Origin: an uncultured Bacilli bacterium
GTDB lineage: Bacteria; Bacillota_I; Bacilli_A; RF39; UBA660
NCBI GenBank assembly: GCA_910583745.1
Contig: CAJTZC010000001.1
Span: 34,746 to 98,745 of the forward strand
Length of the DNA stretch: 64,000 nt
Reading direction: 5' to 3'
Part shown: positions 1-64,000 of the stretch, in pieces
How positions within the stretch are numbered: the stretch's first letter is position 1
Layout: the number at the start of each line of letters is the position of its first letter
The notes under the pieces: generated by a model
The model's input: only the letters and a program-made list of their open reading frames with translations
The model's database searches: none
Told to the model about the DNA's origin: nothing
Translations under genes and position numbers: made by a program

Positions 1-677
1 CCATCGCCATCTGTATCGACATTGAACGTAGGGTCTAGATTTCCTCCATAGTCGATGTTGATGTCTGGTTTCCCATCTCCATTTGTATCGACGTTGACAT
101 CTGGTTTCCCATCGCCGTCCGTGTCGACATTTAAATCTGGTTTGCCGTCCCCAGAAGTGTCGATGTTCATATCTGGCTTTTTATCTCCATCTTTATCGAT
201 GTTCAAATCGACGATTCCGTCTCCATCGATATCGATGTTTATCTCAGGGTGTCCATCCCCGTCTATGTCACAGTTGATATCACAAACTCCATCGCCATCG
301 ATGTCTTGATCGATAAGATTTAAATCTGGTTTGCCGTCCCCGTTTGTATCGATGTTAAAAGTAGGCTTCAAATTGTGATTGTAGTCGATGTTGATGTCCG
401 GTTTTCCGTCTCCGTCTAAGTCGCAATTGACATCACAGACTCCATCTTTATCTAGGTCGCAGTTCAAATCGCATACGCCATCGCCATCTAAGTCGATGTT
501 CATATTCGAGTTGTCGCCTGAAATCATAGATGAGAATGCTACGCCGATTACGCCTAATAGCAACAGTATAATGATGATGACTACTAATATGACTGTGCGT
601 CTTTGGTATTTGTCGTTTTCTTTTTCTACTCGTTCTACTTTTTCTTTCAATTCATTTTCATATTCTTTGTTATCCAT
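1..677 (-). CDS. Membrane-anchored protein with thrombospondin-type-3-like Asp-rich (DxDxDGxxDxxxD) calcium-binding repeats containing Cys pairs. Partial: the C-terminal part runs off the window start.
   Basis: Reverse-strand ATG at 675-677 with AGGAAGG-like RBS ~9 nt upstream. Translation MDNKEYENELKEK..., one TM helix (TVILVVIIIILLLLGVIGVAF), then repeated IDxDGDGKPDxNxD / DLDGDGVCDxNCD units with no stop down to position 1. The plus-strand ORFs 55-309 and 388-729 are antisense shadows of these repeats. Confidence 0.6.
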   Translation of the reverse strand, partial: MDNKEYENELKEKVERVEKENDKYQRRTVILVVIIIILLLLGVIGVAFSSMISGDNSNMNIDLDGDGVCDLNCDLDKDGVCDVNCDLDGDGKPDINIDYNHNLKPTFNIDTNGDGKPDLNLIDQDIDGDGVCDINCDIDGDGHPEINIDIDGDGIVDLNIDKDGDKKPDMNIDTSGDGKPDLNVDTDGDGKPDVNVDTNGDGKPDINIDYGGNLDPTFNVDTDGD

Positions 678-789
678 AACTATGACCCTTCCTATTTTAT
701 ATCATATATGTATAGTATTTCATTTTTAAGCAATAAAGTCAATAAATTTGAATAAAGTTTACGAAAGTTAATGACTATTTTGCTAATTT

Positions 790-1983
790 TTACGCTTTCC
801 TCGTCACCAGTTCTTTTTTCTTTTTTATTAGTATGCACGATAATGTGATGTGTATTATAAAAATGATGCAAGTCGGGAACACCATCCATCGAATCGGAAG
901 ATGAAAGGTCAGTCCGCATATGAATACACCAATTGCATCTCCTATGAGACTTGTGCAGTATTTCAACACTGTCATAAACAGCGAGTATTTTTCATCTATG
1001 TTATTTATGAAAAAGCCTCCGAATAAAAAGTTATAGAGACAATCTGTCAAAAGTAGATAGATGATCGTCATGATAAGAAACAGTGGATTGCCTGTAATCA
1101 ATGTCAGAAAATAGAATATTCCTCTGGCTCCGTATTTGAAGAAAAGGTTGATGTAATCGTTTTTAAAGTTGAGATATTTTACGACGACCATCGATAGTAA
1201 ATTCGATATGATACCCATACCTAAAATGATAAAACTTGCCGTCATGGAAGAAAAGTGCAGATTCTCTGTGAGGGTCAACATGGGCATGCCGAGGACGGTT
1301 CCCCAGCATATAGAACCGACGATACTGACGACAAAATACAAATAGAAAACCTTGTTTTTGTTGAAGTATTTTACTGCCTCTTTTATTTTTAGTTGTTGCT
1401 CTTCTTTTTTGGTTTCGACATGCGTACATAAGAGCACTATGAATCCTACAAAAGTAAATAGTAAAGATAGGATGAGACAGCTATTGTAATCGATAGTCAT
1501 CGAAAAAAGAGTTTTTCCTAGTAATATAGATACTATGAGAAATCCTAGTTTATTCGATAGAGATTCTACTAGCCCCTTTTTTGTGTAAATTATATCGTCT
1601 CTTTGCATGTTCATCATCAAAGGATAGATGCTCGAAAGGATGAGTTGGGTAAATGCCATATTGAAGAGCATCAAAAATTTTATCCAAAAGTCATTCGCTG
1701 TACCGTTCAATAACACGAGTAACAGACCTGTAACTAATGTTAATGCCAAGGTAACGATTATACCTTTATGCAGTTGATCGGTAGACACTTTAAATGTAAA
1801 GAAAAATAAGCAAAGAATGGTGACTAAACTCGAAATGCTTATGATGTGACTGATTGTCGTGGGCGAAAGGCCGTTTGCATCCATCCACATAATTCTATAA
1901 TTATCGAATAAACCGATAGAAAATCCGAACAGAGCTAAAAATACTAGTATTCTAAACATCGGACTATCCATATATTTTTTCAT
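790..1983 (-). CDS. MFS-type transporter (polytopic membrane protein, ~12 predicted TM segments)
   Basis: 397-aa ORF, uniformly hydrophobic with ~12 helical stretches and short loops. Fold assignment is from composition and topology only. Confidence 0.5.
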   Translation of the reverse strand: MKKYMDSPMFRILVFLALFGFSIGLFDNYRIMWMDANGLSPTTISHIISISSLVTILCLFFFTFKVSTDQLHKGIIVTLALTLVTGLLLVLLNGTANDFWIKFLMLFNMAFTQLILSSIYPLMMNMQRDDIIYTKKGLVESLSNKLGFLIVSILLGKTLFSMTIDYNSCLILSLLFTFVGFIVLLCTHVETKKEEQQLKIKEAVKYFNKNKVFYLYFVVSIVGSICWGTVLGMPMLTLTENLHFSSMTASFIILGMGIISNLLSMVVVKYLNFKNDYINLFFKYGARGIFYFLTLITGNPLFLIMTIIYLLLTDCLYNFLFGGFFINNIDEKYSLFMTVLKYCTSLIGDAIGVFICGLTFHLPIRWMVFPTCIIFIIHITLSCILIKKKKELVTRKA

Positions 1984-2177
1984 AAAATATCACTTCTTTA
2001 CTATAAAGAATTGTACCATATTTTATTTCGTTTTAATATGTTATTTTAAAAAGTTTACTCTGTTTTTTGCAATCAGAAACCTAAATCTTTTTTCAGAAGT
2101 TTAGATTCATTGGAACTTAAGCTATGATTAAAATCATATAGTTTTTTAATTCTCGATCACTTAACAGTTTGGTCTCT

Positions 2178-2358
2178 CCTACTATTATTATTCCGGAAAA
2201 AATTTTTTTCTCATTATTTCTTCCACTTTTTTTCGAAGACGTGAACGCATGTTTTGTTTTCGGCCATTTTTCGACAGAGAGAGAAAAATGTCATTTTTAG
2301 AACATGCAAAAAGAGAAAATGCTTTGTTGTACATTCTCTCTCGTTTTTGCCAAAAAAT
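2178..2358. repeat. Intergenic repeat element, copy A (~180 bp). Partner copy at 31991-32176 is in the same orientation and ~88% identical. Contains internal inverted repeats.
   Basis: Direct comparison of the two regions: ctactattattattccg(g)aaaaaa...ctcattatttctt.cactttttttcga...ttttgtttt.ggcc.tttttcgaca...agaaaaatg.catttttа.aacatgcaaaaagagaaaatg.tttgttgtacatt.ctct...gc.aaaaaatga. Internal palindromes aaaaatg/cattttt and agagaaaatg/cattttctct. Confidence 0.7.
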
Positions 2359-2693
2359 GATTTTCTGTTTTTCTCTTAAAAGACTTTTCTCATCACAGGT
2401 GTATGAATTGATTTAAGTAGCTGTTTCTCCAATCTGCTATTAAGGGGGGTCAACTCTGTATTTATTATTATTCAGATGGGAGGTGTCTATTCAGTTAAAA
2501 TAGACTTAGGGGGCTTACTTCAAGTGCTTATTGTACTTGCCACTATCATTGCTTCTCTAAATAATAAAGAGAAAACGACTCATCGGTTGGAGAAACGCGA
2601 CTCGAGCAACTTGTGTTACTCTCGATTATGATTATAGGGTATGCTTTTCTTTTTTTCAAATCTTATTTTCAAAAATTATAAACCATTGTAAAT

Positions 2694-3506
2694 TTAATTC
2701 ATCGAACCATAATGATGGAAAGAAATCATTAAATTTCCACTTGGATTTTCTTCTAGCAAGTTAGCAAAGTCTTTGAGAATGTCTTCCTTAGAAGCAAAGT
2801 AACCCTCTTTTCCATATTCGACTTCATAAATAGAATCAATCTTTTTATCGTATTTATTCGCAAGTTCAACTTCTCTTTTGATTTTAGAAGCTGTTTTAGA
2901 TATCTTATAGTTCATGACTGAGATACCATCCGAATTTTTAATCACTCTTTTTAGCAAGTCGTCGTCGATGGAGTCGAACCAATATGGGATAGCTAACAAC
3001 AATTCTAAATCATGTCTTTTGCAATAATCATAACTCTTTTCGATTTGTTCGACATATACTTCAAAGTCTTCGACCAAAAATTCTTCACTTTTTTCACTCA
3101 CATAGGGTTCAATATCCAAGATAATTCCTCGAATAGGCATCTCGACCTTTTCATTGAAAGCTAAAACTTTTTTAACCTCTCTCTTTATTTTTTCGTAGCC
3201 TTCCTTGCGTCCCCATGAAGGATCACCTGCGAGGTGGTAGACCGCGATTTCTCGGTCGTCCATCTCTTTTAAAAACGAGTCGTCGCCTTTTTCTAGAAAC
3301 TCACTCGAGAAGTCTTGGTATAGAACTTTTACATTGTATTCTTTTAATACCTTATAAAATTTCATTGGATCTTCTAAAATTTCATCTAATTTCCAAGAGT
3401 AGAGGCTCGATTCATAGATTACTGTCTTCGCTTTAAATATCGATATGAATAAAACGAGCAAAAGAAAAGAAAGCAGAATTGCTAAAAATGTTGTTTTTTT
3501 GTTCAT
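2694..3506 (-). CDS. Signal-anchored extracytoplasmic protein of the EPS operon; possible polysaccharide hydrolase-like (TIM-barrel) protein
   Basis: 270 aa with an N-terminal TM anchor. Stop overlaps the upstream GT2 gene start (3503-3506). Acidic motif ILDIEPY suggests a glycoside-hydrolase-like barrel. No CE4 deacetylase motifs were seen. Confidence 0.35.
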   Translation of the reverse strand: MNKKTTFLAILLSFLLLVLFISIFKAKTVIYESSLYSWKLDEILEDPMKFYKVLKEYNVKVLYQDFSSEFLEKGDDSFLKEMDDREIAVYHLAGDPSWGRKEGYEKIKREVKKVLAFNEKVEMPIRGIILDIEPYVSEKSEEFLVEDFEVYVEQIEKSYDYCKRHDLELLLAIPYWFDSIDDDLLKRVIKNSDGISVMNYKISKTASKIKREVELANKYDKKIDSIYEVEYGKEGYFASKEDILKDFANLLEENPSGNLMISFHHYGSMN

Positions 3507-4906
3507 ACTTTCAATTCCGTTCTATCTAATTTATCCCACTTCATGCGTTTTTTCTTGTATCCTATGAACGATGTCAACCTTGCGACCATGAGAATAAATC
3601 GCAAGAACGCAATCTCAAATATGCAGAGATATACCGCGCGACAAATGTCTTTAAATGACAATTTGTTGTTTGCAAGATAGATTCTCGCGAAGAACGTCGT
3701 CAAAGTCATGACACAGCCAAAGAGTGTGTATAAAATATAAAATATAATCATGAATGGTACATTTAGAAGACCAAAACATAGGGCGACAATCGTCGCGATG
3801 TTTCCGATGACCTCTATAAAAGGTGATAATAACTCGAAAAACAGGTAGTAAAAATAAGAGATAAAGCTCAAGAAACCGTAATGATAATTGCAGAACAGTT
3901 CTCTGTATTTTGTCATACATTGGACGAGGCCTATATACCATCTCTTTCTCTGTTTTATTAAATCTTTTAATTTTTCAGGAGCTTGTGTCCAACAAATAGC
4001 TTCGGGTATGTATCTGATGTTGTAATCAATCGAATTTTTTTGACAAAAAACGTGCATCTTCGAGACGAGCTCAAAGTCTTCTCCTACTGTGTTTTGATCA
4101 TATCCATTGCATGCGAGGACGATTTCTTTTTGAAAGAGTCCGAAGGCTCCAGATATAATCAAGTTTCCATTGTAGTAATCCAACATAATTCTAGAGGCTA
4201 AGAAAGACCTGTCGTACTCTAAAACTTGCATGCTTGCCAGAATATTTTTTGGAAGTTCGTATTTTTGTACTACACCATCACGAAGTTCTACCGCATTGCT
4301 AAGACGAATGAACCCTCCACAGGCGATGACTGTCTCGTCTTCGAGAATTGGACGTACGAGTAACTCCAAAGAATCTTTTTGTAAGGCAGAATCGGCGTCC
4401 ATGGCGAGGAAGTATGGAAATTTGGAGATGTTTATTCCCGCATTCAAAGAATCAGATTTTCCGCCGTTTTCTTTATCGATTACAGTTATCTTTACTCCCT
4501 TGTGCGTACCTTCGTAGATGCCTCTTATCTTTTTTGTCTTCAACTGTCTATTGTACGGTTTGTCAACCTTCGTCAGTGCGTATTCTTCTAAAAGACATTG
4601 TAAGGTCTTATCTGTCGAACCGTCGTTGATGACGATGATTTCATAGAGCTTATAGTCTAATGCTAAAAGAGATTTGACACTCGAACGAATGACTTTCTCT
4701 TCGTTATAAGCTGGAACCAAAATAGAAACGGGAACATAGTAGTCGTGTTCGATGTTGTTATGCATGACCTCTTTATAGCGATTTTTAAACAATGTAATCG
4801 ATCCGATAATCGACGAAATAAATAAAAACGTCGAATAAAATAGCATGTACAATATGAAGAAATAGCTCACGTATTTGAGACATATTTTTACGATTTCTAA
4901 AGCCAT
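3503..4906 (-). CDS. Processive family-2 glycosyltransferase (PgaC/IcaA/BcsA-like exopolysaccharide synthase)
   Basis: 467 aa. N-terminal 2 TM, then a GT-A domain with DGSTD, the DAD-type motif (LAMDADSAL) and the processive-synthase signature QRKRW (QxxRW), followed by C-terminal TM helices. Confidence 0.75.
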   Translation of the reverse strand: MALEIVKICLKYVSYFFILYMLFYSTFLFISSIIGSITLFKNRYKEVMHNNIEHDYYVPVSILVPAYNEEKVIRSSVKSLLALDYKLYEIIVINDGSTDKTLQCLLEEYALTKVDKPYNRQLKTKKIRGIYEGTHKGVKITVIDKENGGKSDSLNAGINISKFPYFLAMDADSALQKDSLELLVRPILEDETVIACGGFIRLSNAVELRDGVVQKYELPKNILASMQVLEYDRSFLASRIMLDYYNGNLIISGAFGLFQKEIVLACNGYDQNTVGEDFELVSKMHVFCQKNSIDYNIRYIPEAICWTQAPEKLKDLIKQRKRWYIGLVQCMTKYRELFCNYHYGFLSFISYFYYLFFELLSPFIEVIGNIATIVALCFGLLNVPFMIIFYILYTLFGCVMTLTTFFARIYLANNKLSFKDICRAVYLCIFEIAFLRFILMVARLTSFIGYKKKRMKWDKLDRTELKV

Positions 4907-5991
4907 TATACATCGCCTCCTAAAAGGTGTGATTGGTAAGAAAGTGCTTCTTTTGCATATAAATCATCGATGGATTGAATTAAGTCTTTTCGTTTTTCCT
5001 CTTTCGTCAGTTCGATGAGACTTGCAGCCGCATTGGCTCTTACATACCAATTGTGACTTCTCACTGCCCTCTTTAATACTTCTAAAGTCTTTTTTTCTGG
5101 ATATTTTTTTAGAGTCATCGCTGCGATGGCTGAATATTCCCAGTTGTTTTTGTCGTCACTCAAGAGTTCGTAGAGAGTCTCTATCACTGGCTCGTAGTGG
5201 ACATTGGAAAAATATCTTATACAAGCTATCTTTACTTCTTTGTGCTCGATTGGTGAAGTAAGGATTTTGTAAATGAATTCCTTGCAATCGATTTTTTTAT
5301 AGCCAAAAAAGTTGATACAGGCGACTTTGTAATCTTCGTCATAGTTTTTTAGTTCTTCGATGAGCATATTTGCGAGTTCTTTTGTGTCGCCCCGATATTT
5401 CATCAAACCATCGGTTATCAATTTGTGATGATGTTTGATGTTCAGATAGTTCATCTGAAAGAAAGCTTCTTTTATATACGAAGTTTTTCCTATCGAATAC
5501 AACGTGTTTAAAGCGTTCTCTCTCAAATAGACAGAATCTTTCGTCGTACATTGTATGATGTAGGAAAGGACGTGATCCATGTTCTCTTCGTATAAATAAG
5601 GATACTGTGCTAAGAAGTGGATAAAATAGGTCTGTCTGATGATTTCTTCTTTTTGGTAATGTGGTAAAATCTCTCGGAATACGGACTTTATCTTTGTGAG
5701 ATATTTTTTCCGTCTATCTTCAGGCATATTGTCGATGGCACTCGTAAAAGCGATGAAATAGCCTATCTTCTTGAGATTTTTGGCGAGTCTTTTGATGTCG
5801 TCGGAAGAGATATCTTCCGGCTTTTTGTTCGCGATTTGTTCTTCGATTTTTTTCGTGAGCAATTCGGTGTTTTTGTCTGTGACTTTTCTATATAATATAG
5901 ATACCACATCGAAAACGAGCATCGAAAGAAATACAATCAGATATATGTATAAAGTGTTCTCTGCAATCGAATTCATAATCAGACTCTCCAA
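4906..5991 (-). CDS. Membrane-anchored HEAT/PBS-lyase-like repeat protein
   Basis: 361 aa. N-terminal TM, then helical repeats (e.g. SHNWYVRANAAASLIEL) typical of HEAT/PBS-lyase repeats. Overlaps neighbouring genes at both ends (operon). Confidence 0.45.
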   Translation of the reverse strand: MESLIMNSIAENTLYIYLIVFLSMLVFDVVSILYRKVTDKNTELLTKKIEEQIANKKPEDISSDDIKRLAKNLKKIGYFIAFTSAIDNMPEDRRKKYLTKIKSVFREILPHYQKEEIIRQTYFIHFLAQYPYLYEENMDHVLSYIIQCTTKDSVYLRENALNTLYSIGKTSYIKEAFFQMNYLNIKHHHKLITDGLMKYRGDTKELANMLIEELKNYDEDYKVACINFFGYKKIDCKEFIYKILTSPIEHKEVKIACIRYFSNVHYEPVIETLYELLSDDKNNWEYSAIAAMTLKKYPEKKTLEVLKRAVRSHNWYVRANAAASLIELTKEEKRKDLIQSIDDLYAKEALSYQSHLLGGDV

Positions 5992-8105
5992 TCTTTTTTG
6001 ACAATTTCGTACGATTTTTTTAGTCTCTCATGGTATGTAATCTTTTCTCCCCAAGGTTTCAATTTATAAGAATTTAAAGTTATATTTGAGGAGAACGATG
6101 CACCGATAAACAATTCATCAATTTTGTAACTGTCGACCCCATATTGTTCGTAATAGTCGTCGTGTATCATCATAGACGATGGATCGGAGAAATTTAAAAT
6201 TTGCCATGGGATTCGTATCTCCACCTTGCCGTCCTTTTCGTAAAAGTCGGCTTGTGAATTATAATCCGAAGCATTCGGATTTCCATTTCCAAACGTGAGA
6301 CGACCCGTATTGACTAGGGTGGCTTGTTTGTAGTTACGACTATATCTGTTCGTGCTGTAAGGCTCGATTAAGAGGTTTATGTCGGTGAAGGTGCTCGAAT
6401 CCTTAGCGGGCTTGTCTATATAAGAATTTTTGCCGAGAAGTTCGTATCCATCGACTGCTTTTAATACATCGTAATACTCTTGAACGAGGATTTTTCCTTC
6501 TTTTCCATCTAGAACGATTAAGAAATCGACGTCTCTATCGAAATTTAGGTTGTAATGGTTCGCGAATTTGGTTCCACTTTTCTCTGTGACATCCAATGGG
6601 ATATACAGAGGAGCTTGCTGTTTTTTCTTTTTGTCGACATACAAATAGAGATATCTTTCGTCCTGTTTCATACTCAAAGAAAGGTTTTCCGTATCGACAA
6701 TTTTATCCTTGTCGCTCCATTCTTTGATATCTCCATCGATATAACAGACACTTTCCTCTTCTCCGGGGTCAAATGTCAAAAGACCTAGACCTTGGTTTGT
6801 CGTCTGTACATCGTTCCAGTTCATCGTCTCCGGGATATCTATCTTTTCAATTGTATTCCAAGAGCGCTTATCCCATTCGTCTTGCCATGTGGCAATTAAG
6901 CCTCCGGCCGAACCGGTTTCGATGATGGTGTGGTATGCATTCACGAGGGCCTTTCCCTGTTCTTCTTCGGTCATACCACCGAAATTTCCGTACCTATCGT
7001 CCGCGAGAGAGGAAATTCCACGAGAAGTCGAATAAGCGAATTCTGTCACGAGAACAGGCATGTCGTGGTGGTTGTTGAGTTTCAAAAGGTATGAGAAGTA
7101 TGTGTCTTGGTATTCCTCTTTCTCATAACTCAAGTAGTTAGGATAATAAGAAGAAATGTTGTATGCTGCGAATAGACCTTTGTAATCGTTTACTGGTTTT
7201 AAGTGTTCTGCGTCGAGACGTACTAGTTTATGGTAAAAGAACTTCAAATTCTCAGGAGTCAAATATGGAACTTCGTTTTCATCTTCTTTGACAATCGGTA
7301 TATCTCCGACGGGATCAGTCGTAGGGGAATTGATGAACGATATACTGTGTTGTTCGTTGTATTTTTTTGTCTCATACGTGACGAGATGGTCGAGAACTTT
7401 GGCAAGCATCGTCTCAAATGGTGTCGCGTCGGCTTCTGTAGATATGTAGTTGCCAGAAAAACCTTTTCTATCCTGGTATTTGTTGTCGGTGTAGATGATG
7501 GTGTAATCTATCCATTCGCTTCCGACGACATACGCTAAGACGTATTTGGATATGTTTTTTTTGTACTGTCCTTTTCCGGCGTTATTTAAGGCTAATTTTT
7601 TCCTTCCGTGTATGACATCTACTGCGTTTTCTGCTCTCGTAATCAGTTCACCATAGTAAGCACGCGAGAACCCATCGTGATGGGAATTCAGAGTGTATGA
7701 ATCTAAGTTTATTCCCTGTATCAGATATAATTTCTCCTCGTGTGCTTCGTTGTAATCGTAGAAAGCATCGTAAAAATCGTCATTGAATATCGCATTCAAG
7801 CGCACAGTGTTGCTGCCGAGCTCGTGGATGGATTCGAGCCATGCATAATACGTGTCATACGGTATCGCGTAATCTGTGACATAGTGACCCGGTATCGAAG
7901 CTCCTATGTTTACTCCTTTTACGGTGATTTGTTCGTACGCATCGCCTTTGGCCATCATCAACTTTTTTCCGTCTGCAAAACTTATCACTTCGATTTCTCC
8001 GCTTTTAGGGACAAAGAAACTCCATCGATAGTATGCAAAATCGAATAAGAAATAGATTCCTATCAGTGTAAAAATTAAGATTATAAATTTTTTCATCTTG
8101 TCCAC
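5979..8105 (-). CDS. Membrane-anchored 708-aa extracytoplasmic protein, putative glycoside-hydrolase-like TIM-barrel plus beta-sandwich C-terminal region
   Basis: N-terminal TM anchor. Region with VLVTEFAYSTSRG, resembling a GH nucleophile motif. Large Tyr/Asn-rich C-terminal part. Function inferred weakly. Confidence 0.4.
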   Translation of the reverse strand: MDKMKKFIILIFTLIGIYFLFDFAYYRWSFFVPKSGEIEVISFADGKKLMMAKGDAYEQITVKGVNIGASIPGHYVTDYAIPYDTYYAWLESIHELGSNTVRLNAIFNDDFYDAFYDYNEAHEEKLYLIQGINLDSYTLNSHHDGFSRAYYGELITRAENAVDVIHGRKKLALNNAGKGQYKKNISKYVLAYVVGSEWIDYTIIYTDNKYQDRKGFSGNYISTEADATPFETMLAKVLDHLVTYETKKYNEQHSISFINSPTTDPVGDIPIVKEDENEVPYLTPENLKFFYHKLVRLDAEHLKPVNDYKGLFAAYNISSYYPNYLSYEKEEYQDTYFSYLLKLNNHHDMPVLVTEFAYSTSRGISSLADDRYGNFGGMTEEEQGKALVNAYHTIIETGSAGGLIATWQDEWDKRSWNTIEKIDIPETMNWNDVQTTNQGLGLLTFDPGEEESVCYIDGDIKEWSDKDKIVDTENLSLSMKQDERYLYLYVDKKKKQQAPLYIPLDVTEKSGTKFANHYNLNFDRDVDFLIVLDGKEGKILVQEYYDVLKAVDGYELLGKNSYIDKPAKDSSTFTDINLLIEPYSTNRYSRNYKQATLVNTGRLTFGNGNPNASDYNSQADFYEKDGKVEIRIPWQILNFSDPSSMMIHDDYYEQYGVDSYKIDELFIGASFSSNITLNSYKLKPWGEKITYHERLKKSYEIVKKDWRV

Positions 8106-8112
8106 TCCATTC

Positions 8113-9588
8113 TTATGGATTGTAGTCTTTTACTTTTGAGGCATGGCTGAACTGTCTCAAGGATTCGATATTTTCGTCTAACCATTTTCCTCTTTCTCGT
8201 ATAGCCGTTTTCATGTCGTCGATAGCCTCTTTATAGGAATGGGCATTGTCTTCGACATTTACATAGCGGTTCTTTTCGTCACTGAACGAATCTCCGTATT
8301 TGACGAAGTTTCTCTCAATGGCAGGGCCTAAATAATCGACAACTTCATCGATGTATTCGTAAAGATAATCGTCACTCAAAACGTTCTTGCGCATCTCTCT
8401 ATATCGTGCAATGACTCTTTCAGTAAAATATTCATCTTTTAAAAGCATTTGAAACCAGTTTTTGTCTTTCATCAAAAACTCTTGGTTGTCGAGCATGTCT
8501 ACAAAGTAATTGTCGAATATGTTGTTCATATCCCAGAAAGCCAATTTCATTTTTCCGGTCTTATCTTTGTATATATAAGTCGAGTTATTCCCCGCATCGA
8601 AGTTCAAGAAAAATTCGTTGAATACGACATAGTTTACGAATGAATCGATGTCGATGTGGTTGGCATAGCCGAAGTTTTCGTCATCGTAGTCGAACGAGTA
8701 CAGAATTCGTTCGAAATAACTCAAGTCATCGTTTATATATTTGTTCAATTTAGTGGTCATTTTTGTCTTGCTCGGATATACGATGTTGTACTCGGAGAAC
8801 GGTACAATTCGGTTCGTATAGCGAGAGAAGTTGTCTAAATAGAATAGGTCGTCGTCTTCGACGTATCTCTTCGTGATGACGAGTAAGTAGCTCGTTATAT
8901 CCGCATTTTTGTTAAGTTTTGAGATATCAATTTTATTTTTGTCTACCTTTATCTTTTCGACTAGGAGGTAAACGCCTTGGTATTCTTTGTTTACAAATAC
9001 TTCGCAGAATCGGACATTTGGCGAGTATTCCATGAATTCACCTGTTAAATTGTATCCGATGTAGTTGCGCATGAGTGTCTTGTCTAACCAAGGTCCATGT
9101 AAAATGAAATCAGAATCTTCGGAGAGTCCTAAAAGAGGGTATTCTCTATCTTCACCCTTTTTGTTGATGAGTTTTACACGGAGTCCTTTTTTATCGAAAG
9201 ACCGAGAGGAATTACCACGATATCTTATGAGCGTCTCCGTCTTGAACGTCTCTTTGCTGTTTAACGCATTGTCTCCAGAGTTGTCGTAGACTTTCATCGT
9301 CGATTGGATGTACTCGTCTACACTCTTGTCGTCTCCGCCTAGAATCTCTTTTCCTTCCGTATCGAACGAAATGATAGGAAGATGTGACGAAAAGGACGAA
9401 GGGTCTATCGTCCTACTTTGAAATGTGGTTTCATCTATCTTGCTGTAATCGTAGTTTGGATATTTTGTCTCTTTTACTAAGTGTTCGTGGTATCGATTGT
9501 TTTCCAAACCCTCTTCGACTGTACTTGCCCAAAAAGAGAGCCCTAGCACTCCTATACAAGCACACAATACTATGACTTTATTTTTCAT
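8113..9588 (-). CDS. CotH-family atypical protein kinase with signal peptide
   Basis: 491 aa with an N-terminal signal peptide (MKNKVIVLCACIGVLGLSFWAS). Core matches the CotH family: NVRFCEVFVNKEYQGVYLLVEKIK. 8-bp gap to the downstream gene. Confidence 0.65.
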   Translation of the reverse strand: MKNKVIVLCACIGVLGLSFWASTVEEGLENNRYHEHLVKETKYPNYDYSKIDETTFQSRTIDPSSFSSHLPIISFDTEGKEILGGDDKSVDEYIQSTMKVYDNSGDNALNSKETFKTETLIRYRGNSSRSFDKKGLRVKLINKKGEDREYPLLGLSEDSDFILHGPWLDKTLMRNYIGYNLTGEFMEYSPNVRFCEVFVNKEYQGVYLLVEKIKVDKNKIDISKLNKNADITSYLLVITKRYVEDDDLFYLDNFSRYTNRIVPFSEYNIVYPSKTKMTTKLNKYINDDLSYFERILYSFDYDDENFGYANHIDIDSFVNYVVFNEFFLNFDAGNNSTYIYKDKTGKMKLAFWDMNNIFDNYFVDMLDNQEFLMKDKNWFQMLLKDEYFTERVIARYREMRKNVLSDDYLYEYIDEVVDYLGPAIERNFVKYGDSFSDEKNRYVNVEDNAHSYKEAIDDMKTAIRERGKWLDENIESLRQFSHASKVKDYNP

Positions 9589-9590
9589 AA

Positions 9591-10271
9591 TTATCCACTG
9601 ATTTCGTCGTTTTGAGATACGATGTTCACGTATTCGACATTTTTAAGTTCGTAGATGGTCTCTGTGATGCTCTTTTCTCTGTCGAAGGATTTCGTATAGT
9701 ATTTTTTAGGAAGCTCGTATATCAATTCGAGAGTTTTGTCGGTCGTATTTTTGACGCGAAGGTTGGCTTTTTGTTCGAAATAGTCGAATACGATTCCTTC
9801 TATTTTTCTTTCATTGCTCAAACTCGTCTTGATGACTAAAAGTATTCTGTTGTCGTTTTTAATGCGACCCATGAGTAACATGACTAGGAAAACGATGGCC
9901 GTTCCTATTCCAGCGACGACATAGTCTCCTACTCCACAGCAGATACCTACTATGATGGTCCAAAAGATGTACGCTGTATCTCTGGAATCTTTGATTGCTG
10001 TACGAAAACGGACGATAGACAATGCACCGACCATACCTAGAGACAGTGCAATGTTGTTACCTATTACGGTCATGACCATGGTCGTCAAAATGGTCAACAT
10101 GATGAGGGATACATTGAACTTTTTGCTGTATATTGTACCTTCGTGTGAAAAGTAGTAGGAAAGGAAAATGACCAATCCCAGGACGACTGCGATGATTAAG
10201 TGCATCGCAATCTGTTCAAGTGTCAAGGAACTTGACGAAATTTCTAATAAATCTATTAACTTATCTTTCAT
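9591..10271 (-). CDS. DUF4956-family membrane protein
   Basis: 226 aa, 3-4 TM. Segment LSLGMVGALSIVRFRTAIKDSRD is characteristic of DUF4956. Stop lies 3 nt before the CotH start. Confidence 0.6.
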   Translation of the reverse strand: MKDKLIDLLEISSSSLTLEQIAMHLIIAVVLGLVIFLSYYFSHEGTIYSKKFNVSLIMLTILTTMVMTVIGNNIALSLGMVGALSIVRFRTAIKDSRDTAYIFWTIIVGICCGVGDYVVAGIGTAIVFLVMLLMGRIKNDNRILLVIKTSLSNERKIEGIVFDYFEQKANLRVKNTTDKTLELIYELPKKYYTKSFDREKSITETIYELKNVEYVNIVSQNDEISG

Positions 10272-10293
10272 AATTAAATCTCTTCTTTCTTTT

Positions 10294-10989
10294 TTATAGT
10301 ATTATTTTGTGTGTCACATTTCGCGACATATAATATTTACTTACCGAAGTATTGATACACGAGACGCTTTCGATGAGGTCTTTCACGTAGCTCAGTAAGA
10401 AACCGTTGTATTTGACTTCTAAAACGTAGTTGTTTTTATCCATAATCGGATTCATCTGTAAATTGGGGTCAAAGATGTCCATCGAAGCTTCGGTTGCCAC
10501 GATGTCGTGATCAAAAGTCAATCGGATGCTGTTCTCTTTCACGACGAATGCGTCTCTTCTATATTCGATGATCACTTTCGGTCTATATAGATTCATCGTC
10601 ATGAACAGGTACATTTCCATCGCGAATGGGTCTTCGTAGTTTAGTAAGCATGCGTAATTCCCTTTGGACAACTCGATGGCATCTTCTCTCGATACGAGTA
10701 GGGACCTCTTCAATTGGTAGTCGCCTTCTTTTTGTTTCATCTCTAACATCGCGAAGGAAGCTTCTGGGTCGTATACGCGGAGTCGGACTTTTCGTCTTAT
10801 CTCTACTCCGGCTTCTTTTTCTTGAAAATCTCTATCGTCTAGAGTGTCAAAGTACAGTGAGCGTATGGTGTATCCATTGTCTTTATTGTGGCTGTCACCT
10901 ATAAGAACTTTGCTTATGTGGTTTTTGGCTTTTTTGTATTCCTCTGTATTCAGAAGATATTTGATTTCTCGTCGCCTTACGATATTCAA
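10294..10989 (-). CDS. VTC-domain (polyphosphate polymerase-like, CYTH-like) protein
   Basis: 231 aa. N-terminal REIKYLL, YTIRSLYFDT and charged tunnel residues typical of bacterial VTC-domain proteins. First gene of the operon that continues to 2694. Confidence 0.65.
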   Translation of the reverse strand: MNIVRRREIKYLLNTEEYKKAKNHISKVLIGDSHNKDNGYTIRSLYFDTLDDRDFQEKEAGVEIRRKVRLRVYDPEASFAMLEMKQKEGDYQLKRSLLVSREDAIELSKGNYACLLNYEDPFAMEMYLFMTMNLYRPKVIIEYRRDAFVVKENSIRLTFDHDIVATEASMDIFDPNLQMNPIMDKNNYVLEVKYNGFLLSYVKDLIESVSCINTSVSKYYMSRNVTHKIIL

Positions 10990-11240
10990 AAAATTACACC
11001 TCCCTATACAATCAAGGTTTAAGTATAATTAAAAAGCTCAGATATTTATCGATCCAGAGTCTATTATCCGGATTTTTTTATTGTAAAATAATGCCTGAAC
11101 AACGCGGTTTTTGTCAAGTGTTTCTGGACACTTTGATAAAATTTCCCCTTATTTTTCGCCTTGATTCGTTAAAATCGAGTATATTATAAAACAAATTCTT
11201 TCGATAGTCCACCTTTTTTTGCTTAATTATTTATATCTAA

Positions 11241-11268
11241 AAATCCAAAATAGTTAAATTTTGGATTT
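11241..11268 (-). terminator. Weak AT-rich hairpin 17 nt downstream of the lipoprotein gene stop
   Basis: Perfect 11-bp inverted repeat aaatccaaaat/attttggattt with a 6-nt loop. No clean U-tract, so the assignment is tentative. Confidence 0.25.
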
Positions 11269-11284
11269 AGTAAGTATTTAATCT

Positions 11285-12037
11285 TTATTTAGTTTTTTGA
11301 TTGTCGTCTAAATTTTTAGACGATTGCATTGTCAATTCATCTAATCTCTCTTGCAAAAAGTCTAATTGTGTTTGAGAATATGTTTTATCACTACTCAAAG
11401 AAATATAACTTCCGGTGCTTTCTGGAAATTGATAGTTACAAGCAAAATTATCGTCAAAAAATTCACCGTTTTTTATAACTAAGTTTTCATTTTTATCACA
11501 TATAACTTCACCATCTTTTTGGATTGTTGTATTTTTAGTTTGTGATACATAATCTTCAGAATCTGATTTGCTAGTAACCTCTATTATCTCACTATATCCA
11601 ACATATCCTTCACTATTTAAAGAAACAGTAGTAACACTTGCAGAAGCAGAATTATCAGAAACGTCTTCATAACTTGTAGTTTCAAATGTGCAGTCTGTAT
11701 ACATCGTAGATAAAGTTTCATAAGGAATATCATGACCAAATGACATATCAATTATATCACGAATAGGTTGTTCTTCCTCCTCTTTATCGGACTTTTCTAG
11801 AACATTATAACGGTATGTTTCTAACGTTGGATCAAAAGATGCAAATATTTTTATATCCTCACCATTATAAATTTTATCACCATCAATAGGTTTTACGTCA
11901 TCTAATAGAGCATTGATTGCATCTATACTACTAAGTTCTACCTCTTCACTTGTTTTTCCTTTAAGCGAGCAGCCAGTTAACAAAAATATTGCTGCACCAA
12001 ATAGAGCCGCTGTTCTTCTTTTTAAATCATTTTTCAT
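11285..12037 (-). CDS. Acidic lipoprotein (lipobox LTGC)
   Basis: Real start MKNDLKRRTAALFGAAIFLLTGCSLKG at 12037 with GGAGG RBS (12043-12047 rc). The longer listed ORF 11285-12274 is a read-through into the duplicated tasA-like fragment. Mature protein is D/E/S/T-rich. Confidence 0.55.
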   Translation of the reverse strand: MKNDLKRRTAALFGAAIFLLTGCSLKGKTSEEVELSSIDAINALLDDVKPIDGDKIYNGEDIKIFASFDPTLETYRYNVLEKSDKEEEEQPIRDIIDMSFGHDIPYETLSTMYTDCTFETTSYEDVSDNSASASVTTVSLNSEGYVGYSEIIEVTSKSDSEDYVSQTKNTTIQKDGEVICDKNENLVIKNGEFFDDNFACNYQFPESTGSYISLSSDKTYSQTQLDFLQERLDELTMQSSKNLDDNQKTK

Positions 12038-12104
12038 AAAATTTACCTCCCTTTCGTGGCATATAATATCACTAATTTTGATAAATTGCAACCTTAAGTA
12101 ACAT

Positions 12105-12430
12105 TTATCTGCCAAGTATGTATTTATTGTATTTATCAAGTTGTCCCAACTTATCTTTGCAAAAGCATCTCTCGTACCTGTATTTTCGATGACTAACTCT
12201 TTCTCGATTGTATCTCCAAAGTTCCATGTGCCTTCTGTATTTTCTACCATTTCATCATTATCTCGAAATGTCAAAGCTAAATCGCCACTTTTTATTGTAA
12301 TTTTTTCTTGTTCATTTGTTCCTACTTAGGATATGAAGTAAGCATACGTCAAAGAAGTCGTCAAAGCGACTATTGATACACAGAGGACAATCAACGAAAC
12401 TACGTTTTTCTTATTATCTTTTTTTGTCAT
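12105..12430 (-). pseudogene. Tandem duplicate of the 5' ~320 bp of the tasA-like gene (signal peptide plus first ~100 aa), interrupted by an in-frame TAA
   Basis: 12105-12430 aligns base-for-base (~88%) with 13710-14024. Copy reads MTKKDNKK...SLTYAYFIS*VGTNEQEK... . TAA arises at cctacttagg versus cctacttggg in the intact gene. Copy starts 17 nt after the stop of the intact gene. Confidence 0.6.
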
Positions 12431-12446
12431 GTTCTTTCACATTCCT

Positions 12447-14024
12447 TTAGTTTATTTCCAAATAATATGGATTGTCGATGGTGCCATTTCCTTGGAGTTT
12501 ATCGAGGTATTCAGACTTGAGGTTGATGACTGGAATAAACTCAACGTTACTAATTACTTCTGTTTCTTTCAGGCTTCCTTCATTACTGACACCGAAGACA
12601 TGAGCATAATTAGCCCATATTCTGTATGGAGAAAATGACCCGTACCAACTTTCTTTGTAGAGATAATAATTTTGGTTTTTTGTCCCATACTTCCCACTTC
12701 CGGCTGCAACGATTTCATCTGCTGTGATTAACCCTACTGGATACGTCAAATTCCCGTTTCCTCCGCTTGTTTCTTTTACTGTGAATTTATCATTTTCTTG
12801 TGAACATGTGAATTGTGGTTGCACTTTATCAAAGTTTGCTTTTTCCACTCCACTTCTTGCATAGGCACCATATGCTGTATAGTTATTTCCATATCCTAAT
12901 CCTGTATCATTAATCCATCCTGTTACACTACTTCCTGGTGTGCTCCTGTCGTTACAGAAGATACTGTCTGCTATATAGTTTGCATATCCTGTATTTACTA
13001 TGTTTGTTTTGTACCATTCATCTACTTGTGTCTTTATCAAAGAATCTGTTTCATTTCTTTGGGCTTGTTCTTTACTCGTACTTGCACTTCCGTTTGTTCC
13101 TCCAAACATCCATCCTACATATTTTGTATCGTTGTATGTTCCATTCCACATTTGACTCGTCAGAGCAAAACCTCTCGTGTAGCTGTTCGTTTCGGGTGTA
13201 CCTGCACCATCATATTGTATTCTTACTGTTCCATCACCATTGATTCTGATAATTCTCCACCACATATCTTGTCCACTTGCGTCTCGTCCAAATTTTATAT
13301 AATTATTAGGAGCTGTTCCTCTAAAATAATAGCTTATTCCATAGTCATCTGACATGCTATATAAACCATCACCTGTTTCGTCGGTCATTGCAGGATTTGT
13401 AAAGTTAGGCACTTCTGATTTTGCATTTTTAATCAATTTTATTAGAGGAATATCAGGTTTTCCTTGTTCCAAAGTAAATTTTGTTATAAATTTAGCATTT
13501 AAGTCTGCGGTTTGGTCTATATCTGGTAAATTTTCGAATGTGATTTTTACTCTATAGGTATAGGTATGTCCTGCTGGAACAAGTAAGTGGTCTGCCAAAA
13601 GTTGAGTCAACGCTGTCTCACTTCTCGGTACATTTGCACTCACGGTTTCTACTTGTTTCCATACTGCGTTTGTCTCATCACTTTTCTCTTCCAAAGTATA
13701 GGTTAAAGATTCTGCCAAGTATGTATTTATCAAATTGTCCCAACTTATTTTTGCATAAGCATCTCTTGTCCCTGTATTCTCGATGACTAATTCTTTCTCG
13801 ATTGTGTCTCCGAAGTTCCAAGTGCCTTCTGTATTCTCTACCGTTTCATTATTATCTCTAAACGACAAAGCTAAATCTCCACTTTTAATTGTAATTTTCT
13901 CTTGCTCGTTCGTTCCTACTTGGGATACGAAGTAAGCATACGTCAAAGAAGTCGTCAAAGCGACTATCGATACACATAACACAACCAGTGAGATTATTCT
14001 TTTCTTATTGTCTTTTTCAGTCAT
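12447..14024 (-). CDS. SipW-cognate secreted protein: TasA/camelysin-like N-terminal domain plus ~350-aa Gly/Asn/Tyr/Trp-rich C-terminal extension
   Basis: 525 aa. Signal peptide ending in the SipW-cognate motif (SLTYAYFVSQ, cf. TYAAF(S/N)D of TasA). N-domain parallels TasA (ITIKSGDLALSF, WNFGDTIEKELVIENTG). A SipW-type peptidase is encoded at 26063-27151 on the same strand. Confidence 0.7.
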   Translation of the reverse strand: MTEKDNKKRIISLVVLCVSIVALTTSLTYAYFVSQVGTNEQEKITIKSGDLALSFRDNNETVENTEGTWNFGDTIEKELVIENTGTRDAYAKISWDNLINTYLAESLTYTLEEKSDETNAVWKQVETVSANVPRSETALTQLLADHLLVPAGHTYTYRVKITFENLPDIDQTADLNAKFITKFTLEQGKPDIPLIKLIKNAKSEVPNFTNPAMTDETGDGLYSMSDDYGISYYFRGTAPNNYIKFGRDASGQDMWWRIIRINGDGTVRIQYDGAGTPETNSYTRGFALTSQMWNGTYNDTKYVGWMFGGTNGSASTSKEQAQRNETDSLIKTQVDEWYKTNIVNTGYANYIADSIFCNDRSTPGSSVTGWINDTGLGYGNNYTAYGAYARSGVEKANFDKVQPQFTCSQENDKFTVKETSGGNGNLTYPVGLITADEIVAAGSGKYGTKNQNYYLYKESWYGSFSPYRIWANYAHVFGVSNEGSLKETEVISNVEFIPVINLKSEYLDKLQGNGTIDNPYYLEIN

Positions 14025-14184
14025 TATTTCTACCTTCCTTTTTAAACCCAGTCTACCATAAGTGTTTTGAAAATCGTGTCGATTTTTATTTATGCAATTT
14101 TTTTTGATACTTATTTTGTGAGTATTATCTATGATATAAGTATATAATCAAATGGTTATAAAAGCAACAAAATGAGAAAATAAA

Positions 14185-14212
14185 GCGAAAAAAAGATACT
14201 TTTTACAGTATC
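14185..14212 (-). terminator. Putative intrinsic terminator between the coupling-protein gene and the tasA-like gene
   Basis: Minus-strand hairpin GATACT-gtaaaa-AGTATC followed by UUUUUUU (plus-strand aaaaaaa at 14188-14194), 6 nt after the stop of 14218-16467. Short stem, so modest confidence. Confidence 0.35.
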
Positions 14213-14217
14213 AATAA

Positions 14218-16467
14218 TTATTCATCGTCTCCAAAGAAATCGTCGAAGAATTGGTCGTCTGTGACGAGACCGTTGCTTAAGACGACACTCGAGTTGTCTA
14301 TGTTTGTCTTCGTAGGTGGCTCTGGCTTTACTTCTTCTTTTGGGATAACTTTTGGTGCGATTGGAGTCGCTATTTCTCGGTCTAAATCTTTTAGCATCGC
14401 TTCAATATCGGCGTTTTTCGCTGTTTTCGGCTCTATCGCATTAGTTGGAGGCATAATATTTGAGATGTCCTTCTTCATTGCGGCATTGACTTCTTTTCTC
14501 TTCCTTTCCTCTTCCGCTTGTTCTTTCTCTAATTCTGCAATTTGTTTGTCTATATTTTTTACGAGTTCATCGATGTCGACCGGTTTATCTAAGTTGAATG
14601 GGTCGTTTGAGTTTTTAAACAAATCGTTCGGTGGAGAAGACGGTAGAGATGGGCTATTTAACATATCCATCGAATTTGCCGTAGGGTTAGGTATATTTGG
14701 CAACGGATTTCCTCCTGTCGCTTCTTGGGCCTTGCTTATCGCTTCCATCGTCTTCTTGTGTTTCTCTTCCTTGACGAATTGCTTCATATCGAATGCCTTT
14801 ACTGGATAAATTTCTCTCTCTTGCAAAGTTGCATCGTCGTAAGAATCTCCCCAGTCGATATCATAAGAACCCTTGAGTACCGTTCTGAAAGGTCTCATAC
14901 GCATTCGGATGACGATGATTTCATTTCTCTTCATCTTCTGTAAATCTGTTACCGTTACGAGAGGTGTAGAGACTGTCTTGTCGTCTTTTTTCGATTTCAC
15001 TTCTCCGCATAACTTACTAATTTCTTCGAGCGCGGATAGCTCATTCGTAAGCAGGTAGATGGTATTACCACAGTTACTTCGGATGGTTTCTGCGTTTTTA
15101 TCTCCGTATACTTCATCCAATTGGGCGAAGTTCTGTATGATGAATGTGAAACGTATCTTACGAGAACGAGCAGCCGTGACCATCGAAGTGACGTCTCGAA
15201 GCTGAGGCATGTTCGCGAACTCATCGAGAATGAAGTTCGTTCTATATTTCAGTTCTCCGTTTGGACTCTTGTGTGCGACATCGATGAGGACCTCGTACAA
15301 CTGTTTAATGAAGATGGTCGCGAGAGAATGGTAAGTCGTCTTCTCATCGTGGACGATTAGGAAAACGGCTGTCTTCTCTTTACCGATGTCTTCCATGTTA
15401 AAGTCACTGTAAGAAAGCATTTCGGATAGCTCTTCACGAGTACTGAATGTCCTTATCTTACTTTGGAATACTGATAAGATACTCGATTTTGTATCATTCG
15501 GTGCGGCGATGGTCGCCTTCGCATATCCATACGCCGTAGAAGTTTCACTTTTTAATGTGAAGTAATCCTTGGCAAACGTGTTGAGACCGTTCTTCTCTTC
15601 ACCAACTGTCGCCATGTGACTGATGGAGGTGATGTTTACTTCGTTCTCTTTCGCGTCTTCGAATAGTCCTAAAGCCAAACCAGAGAAGTAGTCTGCGGCA
15701 CTTCTCTCCCAGAATGGGTCGTTCGTGTTTTTAGGGTCGATGAGAATGTTCTGGCTTATGTCCTCGAGCAACTCTTTGGCCTTGTCGGATTTTCCCTGTT
15801 TGTACATTCTATACGGAATGGTAAGGGGGTTCCACGCATTTCCTTCGCGAGGGTCTCGGAAGTTAATGACGACGATTTTGTAACCTTTATCTCTCAATCT
15901 GTTCGCATGGTGTTTGTAAATCTCACCTTTCGGGTCTGTGATGACCATGGATTCGCCGTGTTTGCATAGACTGTATACTTGGGGATCGACAAGAGCCGTA
16001 GTTTTACCTGAACCGGATTGTCCAATGATGAGGGAATGATATTCTCCATCGTCTACCCACATATTTTTACCGTCGTTAATCATGGCAATTCCTCCGGCCT
16101 CTGCGGTCGGGACGTTGACGGGAACCTTCTCGATTTTGAAGGCTGCTTTCATCTCTTTTTCGGTCGTCCAACGGTTGTAACCTTTCTCTTCTTTTTCTCC
16201 AAAGACTAAGCCTATTCCACCTTTTTCAAAGTTGAATATGGTAGAAGATACACTCATAAAGATGACAACTAGGGATGCGATAAATAGGAAAAGTGTGAGG
16301 TAGAATGTCTGCATGCTCCACGCCGAAAAATCGAGCCAAGCTAGACCTTGGTCCGAACTGAACGATAAGAAATTCAACGCTATGACGGCGCATCCAAAGA
16401 ATAGTGCAACACATATAGCTATAAACATGATAAAGTCTTTTTGTTTCACTCTGACTTTCAATTTCAT
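14218..16467 (-). CDS. Type IV coupling protein (VirD4/TraG/TcpA-family ATPase) with long acidic/Pro-rich C-terminal tail
   Basis: 749 aa. Two N-terminal TM helices. Walker A IIGQSGSGKTT. Family signature VITDPKGEIYKHHANRLRDKGYKIVVINFRDP...NPL. C-terminal 200 aa low complexity ending FFDDFFGDDE. Confidence 0.8.
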   Translation of the reverse strand: MKLKVRVKQKDFIMFIAICVALFFGCAVIALNFLSFSSDQGLAWLDFSAWSMQTFYLTLFLFIASLVVIFMSVSSTIFNFEKGGIGLVFGEKEEKGYNRWTTEKEMKAAFKIEKVPVNVPTAEAGGIAMINDGKNMWVDDGEYHSLIIGQSGSGKTTALVDPQVYSLCKHGESMVITDPKGEIYKHHANRLRDKGYKIVVINFRDPREGNAWNPLTIPYRMYKQGKSDKAKELLEDISQNILIDPKNTNDPFWERSAADYFSGLALGLFEDAKENEVNITSISHMATVGEEKNGLNTFAKDYFTLKSETSTAYGYAKATIAAPNDTKSSILSVFQSKIRTFSTREELSEMLSYSDFNMEDIGKEKTAVFLIVHDEKTTYHSLATIFIKQLYEVLIDVAHKSPNGELKYRTNFILDEFANMPQLRDVTSMVTAARSRKIRFTFIIQNFAQLDEVYGDKNAETIRSNCGNTIYLLTNELSALEEISKLCGEVKSKKDDKTVSTPLVTVTDLQKMKRNEIIVIRMRMRPFRTVLKGSYDIDWGDSYDDATLQEREIYPVKAFDMKQFVKEEKHKKTMEAISKAQEATGGNPLPNIPNPTANSMDMLNSPSLPSSPPNDLFKNSNDPFNLDKPVDIDELVKNIDKQIAELEKEQAEEERKRKEVNAAMKKDISNIMPPTNAIEPKTAKNADIEAMLKDLDREIATPIAPKVIPKEEVKPEPPTKTNIDNSSVVLSNGLVTDDQFFDDFFGDDE

Positions 16468-16523
16468 TAAATCACGCCCTTTTTCCTCACATATTATATA
16501 CTATTTTTTTAAAAATTACTACG

Positions 16524-17006
16524 TTATTCGAAATCAACTGTATATTTCATCACAGCTTCCACCGTAAAGACGTAGATATGCCCTTTTGTATCGCTGACTT
16601 TAATCGTCTGAGTCTCAGTATTTTTCTCTTTCGAAATCTCGTATCTGTCGATTTGGGGAAGCTCCGTAAAGTTAGAAGTCAGGTTTGCTGCTAGAACTCT
16701 AAAGGCTACAGAATTGGGATAAAAACCTCTCGACTTTTCGCTTAGATGCGCATAGGCTCTCGGCAAATCTTCGACGAGAAGTAACACGTAGCTATTAAAG
16801 TAAGTTCTTACCATATCTTCTTCAGTTACCGACGCGGGCTTGTACTCATTCACGCCGGTTTTTCGATTGGGTATCGCATAGTAGTCTTCGACGTCGTTGT
16901 TCGGTGCATATTCGACATCGATGCGAGAACTGACGACAAAGTATATTCCTATTGCGGCAAAAATCAGGATAATGACAAAAGTGACGACTCTATTGTTTTT
17001 GTTCAT
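16524..17006 (-). CDS. Membrane-anchored hypothetical protein (T4SS-associated by context)
   Basis: 160 aa with a single N-terminal TM. Overlaps the upstream gene stop (16990-17006). Confidence 0.35.
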   Translation of the reverse strand: MNKNNRVVTFVIILIFAAIGIYFVVSSRIDVEYAPNNDVEDYYAIPNRKTGVNEYKPASVTEEDMVRTYFNSYVLLLVEDLPRAYAHLSEKSRGFYPNSVAFRVLAANLTSNFTELPQIDRYEISKEKNTETQTIKVSDTKGHIYVFTVEAVMKYTVDFE

Positions 17007-17541
17007 CGTACAATCCTCCTATTCCCGGTTTTATCGAATATAACAATTTGTCTTCGTAGAGGACGACTGTCACATCGTAATCTGAATAGGTCGAATCTTC
17101 GTCCATCTGGGATTTCTTTATTCTTCCTTTGACGTAGTACTCGACCACATTTTTGGAAATTCTGTGTTGGTACATCTCCTCGCCCACGTAGTCGTACATG
17201 TAATTATACTCTAATTTTGGAATGTGATTTCTCACTGTCGACGCGGTAATTCTGTTCGCTTCTTTGTATTCTTCGTTTAAAAGTAGAAGCATGTCGTCTG
17301 TGTTGCCTCTTTGCATATAGTTTAGGTAACTCTTGACACAGTTTACTGCCGTGAAGTACCTCCCGGCATCTGTCACTAAGACTGTCTTTTGGCTCTCTTC
17401 TTGCTCTTTTTTGGCGTCGATTAACTTTGATACGCCGAGATAGATGAGGAAAGAGATGAAAATTAAGACAAAAACTATCGATGTCAAAACGTTCTTTTCA
17501 TTTTCATTTAAGTCTTTTAATTTCTTGGTATTTTTGTTCAT
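16990..17541 (-). CDS. Membrane-anchored hypothetical protein (T4SS-associated by context)
   Basis: 183 aa with N-terminal TM. Start overlaps the stop of the hydrolase gene (17538-17541). Confidence 0.35.
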   Translation of the reverse strand: MNKNTKKLKDLNENEKNVLTSIVFVLIFISFLIYLGVSKLIDAKKEQEESQKTVLVTDAGRYFTAVNCVKSYLNYMQRGNTDDMLLLLNEEYKEANRITASTVRNHIPKLEYNYMYDYVGEEMYQHRISKNVVEYYVKGRIKKSQMDEDSTYSDYDVTVVLYEDKLLYSIKPGIGGLYDEQKQ

Positions 17542-19685
17542 CCGAATATCCTCTCCATCGTCTTAGCCATAATTCCCACTTGGTACGCCGTATAGGCATC
17601 TCTATCTTCTTGTGTCGTCGGTACACAGTTCGCGGTGTTATTAGCCGTACAATAATCGTCTGGTTGGGAACAAGCGGCCGTCACTCGTGATGGCACGCCG
17701 TCTGGATAGATGTACTCTGCATAGTAACAACCACCGAGTCCTGGGTGACTTCCCGTGTACCAGTAATCTCCTAAATAGGCGTATCTGCTCATCATCGCTT
17801 CGACGGAATCGTACTGGGCGATGTTTTTGCAGAAGACCTCTACTCCGTGTTCAAATGAAGTGAAAGCTCGACAGTCTTTTCCCCCACCTGTGTTGGTACA
17901 ATTGTAACCGAAGTAATTATAAGAAACGCCTGGGCTGTATCCTTCAATATAACTTCTCGTAACGAAGAGCTCAGGATTTAAGTTCATACTGCTCGCGTGG
18001 TCGTATATCTTTGCGGCTCCTCCATTGTTCAAGATTTCACTCTTAAAGGAGTTACAGCCGTTTCGAGCCTGTTCTTTGCTGAAATCACATGTTCCTGCTT
18101 TGGAATAGTAGTCGTTCAGTTTTGCAATAAATTCTTCTTTCGTATATCTCGACTTATTGAAATCGACTGTTCCCGAACCTGCAGGTCGAGGATCGTCTGG
18201 ATCTACATAGTCTAAGGGCTGTTGGTACGTTCCATTCACTTTTATAGAGAAGTGCAAATGGGCTCCTGTGGAATTGCCACTCGAACCGACTTTACCGATG
18301 ACTTGTCCTCTACTGACGACGTCTCCGACCGCGACAGTGAGGGAACCTTGGTACATGTGGGCATATATCGTGAGGTTACCTTTGGTATCCTCGATTTCCA
18401 CGTAGTTGCCGAAGCCGCCTCCGCATCCGTTGGAGCCGGTCGAAGCACAAGAATTGTTGATGTATTTGACCGTTCCACCTAGGGAAGCGATGATGTTCGC
18501 CTCTCCGAGTGCGCCGGGTATATCTATACCGTTGTGCAGTTTATATTCTCCTGAAATCGGGTGTTTACGCATACCGAATGGACTGCTGATGCGAGTCGCC
18601 TCGGGGTCTCCTGCTGCGAATAGCACTCCGTTTTCTGATGTCGTCTCTCTCGATCCGATAGGCCACCAGTACGCATTGCCCGTGCCAACCGAAGTCGCGA
18701 GTTGTGTTTCGCTGACATGGTCTTTTACGATATTTTTAATATCTTCTATGATGTCGTCGCGAACGACTTGCAGTTCTTCGTCAGCCCAACTGCTCAAATC
18801 TTCGCTCAGTCCGTGGTTTCTTCCGTAGTCTTTAAAGCGACTGACTAGATGAGGCTTGTCGTCGAAATAGGAAGACTCTCTTAAATATTTGTAGTATCCA
18901 TCGATGGAAGCTTTACTCGAAGTCGTATCTTCGATTTTTACGGTTCCCGATGTCCTACGTTTACACTCCTCCGAAGCCGTTTTAAAGTCTTCGTCGTCGA
19001 TGCCTATCCCTGTGATGATGCGGAATTTGTCGAAGAAGTTAAAAGTAAACGTTTCGTTATGAAAGTTTACCATCGCATCGGCATGCTCTACTACCTCGCC
19101 GTTTTCATTTGTCGTCGTATAATGGCAAATTGCCGTATTGACTTTAAACTGTTTGATGAGCTCTTTTAGGGAATCTTGTTCTCGTTTATACATGTTTTCT
19201 CCCGCTTGGACTTCGTAGTTTATCTCTTCTGAGTCGTCGATGTCGAGGACACCCGTTCCCGTGACAAATTCTTCTATGTCTAAACCGTAGAAAATCGTCG
19301 TCAGTACGATGTATTTTTGCTCTTTTGAAAGTCTGTATTTTTTTTCTAACGAATTCAATTTTTCGTAAAATTTCTTTTGGTCTTCTTGTAATTTTTTGGC
19401 CGCCTCTAACTGTTCTTCTGAGCAGTTTTTATCGTCGTCTTCGCATAGACTTGTCCAGTATTCTTCGTATTCCTTCTTTAAATCGTCGGTGACTTGCGCG
19501 TCGTCCGAATAATTTAAGAAGACGTCTGGAACCAAGCCCATTAGGACCCCTGTGCCTAAAAAGATGCCCATGAAAGCGGCGATGCCACCTATTATTGTCA
19601 ATTTGGCATTGAATGGGAGATTATGCCAAAGACTTTTTAATTTGTCGCCAAATGAAATTCCGTTTTGACCCTCGTCTCCCATCAT
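17538..19685 (-). CDS. T4SS-associated cell-wall hydrolase: membrane-anchored protein with M23 (LytM) metallopeptidase domain and Cys-rich C-terminal putative muralytic domain
   Basis: 715 aa with N-terminal TM. M23 motifs HNGIDI ... GNYVEI ... GNSTGAHLHF. C-terminal ~230 aa are Cys/Gly/Tyr-rich. Positionally equivalent to VirB1-like hydrolases of Gram-positive conjugation systems. Confidence 0.7.
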   Translation of the reverse strand: MMGDEGQNGISFGDKLKSLWHNLPFNAKLTIIGGIAAFMGIFLGTGVLMGLVPDVFLNYSDDAQVTDDLKKEYEEYWTSLCEDDDKNCSEEQLEAAKKLQEDQKKFYEKLNSLEKKYRLSKEQKYIVLTTIFYGLDIEEFVTGTGVLDIDDSEEINYEVQAGENMYKREQDSLKELIKQFKVNTAICHYTTTNENGEVVEHADAMVNFHNETFTFNFFDKFRIITGIGIDDEDFKTASEECKRRTSGTVKIEDTTSSKASIDGYYKYLRESSYFDDKPHLVSRFKDYGRNHGLSEDLSSWADEELQVVRDDIIEDIKNIVKDHVSETQLATSVGTGNAYWWPIGSRETTSENGVLFAAGDPEATRISSPFGMRKHPISGEYKLHNGIDIPGALGEANIIASLGGTVKYINNSCASTGSNGCGGGFGNYVEIEDTKGNLTIYAHMYQGSLTVAVGDVVSRGQVIGKVGSSGNSTGAHLHFSIKVNGTYQQPLDYVDPDDPRPAGSGTVDFNKSRYTKEEFIAKLNDYYSKAGTCDFSKEQARNGCNSFKSEILNNGGAAKIYDHASSMNLNPELFVTRSYIEGYSPGVSYNYFGYNCTNTGGGKDCRAFTSFEHGVEVFCKNIAQYDSVEAMMSRYAYLGDYWYTGSHPGLGGCYYAEYIYPDGVPSRVTAACSQPDDYCTANNTANCVPTTQEDRDAYTAYQVGIMAKTMERIFG

Positions 19686-19708
19686 AATGTCAAATCACCT
19701 CTCGTCTA

Positions 19709-21496
19709 TTATAGTCCTCCGCCTGTACCAAATGAATCGAGTTCATCTTGGGTAAGAACTACGTTAATCTGCATGCGGCGAGAACCACATACGAACAATC
19801 CTTGGCCTTGGCTGAAGCGTTTAATAGCCTCAATCTCGTTTTCGTTCAAGTCTATCAGCTTCGCCAAATCTTCTGAAGCCTGTTTTCTCAAGCCCATCGC
19901 GAGGTAATAACTCGCATTGTCGAATATCGCTTTACCGTGCATGAGAATTTTCTCTGCGGCGAAGTCGGTAGGCTGTTGTGTAATGATAATCGTACCTGTG
20001 TTGTATTTACGGCTACGTCTCTGTATCTGTGCGAGGAACTCTGCACCGAGTTCGTTTTGGCTTCCCAACAATACGTGCGCTTCGTCTACGGATAAAATCG
20101 TATTGATATCTTTATCGAGACAGAGGCTCCAAGCATATTTCAAAATGTTGAAGAACAGTGCGTTTCTTATCGATGAATCGGAGTTCATGAGTTCTCTGAT
20201 GTTGAAAACGATGAAGTTGGATTCCGGCTCAATCGTCGTATGTCCATTGAAGTAGTATCTCAACTCTTTCGTTATCGGTCTTATTTTTAATTCCAATCTC
20301 TCCATGACGTCTCTTTCGCGCGTGTGTTCTGGCATAGAAAGAATTCTACCTTTTATGGTCGCGTATACGTCGTCGAATGTAGGGAAATCTTTGCTCTTAA
20401 AGCGACTGAAATCTGTGTTGAAATCGATGTTGAAACGTTTGTATGTATCTTGGACGACATCGCTGAAAAGCGTCAATACGTCATCTTCGATGTCTGGATA
20501 CAAATAAGTCATGAAGGCTTTTAAGGTCGAAAGGGTTCTCGCAAGAACAGAGTACCCTTGTCCGTTTCTTATGTCTTCTTCGTCTTCGTCGATGATGATT
20601 TCCAACGGATTGACCATACCGAGTTCTCCACCTTTACCTAAGTTGATGAAGTCTCCATTAAAGTTTTTAGCCATCTCTTCGAGTTCGCCTTCTGGGTCGA
20701 TGGCGACGATTTTGTACTCGTTTCTGAAGTGGTTTCTGAGCATCAGTTTTGCTGCAGTCGATTTACCTGAACCGGAAGCTCCCAAGATGAGCATGTTCGC
20801 GTTGTTTCTGTTGTGTTCTTTTTTGATCTGGTATAGAAATTGGTTGAATAGGACGACACCGCCGGAGAAGTCTATTCCTAACAAAGTACTCAACCCCGGG
20901 TCTTTGATGCTGTCGAATACGAATGGGTACATTGCTGCGATGGTATTCGAAGGGATTGGCGTTCCAATTCGGTCCTCGATATCCTGTTTTGGGAATATCG
21001 GAATCATGGACTTTAGTACTTTCTCTTGTTCGAACATCAAAGGAATTCCTCTCATGTCCATTCCAGTCATATACGTCTTTATCTCCATTTTTTTGTTTTC
21101 GAGTTCGTCTTCCGTGTCAGCACTTATCATGACGTGCATCTGAAAGTCGAAAATCTTAGCACTGGAAGCAGCAAGTTGTTGTATGAAAGCCTCCAATGAT
21201 TCGTAATCTTGTCTTATTCTCTCTTGCAATGTGTGGTCGTTTTCTTTTTGGAATCTGTCCTTTAAGTCGGCGATTTCTTTGTCTATCATCTTTCTCATCA
21301 ACTCGAAGTCGATAGGAATATGTTTGACGACGACTTTTACTCCTGGAATGTTCGTGATGTTTGCAAGATAGCCGTGGTCTATGAATTTAGGATAGCTTAT
21401 GATTGTGAGAATCGTACAGAACTTCTCTCCCAATCGAAAGCTCGTCGGTCTAAATTCGATGCCCTTAGGGGCCAGTTCGCTTTTTAAACTACTCAT
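19709..21496 (-). CDS. VirB4-family type IV secretion ATPase
   Basis: 595 aa. Walker A ILGASGSGKSTAAK. C-terminal VirB4 signature SVDEAHVLL...RRSRKYNTGTIIITQQPTDF. Confidence 0.8.
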   Translation of the reverse strand: MSSLKSELAPKGIEFRPTSFRLGEKFCTILTIISYPKFIDHGYLANITNIPGVKVVVKHIPIDFELMRKMIDKEIADLKDRFQKENDHTLQERIRQDYESLEAFIQQLAASSAKIFDFQMHVMISADTEDELENKKMEIKTYMTGMDMRGIPLMFEQEKVLKSMIPIFPKQDIEDRIGTPIPSNTIAAMYPFVFDSIKDPGLSTLLGIDFSGGVVLFNQFLYQIKKEHNRNNANMLILGASGSGKSTAAKLMLRNHFRNEYKIVAIDPEGELEEMAKNFNGDFINLGKGGELGMVNPLEIIIDEDEEDIRNGQGYSVLARTLSTLKAFMTYLYPDIEDDVLTLFSDVVQDTYKRFNIDFNTDFSRFKSKDFPTFDDVYATIKGRILSMPEHTRERDVMERLELKIRPITKELRYYFNGHTTIEPESNFIVFNIRELMNSDSSIRNALFFNILKYAWSLCLDKDINTILSVDEAHVLLGSQNELGAEFLAQIQRRSRKYNTGTIIITQQPTDFAAEKILMHGKAIFDNASYYLAMGLRKQASEDLAKLIDLNENEIEAIKRFSQGQGLFVCGSRRMQINVVLTQDELDSFGTGGGL

Positions 21497-22041
21497 TGAC
21501 TCGTCACCGCTCCAAATCTAGAAGATTCTGCTCCGCTGAAGAAGTTATCGATAAGCATGCGCAGGTCGTCGTTGGATACTTGTTTGCTGTTTAAAGTACA
21601 GTTTGCCAAACCACTTATCAAGTTCTGTAAGCGTTTTTGTATAATCTCCGGTTTCTTTTCTCTAAATAAGATAAAGTATTCTGTATCTACTGCATTCATC
21701 TGTGTACTCATGAACATGTTGGCTTTGTTGATATCTTGCATCAAGAGTTTTCGAATGTGTTGGTTGTTCGTGTTGTTGTATTGCACTTGCAAATTTGCAA
21801 GGTATACGTTGATATCGACGGGTCTTCCGGCTGAAATCAACCAGAATTCGTAGTCGAGTGTGTTGTAGAATGTACGAAGTGAGAAGATGACATTGTTTTG
21901 GACATCTTGGTCGAGAATGAAAATGTTTTTTGGCTCTATCTTTACTCCTGTCACAAGAAAGCCATTGTCTAGAAGTATCATACCGTTTTGAATGGCTCTT
22001 ATAGGAATCCAATCTTCGGCAGGTTTATTTGTTGTTGCCAT
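21493..22041 (-). CDS. Hypothetical protein translationally coupled (ATGA overlap) to VirB4; possibly a split-off N-terminal VirB4 domain
   Basis: 182 aa, no TM. 182 + 595 aa approximates a full-length Gram-positive VirB4 (~780-830 aa). Confidence 0.35.
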   Translation of the reverse strand: MATTNKPAEDWIPIRAIQNGMILLDNGFLVTGVKIEPKNIFILDQDVQNNVIFSLRTFYNTLDYEFWLISAGRPVDINVYLANLQVQYNNTNNQHIRKLLMQDINKANMFMSTQMNAVDTEYFILFREKKPEIIQKRLQNLISGLANCTLNSKQVSNDDLRMLIDNFFSGAESSRFGAVTSQ

Positions 22042-22342
22042 TTTTATAGCACCATCCTCTCCATTTGTACGTCCTCTGTCTTACGAAGTAAAACGTGTAT
22101 ATGTTTGTAATCAGTTGTAATACGTTGTGATAATGTGGCACGGGGAAAACTAGAAACGCTGCGACCATGGCTGGCAACAGTATGAGTAGCATTCCCACGA
22201 TTGAGTCTGTATGTATTGCAAACATCATGATGAGTGTAAGTCCTACTCCCGAACTGAATAAAATTAAATCCAATGGAGTGAACAATCCTAGTATCATTTC
22301 CGACTTTTTTGAGTTGGCCGGAATTAAGTATCTGCCATTCAT
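22025..22342 (-). CDS. Small two-TM protein, VirB3/PrgI-like
   Basis: 105 aa with a hydrophobic helical hairpin. Positioned immediately upstream of VirB4 as in Gram-positive T4SS loci. Confidence 0.45.
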   Translation of the reverse strand: MNGRYLIPANSKKSEMILGLFTPLDLILFSSGVGLTLIMMFAIHTDSIVGMLLILLPAMVAAFLVFPVPHYHNVLQLITNIYTFYFVRQRTYKWRGWCYKNGNNK

Positions 22343-22362
22343 CTTTTATTCCTCTTTTCTTC

Positions 22363-24576
22363 TTACTTTTTATCATTTTTATTGCTAGCTTGTTCTGCAG
22401 CTTTCTTATTAGCTTGCTTTGCATCTGAGCGCAATTTCTCTTGAACCCTTTGTTGTTGGTATACTGTATTTTTTTCAATGTCTTTAAGATTTGGTTTAAA
22501 TCCATCTCCACTTAATATAGGATTTCCAGCAGTATCTTTTTTAATATTTCCAGCGGAGTCGCGAGTATATCCCGTTTCGACTATATCAGTTAATGCATCC
22601 AGTTGAGCTTGAGCATCCGCCGCTGTAGAAATGCTACCGATGTCGTCAATTTTAATGCGTTGTGAAGTAACACCTTTAACTCCTTGATGTGCATCAATGA
22701 AGTTGTTCAAACGGCCTGCCGCTTCCATGAATTGAAGTTTTTTGTCTTTGAGTACTTCTGCTTGACGTGAATCGCGCATAGTTTTTGCGCGGTTTTGTAA
22801 CTCTCCATAAGTAAGACCAGTATTTTTATCCACTGATAGTGCTTCAAGTTCAGCGAGAGTTTTACCAGTAACACTATCTACTGACGTTGCACTTGCACCA
22901 GACCTTTTAAACCTTAAATAATCGCTACCATCCATTACAGCTCCAGATTTAATCATATTGTCATAACGTTTGAATTCTGAGTCTGCCTGACTGTATTGAG
23001 CATCATTACGCCAAATGCTCGCAAGTGAATCGTTATAAAGTTTTTTATACTCTTGCAAAACTTCATCTTGATGTTTAATTTTAAGATAATCGTTATCAAG
23101 GCCAGTATATGCCATACTAGCAGAGCCAATAGTTCTACCCATGTCGGAAAGATGACCTCTCGTAGAGCCCATAAATCCCGAATGTGCGTGTGCGTAAGCA
23201 TCTCTGTTTACTCGAGCTGTAACGACATTCTTATTAACATTTCTACGCAAGTTGTTAGCATCTTTTATACTGTGGACATTTCTAGCACCCCAAGCATTTC
23301 GGAAGAATGTTGAAGAAGCACCTCCGACTCCACTTCCGAGTTTCTGAAATACATTTCCATCAGTAGAATTGAAGTTCCTTATAGCATTACCTACCATAGA
23401 TCCAGCAGTTCCTCCGAGGAATGCAGCCATACCACCGACAGGTTTGAGGCTCTTCATCGCGTCTGTTACTAGACCCATGCCCTTGATACCTAGGAGGTCC
23501 ATCAGAAGTTTTGGTGCATCTTTTGCGAACAATAGCAATCCGAATGTCAATAAGACTACAGTTATAATTTTTACTAGGCTTATGCCGTCTTCTGTCATGT
23601 TTCCGAATAGTCTTCCCACTGTGCCTGGAATGAGCGAGATGAGGAAGATTATCAAATACATCACGAGAAGATACATGAAGACTTCGATATAGACTTTTAT
23701 CAATGTATCTATCCAATTCTTTCTGAGTCCTTTTTTATTTGGAAGTAACTCTAGAGTGACTGGTACAGGTGCGATGAGCTGGATTATGGCTAGTTTGCCT
23801 ACTCGCTTTGCTAGGCTTATGCAGAAAATTAACATAAAATACAAGAGCACCAGCCCTGCGGCTGTCGATAAAAACGGTGTATAGTTGTAGTCGCCATTGG
23901 AGACAAAATCGCCATAAGGAGCTATGTTACCTGAGTGTTTGACTGTTTTATACGCTTCACAATAGTAATTGAACGTCGTATCTTTGAGGTATTCTTCGTT
24001 TGTACAATCTAGGGACGTCTTCCCATCGTTCGGATAGAGGAAAGCTGCGTATATCGAGGAGACCATCGTATTCGCGCCGTTTTGAATGTAATAATCGGTA
24101 AGCGAGCTGTAATTGTTTTTGTTCTGTTCGTACAACTCATAGTCGGCCGCGGTTTCGTTGTTCGCCCCTCCTAAAATCAGTGTGGGAATGACTCCCGAAG
24201 AGATGACCATGCTTTGGAACGAATAGAGCTTTGTGAACAACATCGGTGTCATCGAGATGATGACCAAAGCGATGATGACGTCTTTTACAAATGCAGACGC
24301 TCCGATTTTTTTGTCGTTGACCTTGTCCGGGTCGATGATGTAGTTCAGCAAATTGAATGCCAACACAAAGACCATGACGATGCTCAAAATGGTGTACATT
24401 CTCACCGTCACGTTTTTCACTATGCTATCGTCCAAAATAGAAGCATTCGATAAATAGTAGAATACAGCATAGGCCACTTTGGCAAGACTGTAAATACCTT
24501 TATCTATAAGGAAAGTCAGGTTTCTAAAGCCTTTTTCAAGAAAGTTTAGCCCTGTTAATAACAACGGATTAAGCAT
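22363..24576 (-). CDS. VirB6/TrbL-like polytopic membrane protein with ~400-aa hydrophilic C-terminal extension
   Basis: 737 aa. At least 6 TM helices in the N-terminal half, then a soluble Gly/Ser/Ala/Lys-rich C-terminal domain. Typical architecture of Gram-positive VirB6 homologues. Confidence 0.55.
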   Translation of the reverse strand: MLNPLLLTGLNFLEKGFRNLTFLIDKGIYSLAKVAYAVFYYLSNASILDDSIVKNVTVRMYTILSIVMVFVLAFNLLNYIIDPDKVNDKKIGASAFVKDVIIALVIISMTPMLFTKLYSFQSMVISSGVIPTLILGGANNETAADYELYEQNKNNYSSLTDYYIQNGANTMVSSIYAAFLYPNDGKTSLDCTNEEYLKDTTFNYYCEAYKTVKHSGNIAPYGDFVSNGDYNYTPFLSTAAGLVLLYFMLIFCISLAKRVGKLAIIQLIAPVPVTLELLPNKKGLRKNWIDTLIKVYIEVFMYLLVMYLIIFLISLIPGTVGRLFGNMTEDGISLVKIITVVLLTFGLLLFAKDAPKLLMDLLGIKGMGLVTDAMKSLKPVGGMAAFLGGTAGSMVGNAIRNFNSTDGNVFQKLGSGVGGASSTFFRNAWGARNVHSIKDANNLRRNVNKNVVTARVNRDAYAHAHSGFMGSTRGHLSDMGRTIGSASMAYTGLDNDYLKIKHQDEVLQEYKKLYNDSLASIWRNDAQYSQADSEFKRYDNMIKSGAVMDGSDYLRFKRSGASATSVDSVTGKTLAELEALSVDKNTGLTYGELQNRAKTMRDSRQAEVLKDKKLQFMEAAGRLNNFIDAHQGVKGVTSQRIKIDDIGSISTAADAQAQLDALTDIVETGYTRDSAGNIKKDTAGNPILSGDGFKPNLKDIEKNTVYQQQRVQEKLRSDAKQANKKAAEQASNKNDKK

Positions 24577-24582
24577 AAATTA

Positions 24583-25110
24583 TCACCCCGCATTGATGTG
24601 AGACGAGCATTCGGAACCGAATGGGTCGAATATACAAGCACTGCACACCTTTGAATCGTCTGTAATGTTGTCGTTATATTTGGCTATAAAGCCGAAGAGC
24701 GTATAGACAATCGTCGGCAAGAAAACGATGATGATGGCGGCGAGTATCGAGACCATCATTTTGCTCGCCTTTTTTTTCAGTTCGTCCGGTTTTCCATTCG
24801 TCACGACAGAGACAAAACTCATGCTCGCCTTGACGATGATAATGATAGGAAGAATCACTTTTACTAAGAATAAAATAATACCACCGATTCGAATCGTTCC
24901 CGCAAAATCGTGACAGTTGCCATCGAATAAATCCTCTCGATTCGGATCGAATGTCCCTATCTCCGCCTTTTTAGTGGTAGTCGTTCCTCCTCCCCCTGGA
25001 CCATAGTTTGTCGCCGTGTTTGCGGCATTTACTTTTGGCACGAGAAGGAAACAGAAAATAAATACTATTGTAAGAATATAGCTAAACTTCTTCATAATTT
25101 CACCTAGCAA
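24583..25110 (-). CDS. Small secreted protein with signal peptide and two hydrophobic helices (VirB2-like topology)
   Basis: 175 aa. Signal peptide ...VPKVNA-AN. Gly/Thr-rich linker. Two TM helices and a Cys-containing C-terminus. Confidence 0.35.
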   Translation of the reverse strand: MLGEIMKKFSYILTIVFIFCFLLVPKVNAANTATNYGPGGGGTTTTKKAEIGTFDPNREDLFDGNCHDFAGTIRIGGIILFLVKVILPIIIIVKASMSFVSVVTNGKPDELKKKASKMMVSILAAIIIVFLPTIVYTLFGFIAKYNDNITDDSKVCSACIFDPFGSECSSHINAG

Positions 25111-25230
25111 GATTATAACATATAATTCCGTTATAATAAAGCAATAAATTCAAAGACAAGAAAAAAGGTTCACCCTGAATTTTTAGTGAATCTTTTTGTT
25201 TTTTTCTATCATTTTTTTAAAAAATTTCAT

Positions 25231-26046
25231 CTATTTTACTGCGACGTCGTGTTCGACTTTGACTTCGATAGAGAGTGTCTGTTCATCGGCAGATTCTGGT
25301 GCTTCTGTACTCAACCAGAAGACGATTTTAAAGTCTGAATTCGCGTCTTTTATCTGTGCACCTGTCATCATCGTCATCGAACCATCTGCATCGGTTTCTA
25401 ACTCTTCTAAAGTACCAATTCTACTCTCATAGGTTCTTCCATCCCAAGAGTTCGTATAGATATATTTGTATTTCACGTATTTCTTTTCGAGTGGATTTGT
25501 CGTGGAAACGTCGCTCTTTTTCAGTTTGACAGTGTAATTGACTAGATAATCCAATGCGGAGAGGTGTCCAGCTGCATTTTTTATCGTGAATTGTATCGGT
25601 TCGTTTTCTAGACCAATTTCATCAGGAACACCTTTTACATCTTGCAACTGAACGATAGCACTGTTTACATATTCGACTGAGACCAACTCGGAAAGTTCTT
25701 TTTCGGTGTATTGTGGAGTCTCGTCTGGACGCGTTATTTTAAAGAAGTTGTAAGCTTGAAATATAGTAAAAATACTCACTCCTGCGAGGACAAAGCCGAA
25801 GAAAAAGATGAGAAGTGCGATGCGATGGTCGTCGTCCATCATCGATACCCAGATTTCCTCTGTTCTCTTATCGATGTCTTTCGCCGTATACTCTTTTGTT
25901 ATGAGAGTCTCATACGCTCTTTCTACTGCTTTGGAAATTCTTTTTCTTTTCTTTTTTGCTCTTCGCGAATCTTCTTCTTTTTCCAAAGTGTTTTCTGCTA
26001 TAGCGAGGGCTTCTTTTAATTTGTCGATGTTTGGAAACTCTTTCAT
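25231..26046 (-). CDS. Bitopic membrane protein (VirB8-like topology), unknown function
   Basis: 271 aa. Charged N-terminal cytoplasmic part, TM at ~aa 78-100, ~170-aa extracytoplasmic domain. Confidence 0.3.
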   Translation of the reverse strand: MKEFPNIDKLKEALAIAENTLEKEEDSRRAKKKRKRISKAVERAYETLITKEYTAKDIDKRTEEIWVSMMDDDHRIALLIFFFGFVLAGVSIFTIFQAYNFFKITRPDETPQYTEKELSELVSVEYVNSAIVQLQDVKGVPDEIGLENEPIQFTIKNAAGHLSALDYLVNYTVKLKKSDVSTTNPLEKKYVKYKYIYTNSWDGRTYESRIGTLEELETDADGSMTMMTGAQIKDANSDFKIVFWLSTEAPESADEQTLSIEVKVEHDVAVK

Positions 26047-26062
26047 CAGGGATCACCTCTTT

Positions 26063-27151
26063 TTAATCGTTTTTTCTTCTAAGAATTTGTCTTCTTTCAA
26101 CGTCAGGCTTTGGTGTCTCGGCATTGCTCTTCTTCACCAAAGGAATCATCGTATCTTTCAGCATCTCTTTTTTTTGTACTTCGACATCATCAGGTAAGAC
26201 GATATCTCTAAAAGATTTGGTTTCTTCTCTTGTATTTTTTTCTACGTTTAAGTTAGGAAGTTCCGCCGTATTTTCTGTAATCTTGCCAGTAGAACTTATC
26301 TTTGGCAATTCTACGGTATCTATGTTTTCGTCTTTCTTAACTGTAAGCGGCAGTTCTATCGCTTTCGTTTCTGAACTCATCTCTTTATTGTCTCTCTTTG
26401 GAAGGACGACATTTTTATGCTCGATACGTTCTTTTTCTTTATTTTCTAATTCGCGTGAAAGTTTCTCTTCTTCCACTTCCTTTGTTGTTTTTACGTTGTC
26501 GATTTGGTTTTTTAATACGTACAGTTTGAATATTTTTATCATATCGAAGACGATGACTGCCAACGCTGGAACGAATACGACCATAAACCATCCCATTTTG
26601 GTAGCTAGGAAAAATTGGAGTCTTCCCAACTGTGGCAATCGACCGACGACTTTTCCAATCAAGTTCATCTGTGTGACAGTTCCGCCATCTTTTGTCGCAT
26701 TGTTGTCTCCCTTTGTGCTAAGCTGGTATTCGCCTTTCTCGTTTTTTGAAATGCCGACGACTCTATGTGTAACTGTCACTCCATAGTTAATATCCCAATT
26801 TGAGATAAACGTGATGATATCTCCCACTTTGAGTTTGCTGATATCGTAATCGCGTGCGATGACGACATCGTACACCTCGACATTCGGTTCCATACTTCCG
26901 GAGATTATCGTGTAGAGTCCGAAAGGTGGTGTATATTCTATTCCTTTGTTTTTATATGCTTTTGCCTTCGTGTTGAAGTAGAACATTAAAGAGCCCACGA
27001 CAACGAGTACTATCAATATGATAGTACATGCAACCGATAAAAATTTAGATATAAGTCTCCATAAATAAGAACTTTTAATAGATTTTACCATAAAAGAAAT
27101 CTGATTAAAAACGTCCCCTTCTTTATCCTTTTTATTCATACTGTTCACCAA
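26063..27151 (-). CDS. sipW: Signal peptidase I of the SipW (ER/archaeal Sec11) type, with ~150-aa Lys/Glu-rich C-terminal extension
   Basis: 362 aa. SGSMEP catalytic Ser box (ISGSMEPNVEVYDVVIA), VTHRVV, TKGDNN, and a C-terminal TM (GWFMVVFVPALAVIVF), all as in B. subtilis SipW. Extension carries four (E/V)LP-containing repeats. Confidence 0.75.
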   Translation of the reverse strand: MVNSMNKKDKEGDVFNQISFMVKSIKSSYLWRLISKFLSVACTIILIVLVVVGSLMFYFNTKAKAYKNKGIEYTPPFGLYTIISGSMEPNVEVYDVVIARDYDISKLKVGDIITFISNWDINYGVTVTHRVVGISKNEKGEYQLSTKGDNNATKDGGTVTQMNLIGKVVGRLPQLGRLQFFLATKMGWFMVVFVPALAVIVFDMIKIFKLYVLKNQIDNVKTTKEVEEEKLSRELENKEKERIEHKNVVLPKRDNKEMSSETKAIELPLTVKKDENIDTVELPKISSTGKITENTAELPNLNVEKNTREETKSFRDIVLPDDVEVQKKEMLKDTMIPLVKKSNAETPKPDVERRQILRRKND

Positions 27152-27277
27152 TTATAAGTATATATTAAAGTTAATAAAAATACAAGGATTTATCTACAAT
27201 TAATTTTTTATTTCTCATTTTTGGCGACTTTCTGAGAAAAAAAGTGGGAGTCGTTTATGCTTCCCACTTAAGAATTT

Positions 27278-27601
27278 TTACTTTTTACTTTTCAGTTTTA
27301 CTGCTGTTCCGTAGGCGATGATTTCTGCTGCTCCTGCCATCACTGCAGAAGAACCATATCTTACGCCTATGATTGCATCGGCGCCTAAACTCTCCGCGTC
27401 GTCGACCATTCTCTTCGTCGCCATTTGTCTCGCTTGAGCAATCATCTCTGTATATCCTTTGATTTCTCCTCCTACGATGGTTTTCATTCCAGCCATAAAA
27501 TCGCGGCCTAAATTTTTGGATTGGACGATTTGTCCTTTTACTATTCCGAGGCTTTCTACGATTTCCTCTCCTGGTATATAATCAATACTTACTAGCTTCA
27601 T
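27278..27601 (-). CDS. YbjQ/UPF0145-family protein
   Basis: 107 aa. MKLVSIDYIPGEEIVESLGIVKG...GADAIIGVRY matches the YbjQ family. Confidence 0.7.
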   Translation of the reverse strand: MKLVSIDYIPGEEIVESLGIVKGQIVQSKNLGRDFMAGMKTIVGGEIKGYTEMIAQARQMATKRMVDDAESLGADAIIGVRYGSSAVMAGAAEIIAYGTAVKLKSKK

Positions 27602-28268
27602 CTTCTTCTCCTCCTAAAATTTCTAGTATTCTACTTATCAAGTTGTAGACAATTCCTATGATTGGCACTCCGAATGCCACCGCCAAAAACAAGAATATCG
27701 GCCAAGGCATTATATCGGCCTGTGTAAACATTGTAACTAAACAAAATACAAAGAATAGGCTGTATAATGCACTTGCTAAAACGGCTCCTACAATCTTTTT
27801 TGTCTTGTTCGATTTCGTATCTCTCAACGTAAATCCCTCTTTTCCTAACACGTTCATTTTTCTGTAGTATTTCTCTATAGAGATGGTATCGAATTCATCT
27901 TTTTCCTCGATTATCTCTACACACATACTCTTTATCGTCTCGTATTTTTCTTTCTCTCTTTCGATTTTTGCTAATTGGTCCTCTACACATGTACGAAGCG
28001 AGATTTTTTTTAAGGTAAGACTCTTTAAATCTTTAATCGGTACTCCTAAATCTCTTAGGAATTTTATCTTTTTGAGTGTAACGACTTCGTCATTCGAGTA
28101 GATACGATAGTCATTAGAACTATCTCTCTGTGGATTTAAAAGACCGTTTTTTTCGTAATAGCGAATGCTCTTTTTGGATAGACCTACGATGTGCTCGACT
28201 TCGTTTATTAGCACGACTTTTCCTCCTTCCATATACAATGATAGACTATACCCTTGGGGCAAGGTCAA
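27582..28268 (-). CDS. MerR-family transcriptional regulator with C-terminal membrane segment
   Basis: 228 aa. N-terminal MerR HTH (LINEVEHIVGLSKKSIRYYEKNGLL). Coiled linker. C-terminal two TM helices. Confidence 0.65.
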   Translation of the reverse strand: MTLPQGYSLSLYMEGGKVVLINEVEHIVGLSKKSIRYYEKNGLLNPQRDSSNDYRIYSNDEVVTLKKIKFLRDLGVPIKDLKSLTLKKISLRTCVEDQLAKIEREKEKYETIKSMCVEIIEEKDEFDTISIEKYYRKMNVLGKEGFTLRDTKSNKTKKIVGAVLASALYSLFFVFCLVTMFTQADIMPWPIFLFLAVAFGVPIIGIVYNLISRILEILGGEEDEASKY

Positions 28269-28286
28269 GTGTTTTTCAACTCTTTT

Positions 28287-29108
28287 TTATAAATCTTTGA
28301 TTTTTTTCGGTATGAAGTTATGGACGAATTTATATTTGTCGCGATTTTTGATGTAGAGGTAGCCAAAGATACTGAATACGGTCGCGCCGACGAAGTTTAC
28401 GAGTAAATCTTTCATCGTGTCGATAATTCCTATATCCAAGTAACCCTCTTCTATGCGTGTCTCTTTTGTCTCGCCATCCTTTCCCTTGCTGTAGATTATC
28501 GTATATTCTATATTGTCTACTTTAATCGGTACGTTCTTCTTTTCCTCGTTTAAGGTGACTGAACTGATTGCTGTGACGATACGGTCTTTTTGCATGTCGG
28601 TTCTAAAATAAATGTCGGCACTGAATTCGAAAAATTCCCAAAGTATGCCGATTGTCATCGAAAAGCAGAAAGCGACAATCGAAAGAAATAGAGGCGATAA
28701 ACTTATCAGTTTGCTATTTTTGTTTAAGAGGTCGAACAAGGCAAAGCCGACCCCTGCGGCTAAAAAGCCGTTCAACGTATGCAACATGGTATCCCAATAG
28801 GGAATCATTCCATAGAAGTTGTTTATCTCTCCCAATATCTCTGCTGCAAAGATGAAGAGCATGATGATGATTTCTAGTGCATTCGGCAAATCGATTTTGA
28901 ACTGTTTTTCTATGAAGAATGGAATCAGAAGTAAGATGAGTGACAGGACACACAACATCGCATTGTTGATATCTCCATGCACAAACTCTAAAACCATACA
29001 TAGTATCACGAGGGTTCGCAAAGTAAAATATAGCGCAATCGAACTCTTTTTCGATTCTCTTCCTATTCTCCTCAGTTCTTCGTGAAAATTTTTAATTTTT
29101 TTTCTCAT
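28287..29108 (-). CDS. Polytopic membrane protein, unknown function
   Basis: 273 aa, ~6 TM helices. Confidence 0.4.
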   Translation of the reverse strand: MRKKIKNFHEELRRIGRESKKSSIALYFTLRTLVILCMVLEFVHGDINNAMLCVLSLILLLIPFFIEKQFKIDLPNALEIIIMLFIFAAEILGEINNFYGMIPYWDTMLHTLNGFLAAGVGFALFDLLNKNSKLISLSPLFLSIVAFCFSMTIGILWEFFEFSADIYFRTDMQKDRIVTAISSVTLNEEKKNVPIKVDNIEYTIIYSKGKDGETKETRIEEGYLDIGIIDTMKDLLVNFVGATVFSIFGYLYIKNRDKYKFVHNFIPKKIKDL

Positions 29109-29438
29109 ATTTAAACTACTTTCTTTTAACGACTAGCGTTTTTTTGCGACAATGATTAAAGTCGTAGGACAGTTGGTCGTCTTTCTTTTATCCCAGTATG
29201 TACTTTTATAATCTCCGATGTGATTTTCTTCTATTGTTTCGTCTTCGATGAGTTCTCGATAAGGAAACCACATTTTACTGACGTGTTTATCAGGGTTGAA
29301 ATTTGAAATTATATTGAACCATAGGGACTTTGTTTTCTCCTTTTGTCTATTTTATCAAAAAAAACTTTTAAATACAATTTTTTTAGGAACTCTACGGAGA
29401 GTAGGAAGACTTATCGATAAAGTTGTCGTATACTTTCT

Positions 29439-30077
29439 TTGGAAAGGAGGATTTTTGTTATGAAATATTACTCGATTGTCATCTCGGCTGGTTATGTTCT
29501 TTTGAAGTTGCTTTTAAACAATTTGGAGGTTTCAGGCATTCTGTATGCATTCTTCACGTGTGCTTTTCTTATTTTTCATGCCGTTATTTTGATAAGGTAT
29601 AGGAAAATATTGAAGTACAAAGCCCTCTCTACCATCATCGCTTTCTTCTCTATTCTGGTTTCTACTGATATGATTGCACTTCTCTATACATTTTCGAACT
29701 TTATGTTATATGTAGGCATTTCTTTAATAGACGAAAAGCTGTATTTAAAAATCATCTCTTTTGTCACATGTGCCCTACTCATCGTCTGTCCCCTTTTCAT
29801 TCTTTTGCCAGTCTTTGTCGTTCTTCTCCGAAGTTCAAACGACGTCTATGAAGAAACACACTATTATTGCGAAGGACATTATGAAGTTTACGCGTATTCG
29901 GCAGGAGCGATGGATAAGTTTCACTACAGCATAGGAAAGCATTATGCATTCATCGATATCGATGGTATAATAAGAATAGTTTATCGCACTAGGAACGAGA
30001 AAACTCGGCAGGAGTACCAAGATTTTCTAGAGCGGCATGAGTGTTGGAAGGTCGGTGAGAACGATGGATTCAAATAA
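29439..30077 (+). CDS. Membrane protein, unknown function
   Basis: 212 aa. 4 N-terminal TM helices plus soluble C-terminal domain. GGA-rich RBS region upstream. Confidence 0.4.
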   Translation: MERRIFVMKYYSIVISAGYVLLKLLLNNLEVSGILYAFFTCAFLIFHAVILIRYRKILKYKALSTIIAFFSILVSTDMIALLYTFSNFMLYVGISLIDEKLYLKIISFVTCALLIVCPLFILLPVFVVLLRSSNDVYEETHYYCEGHYEVYAYSAGAMDKFHYSIGKHYAFIDIDGIIRIVYRTRNEKTRQEYQDFLERHECWKVGENDGFK

Positions 30078-30933
30078 AATTGGAAGTTTTATAAGGGAAA
30101 AACGCAAAGAAAAAGGCTTTACTCAGGAAGAGCTTGCAAATAGGCTTTTTGTCACGGAGAAAGCTGTATCGAAGTGGGAAACTGGGAGAGGTATCCCGGA
30201 TATCTCTTTATTGGTCCCCTTAGCCCAGGAACTCGGCGTGGAGGTTTCAGAAATACTCGGCGGGGAAGTAAAATCGGCTGAGGTCGAAAGAGTAATCGAA
30301 TACGCGAAGACCAATAAAAAGTTTAAATCTGATTGGAAATTTCTATTCTCTATCGTTTGTATTCTCTTATCGGTTCTCACTTTTTTGTCTTACTTAAGAT
30401 TCGAGTACGACCCAAGAATAGAAGTAAATTATTTTATAAGATTGGGTTTCTTAGTTGTTGCTTCTGTTTTGGTGTTCTTAGGAAACAAGATGTATAGCGA
30501 CCACTTTGTGGAGACTTTAGAAGACAAAAGAAGAACGGAACGGTTTTCTATGATGGTATTATTTCTTTACTATGTCGTCTTCTTATTCAACGTGGTCTTG
30601 TTTGCTAGATACGTCAATGTCTCGAGTTATAATCTCATCCCATTTGCAAGCATCATCGAAATCTTAAGGCAAGGCAATTTATATCAAATCGTAATAAATC
30701 TGTTTGGCAACTTCTTCGTCTTCATGCCATTAGAATTCTTTTTGTTCTATCTATTCGGTATGCAAAAGTGTTTTTTCCATTTCCTTCTATCTTTCTTTAT
30801 TCTCTTATCTATTGAAGTTGCTCAGTTTGTATTTCGGTTAGGCGTTTTTGATGTAGATGATATTTTTCTATCTCTTTTAGGAATGGTATGTCTCTATTTT
30901 GTGTTTGTAAAGAGAAAAAAGTCGTCGAAATGA
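30064..30933 (+). CDS. XRE-family HTH regulator fused to a VanZ-like membrane domain
   Basis: Preferred start MDSNKIGSFIREKRK at 30064 (GGTGAG 7 nt upstream). The ORF track's 30037 start is also possible. HTH: GFTQEELANRLFVTEKAVSKWETG. C-terminal 4 TM with VanZ-like EVAQFVFRLGVFDVDDIFLSLLG. Confidence 0.5.
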   Translation: MDSNKIGSFIREKRKEKGFTQEELANRLFVTEKAVSKWETGRGIPDISLLVPLAQELGVEVSEILGGEVKSAEVERVIEYAKTNKKFKSDWKFLFSIVCILLSVLTFLSYLRFEYDPRIEVNYFIRLGFLVVASVLVFLGNKMYSDHFVETLEDKRRTERFSMMVLFLYYVVFLFNVVLFARYVNVSSYNLIPFASIIEILRQGNLYQIVINLFGNFFVFMPLEFFLFYLFGMQKCFFHFLLSFFILLSIEVAQFVFRLGVFDVDDIFLSLLGMVCLYFVFVKRKKSSK

Positions 30934-30953
30934 ATCGATGACTTTTTTTACAA

Positions 30954-31912
30954 TTAAATACCTAAGTCTTTTTTCAATATCTCTATTTCTTTGATGTTCA
31001 ACATAAGATTCTCAATGATTGTCTCTAGAGGGGTTCCAGAGTCATAGAATTTCTTGGCAGCACTTATTTTATATTTTTGTTCTTCTCGCTTAGCTTCTTT
31101 GCGACCTTCTTTGCGACCTTTTGCGATTCCAATCGCCTCGCCCTCCAAACGACAATCGTTCTCCATCTCTTCTTGTATGGTGATTTCTCTTAGCTTTTCT
31201 CTATCGTAGATAAGGTATCTGTCTATATCACATTCTAAACCGTATAATTTCTCTTTCACTGCTTCCATCAACTCATCTCCTTCATATATCTCGTCTAACT
31301 CTTTGTGATTCGCATTCGCGAATATATAGAGCAATCTCTCTATGGAATGTTTTTCCTTCTCTTTAATCTCAGTATAAAACTTTTTTCCTAGATAGTCTAG
31401 ATTTACATCGATTATTTCTAATATATTGTGTATTCGTTCTAGATTTAACGCCTCTGCCCGGATATTACTTCGAGTAATAAACTCATCTTCTTTGTACACG
31501 GGCTTGCTGTTGAGATTGATTTGGTATATTTTTTCTATTTTCTTGTAGTCCTCTGGACTATTCACTTGTCTTAAAGCTAACTCGAACATATACAACGTAT
31601 TCTTGTTCAAGAGTGCTTTTCCAAGTGTCCAGTTCACTTAATCGATACAATCCCTACTCCCGTCTTTACTACTAAATCTGCGACACTGTCTACAGTATCT
31701 TTGGAAAGACCCAGTCTTATATCGAGATAACTGAATCCCTTTGCTACTTCTTCTACAGGCTTCTCGATAAGTGTAGCGATAAGTAAAATGAGATAGTCTT
31801 GGTGGCTCTCGTCGCTCAGCAACTTCGTAGCAAAAAAATCGTATTGATAACTTTCTTGGAGATAATTCCTCTTTTTTATTCTTTTTATTTTTGTTGGTAA
31901 AGTCATATGCAT
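30954..31912 (-). pseudogene. Rpn/YhgA-like PD-(D/E)XK nuclease (putative transposase), split by a frameshift into ORFs 31634-31912 and 30954-31637
   Basis: C-terminal region GEAIGIAKGRKEGRKEAKREEQ...AKKFYDSGTPLETIIENLMLNIKEIEIL matches the characteristic Rpn-family tail. Two ORFs abut with a 4-nt overlap in different frames. Confidence 0.45.
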
Positions 31913-31990
31913 TCTCCTTCTTTATTGACTTTCACCACCGATTTATTCTTTTTTGAAAAAACTCTCTTTTGTTTCCCTTTCTTCAGTTCC

Positions 31991-32176
31991 TCTACTATTA
32001 TTATTCCGAAAAAAATTTATTTTTCTCATTATTTCTTTCACTTTTTTTCGACGAGGAGAACGCCTGTTTTGTTTTTGGCCTTTTTTCGACAAATAGAGAA
32101 AAATGCCATTTTTAAAACATGCAAAAAGAGAAAATGTTTTGTTGTACATTTTCTCTTGGTTTTGCTAAAAATGAAT
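31991..32176. repeat. Intergenic repeat element, copy B (partner of 2178-2358)
   Basis: ~88% identity to copy A in the same orientation, including a perfect 10-bp stem agagaaaatg/cattttctct and aaaaatg/cattttt. Confidence 0.7.
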
Positions 32177-32198
32177 TATTGTTAAAAAGTCATCTCAT

Positions 32199-34583
32199 TT
32201 ATCTATTCGTAGTAATCTTTTTATGTAGTGAAATGAACCATTCCGTCACAGTCGTGACTACTTTAAAGACATGCTTTGCCAAGCCGACGAGTAATAGACA
32301 TATATATAAAGTCTGTAACGACAGAGACTCATTGAGGCTGAATAAATCTTTAAAGAGGAGTACACTTATCGTGATACCGATTGTACAAGTAATCCAAATG
32401 CATGTCTTGAAGATATCCATCGGTCTCGATATCGAATAGAGAACGATAAGTCCCACGATGCCTAGAAGAATCGTCGACGCGGTGGAGATTTCATCCATGT
32501 TTATGTCGAATAAGATTCCTGCAAGAACCATCATGATGACTAAAATCGTATTCGTCACCCCTCCTGGTAAAGCTTTTGCCATTATATTTCCGATGAAATT
32601 TCCTTTTATGAGTTCTGTATTTGGGATTTGTGAAAGGAGTAATCCAGGGATACCGATTGTGAACATAGAAATTAGAGAGATTTGTGACGGTTTGAGAGGA
32701 TATCTTAAAGCGAAGAAAATGGATAGAAGTGCTGTCGCCATCGAAAAGATGTTTTTTACCAGGAACAGACTTCCCGATCTTTGTAGATTGTTGACTACTT
32801 TTCTTCCCTCTCGTACTACCGAAGGCATCTTCGAAAAATCCGATTCCAAGAGCACGAGTTGGCTCGTCTGTACGGCTGCATCTGAACCTGAGGCCATGGC
32901 GATGGAACAATCGGCGTCCTTCAACGCCAAGACGTCGTTGACTCCATCTCCCGTCATCGCGACAGTATGTCCTGCTCTCTTTAAGGCTTGTACCAGTTTT
33001 CTCTTTTGTTCTGGAGTGACGCGACCGAATACGGTGTATTTTAATGCGGCTTCTTCTAATTCTTCGTCCGTTTTTATCGTACGCATATCTAAGTACTGGC
33101 TCGCATTTTTTATCTTCGCTTTTTCAGCAATTTTTGAGACTGTCAACGGGTTGTCGCCTGAGATGACTTTGATATCGACTCCTTGATTGTAAAAATATTC
33201 GAATGTCTCCACCGCTTTTTCTCTTATAGGATTTTCCAATACAATTAAAGAATAAGGCTCTACTTTCCCAGTCAATTCGTTTCCATCGGGAACCGAAGAG
33301 TATTTACCAAATGCCAGTACTCTATAGCCGACTTTATTGTATTCTTCTATTTTTTCTCTGAAGTTTTCATAGTTGGAAGGAAGGAGAATGTCTGGTGCTC
33401 CTAAGACCAACGAAATGTCTTCGAACTCGACTCCACTGTATTTATATTTCGAAGAAAATCCTGCGACAGAGCGTGCTTTTCTTCCTGTGTTATCTATAAA
33501 ATATTTTTTTATCGCTTCCATGGTGATGTTATCGTTGTTTTGTGCTGCTGCGAAGTCTCCAATTAAATTTGTCAATTTTTCTGCTTCGATTTTTTTATTC
33601 ACATGGTAGACGTCTACCACTTTCATCGTTCCATCTGTAATCGTTCCCGTCTTATCGACACATAAAGTATCTACTCTCGCGAGGGTTTCGATGGATTTCA
33701 TGTCGTGAAGGAGGACTTTTTCCGTGGCGAGTTTCATCGCACTGATGACGAGTGTGACACTTGCAAGAAGGAATAGACCTTCTGGTATCATCCCTAGAAT
33801 CGCGGCGACCATCGCTTCAATGCTTATCTTAGCACTTTCGCCTAAGACGAAAAATTGTTGGTAGAAGAGAATTGCTCCGACGGGGATGATTATAATTCCA
33901 ACGGTCTTAACTATCTTATTTAATGACCTTATGATTTCGGATTGTTCTCCTGTTTTGATGGCTTTGGCTTCCAAGGTCAACTTCGAAATATAGGAATCCT
34001 TTCCGACTTTTTCTAACTTTGCATAGCATTCTCCTGAGACGATAAAACTTCCTGACATCAAGGTGTCTCCGAGCGATTTGTGTATCTCATTTTCTTCCCC
34101 TGTCAAAAGCGATTCGTTTACGGCGACGTGGCCTTCTATCACTTTACAGTCCGCAGGAATTTGGTTCCCCGCTTTGAATATTACGACGTCGTCTTTTACG
34201 AGCTCGTTTACGGGAAGCTCTCTTTGTTCCCCATCTCGAAGAACCGTAGCACTCGGCGTATTCAGCATCGTCAAATTGTCGAGCACTTTTTTTGCTCTCA
34301 ATTCTTGGAAAATTCCTATCAAAGTGTTCGCCATAATGATAGGTAAAAATGTGAGTTCTTTGAATGAACCTACGACGATTAGCATTATCGTGATAATCAA
34401 AAAAACCAGGTTAAAATAAGTGCAGACGTTTGAAGTTATTATCTGTTTTGTCGTCTTAGATGGTGGATTGACTGCGACGTTTACTTGACCGTTTGCTATT
34501 CTTTCTCTAACCTCTTGCGAGGTCAAGCCTGTCAATTTCTCTTTTTCATTTATCAATGTTTCTTCTTTTTCTTCTTCTGTCAT
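32199..34583 (-). CDS. P-type cation-transporting ATPase (P2-type, Ca2+/Mg2+-like)
   Basis: 794 aa. Phosphorylation motif CVDKTGTITDG. Hinge GDGVNDVLALKDADCSIAM. PAD-type segment NQIPADCKVIEG. ~8-10 TM. Confidence 0.85.
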   Translation of the reverse strand: MTEEEKEETLINEKEKLTGLTSQEVRERIANGQVNVAVNPPSKTTKQIITSNVCTYFNLVFLIITIMLIVVGSFKELTFLPIIMANTLIGIFQELRAKKVLDNLTMLNTPSATVLRDGEQRELPVNELVKDDVVIFKAGNQIPADCKVIEGHVAVNESLLTGEENEIHKSLGDTLMSGSFIVSGECYAKLEKVGKDSYISKLTLEAKAIKTGEQSEIIRSLNKIVKTVGIIIIPVGAILFYQQFFVLGESAKISIEAMVAAILGMIPEGLFLLASVTLVISAMKLATEKVLLHDMKSIETLARVDTLCVDKTGTITDGTMKVVDVYHVNKKIEAEKLTNLIGDFAAAQNNDNITMEAIKKYFIDNTGRKARSVAGFSSKYKYSGVEFEDISLVLGAPDILLPSNYENFREKIEEYNKVGYRVLAFGKYSSVPDGNELTGKVEPYSLIVLENPIREKAVETFEYFYNQGVDIKVISGDNPLTVSKIAEKAKIKNASQYLDMRTIKTDEELEEAALKYTVFGRVTPEQKRKLVQALKRAGHTVAMTGDGVNDVLALKDADCSIAMASGSDAAVQTSQLVLLESDFSKMPSVVREGRKVVNNLQRSGSLFLVKNIFSMATALLSIFFALRYPLKPSQISLISMFTIGIPGLLLSQIPNTELIKGNFIGNIMAKALPGGVTNTILVIMMVLAGILFDINMDEISTASTILLGIVGLIVLYSISRPMDIFKTCIWITCTIGITISVLLFKDLFSLNESLSLQTLYICLLLVGLAKHVFKVVTTVTEWFISLHKKITTNR

Positions 34584-34730
34584 TTTCTTTACTCCTATAA
34601 TCTGTCATATAATAATTAAAAGAATGACGACTCGCCTTAATTATAGTTCGAGTCGTCATTCTTTGTCAAACATTTTTGTAGAAGAATTTACAGTCAATTT
34701 TTCAGTTGTTGACTATTTTTTTGAGTTCTT

Positions 34731-34922
34731 CTAACATTTCATTTTTTTCGTCTTGTGAGAAATATCCATCGTAATCCCAAGTAAATTTCCTTTTTTGAAA
34801 AGCAACAAGGCTGGAAGGTCTTGTATTCTATATTTATCTATCGCTTCTTTACTTTCACATTTGTAGTACAGCGTATCGCTCGGTAAATCGCGTGTCAATT
34901 CTTTGATTGGAATCGATTTCAA
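34731..34922 (-). CDS. Thioredoxin-fold remnant lacking the CxxC active site
   Basis: In-frame upstream extension (no ATG) reads ...LIEIYNLEYAECLLKSIP...KYRIQDLPALLLFKKG. This aligns to the thioredoxin VDFWAEWCGPC...KYGIRSIPTLLLFKNG pattern, with the first Cys lost. Confidence 0.25.
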   Translation of the reverse strand: MKSIPIKELTRDLPSDTLYYKCESKEAIDKYRIQDLPALLLFKKGNLLGITMDISHKTKKMKC

Positions 34923-35091
34923 AAGACATTCTGCGTATTCTAGATTGTAAATCTCTATGAGAGTTAGATTTTCATTTGTCGCTTTTTGTTCGATTTCTTC
35001 GATATCGATTTGGAAAAATTCTGAAATAGAGGCTGCCCCTATATCTATCGATAAATAAATCTTTGGTCGTCCAATCTTTTAAAAGATTTAC

Positions 35092-35706
35092 TTAGATGAT
35101 ATAGGAAGGATCTTTAAATCGTTTGGGTATTCCATTATATATCATCAAGGAAACTGGGATGTTTGCACTTTGCATGTTACGCTCTAAAGCTTCCTTACAC
35201 CTCGCGATGACTTTTTCAATTTTTACTAATTGTTCTACGCTTTCACACTTTACTTGATCATAGGCAAATTCGAAGGCTATACATTTTGCTCGGCACATCG
35301 TTTCGTCTCTCGGGGTCCCGTAGAAAATGATGTCTCCCTCTTCGAATAGAACCCTATCAAAAGTACTTTTGAAGAATTCTGGTGAGATGTCGTCCTGACT
35401 ATTGAGAGTTTCGAGTTCTTCGTCTGTCAAAGCTTCAATGTGATAGTTATTTCTTACATATATATAAGGATTTTGAAGCATCGAGTGAGCACGGTAGAAG
35501 TTGGCAGCAGCGTCGTCGATGACGGGTATCGTCGTCGATGCCGACTGTATAATCGCTTGCAACTCGTCAATTTTTAAAATCGGAAAAAGAAGACGTTCAA
35601 ACTGTTGTTTGTATTTGATTTGCAGTTCAGTAAATCTCTCTATCGTACCAAATCTCAGTAAAATCGATTGGAAATTGAACGTGTTCGGTAAATATTTATA
35701 TTCCAT
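35092..35706 (-). CDS. Hypothetical cytoplasmic protein; candidate immunity protein for the upstream giant toxin-like protein
   Basis: 204 aa, no signal peptide or TM. Second gene downstream of 36002-44758. Confidence 0.4.
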   Translation of the reverse strand: MEYKYLPNTFNFQSILLRFGTIERFTELQIKYKQQFERLLFPILKIDELQAIIQSASTTIPVIDDAAANFYRAHSMLQNPYIYVRNNYHIEALTDEELETLNSQDDISPEFFKSTFDRVLFEEGDIIFYGTPRDETMCRAKCIAFEFAYDQVKCESVEQLVKIEKVIARCKEALERNMQSANIPVSLMIYNGIPKRFKDPSYII

Positions 35707-35721
35707 AAGTTCTCCTTCTTT

Positions 35722-35991
35722 CTATTTTTCACCCATCGTCACGTAGACATCGTTTGTCTCTTTGAACGCTTCCGGAGCCGTGAGGTCCATGTATGCGTCT
35801 TTTATGCTTTCTTCAGGTACTCCTAAATAATAGAGAATTCCTATCGCCGTGTCGACATCTAGCATGAAGAAGACGTTGTTGTTCTCTAGAATTGCACGTA
35901 GATTTTCTACCTTCTCTTTGTCTTCTTCTCCTAGTTCCCCTTGTACTTTTTTCTTTAAAAGTACTCTGATGTAATTTATGTCGTACTTCAT
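35722..35991 (-). CDS. Small hypothetical protein (89 aa); candidate immunity/cognate partner
   Basis: Starts 11 nt after the stop of the giant gene. Helical, acidic. Confidence 0.4.
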   Translation of the reverse strand: MKYDINYIRVLLKKKVQGELGEEDKEKVENLRAILENNNVFFMLDVDTAIGILYYLGVPEESIKDAYMDLTAPEAFKETNDVYVTMGEK

Positions 35992-36001
35992 TCGTCCCCT
36001 C

Positions 36002-39000
36002 CTATAATCTAAGACTTCTCAAGAATTGTTGGTATTCTATCGCATCTGTTATGATACGTTTTCCTAACGTTTTACTGTAGATGTAATGGACAGTTTGTCC
36101 TTCTTTATCATTATACTCGATATCGATTATCGATTCAACATTTTCAGAAATCGGCGATAAATCAGAAACGGCCATATTTTTATAATGATTGTTGAATTTA
36201 AGAGCGTGGAATTCTTTTTCGTCTAAAACATTTTCGAATACTGTCTTGAAGTAAGTATAGATTTCGTATCCATCCATATCGCCTGGAATCGGTCTGTCGA
36301 AATATTGCTCGATTATACTCTTCGTATCTGGAGCTTTAAATATTTTTTTAAATAAGCCACTGTTGCCGAATAACTTTTTACTTTTATCCAATTGGTCTTT
36401 TAAATAGCCATTTTGTGTGGCAAAACCAATTTGATTATCTGTAGCTAATAGTTGTCTATTGAAGACGTTGTCGATGTTATTTTTGAAATAATCTTGCGCG
36501 TATAGGCCATGTAGTCTTATTCCAGACATGGTTTTAGGCAATATTACGAAGCCATTCGTCTGCATGCCTGATTTGACTGCCGTGAGGTCTATTCTACCGT
36601 CTAACTTATCGGTTGCGTCTGCGACGAGTATTTTGTCGCCATATTTGATTTCGACCCAATAATGTCCTTTTCCTTTCACTTCGACATCTTCTGGATTAAA
36701 GCCGGCTTCGATTAATAGTTCTCTATATAACTGTGCCCAGCCTTTACAGACTACCTTGCGGTCTTCACTTAGGGAAGCGAACGTTATGTCTTCTTCGACT
36801 AAAGCGTTCTTTATTTCTTTGCTCGCTTTAAAGTAAGTCGAATCATAGTATATGGATTTGTTCAGTTCTATATATAATGCACGAGCCTTCGTGAAAGGAT
36901 TGTCGTATTGCGCGATGGCGGCTAGAATTTTGTTTTTCAATTCGATATTTCCGCGTTCTCTGTGTTTGTATTTCTCGACGAGACCTGTCTCGTGAACCGA
37001 AAGACTTCCCACTTGCATCGACAATTCCTCTGCAAGTTTTTCCGCTTGCACTACTTTTTGTGCTGTGTCAGCATCTAATTGGATGTCGACTCCGTCTAAA
37101 TAGTTTTTGACTTTAAAATCCTGTTTCAGTCTTTTCAATTCGATGCGTTTGATAATCATCTCTAAATCACTCAATTGTCTTACGTCTCCGACAGGTTGTG
37201 ATAATCTTATCTGTTTTAGTAATTCTCTGTTTAACCTTTTTATTTCAGAAGGTTCTGGTGTATCGATTTCCAAAGTTCCCGGGTCTGTCATTGCTTCGTC
37301 CATCGCTTCTAAGCCTGGATCTGTTTTTCCTAAGTCGAATACTTCCAAACCTGGGTCCGTTTTTCCTAAATCGAACACTTCTATACCAGGGTCTGTCTTT
37401 CCTAAATCGATTTCTGACATGTGCGTTTGTGTGTTGGCGTAGTTGAAATCTGGTCTTGTTCCTAAAGGGATTGTCGGTTCAACTTTAAATCTAACTTCAT
37501 AGGTTGTCAAATCCGCGCCCTCTGTGAGGTTTTCTTTAAGGGAATCTACGAGGAATGTATATTTCTCTCCCCAAGAAGATACGATAGGGTTTAATTGTTC
37601 ATCAAAACCGACAATGACCATAGCATGTCCTCCAATATCTTTTAAACTATCGTCTTCTTTTTTCGCAAATTGGAGTGCTCTATCTAATATCGAGGCTTTG
37701 TTTTTACGAGACATATCTTTTAAATCGAAATGACTAGCACCTATAGTTTGTAACCCATCGGAGTTCATCATCGATGCGAATAAATGTTTACGAAGGTCTT
37801 CATTTTTTATATCGAATGTCTGTGATGTAACCGTGCATGTAATCCCTTTTTCTTTGAAATAAGGAGTTACCTTTGTATCATAATCTTCTTTTCTTAACCC
37901 TCCGGAATTTTCTATAATCGATTCGATAGACATGTTTTGTTTCGTATAGTAATGTAAAAATATATCAAAAGCGAGGGCTTCAAAGTTATACGATGTCGAT
38001 TGGCCATCCGTATATTTTATGTCAAAACCTAATCTTTCCTTAAAAATTTGAGGACCATCTTTTATTGAATCCATATAAGTAATGAAATTGTTTGCTATCG
38101 CCATGTATGCACAACCATTACTTACGTAAGCTTCCGCTAAATTTACTTTTTGAATCGGTGTGGCGTCTTTAAAATGATGATTTATCATTGCGTCTAACAA
38201 CTTTGCTTTTTGTACATCTACCGCAGATAATTTGTTATTCTTCCAAAAGTCTCCAACAAGTCTATCGACGTCACTTTGGTCTCCTCCAAACTTTTCAGCA
38301 TAGACTCTTTCGAATGCTTCAAATGATTGATGAGGAGGAGGAGTATTTTTATATCTTTCTAAATCAGTGGGTTCTATATGTATGTTTTCGATGCCTACGA
38401 TGTTATATTGCTCTATGATTTTATCGGTCATGACGTATAAGTTTCCATAAAAGTCCAGTTCGGGAAAAACAATTTTTTCGTGTTCTATTCCGTTTACCGT
38501 GTAGGTCATCTTGTATGCTTGCCGATGATCGTTCACTTCTAAAGTGTAAGTCCCCAACGGTTTTATACTTTCTACTGTAAAATTTTTTGCTCCCTTTAGT
38601 CGTGGATTATTTAAATTGAGTTCGGCACCGTCTGATAAGACTATAAACGTTTGACGTACACCATCGACTACAACTGTTACCTCGTTTAACCCGTTTTCGA
38701 AATTTAACTGATTTCTATTAAATATTTTTTTAGAAGCTTCATAATCTGGTGTGATTGCTTTAATTCTCAGATTGCCATTCAATATATCTTTCACACTATT
38801 TATATTACTCAACGCCTTCACATCGAAATAGATTTTTCCAAAAAAAGCTTTTGCTGGTATGTTTACTATGTTACCATCGACTTCATAAACGGCGGTATAT
38901 ATTTTAGCAGCATTCTCGTCGACAGAAGCACTGAGTTTATTGTTAACGGGGTCATATACTAGCTTCTCTTGCAGGCCACTGCCTAGGATGTCCGCTAAGG

Positions 39001-42000
39001 ATTGTTTTGCTTCTGCAACGATGTTTTTAACAATGCCCATTCTTGTACGAGTTGCACTATTCGCTGGTGGATTCATCGTATCTAGAATGCTTTCGATTCG
39101 TAGAAGGTATTCTATATTTTGTACTCTATAATCGTCGCTGTACAGTTCCATTATCATGTTGCCCAAATGGGAACTAAAGGTGTTCTCTATCTCCGCGTCG
39201 CTTAGGTTTGCTTCTTGTAATGATTTTAATTTTTCAATCATGGCAGTGTATGTTTTTTTCGCAGTTTGCTTCTCCCTTTCGGATTGTCTATATATATCTG
39301 ACGAAACATCTGTCTTTGCGTTTTCTATCTTTGCTCTTTTCGCGGCTTCTAGGTTTGGCATCGTGAATTCAAAGCTCATGACGTTTGCCGTAGAGTCTTC
39401 TTTCACAGTGCTCTCAATATTGAATTCGAACTGTTTTCCCCAAGAAGAGACGGTCAAATCCAGATTCTCTTTTATGTCCGTTATAAGCATCGCATGTGCT
39501 CCAATATTTTCTTTAAAAAGACCATTCGTCGTCGCATTTGCTAATGCCCCATCGTATGCATCTTCGGTCATCAAAGAAGCGTTTGTTATTTTTAAATCGA
39601 AATTCTTTGCGATTAAAATATTGAAACTGTTCTTATTGTTTAAGAGTGCAGAAAAAATGCTGTTTTGAGACTTCGTCATACTCGTTTTTGCGTCGTTTGT
39701 CGTGAATCGATAATCGAAACCGAACCCTCTTTCTTTAAAATAAGGTACTAGCATTTGATTCAAGGTTGCTGGTCCCATGCCTGCTTCTGCATGACTTTTA
39801 AATATGTTTTCCACGGTGTGATATTCTTTAGAAATGTAGGATAAGTACATATCGAAGGCAAGTGCCTCTACGTTGTATGATTTTATTCCATCGATTTCAT
39901 AGAGCATATCGAAGCCCATTGTATCGCTGAAGATTTTTGCTCCGTTTTCTTGGCTTCCTATAAAGGTCATGAACGCATTTGACGATGCTATCCAGCCACA
40001 TCCGCCTTCGGCAAAGTGTTCAGAGACACTCAGTTTTTGTACATCTGTTATGTCTGGGAAATATTTTATCAATCGATTTTCTAATAATTCGGCTTTTGCA
40101 CCTTCTAAACCGGTTAAACTTTCTCCTTCCAATTTTTTATGTAAGAGTCTCGGTATATCGGATTGATTTCCACCATACTGTTCATTGCTCATCACTTCAG
40201 AGAACGCTTTGTATTCTGAAATTTTTGGTATGCGATTTCTGGTATCTGCAAGGTCTATTTTTTCAGCAACTACGTTTGTTACTCCACTCAAATTATTGGC
40301 TTGTATAAAGTCATTTATATTTAAAACGTGTTCATCTGTGTTCTTATAATAGATGGTTTTAGGCGTGGTCATGAACACTTCTTGTTGTACATTTCCTATT
40401 TGGTAAGAGACTTTGTATAACGCTTCGCTGTCTTCTATTTGGATATCGAAGTCGCCTTTGCCAGTTACTTTTACTACCTCCACCGATTTTGTATCTTTCA
40501 AGGTCGTCTCTAACATATCGTTTACATCTTTTAGGAATCCGTTTTTTGAAGAGATTACTAAAGTCGTCTCTCTTCCATCCACAGATAAAACGATTTCGTT
40601 TATACCTTGCTTTAATCCCATCGCTTCGGTTATGACCAGATTGGATTTTTTGATATTCGCAGAGACGTCTTTAATTTTAATTTTTCCCTGTGCTAACCAT
40701 GCTGCATATTCTGCGTTTTTTAGTATGGTCCATTTAAAATCTACTGTTCCATCGGATTGAGAGACAGTAATCGTCTTCGAGATGCCATCTAGTTCTAGAG
40801 TGATATCATAGTAAGCAAAGTTTTCATCGACTTTTGCGCCAAAACTTGCCATATCATCTATTAGAGCAATTTTGCTGTCGATGTTTGCCACTAGATTCTG
40901 TTTTAAAGTGCTTTCTGCTTCTAGCCCTGCGTCCTCTAAACTGCGCAACTTACTCTCTATCCTTTTATCTGGGAAATTCGGGAATGGCAGAATGTTATCG
41001 ATTGCATTCTTTTTTGCTATATCGCCAAGGAGAATTTCTCTGTTGTAGAATTTCTCTTCGACAGAGTCTAGCAATTTTACATATGCATCGATACCGATTT
41101 CTTGTCTCAGTGTAGAATCGAGATGCTCTTTTGTAGTAGAAATTCCGTCCATGAGTTCATAGAATTCTGCTTTGTCTAAAGAAATAATCTTATTTACAAA
41201 GGCTTCACTCGTCAAAAAGTAGGACTTACTAAAATTGGAAAATTGTTGCACGACGTCTTTAAAGTCGGAAAATTCTAATCCTCCTATTAAGGTTGTCAAC
41301 TCCGAGCTGTCAAAAATGCTGTTGAACTCTTGTGTCGTCAACGTCGATAAATTTTTAATAAATTCCGACTGAAAGTTTTTGTTTAAGAAATTATTAGAAT
41401 AGAGCGCAATTAATTTCTCCGTTCCTACTAATTCTTTGAGCATGATTGGGTCTTTGCTCATGAAAAATGTGTATTTGTTGGCCAGCTCATCCAATTTGCC
41501 ACTTTCGATGAGACCTCTTACAAAATCTTGTTTAAACTCTGTCATGCTTTCATAACTAGGTGGCAGTTGTGCTGTTCCATTTAAGACAGCTAAGAAGAAA
41601 TCGTCAAAAGCATCTTGTGTAATCGAGTGCTCGTTTATTTCTTCTAGTATGACGGGATTAAAACTCTCTTTGGCTTTAAAGATTTCGTGTGCCATTTCCA
41701 TGCTGGTCCCTGCATTCCCCATTTTAGGTAAAGTGAGTGGCTCGATACTTGGAATTGCTACTTCTTTGAAATCTGCATTCTTTATGAATATGTTTTTTAA
41801 ATCGTTCAGCAATTGTGTTCTCTGTTCTTTTTGGCTTATCTTTTCTAGGTTTTCTGCGAGTTCTGCTTGTATTCTCGAGGCTTCAATGCCCTGAGCAAAT
41901 TTCTGGGCTTTGTTTCCTTCGACTTGGGACAACATATCTTGTGCCATGTTTTTAGAGACATTGTGAGCAGTTCTTACGCCTCCGAAAGTACCAAAGCATA

Positions 42001-44758
42001 CGCCGGATACAAATCCTCCCAAGAAGGCTTGACCTAGTTGGTCGACGAATTCGCCGTTTGCTAGGCTACGAGCCTCATTTTCGGTTTTTCCTATCGAAAG
42101 ATAGTTTGCAATGCTGAGCGAATGGTTGCTCAAGTCGCCCGCGATAATCTCGTCGAAAATGTAGTTCAGTATCTCCGTCGCGAACTCTTCTTCTCCTTCC
42201 GCGATACCTTGACTTATCGCTCCTGCGACGAGGTAGGTTGACTTCGTCGCGATGCTTGCGACGGTTTCATTCGGAATGATAGTAGCAATCTTGGAAACCA
42301 ATTGTGAAGTGCTCGCGCCTAGTTTTGTCTCAAGATTGAGCAAGTGTCCGACAGAGTAACTCTCCATGAGCGTTTCGACAGCGGCTGCTGAGAAAGCGAG
42401 TGCGATGGCCGAACCATCTGTAAGACCTCTATCTAAGGCGTCGTTCAGTGATGAAACGTAAGAACGAGAACCCATCAACGTCGCACTTAAGGCTGGAACG
42501 GCTGCCCCGCCTGTCAACGCACTTACCCCTATCAAGCTGACACTGTCGGCCATACTCATGCCTGTGCTGTAAAGGAACGATAACCCTTCTCCATGTGCTT
42601 CTGCAATGTTCTGTGCGACTTCGCCTCTCCAAACGTCACCACTGCTATACACCGTCGTCCTTCTTATCTTTTCGTCGTTAAAATAGGAGTTTAGTGAGTA
42701 ACATGCTGCACTGAGTCCTTCTATCGGCGTGACGACGATGGACGCAATCGAAGAGAGAACAGGATGCTCTGTCGCGTAATTCTGGTCTTTCATCGTCCTA
42801 TCTGCTAACCATCTGTAATCCAATTCGTCCGAGATGTCTTGTAAGTATTTGTAAGCAGAATCTGCGCCTTCTTTGTTCAAAATGTAGTTAAAGATGCTCT
42901 TCTCCTCCGTGGTCATCAGAGACTTCCACACTCCGAAGTTTTCAACTAAATCGTCTTTGGACGATATTTGATAGAGGACTGTTCCGATGGTGATGTATTT
43001 CCCGTCGACAACAGCGTCTTCATTTAATATGCATGCGACGAGAGTCGTCACTTCTTCTTTTGAAGTGACATCGATGATAGGTAGACCGTCGTAGTAATCT
43101 GGTAAACTCGTATCTTGGTGCGCTTTTTTGAACTCTTCCAACTTGTCTAACTGTGCCCTGTCGAAAGTATTGTAGATTTTGTAGTCGGCATTGTTGATGT
43201 AAGCATCGATGTAATTTAAAGTGTATGCTATCTCTTTTGCAATCGTATCGTAGAGATAGAGATACGATGAGACTTGCGATTGGAGTTCTTGTATTTTGGC
43301 ATCGATGTTCTCGATGTTCTTCGTTCTCGCATCTATGGTGTTCTCGTAATCTTGAAACAATCTTTCAAAAAAGCTGTTCTGTTCGACAGTCTCTTTCCAT
43401 TTGTACACCGTTTTGGTCTCTTTACTGAAAAGAGGTTTGTATGTCTCTTCAGTGAGAAGTGATTTTAGCTCTTTTAAAAGGTTGCTGTCTTTATACAATT
43501 CGCCAATCGTTACCGTGTTATAGATGGCTTCGCTGTCGTAGTCGTTCGATAGATAAGGGTCGACGTAGGTGATATGCGTCTTTCCGTCTTTGTCTTGGTA
43601 CTCCCACGCGGCTGGTTGGGAAAGAACGTCGTCCAAGTTTCCACCAAAACGCATGTCGTTGATGACTTTTAGCACTGTGTCCAACTCGCGATTGTCTATC
43701 GTCTCTTTTTGATTTTTTAAAGTGCTTATTTCTCTTTTGGTCTCTTTTATTGCGTCATCCAATTCTTTTAAACTAGAAAACTCGAGTCCATAAGCTTGAA
43801 GGTACGAAGCGGCAAGCATCTCGCCTCGACGGGTATTGTCTTTATCGTTTTGTATTTCGTCTATCAGATTTTCAATGGTGATAGAGCCGCTTAGGACGCG
43901 CATTATATCTGCTTCTCTCAGTCCGAATACTTTGAGAGCACCGACATATTCACTCGAATCGATTTCTGTGCGGACCGTTCTACTGAATCTATCTGTATCG
44001 GTGATGTATCCGTTTCCGTTTTTGAATCCCCCTTTGTCCGTCGCATTTTCTGCGTCGTTTTGGTTCAAATCGAAACCGAACTCTCCATCGTTGTTTCCGA
44101 ACGAATTTCCGGTTCGATTATTAAATAGGTTCATAGAATCGCTGTCGTTTTGGTTTGTCCTAGAACCTCCTGTGTTGAAAGTGTTTTGATCGAATTTGTC
44201 TTCGGTGTCTTTTTTTAGATTTATATCGGCATTGCCATCTCTATTGGTATTAAACATATTATTTTTTGTGTCTGTGTTTTCGTTCGAAAAATTTTTGTTC
44301 ATGTCAAAAGAACCGTTTTTACCGGCATTCGCATTTTCTATCCTGCTGGCAGCGTCTTTTCCATTTCCATTGGACGAGAAGGCACCCTCAGTTTGGTCGG
44401 CAATGGAATTTCCCATTGCATTTGGATTGTTCGAGTTATTCGTTCCATTTTGTATTATACCATTGCCCGGTTGAGCACCGTTCTGGATGGCGTCTTGGCC
44501 GAAAGGATTCGTCGCGCTGTTGTTTGGTGCGACGTTGATATTCTGAGAAGTTTGGGTATCCGAACCCAACGATAAATCCAATGTCTCCGTCTGGTTCGAA
44601 TTCGTTCCCCCGTAGGCATTCGCACCATTTAAATTCGAATTATAATTTCCTTTTTCTATCGCATTGGACAGATTTATGTTTTCTCCTTTTGTCGGGTCGT
44701 TATAGAGTTTTCCGAGGTTGACATTGTCAAACTTAAAATTGAAATTAAATGCTTCCAT
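36002..44758 (-). CDS. Giant 2918-aa multidomain protein: N/G/S/T-rich disordered N-terminus, long helical region, two tandem papain-like cysteine-peptidase-like modules, DLGKTDPGxEVF x3 repeat, C-terminal transglutaminase-like Cys-His-Asp domain
   Basis: AAGAGG RBS 9 nt upstream. Module 1 (~39380-40100): EGGCGWIASSNAF ... GAHAMLITDI ... SSWG. Module 2 (~37500-38220): SNGCAYMAIANNF ... GGHAMVIVGF ... SSWG. C-term (~36600-36760): VCKGWAQLYRELLIEAGF...GHYWVEIKYGDKILVADATD. No signal peptide. Confidence 0.8.
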   Translation of the reverse strand: MEAFNFNFKFDNVNLGKLYNDPTKGENINLSNAIEKGNYNSNLNGANAYGGTNSNQTETLDLSLGSDTQTSQNINVAPNNSATNPFGQDAIQNGAQPGNGIIQNGTNNSNNPNAMGNSIADQTEGAFSSNGNGKDAASRIENANAGKNGSFDMNKNFSNENTDTKNNMFNTNRDGNADINLKKDTEDKFDQNTFNTGGSRTNQNDSDSMNLFNNRTGNSFGNNDGEFGFDLNQNDAENATDKGGFKNGNGYITDTDRFSRTVRTEIDSSEYVGALKVFGLREADIMRVLSGSITIENLIDEIQNDKDNTRRGEMLAASYLQAYGLEFSSLKELDDAIKETKREISTLKNQKETIDNRELDTVLKVINDMRFGGNLDDVLSQPAAWEYQDKDGKTHITYVDPYLSNDYDSEAIYNTVTIGELYKDSNLLKELKSLLTEETYKPLFSKETKTVYKWKETVEQNSFFERLFQDYENTIDARTKNIENIDAKIQELQSQVSSYLYLYDTIAKEIAYTLNYIDAYINNADYKIYNTFDRAQLDKLEEFKKAHQDTSLPDYYDGLPIIDVTSKEEVTTLVACILNEDAVVDGKYITIGTVLYQISSKDDLVENFGVWKSLMTTEEKSIFNYILNKEGADSAYKYLQDISDELDYRWLADRTMKDQNYATEHPVLSSIASIVVTPIEGLSAACYSLNSYFNDEKIRRTTVYSSGDVWRGEVAQNIAEAHGEGLSFLYSTGMSMADSVSLIGVSALTGGAAVPALSATLMGSRSYVSSLNDALDRGLTDGSAIALAFSAAAVETLMESYSVGHLLNLETKLGASTSQLVSKIATIIPNETVASIATKSTYLVAGAISQGIAEGEEEFATEILNYIFDEIIAGDLSNHSLSIANYLSIGKTENEARSLANGEFVDQLGQAFLGGFVSGVCFGTFGGVRTAHNVSKNMAQDMLSQVEGNKAQKFAQGIEASRIQAELAENLEKISQKEQRTQLLNDLKNIFIKNADFKEVAIPSIEPLTLPKMGNAGTSMEMAHEIFKAKESFNPVILEEINEHSITQDAFDDFFLAVLNGTAQLPPSYESMTEFKQDFVRGLIESGKLDELANKYTFFMSKDPIMLKELVGTEKLIALYSNNFLNKNFQSEFIKNLSTLTTQEFNSIFDSSELTTLIGGLEFSDFKDVVQQFSNFSKSYFLTSEAFVNKIISLDKAEFYELMDGISTTKEHLDSTLRQEIGIDAYVKLLDSVEEKFYNREILLGDIAKKNAIDNILPFPNFPDKRIESKLRSLEDAGLEAESTLKQNLVANIDSKIALIDDMASFGAKVDENFAYYDITLELDGISKTITVSQSDGTVDFKWTILKNAEYAAWLAQGKIKIKDVSANIKKSNLVITEAMGLKQGINEIVLSVDGRETTLVISSKNGFLKDVNDMLETTLKDTKSVEVVKVTGKGDFDIQIEDSEALYKVSYQIGNVQQEVFMTTPKTIYYKNTDEHVLNINDFIQANNLSGVTNVVAEKIDLADTRNRIPKISEYKAFSEVMSNEQYGGNQSDIPRLLHKKLEGESLTGLEGAKAELLENRLIKYFPDITDVQKLSVSEHFAEGGCGWIASSNAFMTFIGSQENGAKIFSDTMGFDMLYEIDGIKSYNVEALAFDMYLSYISKEYHTVENIFKSHAEAGMGPATLNQMLVPYFKERGFGFDYRFTTNDAKTSMTKSQNSIFSALLNNKNSFNILIAKNFDLKITNASLMTEDAYDGALANATTNGLFKENIGAHAMLITDIKENLDLTVSSWGKQFEFNIESTVKEDSTANVMSFEFTMPNLEAAKRAKIENAKTDVSSDIYRQSEREKQTAKKTYTAMIEKLKSLQEANLSDAEIENTFSSHLGNMIMELYSDDYRVQNIEYLLRIESILDTMNPPANSATRTRMGIVKNIVAEAKQSLADILGSGLQEKLVYDPVNNKLSASVDENAAKIYTAVYEVDGNIVNIPAKAFFGKIYFDVKALSNINSVKDILNGNLRIKAITPDYEASKKIFNRNQLNFENGLNEVTVVVDGVRQTFIVLSDGAELNLNNPRLKGAKNFTVESIKPLGTYTLEVNDHRQAYKMTYTVNGIEHEKIVFPELDFYGNLYVMTDKIIEQYNIVGIENIHIEPTDLERYKNTPPPHQSFEAFERVYAEKFGGDQSDVDRLVGDFWKNNKLSAVDVQKAKLLDAMINHHFKDATPIQKVNLAEAYVSNGCAYMAIANNFITYMDSIKDGPQIFKERLGFDIKYTDGQSTSYNFEALAFDIFLHYYTKQNMSIESIIENSGGLRKEDYDTKVTPYFKEKGITCTVTSQTFDIKNEDLRKHLFASMMNSDGLQTIGASHFDLKDMSRKNKASILDRALQFAKKEDDSLKDIGGHAMVIVGFDEQLNPIVSSWGEKYTFLVDSLKENLTEGADLTTYEVRFKVEPTIPLGTRPDFNYANTQTHMSEIDLGKTDPGIEVFDLGKTDPGLEVFDLGKTDPGLEAMDEAMTDPGTLEIDTPEPSEIKRLNRELLKQIRLSQPVGDVRQLSDLEMIIKRIELKRLKQDFKVKNYLDGVDIQLDADTAQKVVQAEKLAEELSMQVGSLSVHETGLVEKYKHRERGNIELKNKILAAIAQYDNPFTKARALYIELNKSIYYDSTYFKASKEIKNALVEEDITFASLSEDRKVVCKGWAQLYRELLIEAGFNPEDVEVKGKGHYWVEIKYGDKILVADATDKLDGRIDLTAVKSGMQTNGFVILPKTMSGIRLHGLYAQDYFKNNIDNVFNRQLLATDNQIGFATQNGYLKDQLDKSKKLFGNSGLFKKIFKAPDTKSIIEQYFDRPIPGDMDGYEIYTYFKTVFENVLDEKEFHALKFNNHYKNMAVSDLSPISENVESIIDIEYNDKEGQTVHYIYSKTLGKRIITDAIEYQQFLRSLRL
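37301..37408. repeat. 3 x 36-bp in-frame tandem repeat inside the giant gene, encoding DLGKTDPG(I/L)E(V/A)(F/M)
   Basis: Units 37301-37336, 37337-37372 and 37373-37408 are near-identical. Confidence 0.6.
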
Positions 44759-44784
44759 TTTTTATCGACCTCTTCATTCTTTTT

Positions 44785-45030
44785 TTACTTGTCTTTTAGC
44801 TTTCTTTGTAAACTAGGTATCATCGTGCCATTTATATCTTTCGACACGTTTGCAAGGGTTCTCTGTGTGTCATCCATTTCTTTTTTGATGAAGGATTCCC
44901 CATCGATTTCGATGCTTCTCTTGGCTACTTTTTCGGCAAGAGAAAGCTCGCTTTGTAGAGCTTCTATTTTGTCGTCGATGCTCCGGAGTCTCTCGATTAT
45001 CTCTCGATATTTTCTATTTTCTTCGTTCAC
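44785..45030 (-). CDS. Small helical protein (81 aa), possible WXG100-superfamily/Lap-like T7SS accessory
   Basis: Predicted coiled-coil/helical hairpin composition. Sits immediately upstream of the giant gene. Confidence 0.35.
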   Translation of the reverse strand: MNEENRKYREIIERLRSIDDKIEALQSELSLAEKVAKRSIEIDGESFIKKEMDDTQRTLANVSKDINGTMIPSLQRKLKDK

Positions 45031-45329
45031 TAGTTCAGCCCTCCGTCGAATTTTTTGATGGTCTCGTTGCTCAGCGTCTCGTATAGTTCAATGGCTTTTT
45101 TTAGAGTTGTTGCGTATTGATTTCGTTTCGAATAGAGCATGGAGCATTTCATTTTAAGGTTGTCGATGTCATTTAAAAGTTGTGGAATGTTTTGAGACTG
45201 GTAGAACTCTCTGCAGACTTCGAGTTGGCTACAAATGTCTTCTAGAGTTTTTCTCTCTTCTTCTTTGTAATATTCTATCTGTTCGATGTCTTTTTCGAGC
45301 AGTTCTCTATCTAAAAGTCCCTCATTCAT
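45030..45329 (-). CDS. Small helical protein (99 aa), WXG100-sized
   Basis: Helical, ~100 aa, no W-x-G motif. Stop/start abutting the next gene. Confidence 0.35.
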   Translation of the reverse strand: MNEGLLDRELLEKDIEQIEYYKEEERKTLEDICSQLEVCREFYQSQNIPQLLNDIDNLKMKCSMLYSKRNQYATTLKKAIELYETLSNETIKKFDGGLN

Positions 45330-45340
45330 ATTCCTCTCTC

Positions 45341-45910
45341 CTATGGCAAATCGAAATCAAATTCGTTTATTTTTACTTCCTCTAGCGTCTTTATCTTTGC
45401 CTCGATTTTGTTTTCGATGGCTTCGATTTCTGAAAACATTTCTTTGGCTTTTGTTTTAAAATTTTTACAAGCGATTCTTACATTGACGACTTTTCTTCGT
45501 GCGGCTTCTATCGAGGGCCTAACGCTGTAATAGAAGCTTCTATCTATTCTATCGAACTCTGCCACTATCGCATTGGTGTGGAGATAACATTCGTCGAAAG
45601 TATGTAGCAAGGTGTCCTTTTCATTGAGGTTGCACTTCAGTTTTTTTCCGAATGCACTGTATCTCTCGTAGATGAAGTCGTAGAGATTTTTTCTCTCTTT
45701 CAAAGACAGTTTCAATAAGTCTGTCTCTTTTCTATCTCCGTAAATTTCGCTTTCAAACTTTTCCGAGTTCCCATCGCGCCAATCGGTGCAACTCGTCTTG
45801 AGTTGATTGAACAGATTGAGTTCTATTTCTTCATATTCATCTAAAAGTTTCTGTAATCGTTCGATGGCGTTTTTTAGCGATGAAATATCAACTTCTAGCA
45901 TAAATATCAC
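45341..45910 (-). CDS. Helical hypothetical protein (189 aa)
   Basis: No TM. Coiled-coil-like. Confidence 0.35.
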   Translation of the reverse strand: MIFMLEVDISSLKNAIERLQKLLDEYEEIELNLFNQLKTSCTDWRDGNSEKFESEIYGDRKETDLLKLSLKERKNLYDFIYERYSAFGKKLKCNLNEKDTLLHTFDECYLHTNAIVAEFDRIDRSFYYSVRPSIEAARRKVVNVRIACKNFKTKAKEMFSEIEAIENKIEAKIKTLEEVKINEFDFDLP

Positions 45911-45984
45911 CTTTTTTCCAAATATACGACAACGATTTCTATCGTTGTCATAGATTTAGAAAAAGAAGTTTCTTTTTCTAAAGA

Positions 45985-56054: not shown

Positions 56055-56801
56055 TTATTGCAGATGCTTTTTATCGAATATATAGAGACCAAAGCTAGTC
56101 GTGAAAAGGAAGAGAATCGCCGAATAGAGACACATCGTTTTGAGGTCTCCTCTCAGATTGGTCAGTTGAAAAGCCTGTCCTGACGGGATGAAGTCGTAGA
56201 TAAATTTTAGAATGGTTTTTTGCACTCCCGAAGAATTGGCGATTTTATGAGAGAGATTGCTCGTGATTAGGAACGCCCATATTTTGAGGGAAAGCGCAAC
56301 GATGGAAGAGGCTGATTTGCTCGAGATGTTCATCGTGATGAACGTATAGACCGATGCAAAGGAGACACTTAGCAAAAGAGAGGTCCCCATCATATAGAGA
56401 ACTGTTTCGACTGGAGTGGTCACACTGAACAGGAATATGGTCCCTGTCAATAGGATAGCTCCTATGAAGACAAAGTCGAATACGACGGCAACGAGACTAC
56501 ACGTGATGAGGTTCGATAAATAGATGTTCGTCCTGGAATGTCCACATATCAATTTGTTTCTGAGTGTTCCATTTCCGTATTCTGTTCCCACGAAGTTGGC
56601 GGTGAATATGGCGACCAAGATGCCTCCGATGACATTGAATGAGAAAAGGACTGCCCCCACTTCGTTTTCACAATTTACACAGTTCGGCAAGTAGTTGTTG
56701 AAATAAAAATAGATGCCCAAGAAAAACATTCCAACCAGTATGAGCCAAAAAGCCTTCTCTTTTTTTAAGCGATAGAAGTTGGTCATTAAAAGTCTGTGCA
56801 T
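56055..56801 (-). CDS. ABC-2 type transporter permease
   Basis: 248 aa, 6 TM. Confidence 0.55.
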   Translation of the reverse strand: MHRLLMTNFYRLKKEKAFWLILVGMFFLGIYFYFNNYLPNCVNCENEVGAVLFSFNVIGGILVAIFTANFVGTEYGNGTLRNKLICGHSRTNIYLSNLITCSLVAVVFDFVFIGAILLTGTIFLFSVTTPVETVLYMMGTSLLLSVSFASVYTFITMNISSKSASSIVALSLKIWAFLITSNLSHKIANSSGVQKTILKFIYDFIPSGQAFQLTNLRGDLKTMCLYSAILFLFTTSFGLYIFDKKHLQ

Positions 56802-56897
56802 AGATAATACCTCCTGATTTTATTGTAAAATAAAAATGTTAAGAAATCTATAAATGATTTGTTAACATTGTGTTAAGATTTTAAATGCTCTCTTTAC

Positions 56898-57632
56898 TTA
56901 GGCAATCTCGATAGTACTGATTAAATCGAGGACCTTTTCTTTTGAGAAATATCCCTTGTTTTTGAAAGTGATGATGTATTTTTTGTCTCCTGCGATGAGA
57001 TTTACTTCGTATTTGTCGTCGTTCTCCACCACGTAGCCTGTGTACTTCCCTTCTATACTATGGAATTGGCCATCGACCAAAAGATTGTCTTTTAAGTAGC
57101 GCACTGCATACGATTCTTCGATTTCTTTTGTGCTCGTGAAAAGGTTTACTTTTTCTTCTTTCCATTCGATGAGGTATTTTATGAACTCGATGTCGTTTTT
57201 AAATTTGTGTGCGTCCATAAACTTTTTTATGCTCTTTTCCGCTTTGGTTTCTTTGCCCAAATTTGTAAAGTTTTCGACTAAGCTTCCCGTGAAACTCTTC
57301 GATTGAAGGTAACTCCATCCCGTGTTGCCTATCCCTTCCTCGTTCTTTAAAACGTATACGATATCTTTACTGTCTTCGTCTGTCTTTTTCTCAAATTGCG
57401 AAAACTCATTTTTTATTTTGATGTCTCCTAAGGTGAGGTACTCTGAAGGGTCCAAGGTTTTAGAATCGATTTTCCAAGTCTCACTCTCTATTAAGTGCAT
57501 GTCTTTCTCACTGGTATATTTGTATCTATTGAGAACGGAATATTTGTATCCGAATAGAATGCCTCCCAGCACCAATAGTCCTATTATCGTTATTATTAAG
57601 ATTGTATTTTTCTTTTTCATTTTTAACTCCAT
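56898..57632 (-). CDS. Membrane-anchored hypothetical protein
   Basis: 244 aa, N-terminal TM. 10 nt downstream of the fused ABC gene. Confidence 0.4.
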   Translation of the reverse strand: MELKMKKKNTILIITIIGLLVLGGILFGYKYSVLNRYKYTSEKDMHLIESETWKIDSKTLDPSEYLTLGDIKIKNEFSQFEKKTDEDSKDIVYVLKNEEGIGNTGWSYLQSKSFTGSLVENFTNLGKETKAEKSIKKFMDAHKFKNDIEFIKYLIEWKEEKVNLFTSTKEIEESYAVRYLKDNLLVDGQFHSIEGKYTGYVVENDDKYEVNLIAGDKKYIITFKNKGYFSKEKVLDLISTIEIA

Positions 57633-57641
57633 TTTCTTTTT

Positions 57642-60236
57642 TTAATTCATTTTGATTGCGTCAATCGGTTTTATTTTGTGCAGGCGAATTATCGGCAGTA
57701 TAGAGCTTATCACGAGTGAGAACAGTATGGCCCATATCATGAACCCGATAATCGACGGGTCGTACGAAAACATCCTCATGAAGAATTGCATGCTGTTCGT
57801 GACATAGATGTTCGCCAAGTTTATCAGTGAGTATGTCAATCCCGTCGAGAGGACGAATACGGTGAAACTTATCAATAAATTTTCTATGAGAAAGATGTCG
57901 ATACAGTCTTTTAGTCTTACTCCGAGCGAACTGAGAATTCCTATCTTTCTCTTGTTGAAACTGATGCTCGTGTAGATAAAGTTGGACAAAAGTGCGACGG
58001 CGAATAAGAGTAAAATTATCGTGACAAATTGCAAAATGACTTTCAGTTTTTTCACGACTTTGGTCGTTGTAGCTATAACTTCTGAATATTTGGTCGTGAC
58101 GGATAACATGGCATCGCTTTTAAGAAATGTTAGCATCTCCTCTAATTTTTCTTCGCGATGTTCATAGATGTTTATGCCCGTCGTCACTTGGTTGGGTAAC
58201 ACATATTTTTGGAACGGCTCACCTACTCGAGAGTGCATTTCCATCACATCGTTCATGAGACCTACTATTTTCAATGTATGGTGTTCTTCGCGATTCTCAC
58301 TTACGATTTTATATACGTCTATCATTTCTGCATCGATGGCATTTTCAAACATTCCATTGTTTATCATGAGAGACTCGAGAATGTCCATCTCTATTTTGTT
58401 ATCGTCCGGCTTTTTAGGTGGCTCGATGGAGAGATTCGGATTCTCTTCTATTTTTTTGTTGTAGGAATACATTTCATCTTTGTATTTTAGAAGGGCTTCG
58501 CTCCATTCTTTTTCATATCTCAAAGTGAATTCTTCTTTAAACAGTTCTCTCAATGTGTATCGAGAAAGCAATATTTCGTCGTCTTTTAATTCGTTTATTT
58601 TTTTTATTCCCTCTTTCGTCAACGCTTCCTTTTCTTCGTTAAACACTGCGAGCAAGGAAATATAGGTCATTTTATCGTTATAAGTGAGTATGTTTGGAAA
58701 GAGGTCTTCTTTTATTTTGGAATTGCTTTTGAGTTCTAAAAGGTCAAAAAATTTTGTATTGACGATGACTTTTTGTGTATCTTGGACATCATCATTTGTT
58801 TTGAAATAGTTTCTTTCAAATTCTTGGTAGAGCTTTGTGGGGTGTGTCATTAAATAATTGTAGCTTTCTTTTTTTAAGCTTTCGTACTTTGCCAACGACT
58901 TGTCTTTGACGTAGCCTCTGATAGTCAGTTCGGTGTCTTCAAAAGGAAAGGAAAAGCCTATCACTGCCTCTTTGTTTTCAAATTCTTTCTCTACTTCTTT
59001 CTCATTTTCTTTATAAGTGAACGTCCTCGAGGTCATTAAATCGGCGACGATTTCCGGTATTAAGATTTCGTTTTTCTCCTCAGGGAATGTACCCACAATG
59101 TCTAATGTATGCATGAGCTCGTCCGTATACACATCAAAGTAAAGTGGATTTCGGTCTAAAAAACTTTGCGCATAGAAAGCGTTGTCTTTTAATTCTTCTT
59201 TTAATCCTGAGAAGAACCCATCCAAGCCATATTCTGTATCTTTCGCGGTGATATAACTCGAATATATTTTGGGAGAGGCAATATTTTCATTTATGTACGT
59301 AATGTATTTGTCGTTGAGAATTCTATTTAACCCAAAACCGGATTTTTTTTGTACATAGATTTTGTTTACGTTTTCTTTTACTAAGGTTTCAGCATGGACT
59401 TTTTCTTCTACATATCCGTTTAAGCTGTTGGACAATCCGTAGCTGACGAAGGCCACGATGGAAAGGACAATCGTAAGGACTAATCTTAACTTTCGGTGTT
59501 TCAGATTGGCGAGGGAGAGTTTCAATTTATTTGCCATCGACAACTTTTTTGATTTGAGTTCGATTTGAGAAGTCGGTTCGTCGTCTATGATAGTCGGTTC
59601 GGTGGCCACTTCTCCATCGACGATTCTGACTATATTTTTGCTGTATTTTAGAGCGCTTTCTTCGTCATGTGTGACGACGAGGACGAGTGTCTTTTCGGAA
59701 ATCTTTTTTAAGATTTTAAATACTTCTTCGCTGTTTGTCGAATCTAAATTACCGGTCGGTTCATCGCATAACAATATCTTCGGCTCTTTGATTAAAGCTC
59801 TTGCGATGGACACTCTTTGCTTTTCGCCTCCTGAAATTTTTGAAGCTTCGTTGTCTTTTATCTGTGCCACTTCAAAATAATTGAGAATTTTTTCAACTCT
59901 CTGTTTATCGGGCTCGATTAATGAAATATTCTCAGAAACTGTCAATTCATCGATTAAGTTGTAGTCTTGAAAGACAAAGCCCATATAGGTACTTCTATAA
60001 GCAGTCATCTCTTTCTTATTCCATTTTGTTATATCTTTTCCATTTAAAAGTATCACACCCGAAGTGGCTCCATCTAGCCCTCCGATTATGTTGAGCAGAG
60101 TCGATTTGCCACTTCCGCTTTTTCCAAGGATGAAGACTAAGCCTCTGTCTGGAAACGTCAGCGAGACATCTTTGAGGACCTGGCGAGCCATTTTCTTTTT
60201 CCCATAAACTTTGTTCACATTTTTTAAAACCAACAT
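57642..60236 (-). CDS. ABC transporter, fused ATP-binding domain and FtsX-like permease (MacB-type)
   Basis: 864 aa. N-terminal ATPase (GKSGSGKSTLLNIIGGLD, LSGGEKQRVSIARAL), then an FtsX-type permease with a large extracytoplasmic loop. Confidence 0.8.
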   Translation of the reverse strand: MLVLKNVNKVYGKKKMARQVLKDVSLTFPDRGLVFILGKSGSGKSTLLNIIGGLDGATSGVILLNGKDITKWNKKEMTAYRSTYMGFVFQDYNLIDELTVSENISLIEPDKQRVEKILNYFEVAQIKDNEASKISGGEKQRVSIARALIKEPKILLCDEPTGNLDSTNSEEVFKILKKISEKTLVLVVTHDEESALKYSKNIVRIVDGEVATEPTIIDDEPTSQIELKSKKLSMANKLKLSLANLKHRKLRLVLTIVLSIVAFVSYGLSNSLNGYVEEKVHAETLVKENVNKIYVQKKSGFGLNRILNDKYITYINENIASPKIYSSYITAKDTEYGLDGFFSGLKEELKDNAFYAQSFLDRNPLYFDVYTDELMHTLDIVGTFPEEKNEILIPEIVADLMTSRTFTYKENEKEVEKEFENKEAVIGFSFPFEDTELTIRGYVKDKSLAKYESLKKESYNYLMTHPTKLYQEFERNYFKTNDDVQDTQKVIVNTKFFDLLELKSNSKIKEDLFPNILTYNDKMTYISLLAVFNEEKEALTKEGIKKINELKDDEILLSRYTLRELFKEEFTLRYEKEWSEALLKYKDEMYSYNKKIEENPNLSIEPPKKPDDNKIEMDILESLMINNGMFENAIDAEMIDVYKIVSENREEHHTLKIVGLMNDVMEMHSRVGEPFQKYVLPNQVTTGINIYEHREEKLEEMLTFLKSDAMLSVTTKYSEVIATTTKVVKKLKVILQFVTIILLLFAVALLSNFIYTSISFNKRKIGILSSLGVRLKDCIDIFLIENLLISFTVFVLSTGLTYSLINLANIYVTNSMQFFMRMFSYDPSIIGFMIWAILFSLVISSILPIIRLHKIKPIDAIKMN

Positions 60237-60273
60237 TTTTTATCCTACTTTCATTGCTATTTTATCATATTAA

Positions 60274-60507
60274 GACAAACATTTTAGGTGGTTTGCCAAG
60301 TTACTAGATGAGTATTTCGAAGTTATAATAGCACATGCTACTTACAATATATCTTCTGGTAAAATCGAAGGTATTAATAACAAAATTAAAACTCTATGAA
60401 GACAAGGTTATGGCTATCCTGATGGCGAATACTTCTTCTTAAAGTTATTTGATATTTCTAGGATTTCCTATGTCAGAAATGTTAAATCCCACAAGATTTG
60501 TGATTTG
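60274..60507 (+). pseudogene. ISL3-family transposase C-terminal remnant with internal stop
   Basis: Translation DKHFRWFAKLLDEYFEVIIAHATYNISSGKIEGINNKIKTL*RQGYGYPDGEYFFLKLFDISRI matches the ISL3 C-terminal consensus (NGxIEGxNNKIKxxKRxxYGYrnFxxFxxRIL). No upstream transposase body is present. Confidence 0.55.
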
Positions 60508-60609
60508 AGCCATAATTTCATACTATCTGTATTTGTCTTATTAAAATAATAAAAAAAGAGATTTTAAACAAAATTATCTATTTTTGCAACAGTCTCTTTT
60601 CATGTTTTT

Positions 60610-62013
60610 TTATTCTATCTCTGTTTTGAATCTATTACCATCTATGTAAGTATTATCAATCTTCTCGCTTTGGTCTAAAATGTAATATAGTTTGCTTTCG
60701 TTAAAATCATAATAATATCTTTCGGTGTATGCAATAGTATTATCAGATAACGATAGTTTATTAATCGTATTATTTTTATTTAAGACCTTTGAAGACTTTA
60801 AATTTATTTCATTTGTGTTTAAAAGCGCTTTTTCTTTTTTATTACTTTCAAACTCTGAAATTTTTTTAGATAGAGCTTCTGCTTTCACTTTTTCAATATT
60901 TTTAATATTTTGTTTTTTTATACCACCTAAAGTGATGCTCTCTACTTTGTTATCTTCAATATTTACTAAGTATCCCTTGTTTGTTTCTATAGCACCAATA
61001 TAATAAATAAATGTAATCGTTCCATATTTTTTTTCAGTGTTAATGACATTATGTGAAATTTTATAATTTTTAATGTTAAATTCGTTATCATAATTTTTAA
61101 TGTTACTTATAATTTTCTCTAAATTGTTTTCATTAAAGTTGATTATATCGAATTCTAATTCTTTGTCAATATCTAAAACAACATAATTTTTTTCTATTGG
61201 CGCAGAAAATTTTTCTCTTTCTTTTTCAGACATAGTGGAAGGCGGTACTGATTCTTTGTTTGCGAAATCGGTTAATGAAGTTTGTTCAGTAGTTTGTCTA
61301 ATACTTTTTTTCAAAGTTCCTAACGATATAGACGTATCACCAGCAGTAACAACAAAGTTTTGTAATGAAGTTCCCAAATATGCTGTGTTAGCCGCTTTTA
61401 TTGAATAATCAATTGACCAGCCATTACCTAATAGTGAGTTGTATCTTTTTAACCATTCTGATTCTTGTCTGCTAAAAATTTCATTTCTAAATCCTACAGA
61501 TGCTTTTGCTCCTTGAGCAACAGCTTTTGTCATTAAGTTATTATCACCTCTTCCACTATTACAATTCACAAAAGTTATTAATTTTGTGTTTTTCATATCT
61601 CTTCCATTAAGTCCTGCAAAGGTCCAAGTTTGGTTGTATTCATCTGTACTTGTAACCCCATTATTATAAATACTTATTCCTGTACGATAATTATTGGTGT
61701 TTTTATATACTGTTTCTACATGGTCCGGTCCACCATGTCCATTAATAAAATAAATTTGCGAGTTACCAAGCCTTGTACTTTTTATATAGTTATAATCAGC
61801 CTGATTATTGTAATAAGATGAATAGTTAGCGAGCCATCCGTATGTATCTGCTGCTATAAGAACATTTTGAGTAAAGTCCGAACCTGCTTTTGTCACTCCC
61901 TGAGGCCATTTTGAACCAACGCTATATGCTGTACTAGCTTGGCAATGGGATATTAAAGTACCCGTTGCAATTAATGTAATTGCAAAATTGTAAAATATTT
62001 TCTTTTTCTTCAT
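60610..62013 (-). CDS. Secreted protein with putative caspase-like (His-Gly ... Cys dyad) peptidase fold and Lys/Asn-rich C-terminal region
   Basis: Signal peptide MKKKKIFYNFAITLIATGTLISHCQA. Candidate dyad IYFINGHGGPDH and LITFVNCNSGRG, as in C11/C25/CHAT-type folds. Confidence 0.4.
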   Translation of the reverse strand: MKKKKIFYNFAITLIATGTLISHCQASTAYSVGSKWPQGVTKAGSDFTQNVLIAADTYGWLANYSSYYNNQADYNYIKSTRLGNSQIYFINGHGGPDHVETVYKNTNNYRTGISIYNNGVTSTDEYNQTWTFAGLNGRDMKNTKLITFVNCNSGRGDNNLMTKAVAQGAKASVGFRNEIFSRQESEWLKRYNSLLGNGWSIDYSIKAANTAYLGTSLQNFVVTAGDTSISLGTLKKSIRQTTEQTSLTDFANKESVPPSTMSEKEREKFSAPIEKNYVVLDIDKELEFDIINFNENNLEKIISNIKNYDNEFNIKNYKISHNVINTEKKYGTITFIYYIGAIETNKGYLVNIEDNKVESITLGGIKKQNIKNIEKVKAEALSKKISEFESNKKEKALLNTNEINLKSSKVLNKNNTINKLSLSDNTIAYTERYYYDFNESKLYYILDQSEKIDNTYIDGNRFKTEIE

Positions 62014-62295
62014 AAATTCTTCTCCATTTTTTATTTTTATTATTTTAATTTTTTGTTATATTTTATATTATCTACCTCCTAATAGTTTTCAATTTACCAT
62101 GGATTATTGAAAATCTGTGACTATTTATAACAATCGCAAAGCGATTGTTATTCAATTATTTATTGATATAATTATTTTTCTACTTATATCTAAGTTTTTT
62201 TAAAATAATATCCTGTCTTTTCTTTTTTATCATAGTCTACTTAAGAAAAAAAAGAAAGCGATTTTCTATTGCTTTTGCGCAATTTATAATCGCTT

Positions 62296-63441
62296 TTATT
62301 TTAAAATAGGCTCTAAACATTCGTAAAAATAATCAATTTTTTCTTTTGAAAAATAACAATCATCAGATAAGCAAGTGAAATTACCATTAAAATAATTCCA
62401 AGACGATTTATCTTTTTCAACAAAATAATCTATACTTTCTGTATCAATTTGGTACATATAATATTCTATAAATTTATTGTTTTTAAAAATTTCTAAATAA
62501 AGATAGTTACCAGTTTCAATATATGAAAAAATTTTTTCTGTATTATTTTCTTTTATTCGAAAAATTGGCTCTTCTACTTCTTTTATATTTTTATTATTTC
62601 TATATTTAAATTTACCTTTTATTTTCGTCATCAAGTTATCTTTTATTGGGTTATCTATTTTGACTGAAGGACCATCTTCTAAACCTATCGATTTTGTACC
62701 TTTAAAAAATAAATTTTCGTTAACATACTCTTCTGTTATAGTTAGTTTAAAGCTGTCTATTTCTTTTTTGTCTGTATAAATTTTTACGTATAAATTATTT
62801 AGAATTATTTCTATATCATTTATAGGAAAATATTCGCCATAACCATAGTCTTCTTTAATAAATATTTTTGACGCATCGGCATCCAGAATTAATTGTTCGT
62901 CATTATTCTTGATATAATAAAGCTTTATTCTGTCTGGCTGCTTCTCTACTTTCGACTTGATACTTCCTAAATTAAAATATATTTTTTCTCTAGTGTTTAA
63001 AAAAAATCCATTAGAAACTAAAAACTTCTCGGTCTCTCCTGTTACTCTATATAAGTGTATTTTTTTAAAAGTATTTATAAAATAATATCCTAAGAATAAT
63101 ATTAAAATTAATATAACTGTTAGAATTGTATTTTTCCAACGAACATTTTTTATTGCTTTTTTATATGTTAAATTATTCTCTTTCATATGAATCTTATCTT
63201 CGAAAAATTCTTTTGTTGTTTTATTATCTATTGATTCTTCACTTTTTAAAAGACTTTCTAAAGGGATTTTCAAAATTTCACTTGTTTTTTTTAGCATTGT
63301 AAAATCCGGCAAGTTTATTCCTGTTTCCCATTTTGATACAGTTTGTCTCGTTACATAAAGTTTATCTGCTAATTCATCTTGAGTTAAATTGTTTCTTATT
63401 CTAGCATTTTTTATACTGTTTCCAATCTTTTTTTTGTCCAT
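62296..63441 (-). CDS. XRE-family HTH regulator, membrane-anchored with extracytoplasmic C-terminal domain
   Basis: HTH NLTQDELADKLYVTRQTVSKWETG. TM at ~aa 105-125. ~250-aa C-terminal domain. Confidence 0.6.
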   Translation of the reverse strand: MDKKKIGNSIKNARIRNNLTQDELADKLYVTRQTVSKWETGINLPDFTMLKKTSEILKIPLESLLKSEESIDNKTTKEFFEDKIHMKENNLTYKKAIKNVRWKNTILTVILILILFLGYYFINTFKKIHLYRVTGETEKFLVSNGFFLNTREKIYFNLGSIKSKVEKQPDRIKLYYIKNNDEQLILDADASKIFIKEDYGYGEYFPINDIEIILNNLYVKIYTDKKEIDSFKLTITEEYVNENLFFKGTKSIGLEDGPSVKIDNPIKDNLMTKIKGKFKYRNNKNIKEVEEPIFRIKENNTEKIFSYIETGNYLYLEIFKNNKFIEYYMYQIDTESIDYFVEKDKSSWNYFNGNFTCLSDDCYFSKEKIDYFYECLEPILK

Positions 63442-63642
63442 GATAAACCCTCCTTTTTATGATTATAGCATTATTTATTAAAGAAAAAAAGCAATTATTA
63501 ACTTATTTAGAGCAACTATCTTTTTTTAATTCAATATACTTAATTTTTAATTATGTAAAAATTTATATTCTTCGACACAAAAAGATACTATGCAGAGGGC
63601 ATAGTATCTTTTTGTGTCATCGTGACATCATCAAATTATTTT

Positions 63643-64000
63643 TTACTTCAAAAATAAATAGGCATCTGATTTCACTGGAGTGATTTCAGATGTGGCTCTT
63701 AAGGGATTGTATTTGATTTGTCCTTCAAATGAATCCTTTCTTTTATATGCAAGTTTCCTTGCCATTTTCATGATAGCATAGTTCTCTCGTTTTGTCGAAA
63801 ACAAATCGATATTTTTACAAAATTCTATAAAACTTTTTTTCATAAGCAGCAATGAATATATAGCTAAATTGCTTTCTGATATCGAAAATATACAATCCAT
63901 TATAAATATAGAACTTGAACATTGTAGCCGAGAAAAGCGTATGTTATACTTTTTATGGATACGTTTGAAAATATCAGGTGCTTTCCCTTTCTTTTTATAG
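63643..64000 (-). CDS. Hypothetical protein (partial; N-terminus beyond window end)
   Basis: The reading frame of ORF 63643-63900 stays open upstream to the window edge (…KKGKAPDIFKRIHKKYNIRFSRLQ…). Confidence 0.3.
   Translation of the reverse strand, partial: YKKKGKAPDIFKRIHKKYNIRFSRLQCSSSIFIMDCIFSISESNLAIYSLLLMKKSFIEFCKNIDLFSTKRENYAIMKMARKLAYKRKDSFEGQIKYNPLRATSEITPVKSDAYLFLK

Follow-up and report, generated by a model that had tools for sequence, protein, structure and literature searches.

The two ~180-nt direct repeats in this 64-kb window (the window being the whole stretch of DNA analysed, 64,000 nucleotides) are very probably the 5′ flanks of multi-copy Rpn-family (PDDEXK_2-type) nuclease genes, present here as two cassettes in the same orientation, both of them dead. 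The two copies are homologous, they are accompanied by gene relics, they are linked to Rpn-like genes among the fetched loci, and they show conservation across species. In the model that we favour, the gene at locus B would have been killed by a frameshift and the gene at locus A by deletion, and the flank would have been duplicated along with the gene, possibly being homogenised afterwards by gene conversion. The flank itself would be tripartite: a stem-loop, AU-rich and followed by a U-rich tail, which would block transcription running on from the upstream gene; a stretch of A/T-rich DNA containing small palindromes; and a core of ~42 nt with a sigma-70-like promoter and presumably an operator as well. 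For annotation, the two intergenic repeats can be replaced by a pseudogene and a gene relic, both from a known multi-copy family, and the readings of the repeat as a MITE, an sRNA or an att site can be put aside for that purpose. Rpn-type nucleases are toxic and their regulation is not understood; the core is a candidate regulatory site, kept upstream of genes whose proteins are ~45% identical. The finding is ordinary and chiefly of annotation use.

Nearly all genes of the window lie on the minus strand. Copy A has on one side an unknown gene of 270 aa, the last of a GT2/HEAT/CotH/DUF4956/VTC cluster, and on the other an MFS transporter gene (start 1983); copy B is flanked by a P-type ATPase gene and by a PDDEXK_2-like gene that is split (ATG 31906). 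Both copies are intergenic and upstream of minus-strand genes, as the initial annotation of this DNA had placed them. The interval from A to B carries type IV secretion/conjugation genes (VirD4-like, VirB4-like, M23 peptidase), a MerR regulator and an HTH-VanZ gene, and to the left of the window the contig holds the core chromosome genes rpsO, pnp, relA and dtd.

The direct repeat pair described in the initial annotation was recovered at the same places. In the blastn alignment of window positions 2179-2356 and 31992-32171, which spans 180 columns and includes a single 2-nt indel, identity is 89.4% (E=3e-65) and both sequences run the same way. Softer blastn scoring widened the homology to 2369..2179 against 32183..31992 (88.1% over 193 columns), and with these limits the P-type ATPase gene, whose stop codon is 32199-32201, ends 16 nt before copy B begins. 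The two copies are delimited as follows:

2179..2369, minus strand: copy A, read as 5′-flanking DNA of an Rpn-like gene of which little is left (blastn)
31992..32183, minus strand: copy B, read as the 5′ flank of an Rpn-like pseudogene (blastn, ORF map)

The copy number in the 64-kb window is two. No third copy was found in the source-contig flanks, 9.2 kb to the left and 9.4 kb to the right of the window (~19 kb together), which were taken, like the window, from a 127-kb contig of metagenome assembly ERZ17757487 (run ERR3199540). An exact scan with the repeat 21-mer AACATGCAAAAAGAGAAAATG returned four genome loci, one metagenome locus and no viral loci; these were chance matches of 21–22 nt except for L007, where 37 nt match the repeat at 89% (E=3e-7), and this too was taken as chance. 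Searches of plasmids and phages gave no relevant match by blastn with the repeat or with the second-species flank described below, and no match by tblastn with the Rpn homologues. The first ~12 kb of the window also occur, without a difference, in MAG GCA_949902605.1, on a contig that runs ~5 kb further, and the Logan contig L009 terminates inside copy A.

The gene downstream of copy B occupies a single interval on the ORF map:

30954..31906, minus strand: Rpn/PDDEXK_2-like pseudogene (ORF map, homologue comparison)

A 1-nt deletion at ~31637-31640 breaks this gene into ORFs of 90 and 227 aa. By comparison with the intact homologues at L013 and L014, the deletion falls in the codon for the E of ..SIEVNW.., a Glu shared by all the aligned homologues, which confirms that the Rpn-family gene beside copy B is frameshifted. 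The reconstructed protein has 39 homologues in a collection of 5.8 billion proteins; the intact ones are 299–310 aa long, the closest being P0002 (310 aa) and P0003 (299 aa), in the group of homologues with 85–89% identity. P0002, P0003, P0005 and P0011 score 30–34 bits against PF12784, above its cut-off of 27.4 bits, and the gene fragments of the window by themselves match PDDEXK_2 weakly, at 18.7 bits. TIGR01784 (Rpn family recombination-promoting nuclease/putative transposase) matches the intact homologues with E=2e-10 to 5e-6 (P0002 and P0003 with E=2e-10 to 3e-8) at scores of 26–41 bits, under its cut-off of 52 bits. Judged by these profile matches, the locus B protein is a divergent member of the Rpn family / PF12784, and the family assignment made in the initial annotation holds for such a member.

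Behind copy A, two short segments correspond to parts of a second gene of the same kind:

2120..2173, minus strand: relic of Rpn codons ~29-46 (tblastn, alignment)
2063..2129, minus strand: 3′-terminal relic of an Rpn-like gene (blastn, alignment)

The first of these opens 6 nt past the end of copy A. Its translation, TKLLSDRELKNYMILIIA, aligns with TKLLSDESHQDYLILLIA of the B gene (tblastn E=0.008), and 13 of its 18 residues are identical in P0004. The second aligns with 31010-30944 at 70.6% over 68 nt (blastn E=4e-5) and, over 36 nt, is 83% identical to the end of the L013 gene; its translation, ..LLKKDLGF* against ..ILKKDLGI*, covers the last ~13 codons and the stop, and the match continues for ~10 nt more. 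These matches are short, and each is modest taken singly; their order, strand and adjacency fit a second Rpn-like gene. Locus A is, as far as its sequence can be read, an Rpn-like gene that has lost the 5′ UTR, codons 1 to ~28 and a further ~250 codons of its interior, so that what is left there is the upstream flank and a stub of ~110 nt. Because the relics at A are collinear with the gene at B, each repeat can be taken as the flank lying upstream in one of two paralogous cassettes, of which the one at B holds a pseudogene and the one at A a stub, and the stub at A together with the Rpn gene at B explains the duplication. The initial annotation had rightly named an Rpn gene as the neighbour of copy B; its restriction of such a gene to B did not stand, since copy A carries the stub of another.

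Homologous loci place the repeat in front of intact genes. L014, from another sample, is the orthologue of locus B, with the 3′ end of the ATPase gene, the repeat and an intact gene (97.7% over 1553 nt). At L013 the orthologous gene is not preceded by the repeat; an IS1595-family element, inserted 47 nt before the ATG, stands in its place. Loci L015-L026 and L029-L030 represent a second species, whose Rpn-like proteins are 43–47% identical and lie in at least three upstream contexts: some follow a Lon-like gene, others an AI-2E transporter gene, and L022 has an uncharacterised flank. In all second-species loci with enough upstream sequence, the promoter-proximal half of the repeat has a homologous counterpart. 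Their upstream region aligns with copy A at 72.8% over 103 nt (E=3e-12) and with copy B, through to the ATG, at 67.8% over 174 nt (E=1.6e-18). The initial annotation rightly took the excess conservation of the repeat over the surrounding intergenic DNA as meaningful.

Conservation across species centres on a core of ~42 nt, AATGAGAAAAAT..TTTTYCGGAATAATAATAGTAGAGG, which is ~87–90% conserved and lies about 90–130 nt before the ATG (in B, 83–124 nt before 31906). Aligned, the core reads AATGAGAAAAAT[A/G]AA..TTTT[C/T]CGGAATAATAATAGTAGAGG, with 87% identity over 50 nt between the species. The between-species means are 63.5% for the upstream region and 62.3% for the coding region, one coding stretch alone beats the core, and the comparison comprises two effective lineages. 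The core 17-mer CGGAATAATAATAGTAG occurs in 16 of the 26 fetched loci, and in all 16 it either precedes the ATG of an Rpn-like gene by ~90–105 nt or belongs to relic A. The second species does not share the 5′ half of the repeat (hairpin and 7-1-7 palindrome), so that comparison lends no support to a function of this half, and the upstream element is absent from L027 and L028, which hold more distant Rpn homologues (35–40% identity). A scan of viral contigs with a core 20-mer gave two chance matches inside unrelated coding DNA. The 5′ boundary of the unit varies in the second species (-204, -257 and beyond -450; here it is -271). Second-species copies are ~100% identical from -204/-257 to ~nt +765 and unrelated past that point, and the C-terminal tails fall into three types, shared across species and preceded by xGRx runs (EGRE/QGRK-type) of differing length.

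Read on the minus strand from the upstream gene towards the ATG, the flank contains the following elements:

32121..32165, minus strand: terminator-like hairpin of copy B (folding, -17.6 kcal/mol)
2306..2350, minus strand: terminator-like hairpin of copy A (folding, -18.3 kcal/mol)
32099..32113, no strand assigned: 7-1-7 palindrome of copy B, AAAAATGcCATTTTT
2284..2298, no strand assigned: 7-1-7 palindrome of copy A, AAAAATGtCATTTTT
31989..32030, minus strand: conserved core of copy B, AATGAGAAAAATAAATTTTTTTCGGAATAATAATAGTAGAGG (cross-species alignment)
2176..2215, minus strand: conserved core of copy A (alignment; 2 mismatches in the last 20 nt)
31907..31991, minus strand: presumed 5′ UTR of locus B, ~85 nt from core to ATG, with Shine-Dalgarno GAAGGAG

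The hairpin of copy B opens 34 nt past the ATPase stop codon and has the form GCAAAA..AAGAGAAAATGT-loop-ACATTTTCTCTTTTTGC, then ATGTTTT; its 17-bp stem contains a 3-nt bulge and is followed by the U-rich tail UUUGCAUGUU(U/C)U. Copies A and B differ by two stem substitutions, both A-to-G on the minus strand, where they give G.U pairs (-18.3 versus -17.6 kcal/mol); on the plus strand the same two substitutions produce A.C mismatches (A -11.6 versus B -17.7 kcal/mol). This strand-specific pattern lends modest support to an RNA-level role on the gene strand. A terminator scan flagged the hairpin solely on the plus strand of copy B. Its simplest role would be that of a terminator, insulating a toxic-nuclease gene from read-through.

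Both palindromes listed in the initial annotation are present. In B the arms of the pair AGAGAAAATG/CATTTTCTCT, 12 nt each (32126-32137 and 32146-32157), match perfectly; in A there is one mismatch, counted on the plus strand. The 7-1-7 palindrome AAAAATGnCATTTTT (AAAAATG-n-CATTTTT) keeps one half alone in the second species; an RNA hairpin would need a longer loop, and the palindrome may instead be a binding site of a dimeric protein. Between this palindrome and the core lies a partly conserved block, GAAAAA.GGC.AAAAAC.AAACA...GTTC..TCGA. The core of copy B contains ATGAGA (32029-32024), an 18-nt spacer and AATAAT (32005-32000), which together agree with the sigma-70-type hexamers at 9 of 12 positions; the same arrangement occurs in L015 and, by alignment, in L014, and in copy A the 2-nt indel cuts the promoter-like spacer to 16 nt. 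We infer that the core is the promoter/operator of the Rpn-like gene. The presumed 5′ UTR is present at B, deleted at A and partly conserved in two other lineages; on the contig of P0004 (50% identity), which includes 57 nt upstream of the gene, the conserved 5′ UTR was confirmed.

The flank is better preserved than the gene behind it. Between A and B, identity is 89% in the flank and ~69% in the gene relics (Fisher p=1e-5). L014 and copy B of the window differ at 12 sites in the ~190 nt of the repeat, and their flanks differ by 0–3%; 5 of the 12 differing sites carry the copy-A state, a mosaic that hints at gene conversion. The excess identity of the flank would reflect regulatory constraint and/or gene conversion between the copies, and its possible sources include constraint, conversion among paralogues, and derivation of A from a more distant paralogue. 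A bolder proposal, which we regard as a long shot, is that the ~42-nt core (..TTTTCCGGAATAATAATAGTAGAGG) serves as a cis site for the Rpn-type nuclease or for the host recombination machinery. It would then start gene conversion between paralogues, keeping the 5′ flank and the N-terminal 255 codons near-identical and allowing C-terminal tail cassettes to be swapped at a fixed breakpoint near nt +765. If this were true, the core would be a DNA substrate for the long-unexplained 'recombination-promoting' activity.

The same conservation pattern bears on two other accounts, both of which we consider improbable and to a similar degree. The repeat itself could be functionless, a neutral product of segmental duplication or what remains of a pseudogene, its flank kept by recent conversion or by chance. 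Such an origin would suit the death of both associated genes, the presence of only two copies in the window, the altered promoter-like spacer of A and the L014 mosaic with its suggestion of conversion. It does not account for the promoter-proximal half of the repeat being kept before intact second-species genes, where the 50-nt core is 87% identical and the protein ~45%; since the core is conserved before intact genes, its sequence appears to be constrained where the gene is alive. Alternatively, the repeat could encode a structured RNA, either a cis-acting leader (a 5′ UTR riboregulator of the Rpn-like gene) or a small RNA from the minus strand. The minus-strand folding z-scores of -3.65 (B) and -2.45 (A) are in keeping with this, as are the hairpin substitutions that are wobble-compatible on the minus strand alone, the retention of core and 5′ UTR across species, and a possible stem around the Shine-Dalgarno and AUG in three lineages. 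However, the plus strand folds equally well, so the z-score comes from the palindromes. The RNAalifold consensus reaches -11.5 kcal/mol over 246 columns from two effective lineages, the larger stems differ between the window species (CGAAAAAAA/TTTTTTTCG) and the second species (CATTTTTT/AAAAAATG), and the best-conserved block is kept as sequence and not as pairs. Rfam 15 gave no match at the gathering threshold anywhere in the window; for the copies there was only noise at E<=10, the best sub-threshold matches reaching 15–22 bits against thresholds of 50–100 bits. The earlier suggestion of a structured ncRNA or leader is thus weak: folding is strand-symmetric, the consensus fold is poor and the Rfam search returned no family; the exception is the terminator-like hairpin, whose substitutions favour the minus strand.

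The remaining readings fare considerably worse than these two. A non-autonomous mobile repeat of the MITE/REP type, also suggested initially, would have the right size, intergenic position, A/T-richness and internal palindromes, and a contig end inside copy A, as in L009, is the kind of break that occurs at repeats. Against it, there are no terminal inverted repeats, just A/T-only stretches of 14 nt (79–86%) lying 19 nt inside the ends; there is no target-site duplication, and the flanks of A and B differ. Only two copies occur in ~83 kb, the public 21-mer scans gave chance matches, the 5′ boundary of the unit is variable in the second species, and every occurrence of the 17-mer (16 loci) is tied to an Rpn-like gene or relic, all of which makes a MITE very unlikely. 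It is harder still to credit that the copies are attL/attR-like sites bounding a 29.8-kb segment with type IV secretion (conjugation) genes. The direct repeats do lie around the VirD4-like, VirB4-like and M23 peptidase genes, and core chromosome (rpsO, pnp, relA) does lie to the left of the window. Yet the cores of att sites are identical to each other, and these copies are 89% identical with an indel. No tRNA was found, and the ORFs of >=120 aa between the copies contain no integrase or recombinase domain. The segment also carries the GT2/CotH/VTC cluster, gene relics on the inner side explain the repeat, and a homologous unit stands at unrelated loci of the second species; the att-like candidate was dropped on these grounds. 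About as implausible is that the minus-strand ORF within the repeat encodes a small protein of 48 aa (A) or 68 aa (B). This ORF, starting MYNK.., is open in both copies, but the differences between them comprise 10 non-synonymous and 2 synonymous changes, with 7 of 12 at codon position 2, and the 2-nt indel alters the C-terminus. A search of 5.8 billion proteins found the ORF product itself as the sole match, and the frame is not kept in the second species. With no purifying selection on the frame and no homologues, a coding role for the repeat ORF was rejected. An ENA assembly calls an ORF inside the repeat as a gene.

The reading of the repeat as the 5′ flank of Rpn-like genes can be set beside several known systems. 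MITEs and REP/BIME elements resemble it in size, intergenic position and internal palindromes; unlike them, the repeat has no TIR/TSD and a low copy number and is attached to one gene family. It also resembles conversion-homogenised 5′ regions of paralogues, or solo relics, in the contrast between flank (89%) and coding relic (~69%) and in its mosaicism between strains, although conversion here would be drawn from few sites, without resolved tract boundaries. PDDEXK2 'transposons' flank cif genes in Wolbachia and Rickettsiaceae (PMC12445526), and these share with our genes the Pfam family, the multi-copy state and a setting in rearranged regions rich in mobile elements. They belong to different phyla and were called transposons from phylogenetic co-transfer; the two are compared by description, with no shared flank sequence known.

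For E. coli, the portion of the study of Zhong et al. (2023, PMC10400941) drawn on here describes rpn genes as multi-copy; the duplicated regions end at variable points and show neither inverted repeats nor target-site duplications. The same portion describes a small hypervariable C-terminal domain, with 4-residue repeats in variable number, that is translated separately as an antitoxin. The characterised E. coli family also has an internal translation start that yields this RpnS antitoxin, nuclease toxicity and an anti-phage effect. The genes considered here differ from those in that they encode PF12784 proteins of uncultured low-GC bacteria that score under the TIGR01784 cut-off. A conserved non-coding upstream core is not described in that portion of the paper, where the legend of Fig. 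1 marks an internal promoter. As in the E. coli Rpn system, so far as that portion presents it, the gene here belongs to the PD-(D/E)XK 'putative transposase' superfamily, occurs in several copies per genome with variable ends and no TIR/TSD, and carries a hypervariable C-terminal tail after variable xGRx repeats. The low-GC PDDEXK_2 genes therefore share the hypervariable C-terminal tail of the E. coli Rpn toxin-antitoxin genes.

At the Rpn-like genes, a sequence in the 5′ UTR, GGT[T/G]AAAG(TC), can be paired with (GA)CTTTAAC in codons 2–4, and this pairing would enclose both the Shine-Dalgarno sequence and the AUG. The potential pairing is present in three lineages:

window 31895-31935, minus strand: 6 bp
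L015 (second-species locus) 2470-2512: 9 bp
L031 (locus of a further lineage) 20-70: 7 bp

Judged from sequence, the stem may be a translational control hairpin of the Rpn-like genes.

Another candidate regulatory arrangement lies just beyond copy A of the ~180-bp direct repeat, and not within it:

window 2476-2631, plus strand: 51-aa ORF, hydrophobic in its core (..LLQVLIVLATIIASL..) and charged in its tail
window 2631-2659, minus strand: promoter-like site TTGAAA-17-TATAAT, near-consensus (11/12)

The promoter-like site faces the ORF, and on sequence grounds the two resemble a type I toxin with its antisense RNA. Within copy A, a Logan contig from an independent assembly (L009, ERR3199695) stops at window 2324, within the hairpin's 5′ arm, which is consistent with branching of the assembly graph, either repeat-induced or strain-induced.

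Two second-species loci, L021 and L023, have identical genes upstream of the Rpn-like gene (RecD2-like and an AI-2E transporter) but differ downstream of it, with rpoB in the former and a 462-aa gene in the latter. Either the DNA has been rearranged at the Rpn gene, or the assembly is chimeric at a repeat. In another sample, the repeat has been removed or displaced by an insertion at the orthologue of locus B:

L013 19-1285: IS1595-family transposase element, whose insertion lies 47 nt before the ATG of the Rpn-like gene

Elsewhere, the window carries conjugation genes, large ORFs and further repeats:

14218-27151: conjugation/type IV secretion genes (VirD4-like coupling protein, M23 peptidase, VirB4-like ATPase)
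36002-44758, minus strand: 2918-aa ORF, adjoining the following protein
47123-51709: 1528-aa FtsK/SpoIIIE-domain protein
12128-12427 and 13722-14021: 300-nt direct repeat (87% identity), at the 5′ ends of two minus-strand ORFs
49-434: 36-nt-period repeat, 8 copies, in the 3′ portion of a minus-strand gene for 922 aa (11307-14075 in L008, a locus overlapping the left end)

The conjugation genes have a chromosomal setting, with rpsO-pnp-relA directly left of the window, a layout suggestive of an ICE-like island. Among ORFs of at least 120 aa, none had a recognised integrase or relaxase domain. The 2918-aa ORF had no Pfam domains at E≤0.001. The neighbouring minus-strand ORFs 11285-12274 and 12447-14024, whose 5′ ends fall within the 300-nt repeat, look like tandem paralogues, and neither had a Pfam match.

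Near-identity among the Rpn-like paralogues and orthologues ends at about nt +765 of the gene, beyond which the C-terminal tails are unrelated (window 30954-31140; 3′ ends in L013, L014, L015, L021, and L023). The tails are of three types, common to two species, and are preceded on the N-terminal side by runs, variable in length, of four-residue xGRx repeats. The RpnS antitoxin domain of the E. coli Rpn proteins shows a similar arrangement.

Follow-up and report, generated by a model that had tools for sequence, protein, structure and literature searches.

The window, a 64,000-nucleotide stretch of contig CAJTZC010000001.1 from an uncultured Bacilli bacterium, carries an operon of seven genes on the minus strand (10989-2694). 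Its first three cistrons, all on that strand, encode a VTC-domain protein (10989-10294; 231 aa, TTG start), a DUF4956 membrane protein (10271-9591; 226 aa) and a CotH protein (9588-8113; 491 aa). Next come genes for an exported protein that resembles TIM-barrel glycosidases, a membrane protein with HEAT repeats, a processive GT2 synthase and a second, small exported protein that is TIM-barrel-like. An earlier note had assigned the trio to these three families and placed it at the head of an exopolysaccharide (EPS) synthase operon; the assignments hold (matches to PF09359, PF16316 and PF08757), and four more tightly spaced cistrons, including the GT2 synthase, do follow. The spacings of 3 nt and 8 nt given there are both one too many and belong to junctions two and three, not to the first: read off the sequence, the VTC-DUF4956 gap is 22 nt and the DUF4956-CotH gap 2 nt, and the ORF after CotH starts 7 nt further on if read from the GTG at 8105, or 16 nt further on if read from the ATG at 8096; the ATG of this 705-aa ORF has the better ribosome-binding site. 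The four cistrons beyond CotH are joined by 2-nt gaps or 1-4-nt overlaps as far as 2694, and a terminator scan found no terminator-like site on the minus strand within the operon. Co-transcription of the trio with the EPS synthase, also proposed earlier, is supported by this tight spacing.

Upstream, a terminator-like hairpin on the minus strand (AAATCCAAAAT...ATTTTGGATTTTT; 11240..11270), read directly from the sequence and missed by the G+C-rich terminator scan, appears to end the preceding 329-aa gene and thus to insulate the operon. The promoter-bearing spacer upstream of the operon measures 295 nt. Within the putative leader (10990..11239, minus strand), two sigma-70-like candidate sites were recognised as consensus matches only, TGGACT-17-TATAAT at 11211-11183 and TTGACA-18-CATTAT at 11117-11088, and a GGGAGG Shine-Dalgarno sequence lies 9 nt before the VTC start. 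No Rfam riboswitch matched the leader at E<=1. An Asp-rich Ca-binding repeat protein is encoded just downstream of the operon, and this copy of the operon adjoins conjugation genes.

Proteins encoded by the operon

The VTC protein matches PF09359 over profile positions 2-233 of 235 (E=5.5e-42, 144.4 bits, cut-off 23), has no hydrophobic segment by hydropathy, and is predicted by AlphaFold (pLDDT 87.8) to adopt a closed beta-barrel tunnel fold. The best Foldseek match of the model is the polyphosphate (polyP) polymerase domain of yeast Vtc4 (3g3q; E=9e-14, TM 0.72), which ranks ahead of YgiF/CYTH (1e-8). In the sequence alignment K10, R69, R71, K85, Y143 and R145 correspond to K200, R264, R266, K281, Y359 and R361 in the list of Vtc4 key residues (bioRxiv 10.1101/2023.01.27.525886). 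All six are invariant in the VTC family alignment, and homologues from Deinococcus and Pseudobutyrivibrio that are only 24-30% identical keep the tunnel residues without change. The alignment ends at residue 165, short of the metal-binding E426 and of S457 and K458 of Vtc4, the last of which distinguishes active Vtc4 from inactive Vtc2/3 (bioRxiv 10.1101/2023.01.27.525886), and a C-terminal VTC sub-profile gave no match to the E426/S457/K458 region of Vtc4. The motifs LEVKYN (E191) and SVSKY (S217, K218) are invariant, and by motif position only these three residues are likely to be the equivalents of E426, S457 and K458. An invariant Glu, E8, stands where Vtc4 has Thr198; it restores half of ExExK, the motif of hydrolytic tunnel enzymes of the CYTH/TTM family, and the protein is therefore possibly a triphosphatase. 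Overall, the protein is well supported as a triphosphate-tunnel enzyme that belongs to the Vtc4 (polyP polymerase) subfamily and is soluble in the cytoplasm. No report of a bacterial VTC-domain protein making polyP was found in the literature searched.

The DUF4956 protein matches PF16316 (E=3.7e-15, 56.5 bits, cut-off 30.6), a family of 6203 clusters at 50% identity (E<=1e-3). Its score against MgtC/SapB PF02308 is 25.6 bits, below the gathering score of 31.4, and a precomputed PF02308 label is present on some close homologues. The protein is laid out as five predicted membrane helices (18-134) and a C-terminal ACT-like alpha/beta domain (142-220), with a core, GNNIALSLGMVGALSIVRFRTAIKDSRDTxYIFW, that is near-invariant in the family alignment. 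The model (pLDDT 70.6) likewise has five helices followed by a beta-alpha-beta-beta-alpha-beta domain, for which the best fold matches are C-terminal domains of MgtC proteins (7qa5 and 2lqj, E about 3e-3). The protein is well supported as a polytopic membrane protein and is probably MgtC-like; a cytoplasmic position is predicted for its invariant basic loops (K50/K51; R88, R90, K94, R97) and for the ACT-like domain. The transmembrane role suggested in the earlier note agrees with the polytopic layout. The protein is unrelated, however, to the three-helix membrane domain that forms the polyP channel of the eukaryotic VTC complex. By analogy only, it might act as a channel; MgtC proteins are not known to be transporters.

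The CotH protein covers PF08757 completely (E=1.4e-56, 192.8 bits, profile positions 1-322 of 322), and the kinase domain of B. cereus CotH (5jd9, chain residues 29-358) is aligned over its full length by a broad CotH profile (E=6e-28). In that alignment the Asp of the B. cereus motif NFDG lies opposite D331, and the first Asp of PWDYD opposite D353; by the 23-residue spacing and the B. subtilis sequence, these two probably correspond to B. subtilis D228 and D251. Both aspartates are invariant across 17 CotH homologues of 16-61% identity. Mutational inactivation of B. subtilis CotH has been mapped to D228 (catalytic) and D251 (metal-binding) (PMC7821199). A hydrophobic segment at residues 5-23 reads by hydropathy as an N-terminal signal or membrane anchor, which would place the catalytic domain outside the cytoplasm, and an exported kinase-fold enzyme with both catalytic aspartates is well supported. 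The description of CotH as a secreted kinase suits the window protein, which bears an export signal, but not the family at large, since CotH in Bacillus belongs to the spore coat. Bacillus CotH acts in the mother cell on CotB/CotG, whereas the window protein has about 110 extra N-terminal residues and no CotB/CotG neighbours; moreover, CotH of the trio occurs in non-sporulating lineages, e.g. Deinococcus and streptococcal-type Pel loci. Loss of catalytic residues had been named as evidence against an extracellular polyP- or phosphorylation-linked pathway, and no such loss was seen: the six triphosphate-binding residues of the VTC protein and D331 and D353 of CotH are kept.

The fourth product (705 aa; 5979..8096, minus strand) is an exported or anchored protein (N-terminal TM 4-22) with a GH-A-clan-like TIM-barrel glycosidase-like domain and C-terminal domains. 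It has no Pfam match; its family profile aligns with 9fz9, a 'GH2 catalytic domain' protein (E=1.3e-3), with SEFG opposite TEFG, and a second deposited sequence, 9g4n, has TAFG there. The HEAT-repeat protein (356 aa; 4906..5976, minus strand; PF13646, E=3.5e-12) has one TM segment, N-terminal at 9-27, and carries its repeats C-terminally; in the conserved loci its gene is always followed directly by that of the GT2, with a median overlap of 4 nt, and the protein is presumed to be a partner of the synthase. The processive GT2 synthase (467 aa; 3503..4906, minus strand; PF00535, PF13641, PF13632) has TM segments at both ends (16-34, 373-391, 424-442), and its translation contains NDGSTD, DAD, GEDFE and QRKRW, the D, DxD, ED, QxxRW set. 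Its best NCBIfam match is PgaC_IcaA (TIGR03937; E=3.5e-40) at 138.2 bits against a cut-off of 422.3, which rules out a PgaC/IcaA PNAG synthase equivalog and leaves relatedness only; Chitin_synth_2 also matches (E=5e-11). The last product (270 aa; 2694..3506, minus strand) is exported or anchored (TM at 6-24) and has no Pfam match; it is possibly a small TIM-barrel glycosidase-like enzyme, to judge by the match of its family profile to the 'putative GH97' 10yv (E=0.007), with which it has the motif D-x-E-P-[YW] in common. Its gene lies after GT2 or before VTC depending on the species, and a homologue is found upstream of VTC on a Planococcus plasmid (E=4.6e-24). Profile searches detected no recognisable deacetylase among the operon products, and neither PilZ nor GGDEF domains are encoded in the operon. 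PgaC/IcaA and chitin-synthase systems have in common with it the GT2 motifs, flanking TM helices and an extracytoplasmic glycosidase-like companion, but the window operon lacks PgaB/IcaB, PgaD/IcaD and PilZ and has instead the HEAT protein and the two Pfam-less proteins.

Conservation and related loci

Of 70 eligible loci, each from a different species, 69 have the order VTC-DUF4956-CotH; the block of six genes (VTC, DUF4956, CotH, the ~700-aa protein, HEAT, GT2) keeps the same order in 60 of 61 testable species-level loci, with gap medians of 18, 18, 15, 1 and -4 nt; the position of the ~700-aa protein is kept in the same 60/61. The arrangement is far from chance, and the conservation of neighbourhood that the earlier note had proposed as a check is strong across Bacillota and beyond. 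The block also occurs on the Planococcus plasmid, and all three plasmid CotH matches are part of such a trio, each in a different context. In addition, the trio flanks Pel operons (recovered as PelF-PelG-CotH-VTC-DUF4956-DUF4832) and a Wzy-type polysaccharide locus, and in Deinococcus it stands without polysaccharide machinery. VTC is always followed directly by DUF4956, the genes often overlapping (start-stop overlaps of 1-19 nt in loci L112, L094, L095 and L086), and CotH adjoins the pair at almost all loci, even in very distant lineages, with three gene orders represented. Pairs without CotH are present in loci L095-L097; two-component systems adjoin the pairs there and in L112. In some species the trio is interrupted by CE4 deacetylase genes. 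The trio as such is found in hundreds of bacteria, with several kinds of polysaccharide operon.

Co-occurrence of the three families has been noticed before (Lepp 2010, PMC2879425; Whitfield 2020, PMC7112168; mBio 2025). The statement that the pathway is not experimentally described is therefore true in part, since the trio has been reported beside pel operons (PMC7112168) and in NELoc-2 (PMC2879425) and studied through deletions (PMC12345266). NELoc-2 of C. perfringens (CP4_0463-CP4_0468) has the gene order of the window and nearly the same sizes, with VTC, membrane, CotH, hypothetical, HEAT and GT proteins of 230, 222, 497, 685, 377 and 466 aa against 231, 226, 491, 705, 356 and 467 aa here; its 222-aa membrane protein was misnamed tubulin/FtsZ and its GT called 'chitin synthase' (Lepp et al. 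2010, PMC2879425). Both copies lie within horizontally acquired DNA, but NELoc-2 is a chromosomal island whereas the window copy adjoins conjugation genes, and an extra VTC-DUF4956 pair, a resolvase, a sigma factor and a deacetylase are found in NELoc-2 only.

The accessory genes of Gram-positive pel operons comprise cotH, 'polyphosphate polymerase', DUF4956 and DUF4832 (Whitfield 2020, PMC7112168), and are SIR_1591-1594 in S. intermedius (PMC12345266). As in the window, the three families are contiguous with an EPS operon and a membrane-anchored glycoside hydrolase; however, the order is CotH-VTC-DUF4956, the polymer machinery is PelF/PelG in place of a single GT2 synthase with a HEAT protein, and the proteins are only about 16-30% identical. 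Profile searches found no PelF, PelG, PelD/E or PelA among the operon products or window neighbours. Synteny outside Pel loci contradicts the published Pel-specific view: the co-occurrence is wider. In S. intermedius, deletion of DUF4956 or CotH alters the level of Pel, a GalNAc-rich, deacetylated polymer, and halves aggregation; the two deletions have opposite effects on Pel, and for deletion of VTC no phenotype is reported (PMC12345266). The authors propose regulation (PMC12345266; also PMC7112168).

Possible functions of the cassette

The trio very probably works as a single cassette that is joined to an EPS operon, and may be regarded as a portable membrane-spanning accessory cassette of secreted-polysaccharide systems. 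A pathway running from inside to outside the cell would fit a VTC protein without a hydrophobic segment, a polytopic DUF4956 protein and a CotH protein with an N-terminal signal or anchor. The VTC protein would build short polyP, or another phosphoanhydride product, from cytoplasmic ATP at the membrane; DUF4956 would dock it and move the product across; and CotH, outside, where ATP is scarce, would draw on this supply to phosphorylate nascent polysaccharide or matrix proteins, or alternatively would act side by side with the polyanion. The growing polymer probably consists of N-acetyl-hexosamine units, as suggested by the CE4 deacetylase genes within the trio of some species and by the PgaC/chitin-synthase-like GT2, and its modification would tune matrix charge, cohesion and amount. 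The eukaryotic VTC complex (Vtc4/Vtc3/Vtc1) offers a likeness in idea, cytosolic synthesis coupled to membrane passage, as well as the common tunnel fold and the six aligned triphosphate-binding residues, but the window VTC protein is a single domain, without SPX and without a fused membrane domain, and has E8 for Thr198. As an explanation of all the observations, the cassette with such an inside-to-outside phosphoryl mechanism is preferred tentatively, at somewhat less than even likelihood, and the exact chain of events, in which polyP is made, exported and then used by CotH, is more doubtful. Supply by polyP is weakened by a DUF4956 protein unrelated to the VTC channel domain and by the VTC-DUF4956 pairs that lack CotH. 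Moreover, we know of no kinase of the CotH fold that uses polyP.

The opposite Pel shifts and the lack of a reported VTC phenotype in S. intermedius (PMC12345266) are accounted for by regulation no less readily than by a linear supply chain. The trio might set the amount of a polymer that is itself unmodified, with CotH phosphorylating the synthase complex or its partners where they extend beyond the cytoplasm, and with DUF4956 (MgtC-like, with ACT ligand-sensing) and the tunnel enzyme tying output to phosphate or energy status; this would stand in for c-di-GMP control in organisms without it. Such regulation, proposed by the S. intermedius authors (PMC12345266; PMC7112168), agrees with the resemblance of the DUF4956 C-domain to regulatory MgtC and ACT domains, the lack of PilZ or GGDEF in the window operon and the two-component systems beside some pairs. 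Nevertheless, it leaves the phosphoryl donor of an extracellular kinase unsupplied, the strictly conserved Vtc4-like triphosphate-binding set argues for catalysis and not sensing, and a specific target is unlikely across machineries as unrelated as GT2, Pel and Wzy-type systems, with none in Deinococcus. We consider it unlikely.

Catalysis by the VTC protein need not mean polymerisation. Most characterised bacterial tunnel enzymes, including the YgiF and CYTH matches, are hydrolases or cyclases, and E8 restores part of an ExExK metal site absent from Vtc4; a tripolyphosphatase, NTPase or cyclase-like enzyme tethered to the membrane by DUF4956 could, e.g., energise or gate that protein, with CotH acting independently on traces of extracellular ATP and linked to the pair by co-regulation only. 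Pairs without CotH, and the extra pair in NELoc-2, are consistent with this. It is judged distinctly unlikely, given that both the Pfam and the Foldseek scores place the protein clearly closest to Vtc4, that the lysine of SVSKY, the likely counterpart of K458, does not vary, and that CotH is adjacent nearly everywhere, in distant lineages and three gene orders. Exported polyP might also be the product in its own right: as a polyanion it would cross-link, or serve as counter-ion to, a hexosamine polymer made cationic by partial de-N-acetylation, in the way that chitosan is gelled by tripolyphosphate, and CotH would have a separate protein-kinase role. Both trio-linked polymer systems (Pel and the PgaC/chitin-synthase-like GT2) are of hexosamine type, deacetylases occur within the trio (CE4) and in NELoc-2, and the Asp-rich Ca-binding protein lies just downstream; but the window operon has no recognisable deacetylase, the near-constant presence of CotH is left unexplained, and the trio is found beside Wzy-type machinery and on its own as well. 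This explanation is very improbable.

In its strongest form, the inside-to-outside mechanism would make the cassette the first prokaryotic VTC-type polyP synthase-exporter, a soluble Vtc4-like enzyme and an unrelated MgtC-like membrane protein that bring phosphoanhydride energy out of the cell, where an exported CotH kinase would phosphorylate secreted polysaccharide or matrix without extracellular ATP. This is an unlikely outcome; if true, reactions outside the membrane would be powered in a way that is new, and phosphorylated biofilm matrices of a new class would exist. The practical outcome is that the cassette is not Pel-specific and that tractable hosts are available in the C. perfringens island and the Planococcus plasmid. 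Abundant gut Clostridia (Blautia, Roseburia, Hungatella and Oscillospiraceae) carry the cassette, as do streptococcal and bifidobacterial-type Pel loci and a necrotic-enteritis-associated locus. If polyP is exported, or an extracellular kinase fed, the cassette would explain bacterial phosphoryl transfer outside the membrane and would be a new determinant of the properties of the biofilm matrix.

Operon organisation and conservation

The genes encoding the VTC-domain protein (VTC), the DUF4956 membrane protein and the CotH-family protein are the first three of a seven-gene operon on the minus strand. VTC (10989-10294; 231 aa) belongs to PF09359 (E=5.5e-42), the DUF4956 protein (10271-9591; 226 aa) to PF16316 (56.5 bits, with a sub-threshold match to MgtC) and CotH (9588-8113; 491 aa) to PF08757 (E=1.4e-56); NCBIfam holds no model for any member of the trio. 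The remaining genes encode a 705-aa protein (8096-5979) and a 270-aa protein (3506-2694), both without a Pfam family, and between these a HEAT-repeat protein (5976-4906) and a family-2 glycosyltransferase (GT2; 4906-3503). The VTC gene reads from a TTG start codon, with a GGGAGG ribosome-binding site 9 nt ahead. Spacers of 22 nt (VTC/DUF4956), 2 nt (DUF4956/CotH) and 7 or 16 nt (CotH/next gene) are followed by gaps of 2 nt or overlaps of 1-4 nt among the four genes after CotH. The trio reported in the earlier note is therefore confirmed, with coordinates that agree exactly with the ORFs found; the spacings of 3 and 8 nt given there are near-correct as values, but belong to the second and third junctions. 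The operon is preceded by a terminator-like hairpin and by a spacer of 295 nt bearing sigma-70-like sites, and an Rfam scan of window positions 1-14500 returned no riboswitch or leader RNA at E<=1.

The window belongs to a metagenome-assembled genome from the gut (GCA_949902605.1). When a single genome of each species was scanned, at least 567 genomes had a relative of VTC, and the ORFs of the best 80 loci were searched with the window proteins. Almost all of these loci have the order VTC, DUF4956, CotH, ~700-aa protein, HEAT, GT2, in hosts that include Oscillospiraceae, Lachnospiraceae, Blautia, Roseburia, Hungatella and Bacilli. Where flanking sequence was sufficient, the trio was in order in 69/70 loci, which bears out the neighbourhood conservation that had been proposed as a check and rules out a chance gene cluster, and the six-gene block was in order in 60/61. 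Median intergenic distances along the block are 18, 18, 15, 1 and -4 nt, and the 270-aa gene is found at either end, depending on the species.

Eight of the relatives' loci (L017, L028, L039, L051, L065, L081, L082 and L084) have a gap of ~1.5-1.8 kb between two trio genes. In both loci checked, the gap is filled by a gene for a CE4 polysaccharide deacetylase (L084:10702-12450; L051:11389-12996) carrying SLH or FN3 domains, at the VTC/DUF4956 or the DUF4956/CotH junction. The location of deacetylase genes within the trio suggests a polymer of the N-acetyl-hexosamine type. The synthase contains the motifs NDGSTD, DAD, GEDFE and QRKRW, and among families it comes closest to PgaC/IcaA and chitin synthase, in both cases with scores far under the equivalog thresholds.

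Conjugation-type genes occur at 14218-27151 and 47123-51709, with those for a coupling protein, a VirB4-like ATPase and an M23 peptidase directly upstream of the operon and one for a 1528-aa FtsK/SpoIIIE protein further on. It is possible that a conjugative element carries the operon as cargo; cargo specific to the element in the window is ruled out, since no conservation of the adjoining conjugation genes was seen in other species. A fall in G+C from ~40% to 24-30% at 60001-64000 may mark the boundary of the mobile region. The operon and an MFS transporter gene are closely followed, at window positions 1 to ~690 (minus strand; locus L001:19595-20681), by the start of a 922-aa membrane-anchored protein with Asp-rich D-x-D-G-D-G-K-P-D repeats of calcium-binding type. 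On the other side, a 300-nt direct repeat of 87% identity (12128-12427 and 13722-14021) represents the 5' end of a 525-aa gene duplicated ahead of a 329-aa gene, which gives the 329-aa ORF a spurious N-terminal extension. A 2918-aa ORF (36002-44758, minus strand) has no Pfam match at E<=1e-4.

Predicted properties of the encoded proteins

By hydropathy, VTC has no hydrophobic segment and the DUF4956 protein is polytopic. One hydrophobic segment, at the N-terminus, is found in each of CotH, the 705-aa protein and the 270-aa protein, and the bulk of each is therefore predicted to be extracytoplasmic; the HEAT protein has a single, N-terminal membrane segment, and the synthase has membrane segments at each end. 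Profile searches gave weak matches of the 705-aa protein, around an SEFG motif, to the clan GH-A TIM-barrel glycosidase-like 9fz9 (E=1.3e-3) and of the 270-aa protein to a small 'putative GH97'.

Profiles rather than single sequences were needed for PDB matches of VTC and CotH, neither of which found a match there by single-sequence phmmer. An AlphaFold model of VTC from 14 homologues (pLDDT 87.8) has the polyphosphate polymerase domain of yeast Vtc4 as its top structural match (3g3q; E=9e-14, TM 0.72), with YgiF and CYTH-type tunnel enzymes ranking below. Eight triphosphate-coordinating residues are listed in the VTC cryo-EM preprint (bioRxiv 10.1101/2023.01.27.525886), and six of these were mapped by profile-to-sequence alignment, with Vtc4 K200, R264, R266, K281, Y359 and R361 corresponding to K10, R69, R71, K85, Y143 and R145. 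All six are invariant across the family alignment, and most tunnel residues are still invariant after the addition of Deinococcus and Pseudobutyrivibrio proteins of 24-30% identity. Vtc4 E426, S457 and K458 fall outside the aligned stretch; their equivalents are probably the invariant LEVKYN (E426) and SVSKY (S457/K458) motifs, a correspondence that we infer, since a sub-profile of the VTC C-terminus returned noise only. The position of Vtc4 Thr198 is occupied by an invariant Glu, E8, a feature reminiscent of the ExExK motif in hydrolytic tunnel enzymes.

A CotH profile built from 17 homologues (16-61% identity) from VTC/DUF4956-linked loci covers the entire kinase domain of Bacillus cereus CotH (5jd9; E=6e-28); a sub-profile of the C-lobe gave noise only. 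The only residues invariant in all 17 are G125, G205, D331 and D353, and the two aspartates lie opposite those of NFDG and PWDYD in 5jd9, which we take to be D228 and D251 of B. subtilis CotH. Mutation at D228 and D251 inactivates the B. subtilis kinase (PMC7821199). Loss of the VTC tunnel residues and of the CotH active-site residues, which the earlier note had held to count against its reading, is not seen at the aligned positions.

The DUF4956 family is large (6203 clusters at 50% identity) and, in an alignment from Clostridia to Planococcus, has a near-invariant stretch of ~50 consecutive residues (GNNIALSLGMVGALSIVRFRTAIKDSRDTxYIFWxIIVGICCGVG). The model of the window protein (pLDDT 70.6) has five helices followed by a beta-alpha-beta-beta-alpha-beta domain, for which the closest solved relatives are, by a weak match (E ~3e-3), MgtC C-terminal domains. 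By the positive-inside rule, a cytoplasmic location is predicted for the conserved basic loops (K50, K51, R88, R90, K94 and R97) and the C-terminal domain. DUF4956 is unrelated to the membrane domain of the eukaryotic VTC subunits. Fusions of VTC to DUF4956 were absent among the best 120 and 150 matches, as were fusions of DUF4956 to CotH among the best matches listed.

The trio in other loci and in the literature

Genes CP4_0463-0468 of NELoc-2, an island of necrotic-enteritis Clostridium perfringens described by Lepp et al. in 2010, match the window module in gene order and sizes, with the DUF4956 genes misnamed as tubulin/FtsZ GTPases (PMC2879425). According to Whitfield et al. in 2020, Gram-positive pel operons have an accessory group made up of cotH, 'polyphosphate polymerase', DUF4956 and DUF4832 genes (PMC7112168). 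The association of the trio with polysaccharide operons is thus already published, and the window operon is a NELoc-2-type module with a Pel-accessory trio; pel genes are absent, ruling out a Pel operon.

The trio is not restricted to synthase operons of the NELoc-2 type. Megablast of the operon against plasmids gave no match; when the plasmid collection was searched at the protein level with CotH, only three matches came up, all with the trio. A Planococcus maritimus plasmid carries the same module, including a homologue of the 270-aa protein. Plasmid pNP95 of Pseudobutyrivibrio xylanivorans has CotH-VTC-DUF4956 within a locus of GT2, GT4 and GT61 enzymes and acyl- and pyruvyl-transferases. 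The same order in a Deinococcus taeanensis plasmid (L086:7905-10715) has no polysaccharide genes alongside, and the cassette can therefore stand alone.

When metagenomes were scanned with the VTC protein of Pseudobutyrivibrio as seed, 52 loci were recovered, and CotH-VTC-DUF4956 was present in nearly all of those with enough upstream sequence when a CotH model of divergent members was used. Two examples are of Pel type (PelF-PelG-CotH-VTC-DUF4956, then a DUF4832 protein or a sensor kinase). Three metagenome loci, L095 (5965-11167), L096 and L097 (3647-9154), have VTC-DUF4956 without CotH, with genes for a response regulator and a histidine kinase before the pair and one for a secreted Cthe_2159-domain (PF14262) protein after it; in L094, both CotH and a Cthe_2159 protein precede VTC. 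The constant feature across loci is DUF4956 immediately after VTC, the start codon of the one often overlapping the stop codon of the other. The statement of a 2025 mBio study that trio synteny is absent outside Pel loci (PMC12345266) is contradicted by the trio order in the non-Pel loci of the species scan and of the plasmids.

Possible roles of the cassette

In the same study, trio-family genes were deleted in Streptococcus intermedius: Pel rose when the DUF4956 gene was lost and fell when the CotH gene was lost, and either deletion halved aggregation in artificial sputum medium, while a phenotype for VTC deletion was unreported (PMC12345266). Literature searches turned up no biochemical work on a bacterial VTC/DUF4956/CotH system. 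A regulatory role of the trio and a hydrolase role of VTC are both plausible alternatives, because the S. intermedius phenotypes are opposite in direction, the VTC tunnel has an additional Glu and DUF4956 is MgtC-like rather than channel-like.

The most economical mechanism would have three steps: synthesis of a phosphoanhydride product by the Vtc4-like enzyme at the membrane, passage of this product outward via DUF4956, and its use by CotH on the polymer or matrix, where CotH might instead act alongside it. The extracellular polyphosphate- or phosphorylation-linked matrix pathway proposed in the earlier note is partly supported, in that the trio is one cassette found with polysaccharide systems; the transmembrane role it suggested for DUF4956 fares less well, this protein being MgtC-like. 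It is firmly supported that the trio is one functional cassette, with cytoplasmic catalytic, membrane and extracytoplasmic catalytic parts, and that this cassette is an accessory attached to several unrelated polysaccharide secretion systems.

Follow-up and report, generated by a model that had tools for sequence, protein, structure and literature searches.

A relaxase-less type IV secretion gene set of uncultured gut Bacilli, apparently inherited vertically, and its neighboring sipW and tasA-like genes

The stretch of DNA analyzed here (64 kb in all; hereinafter, the window) encodes, on the minus strand between positions 27139 and 11285, a type IV secretion system (T4SS) gene set that, judging from its conservation and genomic contexts, appears to belong permanently to the chromosome, and to be inherited vertically, in hundreds of species of uncultured gut Bacilli. 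The explanation that we favor, and consider fairly probable, is that this resident, relaxase-less T4SS came to be lodged in a former fibre operon, with a variable slot at its 3' end. The genes listed in an earlier interpretation made from the DNA alone (the sequence-only reading) are all present in the window, in the same order and on the same strand.

The core of the set, a predicted resident, vertically evolving, relaxase-less T4SS of the monoderm type, extends from the gene for a VirB2-like, T4SS-pilin-like protein of 170 aa (24583-25095), which contains a signal peptide and two transmembrane (TM) helices, to the virD4 gene that ends at position 14218. The 170-aa protein is homologous to paralogues that form pilin arrays in relatives, PF18895 (T4SS_pilin) proteins among them; the window carries a single copy compared to 3-5 paralogues in the relatives, some of which match PF18895. 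The adjacent gene encodes a VirB6-like polytopic protein of 737 aa (22363-24576) that is similar, below the respective cutoffs, to the mycoplasma-ICE VirB6-like model NF045848 (2.9e-13) and to NF045889 (Mbov_0396; 1.3e-8, 34.7 bits with a cutoff of 70); this gene occupies the same position in all loci and evolves fast (35-69% identity). The VirB3/PrgI-like protein of 105 aa (22025-22342) shows weak similarity to the PrgI family PF12666 (0.0023), aligns with the fused mycoplasma VirB4 model over positions 2-94 and is conserved in related loci wherever the contig includes its position. The N-terminal domain of VirB4 is encoded by an ORF of its own (182 aa; 21493-22041) that covers positions 100-276 of NF045975 (4.7e-14), is assigned to PF26593 (TraC-like) in precomputed calls and runs through an ATGA overlap into the gene for the VirB4 ATPase (595 aa; 19709-21496). 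All related loci that extend over this part of the cluster have the N-terminal ORF as a separate gene, and VirB3/VirB4 remain divided into three ORFs across related loci. The ATPase itself matches NF045975 (VirB4_plasma; 1.6e-105 and 353.7 bits, under the family cutoff of 590) as well as PF19044 and PF12846.

Downstream of virB4 is the gene for an M23 cell-wall hydrolase of 715 aa (17538-19685; PF01551, 5.9e-22), the equivalent of VirB1; in relatives, lysozyme domains are added to this protein. The next two genes encode bitopic proteins of 183 aa (16990-17541) and 160 aa (16524-17006) that are paralogous, as indicated by the retrieval of the 160-aa family with an HMM derived from the 183-aa protein, and are fused in three loci (L018, L070 and L074). 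Neither paralogue has a sequence match in Pfam or PDB, and the AF2 model of the 183-aa protein is unusable (pLDDT 45); both paralogues are unproven candidates for the VirB8 equivalent. The VirD4 coupling protein (749 aa; 14218-16467) is matched by PF02534 (8.6e-56), PF10412, PF12696 and conju_CD1115 (304 bits, over the cutoff of 250). Both VirB4 and VirD4 of the conjugative MPF_FATA-type machinery are thus represented.

The sequences analyzed all derive from MAGs or from contigs of metagenomes. A genome scan identified 530 loci that encode a VirB4 relative; in the best 80 of these 530, each from another assembly in a one-genome-per-species collection, VirB4 is 72-98% identical, and contigs of the source assembly encode an identical copy. 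The order B2-B6-B3-B4N-B4-M23-183-160-D4 is retained, with intact ORFs, in most of the loci that reach that far. In one of these loci (L089), virD4 directly adjoins rimP-nusA-ylxR-infB-rbfA, and in three others (L010, L014 and L018), it directly adjoins nusA/infB. Among five species, the pairwise identity of VirB4 (80-99.8%) is at or above that of NusA/IF2 (75-99.5%) and the identity of VirD4 ranges from equal to that of NusA down to about 14 points below it, with VirB6 and the M23 hydrolase diverging fast. Plasmid-borne relatives of VirB4 are at most 30% identical to the window protein, and the patchy, horizontally spread distribution expected of an ICE or plasmid is not seen. The records of the host lineage are labeled Bacilli, Tenericutes or Mollicutes. 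Given this lineage-wide, chromosomal occurrence, with divergence that tracks housekeeping genes, an ordinary self-transmissible element is very unlikely.

The search for mobility genes points in the same direction. None of the 53 ORFs of at least 70 aa in the window matched a relaxase, Rep_trans, recombinase, transposase-integrase or plasmid-replication family in Pfam (E<=0.01), and an NCBIfam search with ten more window proteins (nine Pfam-blank and one weakly matched) yielded nothing relevant, confirming the absence of relaxase, recombinase and replication genes from the window noted previously. Likewise, relaxase and integrase families were not detected within 10 kb on either side in five related loci (L089, L091, L096, L098 and L180); neither att-type flanking direct repeats nor, in the window, the CDS22 DDE recombinase of the mycoplasma ICE were found. 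The nearest thing to a mobility match is a weak PDDEXK_2 hit at 30954-31637. These searches cover the 64 kb of the window and, in relatives, 10 kb to each side, and a relaxase gene may be present in another part of the genome. The combination of missing relaxase and integrase genes with the distribution described above supports the suggestion of the sequence-only reading that the T4SS may serve a purpose other than plasmid or ICE conjugation.

Upstream of the core, the window encodes a SipW-type (archaeal/ER-type) signal peptidase I of 358 aa (26063-27139) with a C-terminal TM helix and a charged tail. In HMM searches, this protein matches TIGR02228 (92.6 bits with a cutoff of 51.85; 2.3e-26) and falls under the cutoff of the Bacillus SipW equivalog NF046067 (77 bits compared to 190); the motifs SGSMEP, THRV and GDNN are all found in its sequence. 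The ATG at 27139 is most likely the start codon of sipW, the 358-aa product from there being identical to a database protein (P0241). Apart from the window protein itself, none of the 120 listed SipW relatives is encoded on a contig that can be traced to the source assembly. Between sipW and the core lies the gene for a bitopic protein of 271 aa (25231-26046) with no match in Pfam or NCBIfam, previously described as VirB8-like. A VirB8 fold is unsupported for this protein, and its homologues are encoded directly 3' of sipW in loci that lack a T4SS (L093, L094, L095 and L181; in L094, the homologue is the N-terminus of an 872-aa protein), so that it is better described as a conserved partner of SipW than as a T4SS component. 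In the window clade, this pair and the T4SS core share a strand and are separated by 135 nt.

At the opposite end, virD4 is followed by a gene for a secreted protein of 525 aa (12447-14024) whose putative SipW-type signal peptide ends, as reported in the sequence-only reading, in TYAYF. A predicted TasA-like jelly-roll N-domain, which is weakly similar to PF12389 (TasA/camelysin; 0.005 to 0.00095, cutoff not reached), is followed by a large C-domain with similarity to one of the domains in the IgA protease structure from T. ramosa; in the monomer model, considered with regard to fibre assembly by donor-strand exchange, an N-terminal strand region (residues 29-42) is of low confidence. TIGR04088, used as a signal-peptide test, matches 3 of 13 members of the family, all under the cutoff; the YAYF motif is nearly invariant among 36 paralogues and also occurs in the sipW-adjacent TasA-like genes read in L094, L095 and L181. 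The family is multi-copy, and the source assembly contains tandem paralogues (528 and 534 aa) behind a T2SSE cluster, with no sipW found near them. The segment 12128-12430 is 87% identical at the DNA level to the 5'-terminal 303 nt of the gene for the 525-aa protein (13722-14024) and contains an in-frame stop following TYAYFIS; this truncated duplicate is the remnant of a tandem paralogue. The adjacent lipoprotein gene also noticed previously is present, although its ORF as originally given (11285-12274) is a composite that begins inside the truncated copy: the true start is at 12037 (MKNDLKRR), yielding a 250-aa protein (11285-12037) with the lipobox LLTGC. Among all loci, this lipoprotein is found only in L001 and L002, which are the source assembly's own contigs.

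Synteny shows the sipW/tasA bracket around the T4SS to be clade-specific and not a conserved unit. The arrangement that the sequence-only reading had set against coupling, that is, sipW next to a tasA-like gene without a T4SS, was observed in L181, which contains DUF2238-MerR-YbjQ, a TasA-like gene (200 aa), SipW, 276, 210 and IleRS, with flanking genes orthologous to those of the window (7e-58 to 8e-135). Similar T4SS-free operons of tasA-like, sipW and partner genes are present in L093, L094 and L095. Among 80 metagenomic sipW loci, tasA-like/sipW adjacency is found in 54, and T4SS genes are nearby in 4; in the window, the T4SS separates sipW from its presumed substrate gene by 12 kb. Conversely, sipW was not found within 10 kb upstream in any T4SS locus outside the window clade, including those with 91-93% VirB4 identity; in L098, L089 and L180, a pilin array and an acyltransferase trio occupy the upstream position instead. 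The 3' end varies even among close relatives: a DUF4062 gene replaces the 525-aa gene in L096 (VirB4 98%, same flanks), and of the two loci with 99.8% identical VirB4 (L089 and L012), one contains a TasA-like gene and the other lacks it.

The other part of the proposed coupling fared better. TasA_N-like genes are over-represented at the 3' end of virD4 (13 of 48 loci, in five VirB4 groups; the remaining 35 have no TasA-like gene at this site), and in the 80 unbiased T4SS loci, every TasA_N-like ORF sits directly 3' of virD4. A further metagenomic lineage has the arrangement VirD4-rhodanese-TasA-TasA-81-903-SipW. Fibre-like genes thus seem to adjoin the T4SS in other lineages beyond chance expectation, the TasA-like genes that recur there carrying SipW-type signal peptides. 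Together, the presence of TasA-like genes 3' of virD4 in five groups and of one tasA-sipW operon make an accessory adhesin or fibre role plausible.

Under the explanation we favor, the T4SS of the window clade (VirB4 at least 95-98% identical) ended up immediately 3' of sipW and the gene for its 271-aa partner, within a former tasA-like-sipW-partner fibre operon beside DUF2238-MerR-YbjQ; the direction of this putative rearrangement is suggested by parsimony, from a relative with a 57% identical SipW. The window lacks both the upstream tasA-like gene and the pilin array of other clades. The position 3' of virD4 would be a variable slot, occupied here by one member of a family of TasA-like/surface-domain proteins together with its decayed copy, and then by the strain-specific lipoprotein. 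SipW would cleave the TYAYF-type signal peptides of all TasA-like paralogues of the genome, including those encoded in other loci; the tandem paralogues with no sipW near them, and the lack of a second SipW among the listed relatives on contigs traceable to the source assembly, speak for such a general role. VirB6, VirB3, VirB4 and VirD4, together with the M23 hydrolase, are predicted to form a cell-envelope channel and the VirB2-like protein a surface element. Such a machine could be used for contact-dependent transfer of chromosomal DNA or protein, the two candidate substrates, into neighboring cells without moving an element of its own, with the TasA-like protein and the lipoprotein possibly serving as interchangeable adhesins or fibres on the cell surface that promote contact, by analogy with adhesins of the PrgB type or with the CDS14 lipoprotein of mycoplasma. 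A point against this explanation is that the juxtaposition of T4SS and TasA may be selected rather than accidental, considering the over-representation of TasA-like genes 3' of virD4 and the further lineage in which two such genes and sipW follow virD4.

A tighter link, in which a SipW-processed TasA-like fibre or adhesin is part of, or needed by, the T4SS for attachment or as a conduit, would accommodate the recurrence, in the five VirB4 groups, of TasA-like genes that adjoin virD4 on its 3' side and encode SipW-type signal peptides, the complete tasA-sipW operon at this site in an independent lineage, the short same-strand distance from the sipW-271 pair to the core, and the similar promoter-like 33-mers upstream of both sipW and the 525-aa gene. 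We nevertheless regard such a dedicated machine as rather unlikely: the TasA-like gene is missing in most T4SS loci and differs among those with 98-99.8% identical VirB4, sipW is restricted to the window clade among the upstream regions, most sipW loci lack a T4SS, and the 525-aa family is found behind unrelated ATPase clusters as well. Still less probable is that the core is an apparatus for DNA uptake or release, or a nutrient or effector conduit for a dependent lifestyle, with the TasA-like genes as unrelated neighbors. Uptake and release systems of this kind include H. pylori ComB, the Neisseria GGI and archaeal Ced, and the T4SS of Patescibacteria is an example of a conduit essential for a dependent lifestyle; we know of no ComB-type uptake system that includes VirD4. 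The relaxase-less, chromosomal, lineage-wide character of the T4SS, the weak matches to CedB and CedD models in an HMM search and the similarity of the VirB2-like pilin arrays of relatives to the Patescibacteria arrangement (PMC12857230; PMC12102498) are compatible with this possibility, whereas the strong conservation of VirD4 suggests export of a recruited substrate, and the window Pfam search revealed no adjacent ComEC-type or DNA-processing genes.

The remaining alternative, also raised in the sequence-only reading, is a conjugative element that entered a matrix-fibre operon and subsequently lost its relaxase, integrase and ends. The GC content of the core (0.41-0.45) exceeds that of the flanks (0.33-0.37), the T4SS breaks up a tasA-sipW-type locus, and the top HMM matches are to ICE families, namely those of mycoplasma and the C. 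difficile CD1115 family. However, long window genes, those for EssC and a 2918-aa protein, equal the core in GC content; the operon is intact across the best 80 of the 530 VirB4 loci, diverging in step with NusA/IF2; and remnants of a recombinase or relaxase are found neither in the window nor in the examined relatives, nor are att-type repeats. We therefore consider a decayed ICE highly improbable; the T4SS looks like a resident operon rather than a degraded insert.

Among the known systems, Patescibacteria (Saccharibacteria) possess a chromosomal, relaxase-less T4SS derived from MPF_FATA (PMC12102498; PMC12857230). The window system shares with it a monoderm VirB1-, B3-, B4-, B6-, (B8-) and D4-like set, where the B8 proteins of the window are candidates, along with VirB2-like pilin genes that are arrayed in the window's relatives, and lineage-wide chromosomal location with no relaxase nearby, which implies a co-opted function. 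The likeness is one of gene set, the phylum being different; in addition, VirB3 and VirB4 are encoded here in three ORFs, the M23 hydrolase is present, and TasA-like/SipW modules are found repeatedly next to virD4. A minimal VirB1/B3/B4/B6/B8/D4 set is also characteristic of minimal T4SSs of Gram-positive bacteria, among them the 'type IV-C' system of Streptococcus suis 89K, and a non-conjugative (protein) export function has been proposed for the 89K type (PMC12857230). The window set, with candidates for VirB8, resembles this system in composition and in the kind of function proposed; however, 89K resides on a pathogenicity island/mobile element, in contrast to the lineage-wide, vertically inherited T4SS described here.

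The conjugation module of the mycoplasma ICE consists of CDS5/TraG, CDS16, CDS17/VirB4 and the CDS14 lipoprotein (PMC6030558). The best-scoring HMMs for the window VirB4 and VirB6 come from this group, with every score below cutoff, and both systems combine a minimal channel with an adjoining surface lipoprotein gene; unlike the mycoplasma ICE, the window cluster includes a cell-wall hydrolase, lacks a DDE transposase and is neither mobile nor multi-copy.

Finally, the flanking genes can be compared to the fibre operons tapA-sipW-tasA of Bacillus and sipW-calY of B. cereus. The common features are a SipW-type peptidase in which the catalytic motifs are present, presumed substrates with a predicted TasA-like jelly-roll and signal peptides ending in (T/S)(Y/F)A(Y/F)F, and the tasA-like/sipW adjacency that is retained in relatives. 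The differences are that the window proteins score under the cutoffs of the Bacillus SipW equivalog and PF12389, that the 271-aa bitopic partner takes the place of TapA, that the T4SS intervenes between peptidase and presumed substrate, and that the 525-aa protein contains an additional domain of about 320 aa.

On the minus strand, ORF calls and HMM scans delineate a run of same-strand genes from 27139 down to 11285, and the scans bear out most of the gene labels assigned by the sequence-only reading. The run begins with a SipW-type peptidase (TIGR02228, 92.6 bits against a cutoff of 51.85) that contains the SGSMEP, THRV and GDNN motifs, followed by a 271-aa bitopic protein, a 170-aa VirB2-like protein homologous to the PF18895 T4SS_pilin proteins of relatives, a 737-aa VirB6-like protein with matches to two mycoplasma-ICE models (NF045848 and NF045889), a 105-aa VirB3/PrgI-like protein with a weak PrgI match, the VirB4 N-terminal domain encoded as a separate 182-aa ORF (NF045975 positions 100-276; PF26593), the 595-aa VirB4 ATPase (1.6e-105), an M23 hydrolase, two small paralogous bitopic proteins (183 and 160 aa), VirD4 (PF02534, 8.6e-56; conju_CD1115 above cutoff) and a secreted 525-aa protein (12447..14024) with a weak N-terminal match to camelysin/TasA (PF12389). 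As that reading also held, relaxase, recombinase and replication families are absent from the window: none of the 53 ORFs of at least 70 aa in these 64 kb matched them in HMM scans. The last ORF of the run (11285-12274), previously labeled a lipoprotein gene, does encode a lipoprotein, with the start at 12037, but is composite rather than a single gene: positions 12128-12430 repeat the 5' 303 nt of the 525-aa gene at 87% identity, with about 15 nt of the leader included and a stop codon inside. This copy appears to be what is left of a tandem paralogue, comparable to the intact pairs in the source assembly (L003) and in the related locus L098. Promoter and terminator counts across 10900-29300 were not above those in shuffled sequence. 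The 33-nt AT-rich sequences upstream of the 525-aa gene (14135-14167) and of sipW (27153-27185) are 73% identical, and both contain, on the coding strand, a promoter-like TTGnnn-17 nt-TATACT arrangement that chance could explain in AT-rich DNA. The 183-aa and 160-aa proteins are no more than candidates for a VirB8 equivalent: a PDB-sequence profile search and a Pfam scan of 18 homologues yielded only noise for a VirB8 fold, and the AF2 model, built from the window sequences only, had a pLDDT of 45.

The T4SS core is widespread. The best 120 database clusters for VirB4 are 75-100% identical to the window protein and all about 595 aa long, and a one-genome-per-species scan detected VirB4 relatives in 530 loci. 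The best 80 of these 530 (72-98% identical) are all from MAGs that are mostly labeled as uncultured Bacilli, Tenericutes, Mollicutes or Erysipelotrichaceae, with some bins labeled otherwise; every sequence in this study comes from a MAG or a metagenome contig. Most of the loci that extend far enough keep the order VirB2-like gene(s)-VirB6-VirB3-VirB4N-VirB4-M23-183-160-VirD4, along with the three-ORF split of VirB3/VirB4, which, being conserved, is therefore not a pseudogene. In the relative L089, VirD4 is directly followed by rimP-nusA-ylxR-infB-rbfA, and nusA and infB are found at the same place in three other loci (L010, L014, L018). Among five species with this shared neighborhood, the identity of VirB4 (80-99.8%) is equal to or greater than that of NusA and IF2 (75-99.5%), that of VirD4 lies between the NusA value and about 14 points below it, and VirB6 and the hydrolase diverge far faster. 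Plasmid-borne relatives of VirB4 show at most 30% identity, and relaxase and integrase families were not detected within 10 kb on either side of the T4SS in five loci (L089, L091, L096, L098, L180).

The core is a resident, lineage-wide operon in a chromosomal context, and its descent looks vertical. The alternative is that these genes are a decayed ICE. The best HMM matches are indeed to mycoplasma ICE families, although they fall below cutoff and a DDE recombinase was not found here. A lineage-wide, chromosomal core with a vertical pattern does not fit a decayed ICE, which is contradicted by the conserved gene order, the housekeeping flanks, the NusA/IF2-like divergence and the lack of relaxase and integrase families in the window and in the 10 kb on either side in five relatives. 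Apart from the duplicated 5' part of the TasA-like gene and short AT-rich matches, the search for att-like direct repeats returned nothing. We also asked whether the GC shift of the core points to a foreign origin and dropped the idea, since equally high GC is seen in other long genes of the window.

One case of VirB6 divergence involves two genomes with nearly identical NusA (99.5%) and VirB4 (99.8%), in which the VirB6 proteins (L089:7017-9134 and L012:~5322-7440) are only 69% identical; this gap suggests strong diversification, or recombination, of a surface-exposed channel component within a species. In three relatives with 91-93% VirB4 identity, the region upstream of the T4SS holds, in place of sipW-271, extra VirB2-like genes and an acyltransferase/AMP-dependent ligase/acyltransferase trio (L089:3485-6394, L098:3499-6396, L180:3424-6346). 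The trio, which is absent from the window, lies between the VirB2-like pilin genes and may be involved in pilin modification (acylation).

The placement of the T4SS genes between sipW at one end and the TasA-like gene at the other had been interpreted as evidence of a single functional unit. This interpretation is not upheld by the relatives. In L181, which encodes a SipW 57% identical to that of the window, DUF2238, MerR and YbjQ genes are followed by a gene for a 200-aa TasA-like protein, sipW, the gene for a 276-aa partner, a gene for a 210-aa protein and ileS. The first three genes match 28287-29108, 27582-28268 and 27278-27601 of the window at 7e-58 to 8e-135; this is an orthologous flank in which the TasA-like gene sits beside sipW and the T4SS is missing, precisely the outcome that the sequence-only reading had named as refuting the coupled machine. 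Nor is the arrangement conserved as a unit: the order sipW-271-T4SS is confined to relatives with about 98% VirB4 identity (L016, L096, L097) and, probably, two further ones at 95-97%, as judged by contigs of equal length (8755 and 16060) among the SipW and VirB4 matches, and in L096, where both flanks are as in the window, a DUF4062 gene replaces the 525-aa gene and the lipoprotein gene. Judging from this substitution, the 525-aa gene is dispensable. Most parsimoniously, a tasA-sipW locus would have been there first and the T4SS core would have ended up in it, behind sipW-271; the region 3' of VirD4 would, by the same reasoning, be a variable slot. The bracketing of the T4SS by sipW and the TasA-like gene is a local rearrangement rather than an operon design.

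Relatives of the window SipW (52-57% identical) are encoded in T4SS-free operons of the classical fibre type, with the gene order of sipW, a gene for a 274-aa homologue of the 271-aa protein and one for a 643-aa protein related to the 525-aa protein (L093); two TasA-like genes (..GATFAYFTA..), sipW and a gene for an 872-aa protein that matches the 271-aa protein at its N-terminus (L094); or three TasA-like genes, sipW and a gene for a 270-aa homologue (L095). The 271-aa protein goes with sipW, and its earlier designation as VirB8-like is abandoned. A metagenome scan with a SipW profile yielded 80 loci. TasA_N-like genes occur in 54 of them, in almost all cases directly upstream of sipW, and T4SS genes in only 4. 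With an hhalign probability of 53% across 78 columns, the similarity between the 271-aa and TasA_N families does not suffice to assign a TasA-like domain to the partner.

Nevertheless, TasA-like genes recur next to this T4SS. In the best 80 T4SS genome loci, an iterated HMM detected TasA_N-like ORFs at one position only, immediately 3' of VirD4. When the window and separately fetched loci are added to the genome loci, 48 loci have a visible VirD4 3' flank, and 13 of these, from five VirB4 groups, carry a TasA-like gene there; each of the five groups also contains negative relatives, at 88-99.8% VirB4 identity. Furthermore, in a distant, metagenome-only lineage (L153:5290-11128 and L163:5674-11050), VirD4 and a rhodanese-like gene are directly followed by a whole TasA-like/sipW operon that encodes two small TasA-like proteins, an 81-aa TM protein, a 753-903-aa TasA_N-containing protein and SipW; the closest T4SS relatives (L058, L061, L065, L071) lack this operon. 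The slot might be merely permissive for TasA-like genes. However, repeated landing in a single slot of about 1 kb, with few TasA-like genes per genome, is well above chance, although some of the events may share an origin and are thus not fully independent; the association goes beyond pure accident. The proposed link between TasA-like proteins and the T4SS survives in part, with the recurrence in its favor and the negatives inside each group against it.

The 525-aa protein family includes more than 6000 members, with several copies per genome. In the source assembly (L003:3110-13213), tandem paralogues of 528 and 534 aa follow a T2SSE-type ATPase cluster; this cluster also includes DUF5411 and several small pilin-sized proteins and is possibly a Tad or type-IV-filament-like system. 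In another genome, a pair of paralogues follows a DUF87 ATPase. Matches of the family to PF12389, TIGR04090 and TIGR04088 are consistent, all below cutoff, and the family profile had no meaningful match among PDB sequences. The AF2 model (pLDDT 79) consists of two parts; the best match of its C-domain among PDB folds is, at the whole-entry level, the T. ramosa IgA protease 9qa6.

Nearly all known T4SSs of Gram-positive bacteria are parts of plasmids or ICEs. Whether monoderms put them to any other use has, according to one report, long been an open question (PMC12857230). Of the systems described so far, the T4SS of Patescibacteria comes closest: it is chromosomal and relaxase-less, as is the one described here, and it is MPF_FATA-derived, with arrays of VirB2-like pilins (PMC12102498; PMC12857230). 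In the literature searched, we found no earlier description of this Bacilli T4SS or of any T4SS-TasA/SipW linkage. For this relaxase-less T4SS, with its 530 relatives in the genome scan, the combination of ATPases conserved like NusA and IF2 with hypervariable surface components suggests an important function in cell-cell interaction in an abundant, uncultured part of the gut microbiota, in parallel with the essential T4SS of Patescibacteria. For annotation, this implies that a T4SS without a relaxase is not, in this case, a degraded mobile element.

The T4SS would most likely function as a contact-dependent channel for a substrate other than an element of its own, and SipW most likely processes every TasA-like paralogue of the genome. 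The TasA-like protein and the lipoprotein could plausibly be exchangeable adhesins or fibres, by analogy with the adhesins of Gram-positive plasmid conjugation (PMC8092201) and the CDS14 lipoprotein of the mycoplasma ICE (PMC6030558), and the TasA-like/SipW modules recurring at the 3' end provide a concrete and testable hypothesis for target attachment of such a machine. The complete scenario, a domesticated, relaxase-independent T4SS of hundreds of uncultured gut Bacilli species in which the fast-evolving surface parts, VirB6 and VirB2-like pilins, act in concert with interchangeable TasA-like fibres or adhesins processed by SipW to dock onto partner cells, is a speculative one that we consider rather unlikely. 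If true, it would tie donor-strand-exchange fibres to a type IV secretion machine for the first time and would be the second lineage-defining non-conjugative T4SS in monoderms, after that of Patescibacteria.

Several other loci in the window are worth mention. A type VIIb-like secretion cluster (45030-52552 and 36002-44758) encodes a 1528-aa EssC-type FtsK/SpoIIIE ATPase (47123-51709), a 95-aa ubiquitin-like protein similar to EsaB/YukD (46846-47133) and several small proteins, one with a weak LXG match; a 2918-aa protein encoded downstream has no family match. At 60000-64000, the GC content drops to 0.24-0.30, and the region encodes a 467-aa protein without a family match and a 381-aa HTH protein. 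Immediately downstream of the T4SS/TasA region (2694-10989), there is a conserved cluster, shared with L096, that encodes a VTC-domain protein, DUF4956, a CotH kinase, a 708-aa protein, a HEAT-repeat protein, a family-2 glycosyltransferase and a 270-aa protein.

Follow-up and report, generated by a model that had tools for sequence, protein, structure and literature searches.

A giant EssC-linked protein with C39-like and transglutaminase-like domains, probably a polymorphic type VII toxin, from an uncultured gut Bacilli bacterium

Type VIIb secretion is known for LXG toxins of 400–800 aa, such as TelA-E of S. intermedius, the LXG toxins of B. subtilis and EsaD/TspA of S. aureus. A stretch of 64,000 nucleotides from an uncultured Bacilli bacterium (64 kb, hereafter the window) raises the question of what a protein of 320 kDa is doing beside the ATPase of such a system, and how it would be exported. 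The features of the locus (Table 1) suggest that this protein is probably a polymorphic antibacterial toxin and a dedicated substrate of the adjacent EssC, with secretion, activity and substrates predicted from the locus and its relatives. It most likely represents a new variant of the polymorphic type VII toxins.

Table 1. Positions of the giant gene, its predicted domains and its neighbors in the window
Feature	Position	Strand	Remarks
essC	47123..51709	minus	type VIIb FtsK/SpoIIIE-family ATPase, 1,528 aa; TIGR03928
95-aa gene	46846..47133	minus	overlaps end of essC; candidate ubiquitin-like EsaB/YukD analog
226-aa protein	45985..46665	minus	soluble, helical; motif W-x-(A/G/T/S)-(P/V)-(E/D); candidate WXG-like partner
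189-aa protein	45341..45910	minus	helical; weak LXG-like similarity; C-terminal motif KINxF(D/E)FxL
99-aa protein	45030..45329	minus	helical; candidate targeting factor or chaperone
81-aa protein	44785..45030	minus	helical; candidate targeting factor or chaperone
Giant gene (putative polymorphic toxin)	36002..44758	minus	2,918 aa, ATG start
N-terminal motif, aa 1–75	44534..44758	minus	NxNFxxxNxxLxKL ... [YF]GG ... ETxDL; conserved
Low-complexity region, aa ~76–270	43949..44533	minus	Asn/Gly/Ser/Thr-rich; from composition of first 270 aa
Most conserved domain, aa 601–945	41924..42958	minus	shared with giant phage proteins
Beta-rich domain, repeat copy A, aa 1261–1519	40202..40978	minus	internal repeat
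C39-like papain-fold Cys/His module A, aa 1520–1810	39329..40201	minus	
Beta-rich domain, repeat copy B, aa 1890–2144	38327..39091	minus	internal repeat
C39-like papain-fold module B, aa 2145–2440	37439..38326	minus	from alignment to module A
DLGKTDPGxEVF x3 linker	37306..37410	minus	36-nt tandem repeat, 2.9 copies
Transglutaminase-like core, aa ~2615–2730	36569..36916	minus	Cys2671, His2699, Asp2714; from profile comparison
C-terminal extension, aa ~2731–2918	36005..36568	minus	conserved together with the transglutaminase-like core
89-aa ORF	35722..35991	minus	candidate immunity protein for the transglutaminase-like domain
204-aa ORF	35092..35706	minus	candidate cognate immunity protein; conserved family downstream of module toxins

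The giant open reading frame described in an earlier sequence-only reading was found to be present with its ATG start, which is preceded by a GAAGAGG ribosome-binding site ~10 nt upstream; an upstream extension is not possible because the start is the first start codon past a stop. The N-terminal ~270 aa are Asn/Gly-rich as had been claimed (22% Asn and 11% Gly over residues 1–270), and the low-complexity region within them is weakly conserved among homologs. When hydropathy was scanned over the full length, no segment reached a Kyte-Doolittle 19-residue mean of 1.6, and the protein is therefore predicted to have neither a signal peptide, whose absence had also been claimed, nor a classical transmembrane helix. 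A hidden signal peptide or cell-wall anchor was considered and rejected. The whole protein gave no significant match in Pfam, NCBIfam or PHROGs and none in the PDB by phmmer, and the locus gave no megablast match to plasmids. No Rhs/YD repeats or WXG domain were detected in the Pfam scan, and the LXG profile (PF04740) gave no match at E ≤ 0.1, in agreement with the earlier statement that LXG is lacking. A tape-measure protein was considered as an identity and rejected, given the lack of a PHROG match.

The adjacent ATPase appears from its profile scores to be a bona fide type VIIb EssC, with 962 bits against TIGR03928 T7_EssCb_Firm (cut-off 778) and E = 5.7e-33 against Pfam FtsK_SpoIIIE. It has one hydrophobic segment (aa ~259–283), and no FHA domain was detected in its first 228 aa. 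The essC gene lies upstream of the giant in an apparent single operon, with five tightly spaced small ORFs between them. Of the type VII context originally proposed, EssC and the small helical ORFs stood, but the assignment of the 95-aa gene as EsaB has a sub-cut-off match behind it (ubiquitin-like Pfam, E = 0.002). This gene adjoins essC in 11 of the 12 essC-bearing loci of the genome scan (in the twelfth, L022, the fetched sequence ends within essC) and also in L003. Syntenic homologs of the 226-aa protein were found in eight loci (L003, L010, L012, L014, L015, L021, L025, and L058), one of which has NWKGVDE, a WxG; the protein itself had no Pfam or PDB match. The 189-aa protein was matched by Pfam LXG at E = 0.0028 (18 bits, cut-off 26.5 bits), and its syntenic homologs (26–47% identity) conserve the C-terminal motif. 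In profile searches of the PDB, the 95-aa protein found no relative and the 189-aa protein found coiled-coil noise only; because of this lack of signal for the 95-, 226-, and 189-aa proteins, the EsaB-like and WXG/LXG-like labels are given as candidates. The 99-aa protein, with syntenic homologs in six loci (34–46% identity), had no family match in Pfam or NCBIfam, and its stop codon is overlapped by the start of the 81-aa gene, homologs of which occur in L003 and L012. None of these partner proteins was found at any family threshold. No Pfam or NCBIfam match to EsaA/YueB, EssA, EssB/YukC or EsxA/WXG100 was obtained among the large ORFs of the window, and the same components are absent from the precomputed annotations of the L001 and L003 flanks. 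An essC cassette without the other canonical core genes raises the question of what a minimal type VIIb machine is.

This arrangement was found to recur. The gene order essC, ~95, ~228, ~188, ~98, ~81 aa, giant is identical in L003, L012, and L058, and variants of the cassette in which the 81-aa gene is not detectable occur in L010, L014, L015, and L021. In 12 of the 19 close loci (10 of 12 where enough flank is available) essC lies ≤10 kb from the giant, a proximity whose chance was estimated by the author at <1% per locus, assuming a single-copy gene and a genome of a few Mb; it is missing within that distance in the close loci L020 and L026 and in the P0004 locus. The link between the giants and type VII secretion therefore appears to be statistical and not just local. 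Among relatives the C-terminal payloads are swapped and the N-terminal ~1,000 aa are kept; P0032 and P0035, for example, retain the C-terminal domain of the giant with one module rather than two. The trio of features that is the hallmark of LXG toxins was thus recovered, namely a conserved N-terminal part, a variable C-terminal toxin and an immunity-like gene downstream. On these comparisons the locus appears to define a family of EssC-linked toxins, 2,000–4,500 aa long, from uncultured Bacilli and Erysipelotrichaceae of the gut. Recombinase and transposase genes were also seen close to the P0003 locus.

The motifs reported for the C-terminal half were all found, and in the order claimed: Cys motifs at 1586 (GCGW) and 2215, His motifs at 1753 (GAHAM) and 2376 (GGHAM), SSWG at 1771 and 2394, DLGKTDPG at 2451, 2463, and 2475, and finally CKGWA at 2671, HYWVEI at 2699 and DAT at 2714. 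The second Cys motif reads NGCAY, however, and not GCGA. The linker between the second module and the C-terminal domain proved to be a tandem repeat in the DNA; P0032 and P0035, the nearest relatives with a single module, lack it and have another acidic linker instead. The homologous repeat, by contrast, is much longer than the ~240 aa originally given. Self-alignment extends it to ~570 aa per copy (aa ~1266–1816 vs. ~1887–2443, 28% identity, E = 6e-62), each copy consisting of a beta-rich part, which is found with the module in a further 28 members of the family, and a Cys/His module. Module A has its landmarks at YGGNQ 1527–1531, Cys1587, His1755, and SSW 1771–1773, and module B, with FGGDQ, Cys2216, His2378, and SSW 2394–2396, retains every family-invariant residue on alignment to A.

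The AlphaFold model of the module (pLDDT 85) matched almost exclusively papain-fold (clan CA) peptidases, with C39-like enzymes as the nearest structural group. In the model Cys68 opens a helix (68–82) and His236 opens a strand (236–243), and neither residue varies among the 12 or the 98 sequences compared. The module is accordingly modeled as a papain-like alpha+beta fold of clan CA, C39-like; the claim of papain-like modules with conserved Cys and His was sustained as to fold, but not as papain family C1. Membership of that family, as judged by the Q-x5-C, H, and N-S-W-G motifs or the Peptidase_C1 profile, was rejected. The equivalent of papain N175-S-W is S/C-S-W in the module family, and in the family alignment the 10 residues preceding the Cys include no conserved Gln; the nearly invariant Gln of YGGxQ lies 55 residues upstream. 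Catalytic competence is uncertain because of the Ser/Cys at the papain Asn175 position and the missing Gln just before the Cys.

An exhaustive HMMER scan recovered 1,483 cluster representatives of the module family (clusters at 50% identity), whereas word-seeded protein searches, which returned 6, 9, and 2 relatives, much understated it. A family of ~1,500 such clusters has no Pfam model of its own. Peptidase_C39_2 (PF13529) gave no match in the giant at E ≤ 0.1, and hence none at its gathering threshold, and reached 22 bits in the relative P0019 (cut-off 24 bits); it matched 12 of 98 short members at E ≤ 0.01 (best E = 5.9e-6). By profile comparison the family appears to be related to Peptidase_C39_2 without being a member by the curated threshold. 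In most cases the module forms the C-terminus of a short LXG/WXG toxin; among the 98 short proteins an LXG domain was found in nine (best E = 2.3e-17), WXG100 in two, EspC in one and the PAAR-like DUF4280 in one. At the P0017 locus are an FHA-bearing EssC, DUF4176 and five genes of WXG100 type. No recognizable N-terminal trafficking domain was found in mid-size relatives with the cassette of helical, beta and module parts. From this distribution the module would be a toxin-type domain, and the earlier proposal of a type VII-linked effector is upheld by such LXG/WXG proteins near EssC and WXG100 genes as well as by the recurring cassette. Tox-PLC39 and Tox-TGase are recognized polymorphic-toxin domains (Zhang et al., 2012, PMC3482391). 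The former is listed there with T2SS, T6SS, and PVC trafficking and not with T7SS, and the latter had no earlier tie to T7SS trafficking (PMC3482391). Like Tox-PLC39 and other C39-like peptidases, the module is a C-terminal toxin domain of papain-like fold with Cys preceding His; it differs from Tox-PLC39 in an extra N-terminal helical bundle, the nearly invariant YGGxQ, and a Ser/Cys in place of Asp/Asn after the His strand.

A partner gene trails the module. The 204-aa ORF has a strong ribosome-binding site, and its family (d204) follows P0003, P0004, P0002, P0018, and P0017 and occurs in L013, L014, L015, L017, and L022 (HMM E-values between 1e-14 and 1e-82); 10 of 11 loci with a detected module have a member. 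All nine giant-linked members are predicted to be cytoplasmic, and the two linked to short LXG/WXG toxins are membrane-anchored or lipoproteins. An immunity gene downstream of the giant had been suggested, and for this ORF the suggestion gains from the co-occurrence of its family with the module from locus to locus; the protein is a candidate immunity-like partner of the C39-like module, from a family that is likewise unannotated.

C39 peptidases cut double-glycine leaders. The modules might, in like manner, be built-in releasing peptidases rather than warheads, cutting the giant at conserved (Y/F)GG sites (GG motifs lie at aa 51, 1529, and 2159) after export and freeing the transglutaminase-like or the N-terminal domain. 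This is rather unlikely, since hundreds of short proteins have no C-terminal domain other than the module behind their LXG/WXG-type N-terminus and thus contain nothing to release. The dedicated, conserved partner gene also argues against it, as do the membrane anchors or lipoprotein signals of the short-toxin partners, which are those of immunity proteins. The YGGxQ segment, moreover, is confidently modeled inside the domain (pLDDT 80–94) and may therefore be structural, for instance supplying an oxyanion-hole Gln. The two roles are nevertheless not mutually exclusive.

The C-terminal core matched Pfam Transglut_core (PF01841) below threshold but in the correct register (E = 0.043, 14.5 bits vs. 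23). Among relatives, P0028 reaches 34.6 bits and P0002 27.5 bits, both past the threshold, and hhalign of the core against threshold-passing family members gave 95.4% probability (E = 1.9e-8). A transglutaminase-like protein of known structure, PDB 9crn, was matched at E = 4.7e-4. Cys2671, His2699, and Asp2714 are invariant in seven homologs and line up with the triads of the threshold-passing members and of 9crn, as would be expected of the transglutaminase-like C-terminus put forward earlier, and the core is on profile evidence assigned to this superfamily. With Transglut_core, Tox-TGase, 9crn and PNGase it shares the order and spacing of Cys-His-Asp and the signature of a CxxW/FA helix, an HxW strand and a D(A/V)T strand; it differs in being sub-threshold in Pfam and in its ~190-aa C-terminal extension. 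The AlphaFold model of the C-terminal domain (pLDDT 47) was confident only for the Cys helix and three strands, with low confidence in the extension, and Foldseek with this model gave noise. The last 428 aa of the giant are 45% identical throughout in P0032 and P0035, and P0024 and P0025, which are stand-alone proteins, have the extension too. The 89-aa ORF, whose AGGAGG ribosome-binding site overlaps the stop codon of the giant, had no homolog in any fetched locus, the contigs of P0024 and P0025 ending too early to show the gene past the domain; it had a weak PHROG repressor match (E = 3e-4).

The N-terminal ~1,000 aa of the giant are 37–42% identical across relatives. The motif in the first 75 residues was kept in all seven EssC-type giants compared and is a candidate secretion or partner-binding signal. 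Conservation is highest in aa 601–945, with 52–60% identity to close family members vs. ~35% in the rest of the protein. This region is rich in small residues and moderately hydrophobic, terminates in a GxxxGxxxG glycine zipper kept in 15 of 16 family members, and had no relative in Pfam or the PDB. Searches located it at 46 genome loci and on 98 viral contigs; outside the bacterial toxin family, the only giant proteins recognized as carriers are those of ~3,400 aa encoded in the virion modules of gut Clostridia phages. It (aa ~600–950) is the sole region common to the giant and the phage giants, which showed no N-terminal similarity to the EssC-type giants. Deposited phage genomes gave no match to either the bacterial or the phage version, and a single match, with 30% identity, came from an unannotated plasmid of Subdoligranulum. 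On these searches aa ~600–945 appears to be a previously undescribed domain. Glycine-zipper, membrane-active toxins of T7SS are known, TelE among them (PMC10434224). The giant is likened to these by motif, having GxxxGxxxG in a small-residue-rich hydrophobic segment; in the giant, however, the zipper belongs to a 345-aa conserved N-terminal domain shared with phages and not to a C-terminal toxin.

On a tentative reading, this domain came from phages and serves to penetrate membranes or to translocate proteins, and bacteria could have grafted it onto EssC-exported toxins. In phages it might serve giant ejected virion proteins in crossing the host envelope, and the bacterial giants might conceivably be self-translocating type VII toxins that bring thiol enzymes into the cytoplasm of the target Gram-positive cell. 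The localization split of the immunity family agrees with this reading, the short LXG/WXG toxins that go with the two non-cytoplasmic members being without the domain. If the domain mediates membrane passage, phage genome ejection would be linked to interbacterial toxin delivery. For the question of how type VIIb toxins pass the wall and membrane of the target and enter it, self-translocation, if true, would give a concrete handle.

In the mechanism proposed for the giant as an EssC-exported toxin, the N-terminal ~75 aa and the helical region would pair with four small helical proteins, which would replace the roles of LXG and Lap/WXG and present the giant to EssC. The glycine-zipper domain would engage a membrane, probably that of the target cell, and help carry the C-terminal payload across it. 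The payload would comprise three thiol enzymes, the two C39-like modules and the transglutaminase-like Cys-His-Asp domain, which may act on proteins of the target cell or on envelope peptides by cleaving or modifying them; the fold and family assignments of the three domains come from structure prediction and profile comparison. The cytoplasmic 204-aa protein would shield the producer from the C39-like modules, and the 89-aa protein may guard against the transglutaminase-like domain.

Alternatively, the main role of the giant could lie in structure or delivery, as part of a non-canonical type VII apparatus that has only EssC. It would then stand in functionally for EsaA/EssB, span the wall and puncture the membrane of a neighbor, with the enzymatic C-terminus as an accessory. 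EsaA, EssA, and EssB were indeed not found in the window or the flanks of relatives, and the core domain of the conserved N-terminal part exceeds any enzymatic part in conservation and recurs in phage virion-module giants, where a membrane-penetrating role is plausible. Nevertheless this reading is quite improbable, as the remaining type VIIb genes could sit elsewhere in a genome of which 64 kb are visible, the swapped C-termini and downstream immunity-like genes are the signature of cargo toxins, and there is no sign that the giant stays attached to the producer.

Polyvalent proteins are encoded inside phages or conjugative elements and delivered along with the element's DNA (Iyer et al., 2017, PMC5512222), whereas the giant, judged by its neighboring genes, is not. 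That it should be such a mobile-element-derived protein, co-delivered with DNA in a virion or by a nearby conjugative type IV system and next to essC incidentally, is highly improbable despite the domain shared with phage structural-module proteins, the recombinase and transposase genes near P0003 and a Gram-positive conjugation module at 14–25 kb of the window: that module is separated from the giant by ~10 kb of unrelated genes, no phage structural or T4SS genes are adjacent to the giant in the window, none of 80 viral loci with phage giants has essC, VirB4 or a coupling protein, and beyond aa ~600–950 nothing is shared, the EssC-type giants having an N-terminal motif of their own.

As an EssC-linked toxin, the giant agrees with the LXG toxins in having essC adjacent, small helical partner genes before the toxin gene, a conserved N-terminal trafficking part, a variable C-terminus and a candidate immunity gene directly downstream, and LXG proteins themselves carry its C39-like module. 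Known T7SSb toxins are preceded by Lap1/Lap2 or EsxB/C/D genes (PMC9600955). The giants do without an LXG domain and are accompanied by small partner genes of their own. Compared with LXG toxins, the giant is five to ten times larger, has no LXG/WXG domain, begins with a low-complexity region, after which comes a conserved block of ~1,000 aa with the phage-shared domain, carries three predicted enzymatic domains instead of one, and lies in a locus without nearby EsaA, EssA, EssB, and EsxA genes. In Listeria monocytogenes, an Rhs toxin is associated with a variant EssC (PMC10327511). The giant differs from it in having no detected Rhs/YD repeats and an unrelated conserved N-terminal region and payload, but both are large, non-LXG proteins of Bacillota that are genetically tied to a particular essC variant.

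The giant was found to be encoded by an uninterrupted frame of 8,757 nt in DNA of about 37% G+C, a length at which a chance origin is impossible. Its start is sound: no other start codon separates it from the preceding in-frame stop, a ribosome-binding site (GAAGAGG) lies ~10 nt upstream and seven homologues align from residue ~5. The best-supported interpretation, on the basis of sequence comparison and structure models, is that of a putative non-LXG, EssC-dependent polymorphic toxin with three predicted thiol-enzyme domains and at least one candidate cognate immunity protein. A type VII-exported toxin with two papain-like modules and a transglutaminase-like domain had been proposed in a sequence-only reading; that interpretation holds with corrections, and the finding is real. 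All the motifs it listed were located, in the order stated. The first 270 residues are rich in Asn (22%) and Gly (11%), and the claimed lack of a signal peptide was borne out, hydropathy along the whole giant being below the level of a signal peptide or transmembrane helix. The DLGKTDPGxEVF linker is encoded by a 36-nt unit repeated in tandem 2.9 times. The reported internal duplication was also found, with a unit of ~570 aa instead of ~240 aa (aa ~1266–1816 vs ~1887–2443, 28% identity, E = 6e-62), each copy comprising a beta-rich part of ~260 aa followed by a Cys/His module of ~290 aa (modules A and B).

The protein of 1,528 aa encoded upstream was identified as EssC by a curated equivalog model, in agreement with the proposed type VII setting. 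Five closely spaced genes separate essC from the giant and encode soluble proteins of 95, 226, 189, 99 and 81 aa; none reached a family threshold (only weak ubiquitin-like and LXG matches were seen) and PDB profile searches returned only noise. This order is identical at the loci of the relatives P0003 and P0002 and at L012, and is kept at L010, L014, L015 and L021 with the 81-aa gene undetectable. The region of the giant at aa ~600–945 (conserved N-domain) was used to scan 185,579 species genomes, and among 19 loci of close relatives (at least 37% identity) essC was situated within 10 kb in 12, and in 10 of the 12 with enough flank; it was not nearby at the P0004 locus and two others. Neither the window nor the relatives' flanks contained a detectable gene for EsaA, EssA, EssB or EsxA. 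We infer that the giant would be exported by EssC, with the small upstream proteins as its putative binding partners. Among large T7SSb toxins without LXG, the closest precedent is an Rhs toxin linked to an EssC variant of Listeria (PMC10327511). A literature search found no paper describing the EssC-linked giant family.

The 189-aa protein has a C-terminal KINxF(D/E)(F/Y)xL kept in all syntenic homologues and W-x-D-G-N-S-x-x-F near residue 41, which are possible export-signal and WXG-like elements. At L014, the 95-aa gene is separated from the 226-aa homologue by a 398-aa ORF (4684–5880, minus strand), possibly an insertion sequence within the cassette. The carriers are all MAGs of uncultured gut- or animal-associated organisms, with the labels Bacilli, Erysipelotrichaceae or Candidatus Coprovivens, apart from a few probably mis-binned short contigs. 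Cassettes or domains at L011, L012, L015, L016 and L048 were binned to Muribaculaceae, Methanobacteriaceae and Akkermansia MAGs, most likely through such mis-binning, and mobility of the element may be another explanation.

For the whole giant, no match was recognised in Pfam, NCBIfam, PHROGs or a PDB sequence search. Among 12 aligned module copies, Gly10, Cys68, Asn75, Phe91, Gly96, His236, Val251, Ser253 and Trp254 (module A numbering) are invariant, both copies in the giant keeping every one, and the nearly invariant Gln13 forms a YGGxQ motif with Gly10. In the AlphaFold model from this alignment (pLDDT 85.2, pTM 0.89) the Cys begins a long core helix, the His begins a beta-strand and S-S-W lies on the following strand, which is the papain topology. 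The Pfam family Peptidase_C39_2 was reached by 12 of 98 module relatives (best E = 5.9e-6), with no match for the giant's own two modules. From model and alignment, the module is predicted to be a papain-fold, C39-like thiol enzyme. The earlier claim of papain-like repeats is therefore retained for the fold and the Cys/His pair; membership of papain family C1 was rejected, as no Gln just precedes the Cys and Ser/Cys occupies the position of papain Asn175.

As a genuine alternative, the giant itself may be processed by its modules at conserved (Y/F)GG motifs, either additionally or instead. All EssC-type giants have such a motif close to the N-terminus (aa 49–51 here), and in every module a nearly invariant YGGxQ precedes the catalytic Cys by ~55 aa (aa 1527–1531 and 2156–2160). 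In view of the C39-like fold, the motifs may serve as double-glycine sites for self-cleavage; another possibility is that the active site is completed by the Gln. Run exhaustively over 1.84 billion cluster representatives, a HMMER scan for the module gave 1,483 proteins at E <= 1e-3, 465 of them at E <= 1e-30. Of the best 150, two thirds have 300–550 aa and a C-terminal module, the remainder including proteins of 1,300–7,700 aa. Further domains carried by 98 short members were LXG (9, best E = 2.3e-17), WXG100 (2), EspC (1) and the PAAR-like DUF4280 (1). At the locus of the relative P0017, EssC contains an FHA domain and is accompanied by five WXG100 genes and DUF4176; the P0018 locus has three small helical genes upstream. 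These LXG- and WXG100-carrying relatives and the loci mark the module as a domain of polymorphic toxins, employed chiefly in type VII secretion; Tox-PLC39 was listed with T2SS, T6SS and PVC trafficking only (Zhang et al., 2012; PMC3482391). We infer that the giant would be toxic and that its enzymes would have substrates.

The model of aa 2561–2918 had a pLDDT of 47, being confident only in the Cys helix and three following strands, and a fold search with it gave noise only. The isolated C-terminal segment matched Transglut_core at E = 0.043 in the correct register, and equivalent segments of P0028 (E = 2.4e-8) and P0002 (E = 3.9e-6) were above the Pfam threshold. Alignment of the giant's group with this group by hhalign (95.4% probability, E = 1.9e-8) brought the Cys, His and Asp columns into coincidence. 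Against the PDB, the profile matched 9crn, a solved transglutaminase-like protein (E = 4.7e-4), and weakly PNGase. Cys2671, His2699 and Asp2714 are invariant among seven homologues. These profiles settle the prediction of a transglutaminase-like core, as first proposed; the last ~190 aa are conserved together with it.

P0002, P0003 and P0004 align with the giant from aa 5 to 1,000/1,090 at 37–42% identity and diverge beyond. P0032 and P0035 have the whole plan in common with it (45% identity in the C-terminal domain), with one beta-plus-module unit vs two. Homologues of the 204-aa gene (d204 family, HMM E-values 1e-14 to 1e-82) are located directly 3' of P0003, P0004, P0002, P0018 and P0017, after giants in L014, L015 and L017, and elsewhere in L013 and L022. 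Their presence in 10 of 11 module-positive loci strengthens the suggestion that this gene encodes an immunity protein; in the remaining locus, P0019 is paired with another kind of small protein. P0019 (L008) is flanked by two paralogous small genes (5574–6008 and 7334–7603, the upstream one with a lipoprotein signal), which may be an alternative immunity family. A hydrophobic N-terminus is absent from all nine giant-linked d204 members, indicating cytoplasmic proteins, whereas both members beside short LXG/WXG-type toxins (L007, 4572–5339; L009, 7007–7693) have a transmembrane anchor or lipoprotein signal (LAAC lipobox). This split, in a small sample (9 vs 2), suggests different sites of action. 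The stop codon of the giant overlaps a strong ribosome-binding site for an 89-aa ORF, which has no homologue in any fetched locus.

The most interesting aspect, outside the remarks of the earlier reading, is a conserved domain shared with phages in an EssC-only cassette. The conserved N-domain clearly surpasses the rest of the shared N-terminal region in conservation, with 52–60% identity to close family members vs ~35% elsewhere in the protein, and it has no relative in Pfam or PDB. It is Gly/Ala/Ser-rich and moderately hydrophobic, with the motifs FNYxxNxxG, PxEG, YSxGD, GMSMAD, TGG, MGSRxYxSxLN and SQGxxEGEEE, and ends in a glycine zipper, GF(A/V)SGxCFG, kept in 15 of 16 members. The most distant protein matches, P0005 and P0006, are phage-encoded and have only this domain in common with the giant; P0005 lies within a prophage with an integrase, and the P0006 gene follows terminase, P22/SU10-type portal, capsid and peptidoglycan (PG)-binding protein. 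In IMG/VR the domain was found nearly full length on 98 viral contigs at 26–34% identity, and 60 complete carrier ORFs range in length from 1,049 to 3,927 aa around a median of about 3,370, with the domain beginning at aa ~210–510. Phage giants occupy a fixed site in the structural module: of 80 loci, 57 have a capsid homologue, 70 the upstream PG-binding protein and none essC, VirB4 or the coupling protein. Prophages of this type also account for 16 of the 27 distant genome loci. Nothing else is common to the phage giants and the window protein: the former lack the module and the transglutaminase core, and no resemblance was detected to the N-terminal ~75-aa motif which characterises EssC-type giants. 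The domain had no match among deposited phage genomes. A membrane-penetrating role is suggested by composition, zipper, virion-module position and the giants' cytoplasmic immunity proteins, and a membrane-active T7SS toxin that depends on a zipper has a precedent in TelE (PMC10434224).

The carriers at L059–L138 (IMG/VR) and L057 are metagenomic phages on 20–45 kb contigs, with a P22/SU10-type portal and no match to deposited phage genomes. One ORF of ~3,400 aa, after the PG-binding protein in the structural module, takes up roughly 1/4–1/3 of each contig.

Features of the window around the giant gene
Feature	Position	Strand	Remark
Family 2 glycosyltransferase	3503-4906		adjoins CotH
CotH kinase-family protein	8113-9588	-	E = 1.4e-56
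Conjugative type IV secretion module	14218-24576	-	Gram-positive type; includes large unannotated ORFs
Coupling protein	14218-16467	-	T4SS-DNA_transf, E = 8.6e-56
M23 peptidase	17538-19685	-	715 aa
VirB4-like ATPase	19709-21496	-	AAA_10/TraG P-loop
204-aa gene	35092-35706	-	d204 family
Giant	36002-44758	-	2,918 aa
Linker tandem repeat	37306-37410		
N-terminal (Y/F)GG	44606-44614		
189-aa protein	45341-45910	-	
Histidine kinase, response regulator, two ABC-2 permeases, ABC ATPases, 864-aa ABC-FtsX fusion	52644-60236	-	upstream of essC
G+C fall	60001-64000		~0.40 to 0.24-0.30

The window may be part of an ICE or a plasmid; the toxin locus had no match among plasmid records. The genes upstream of essC resemble a peptide-antibiotic sensing and resistance module, and the fall in G+C may be the edge of an acquired region. 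CotE is present in the host of P0004, and the carriers may be spore formers.
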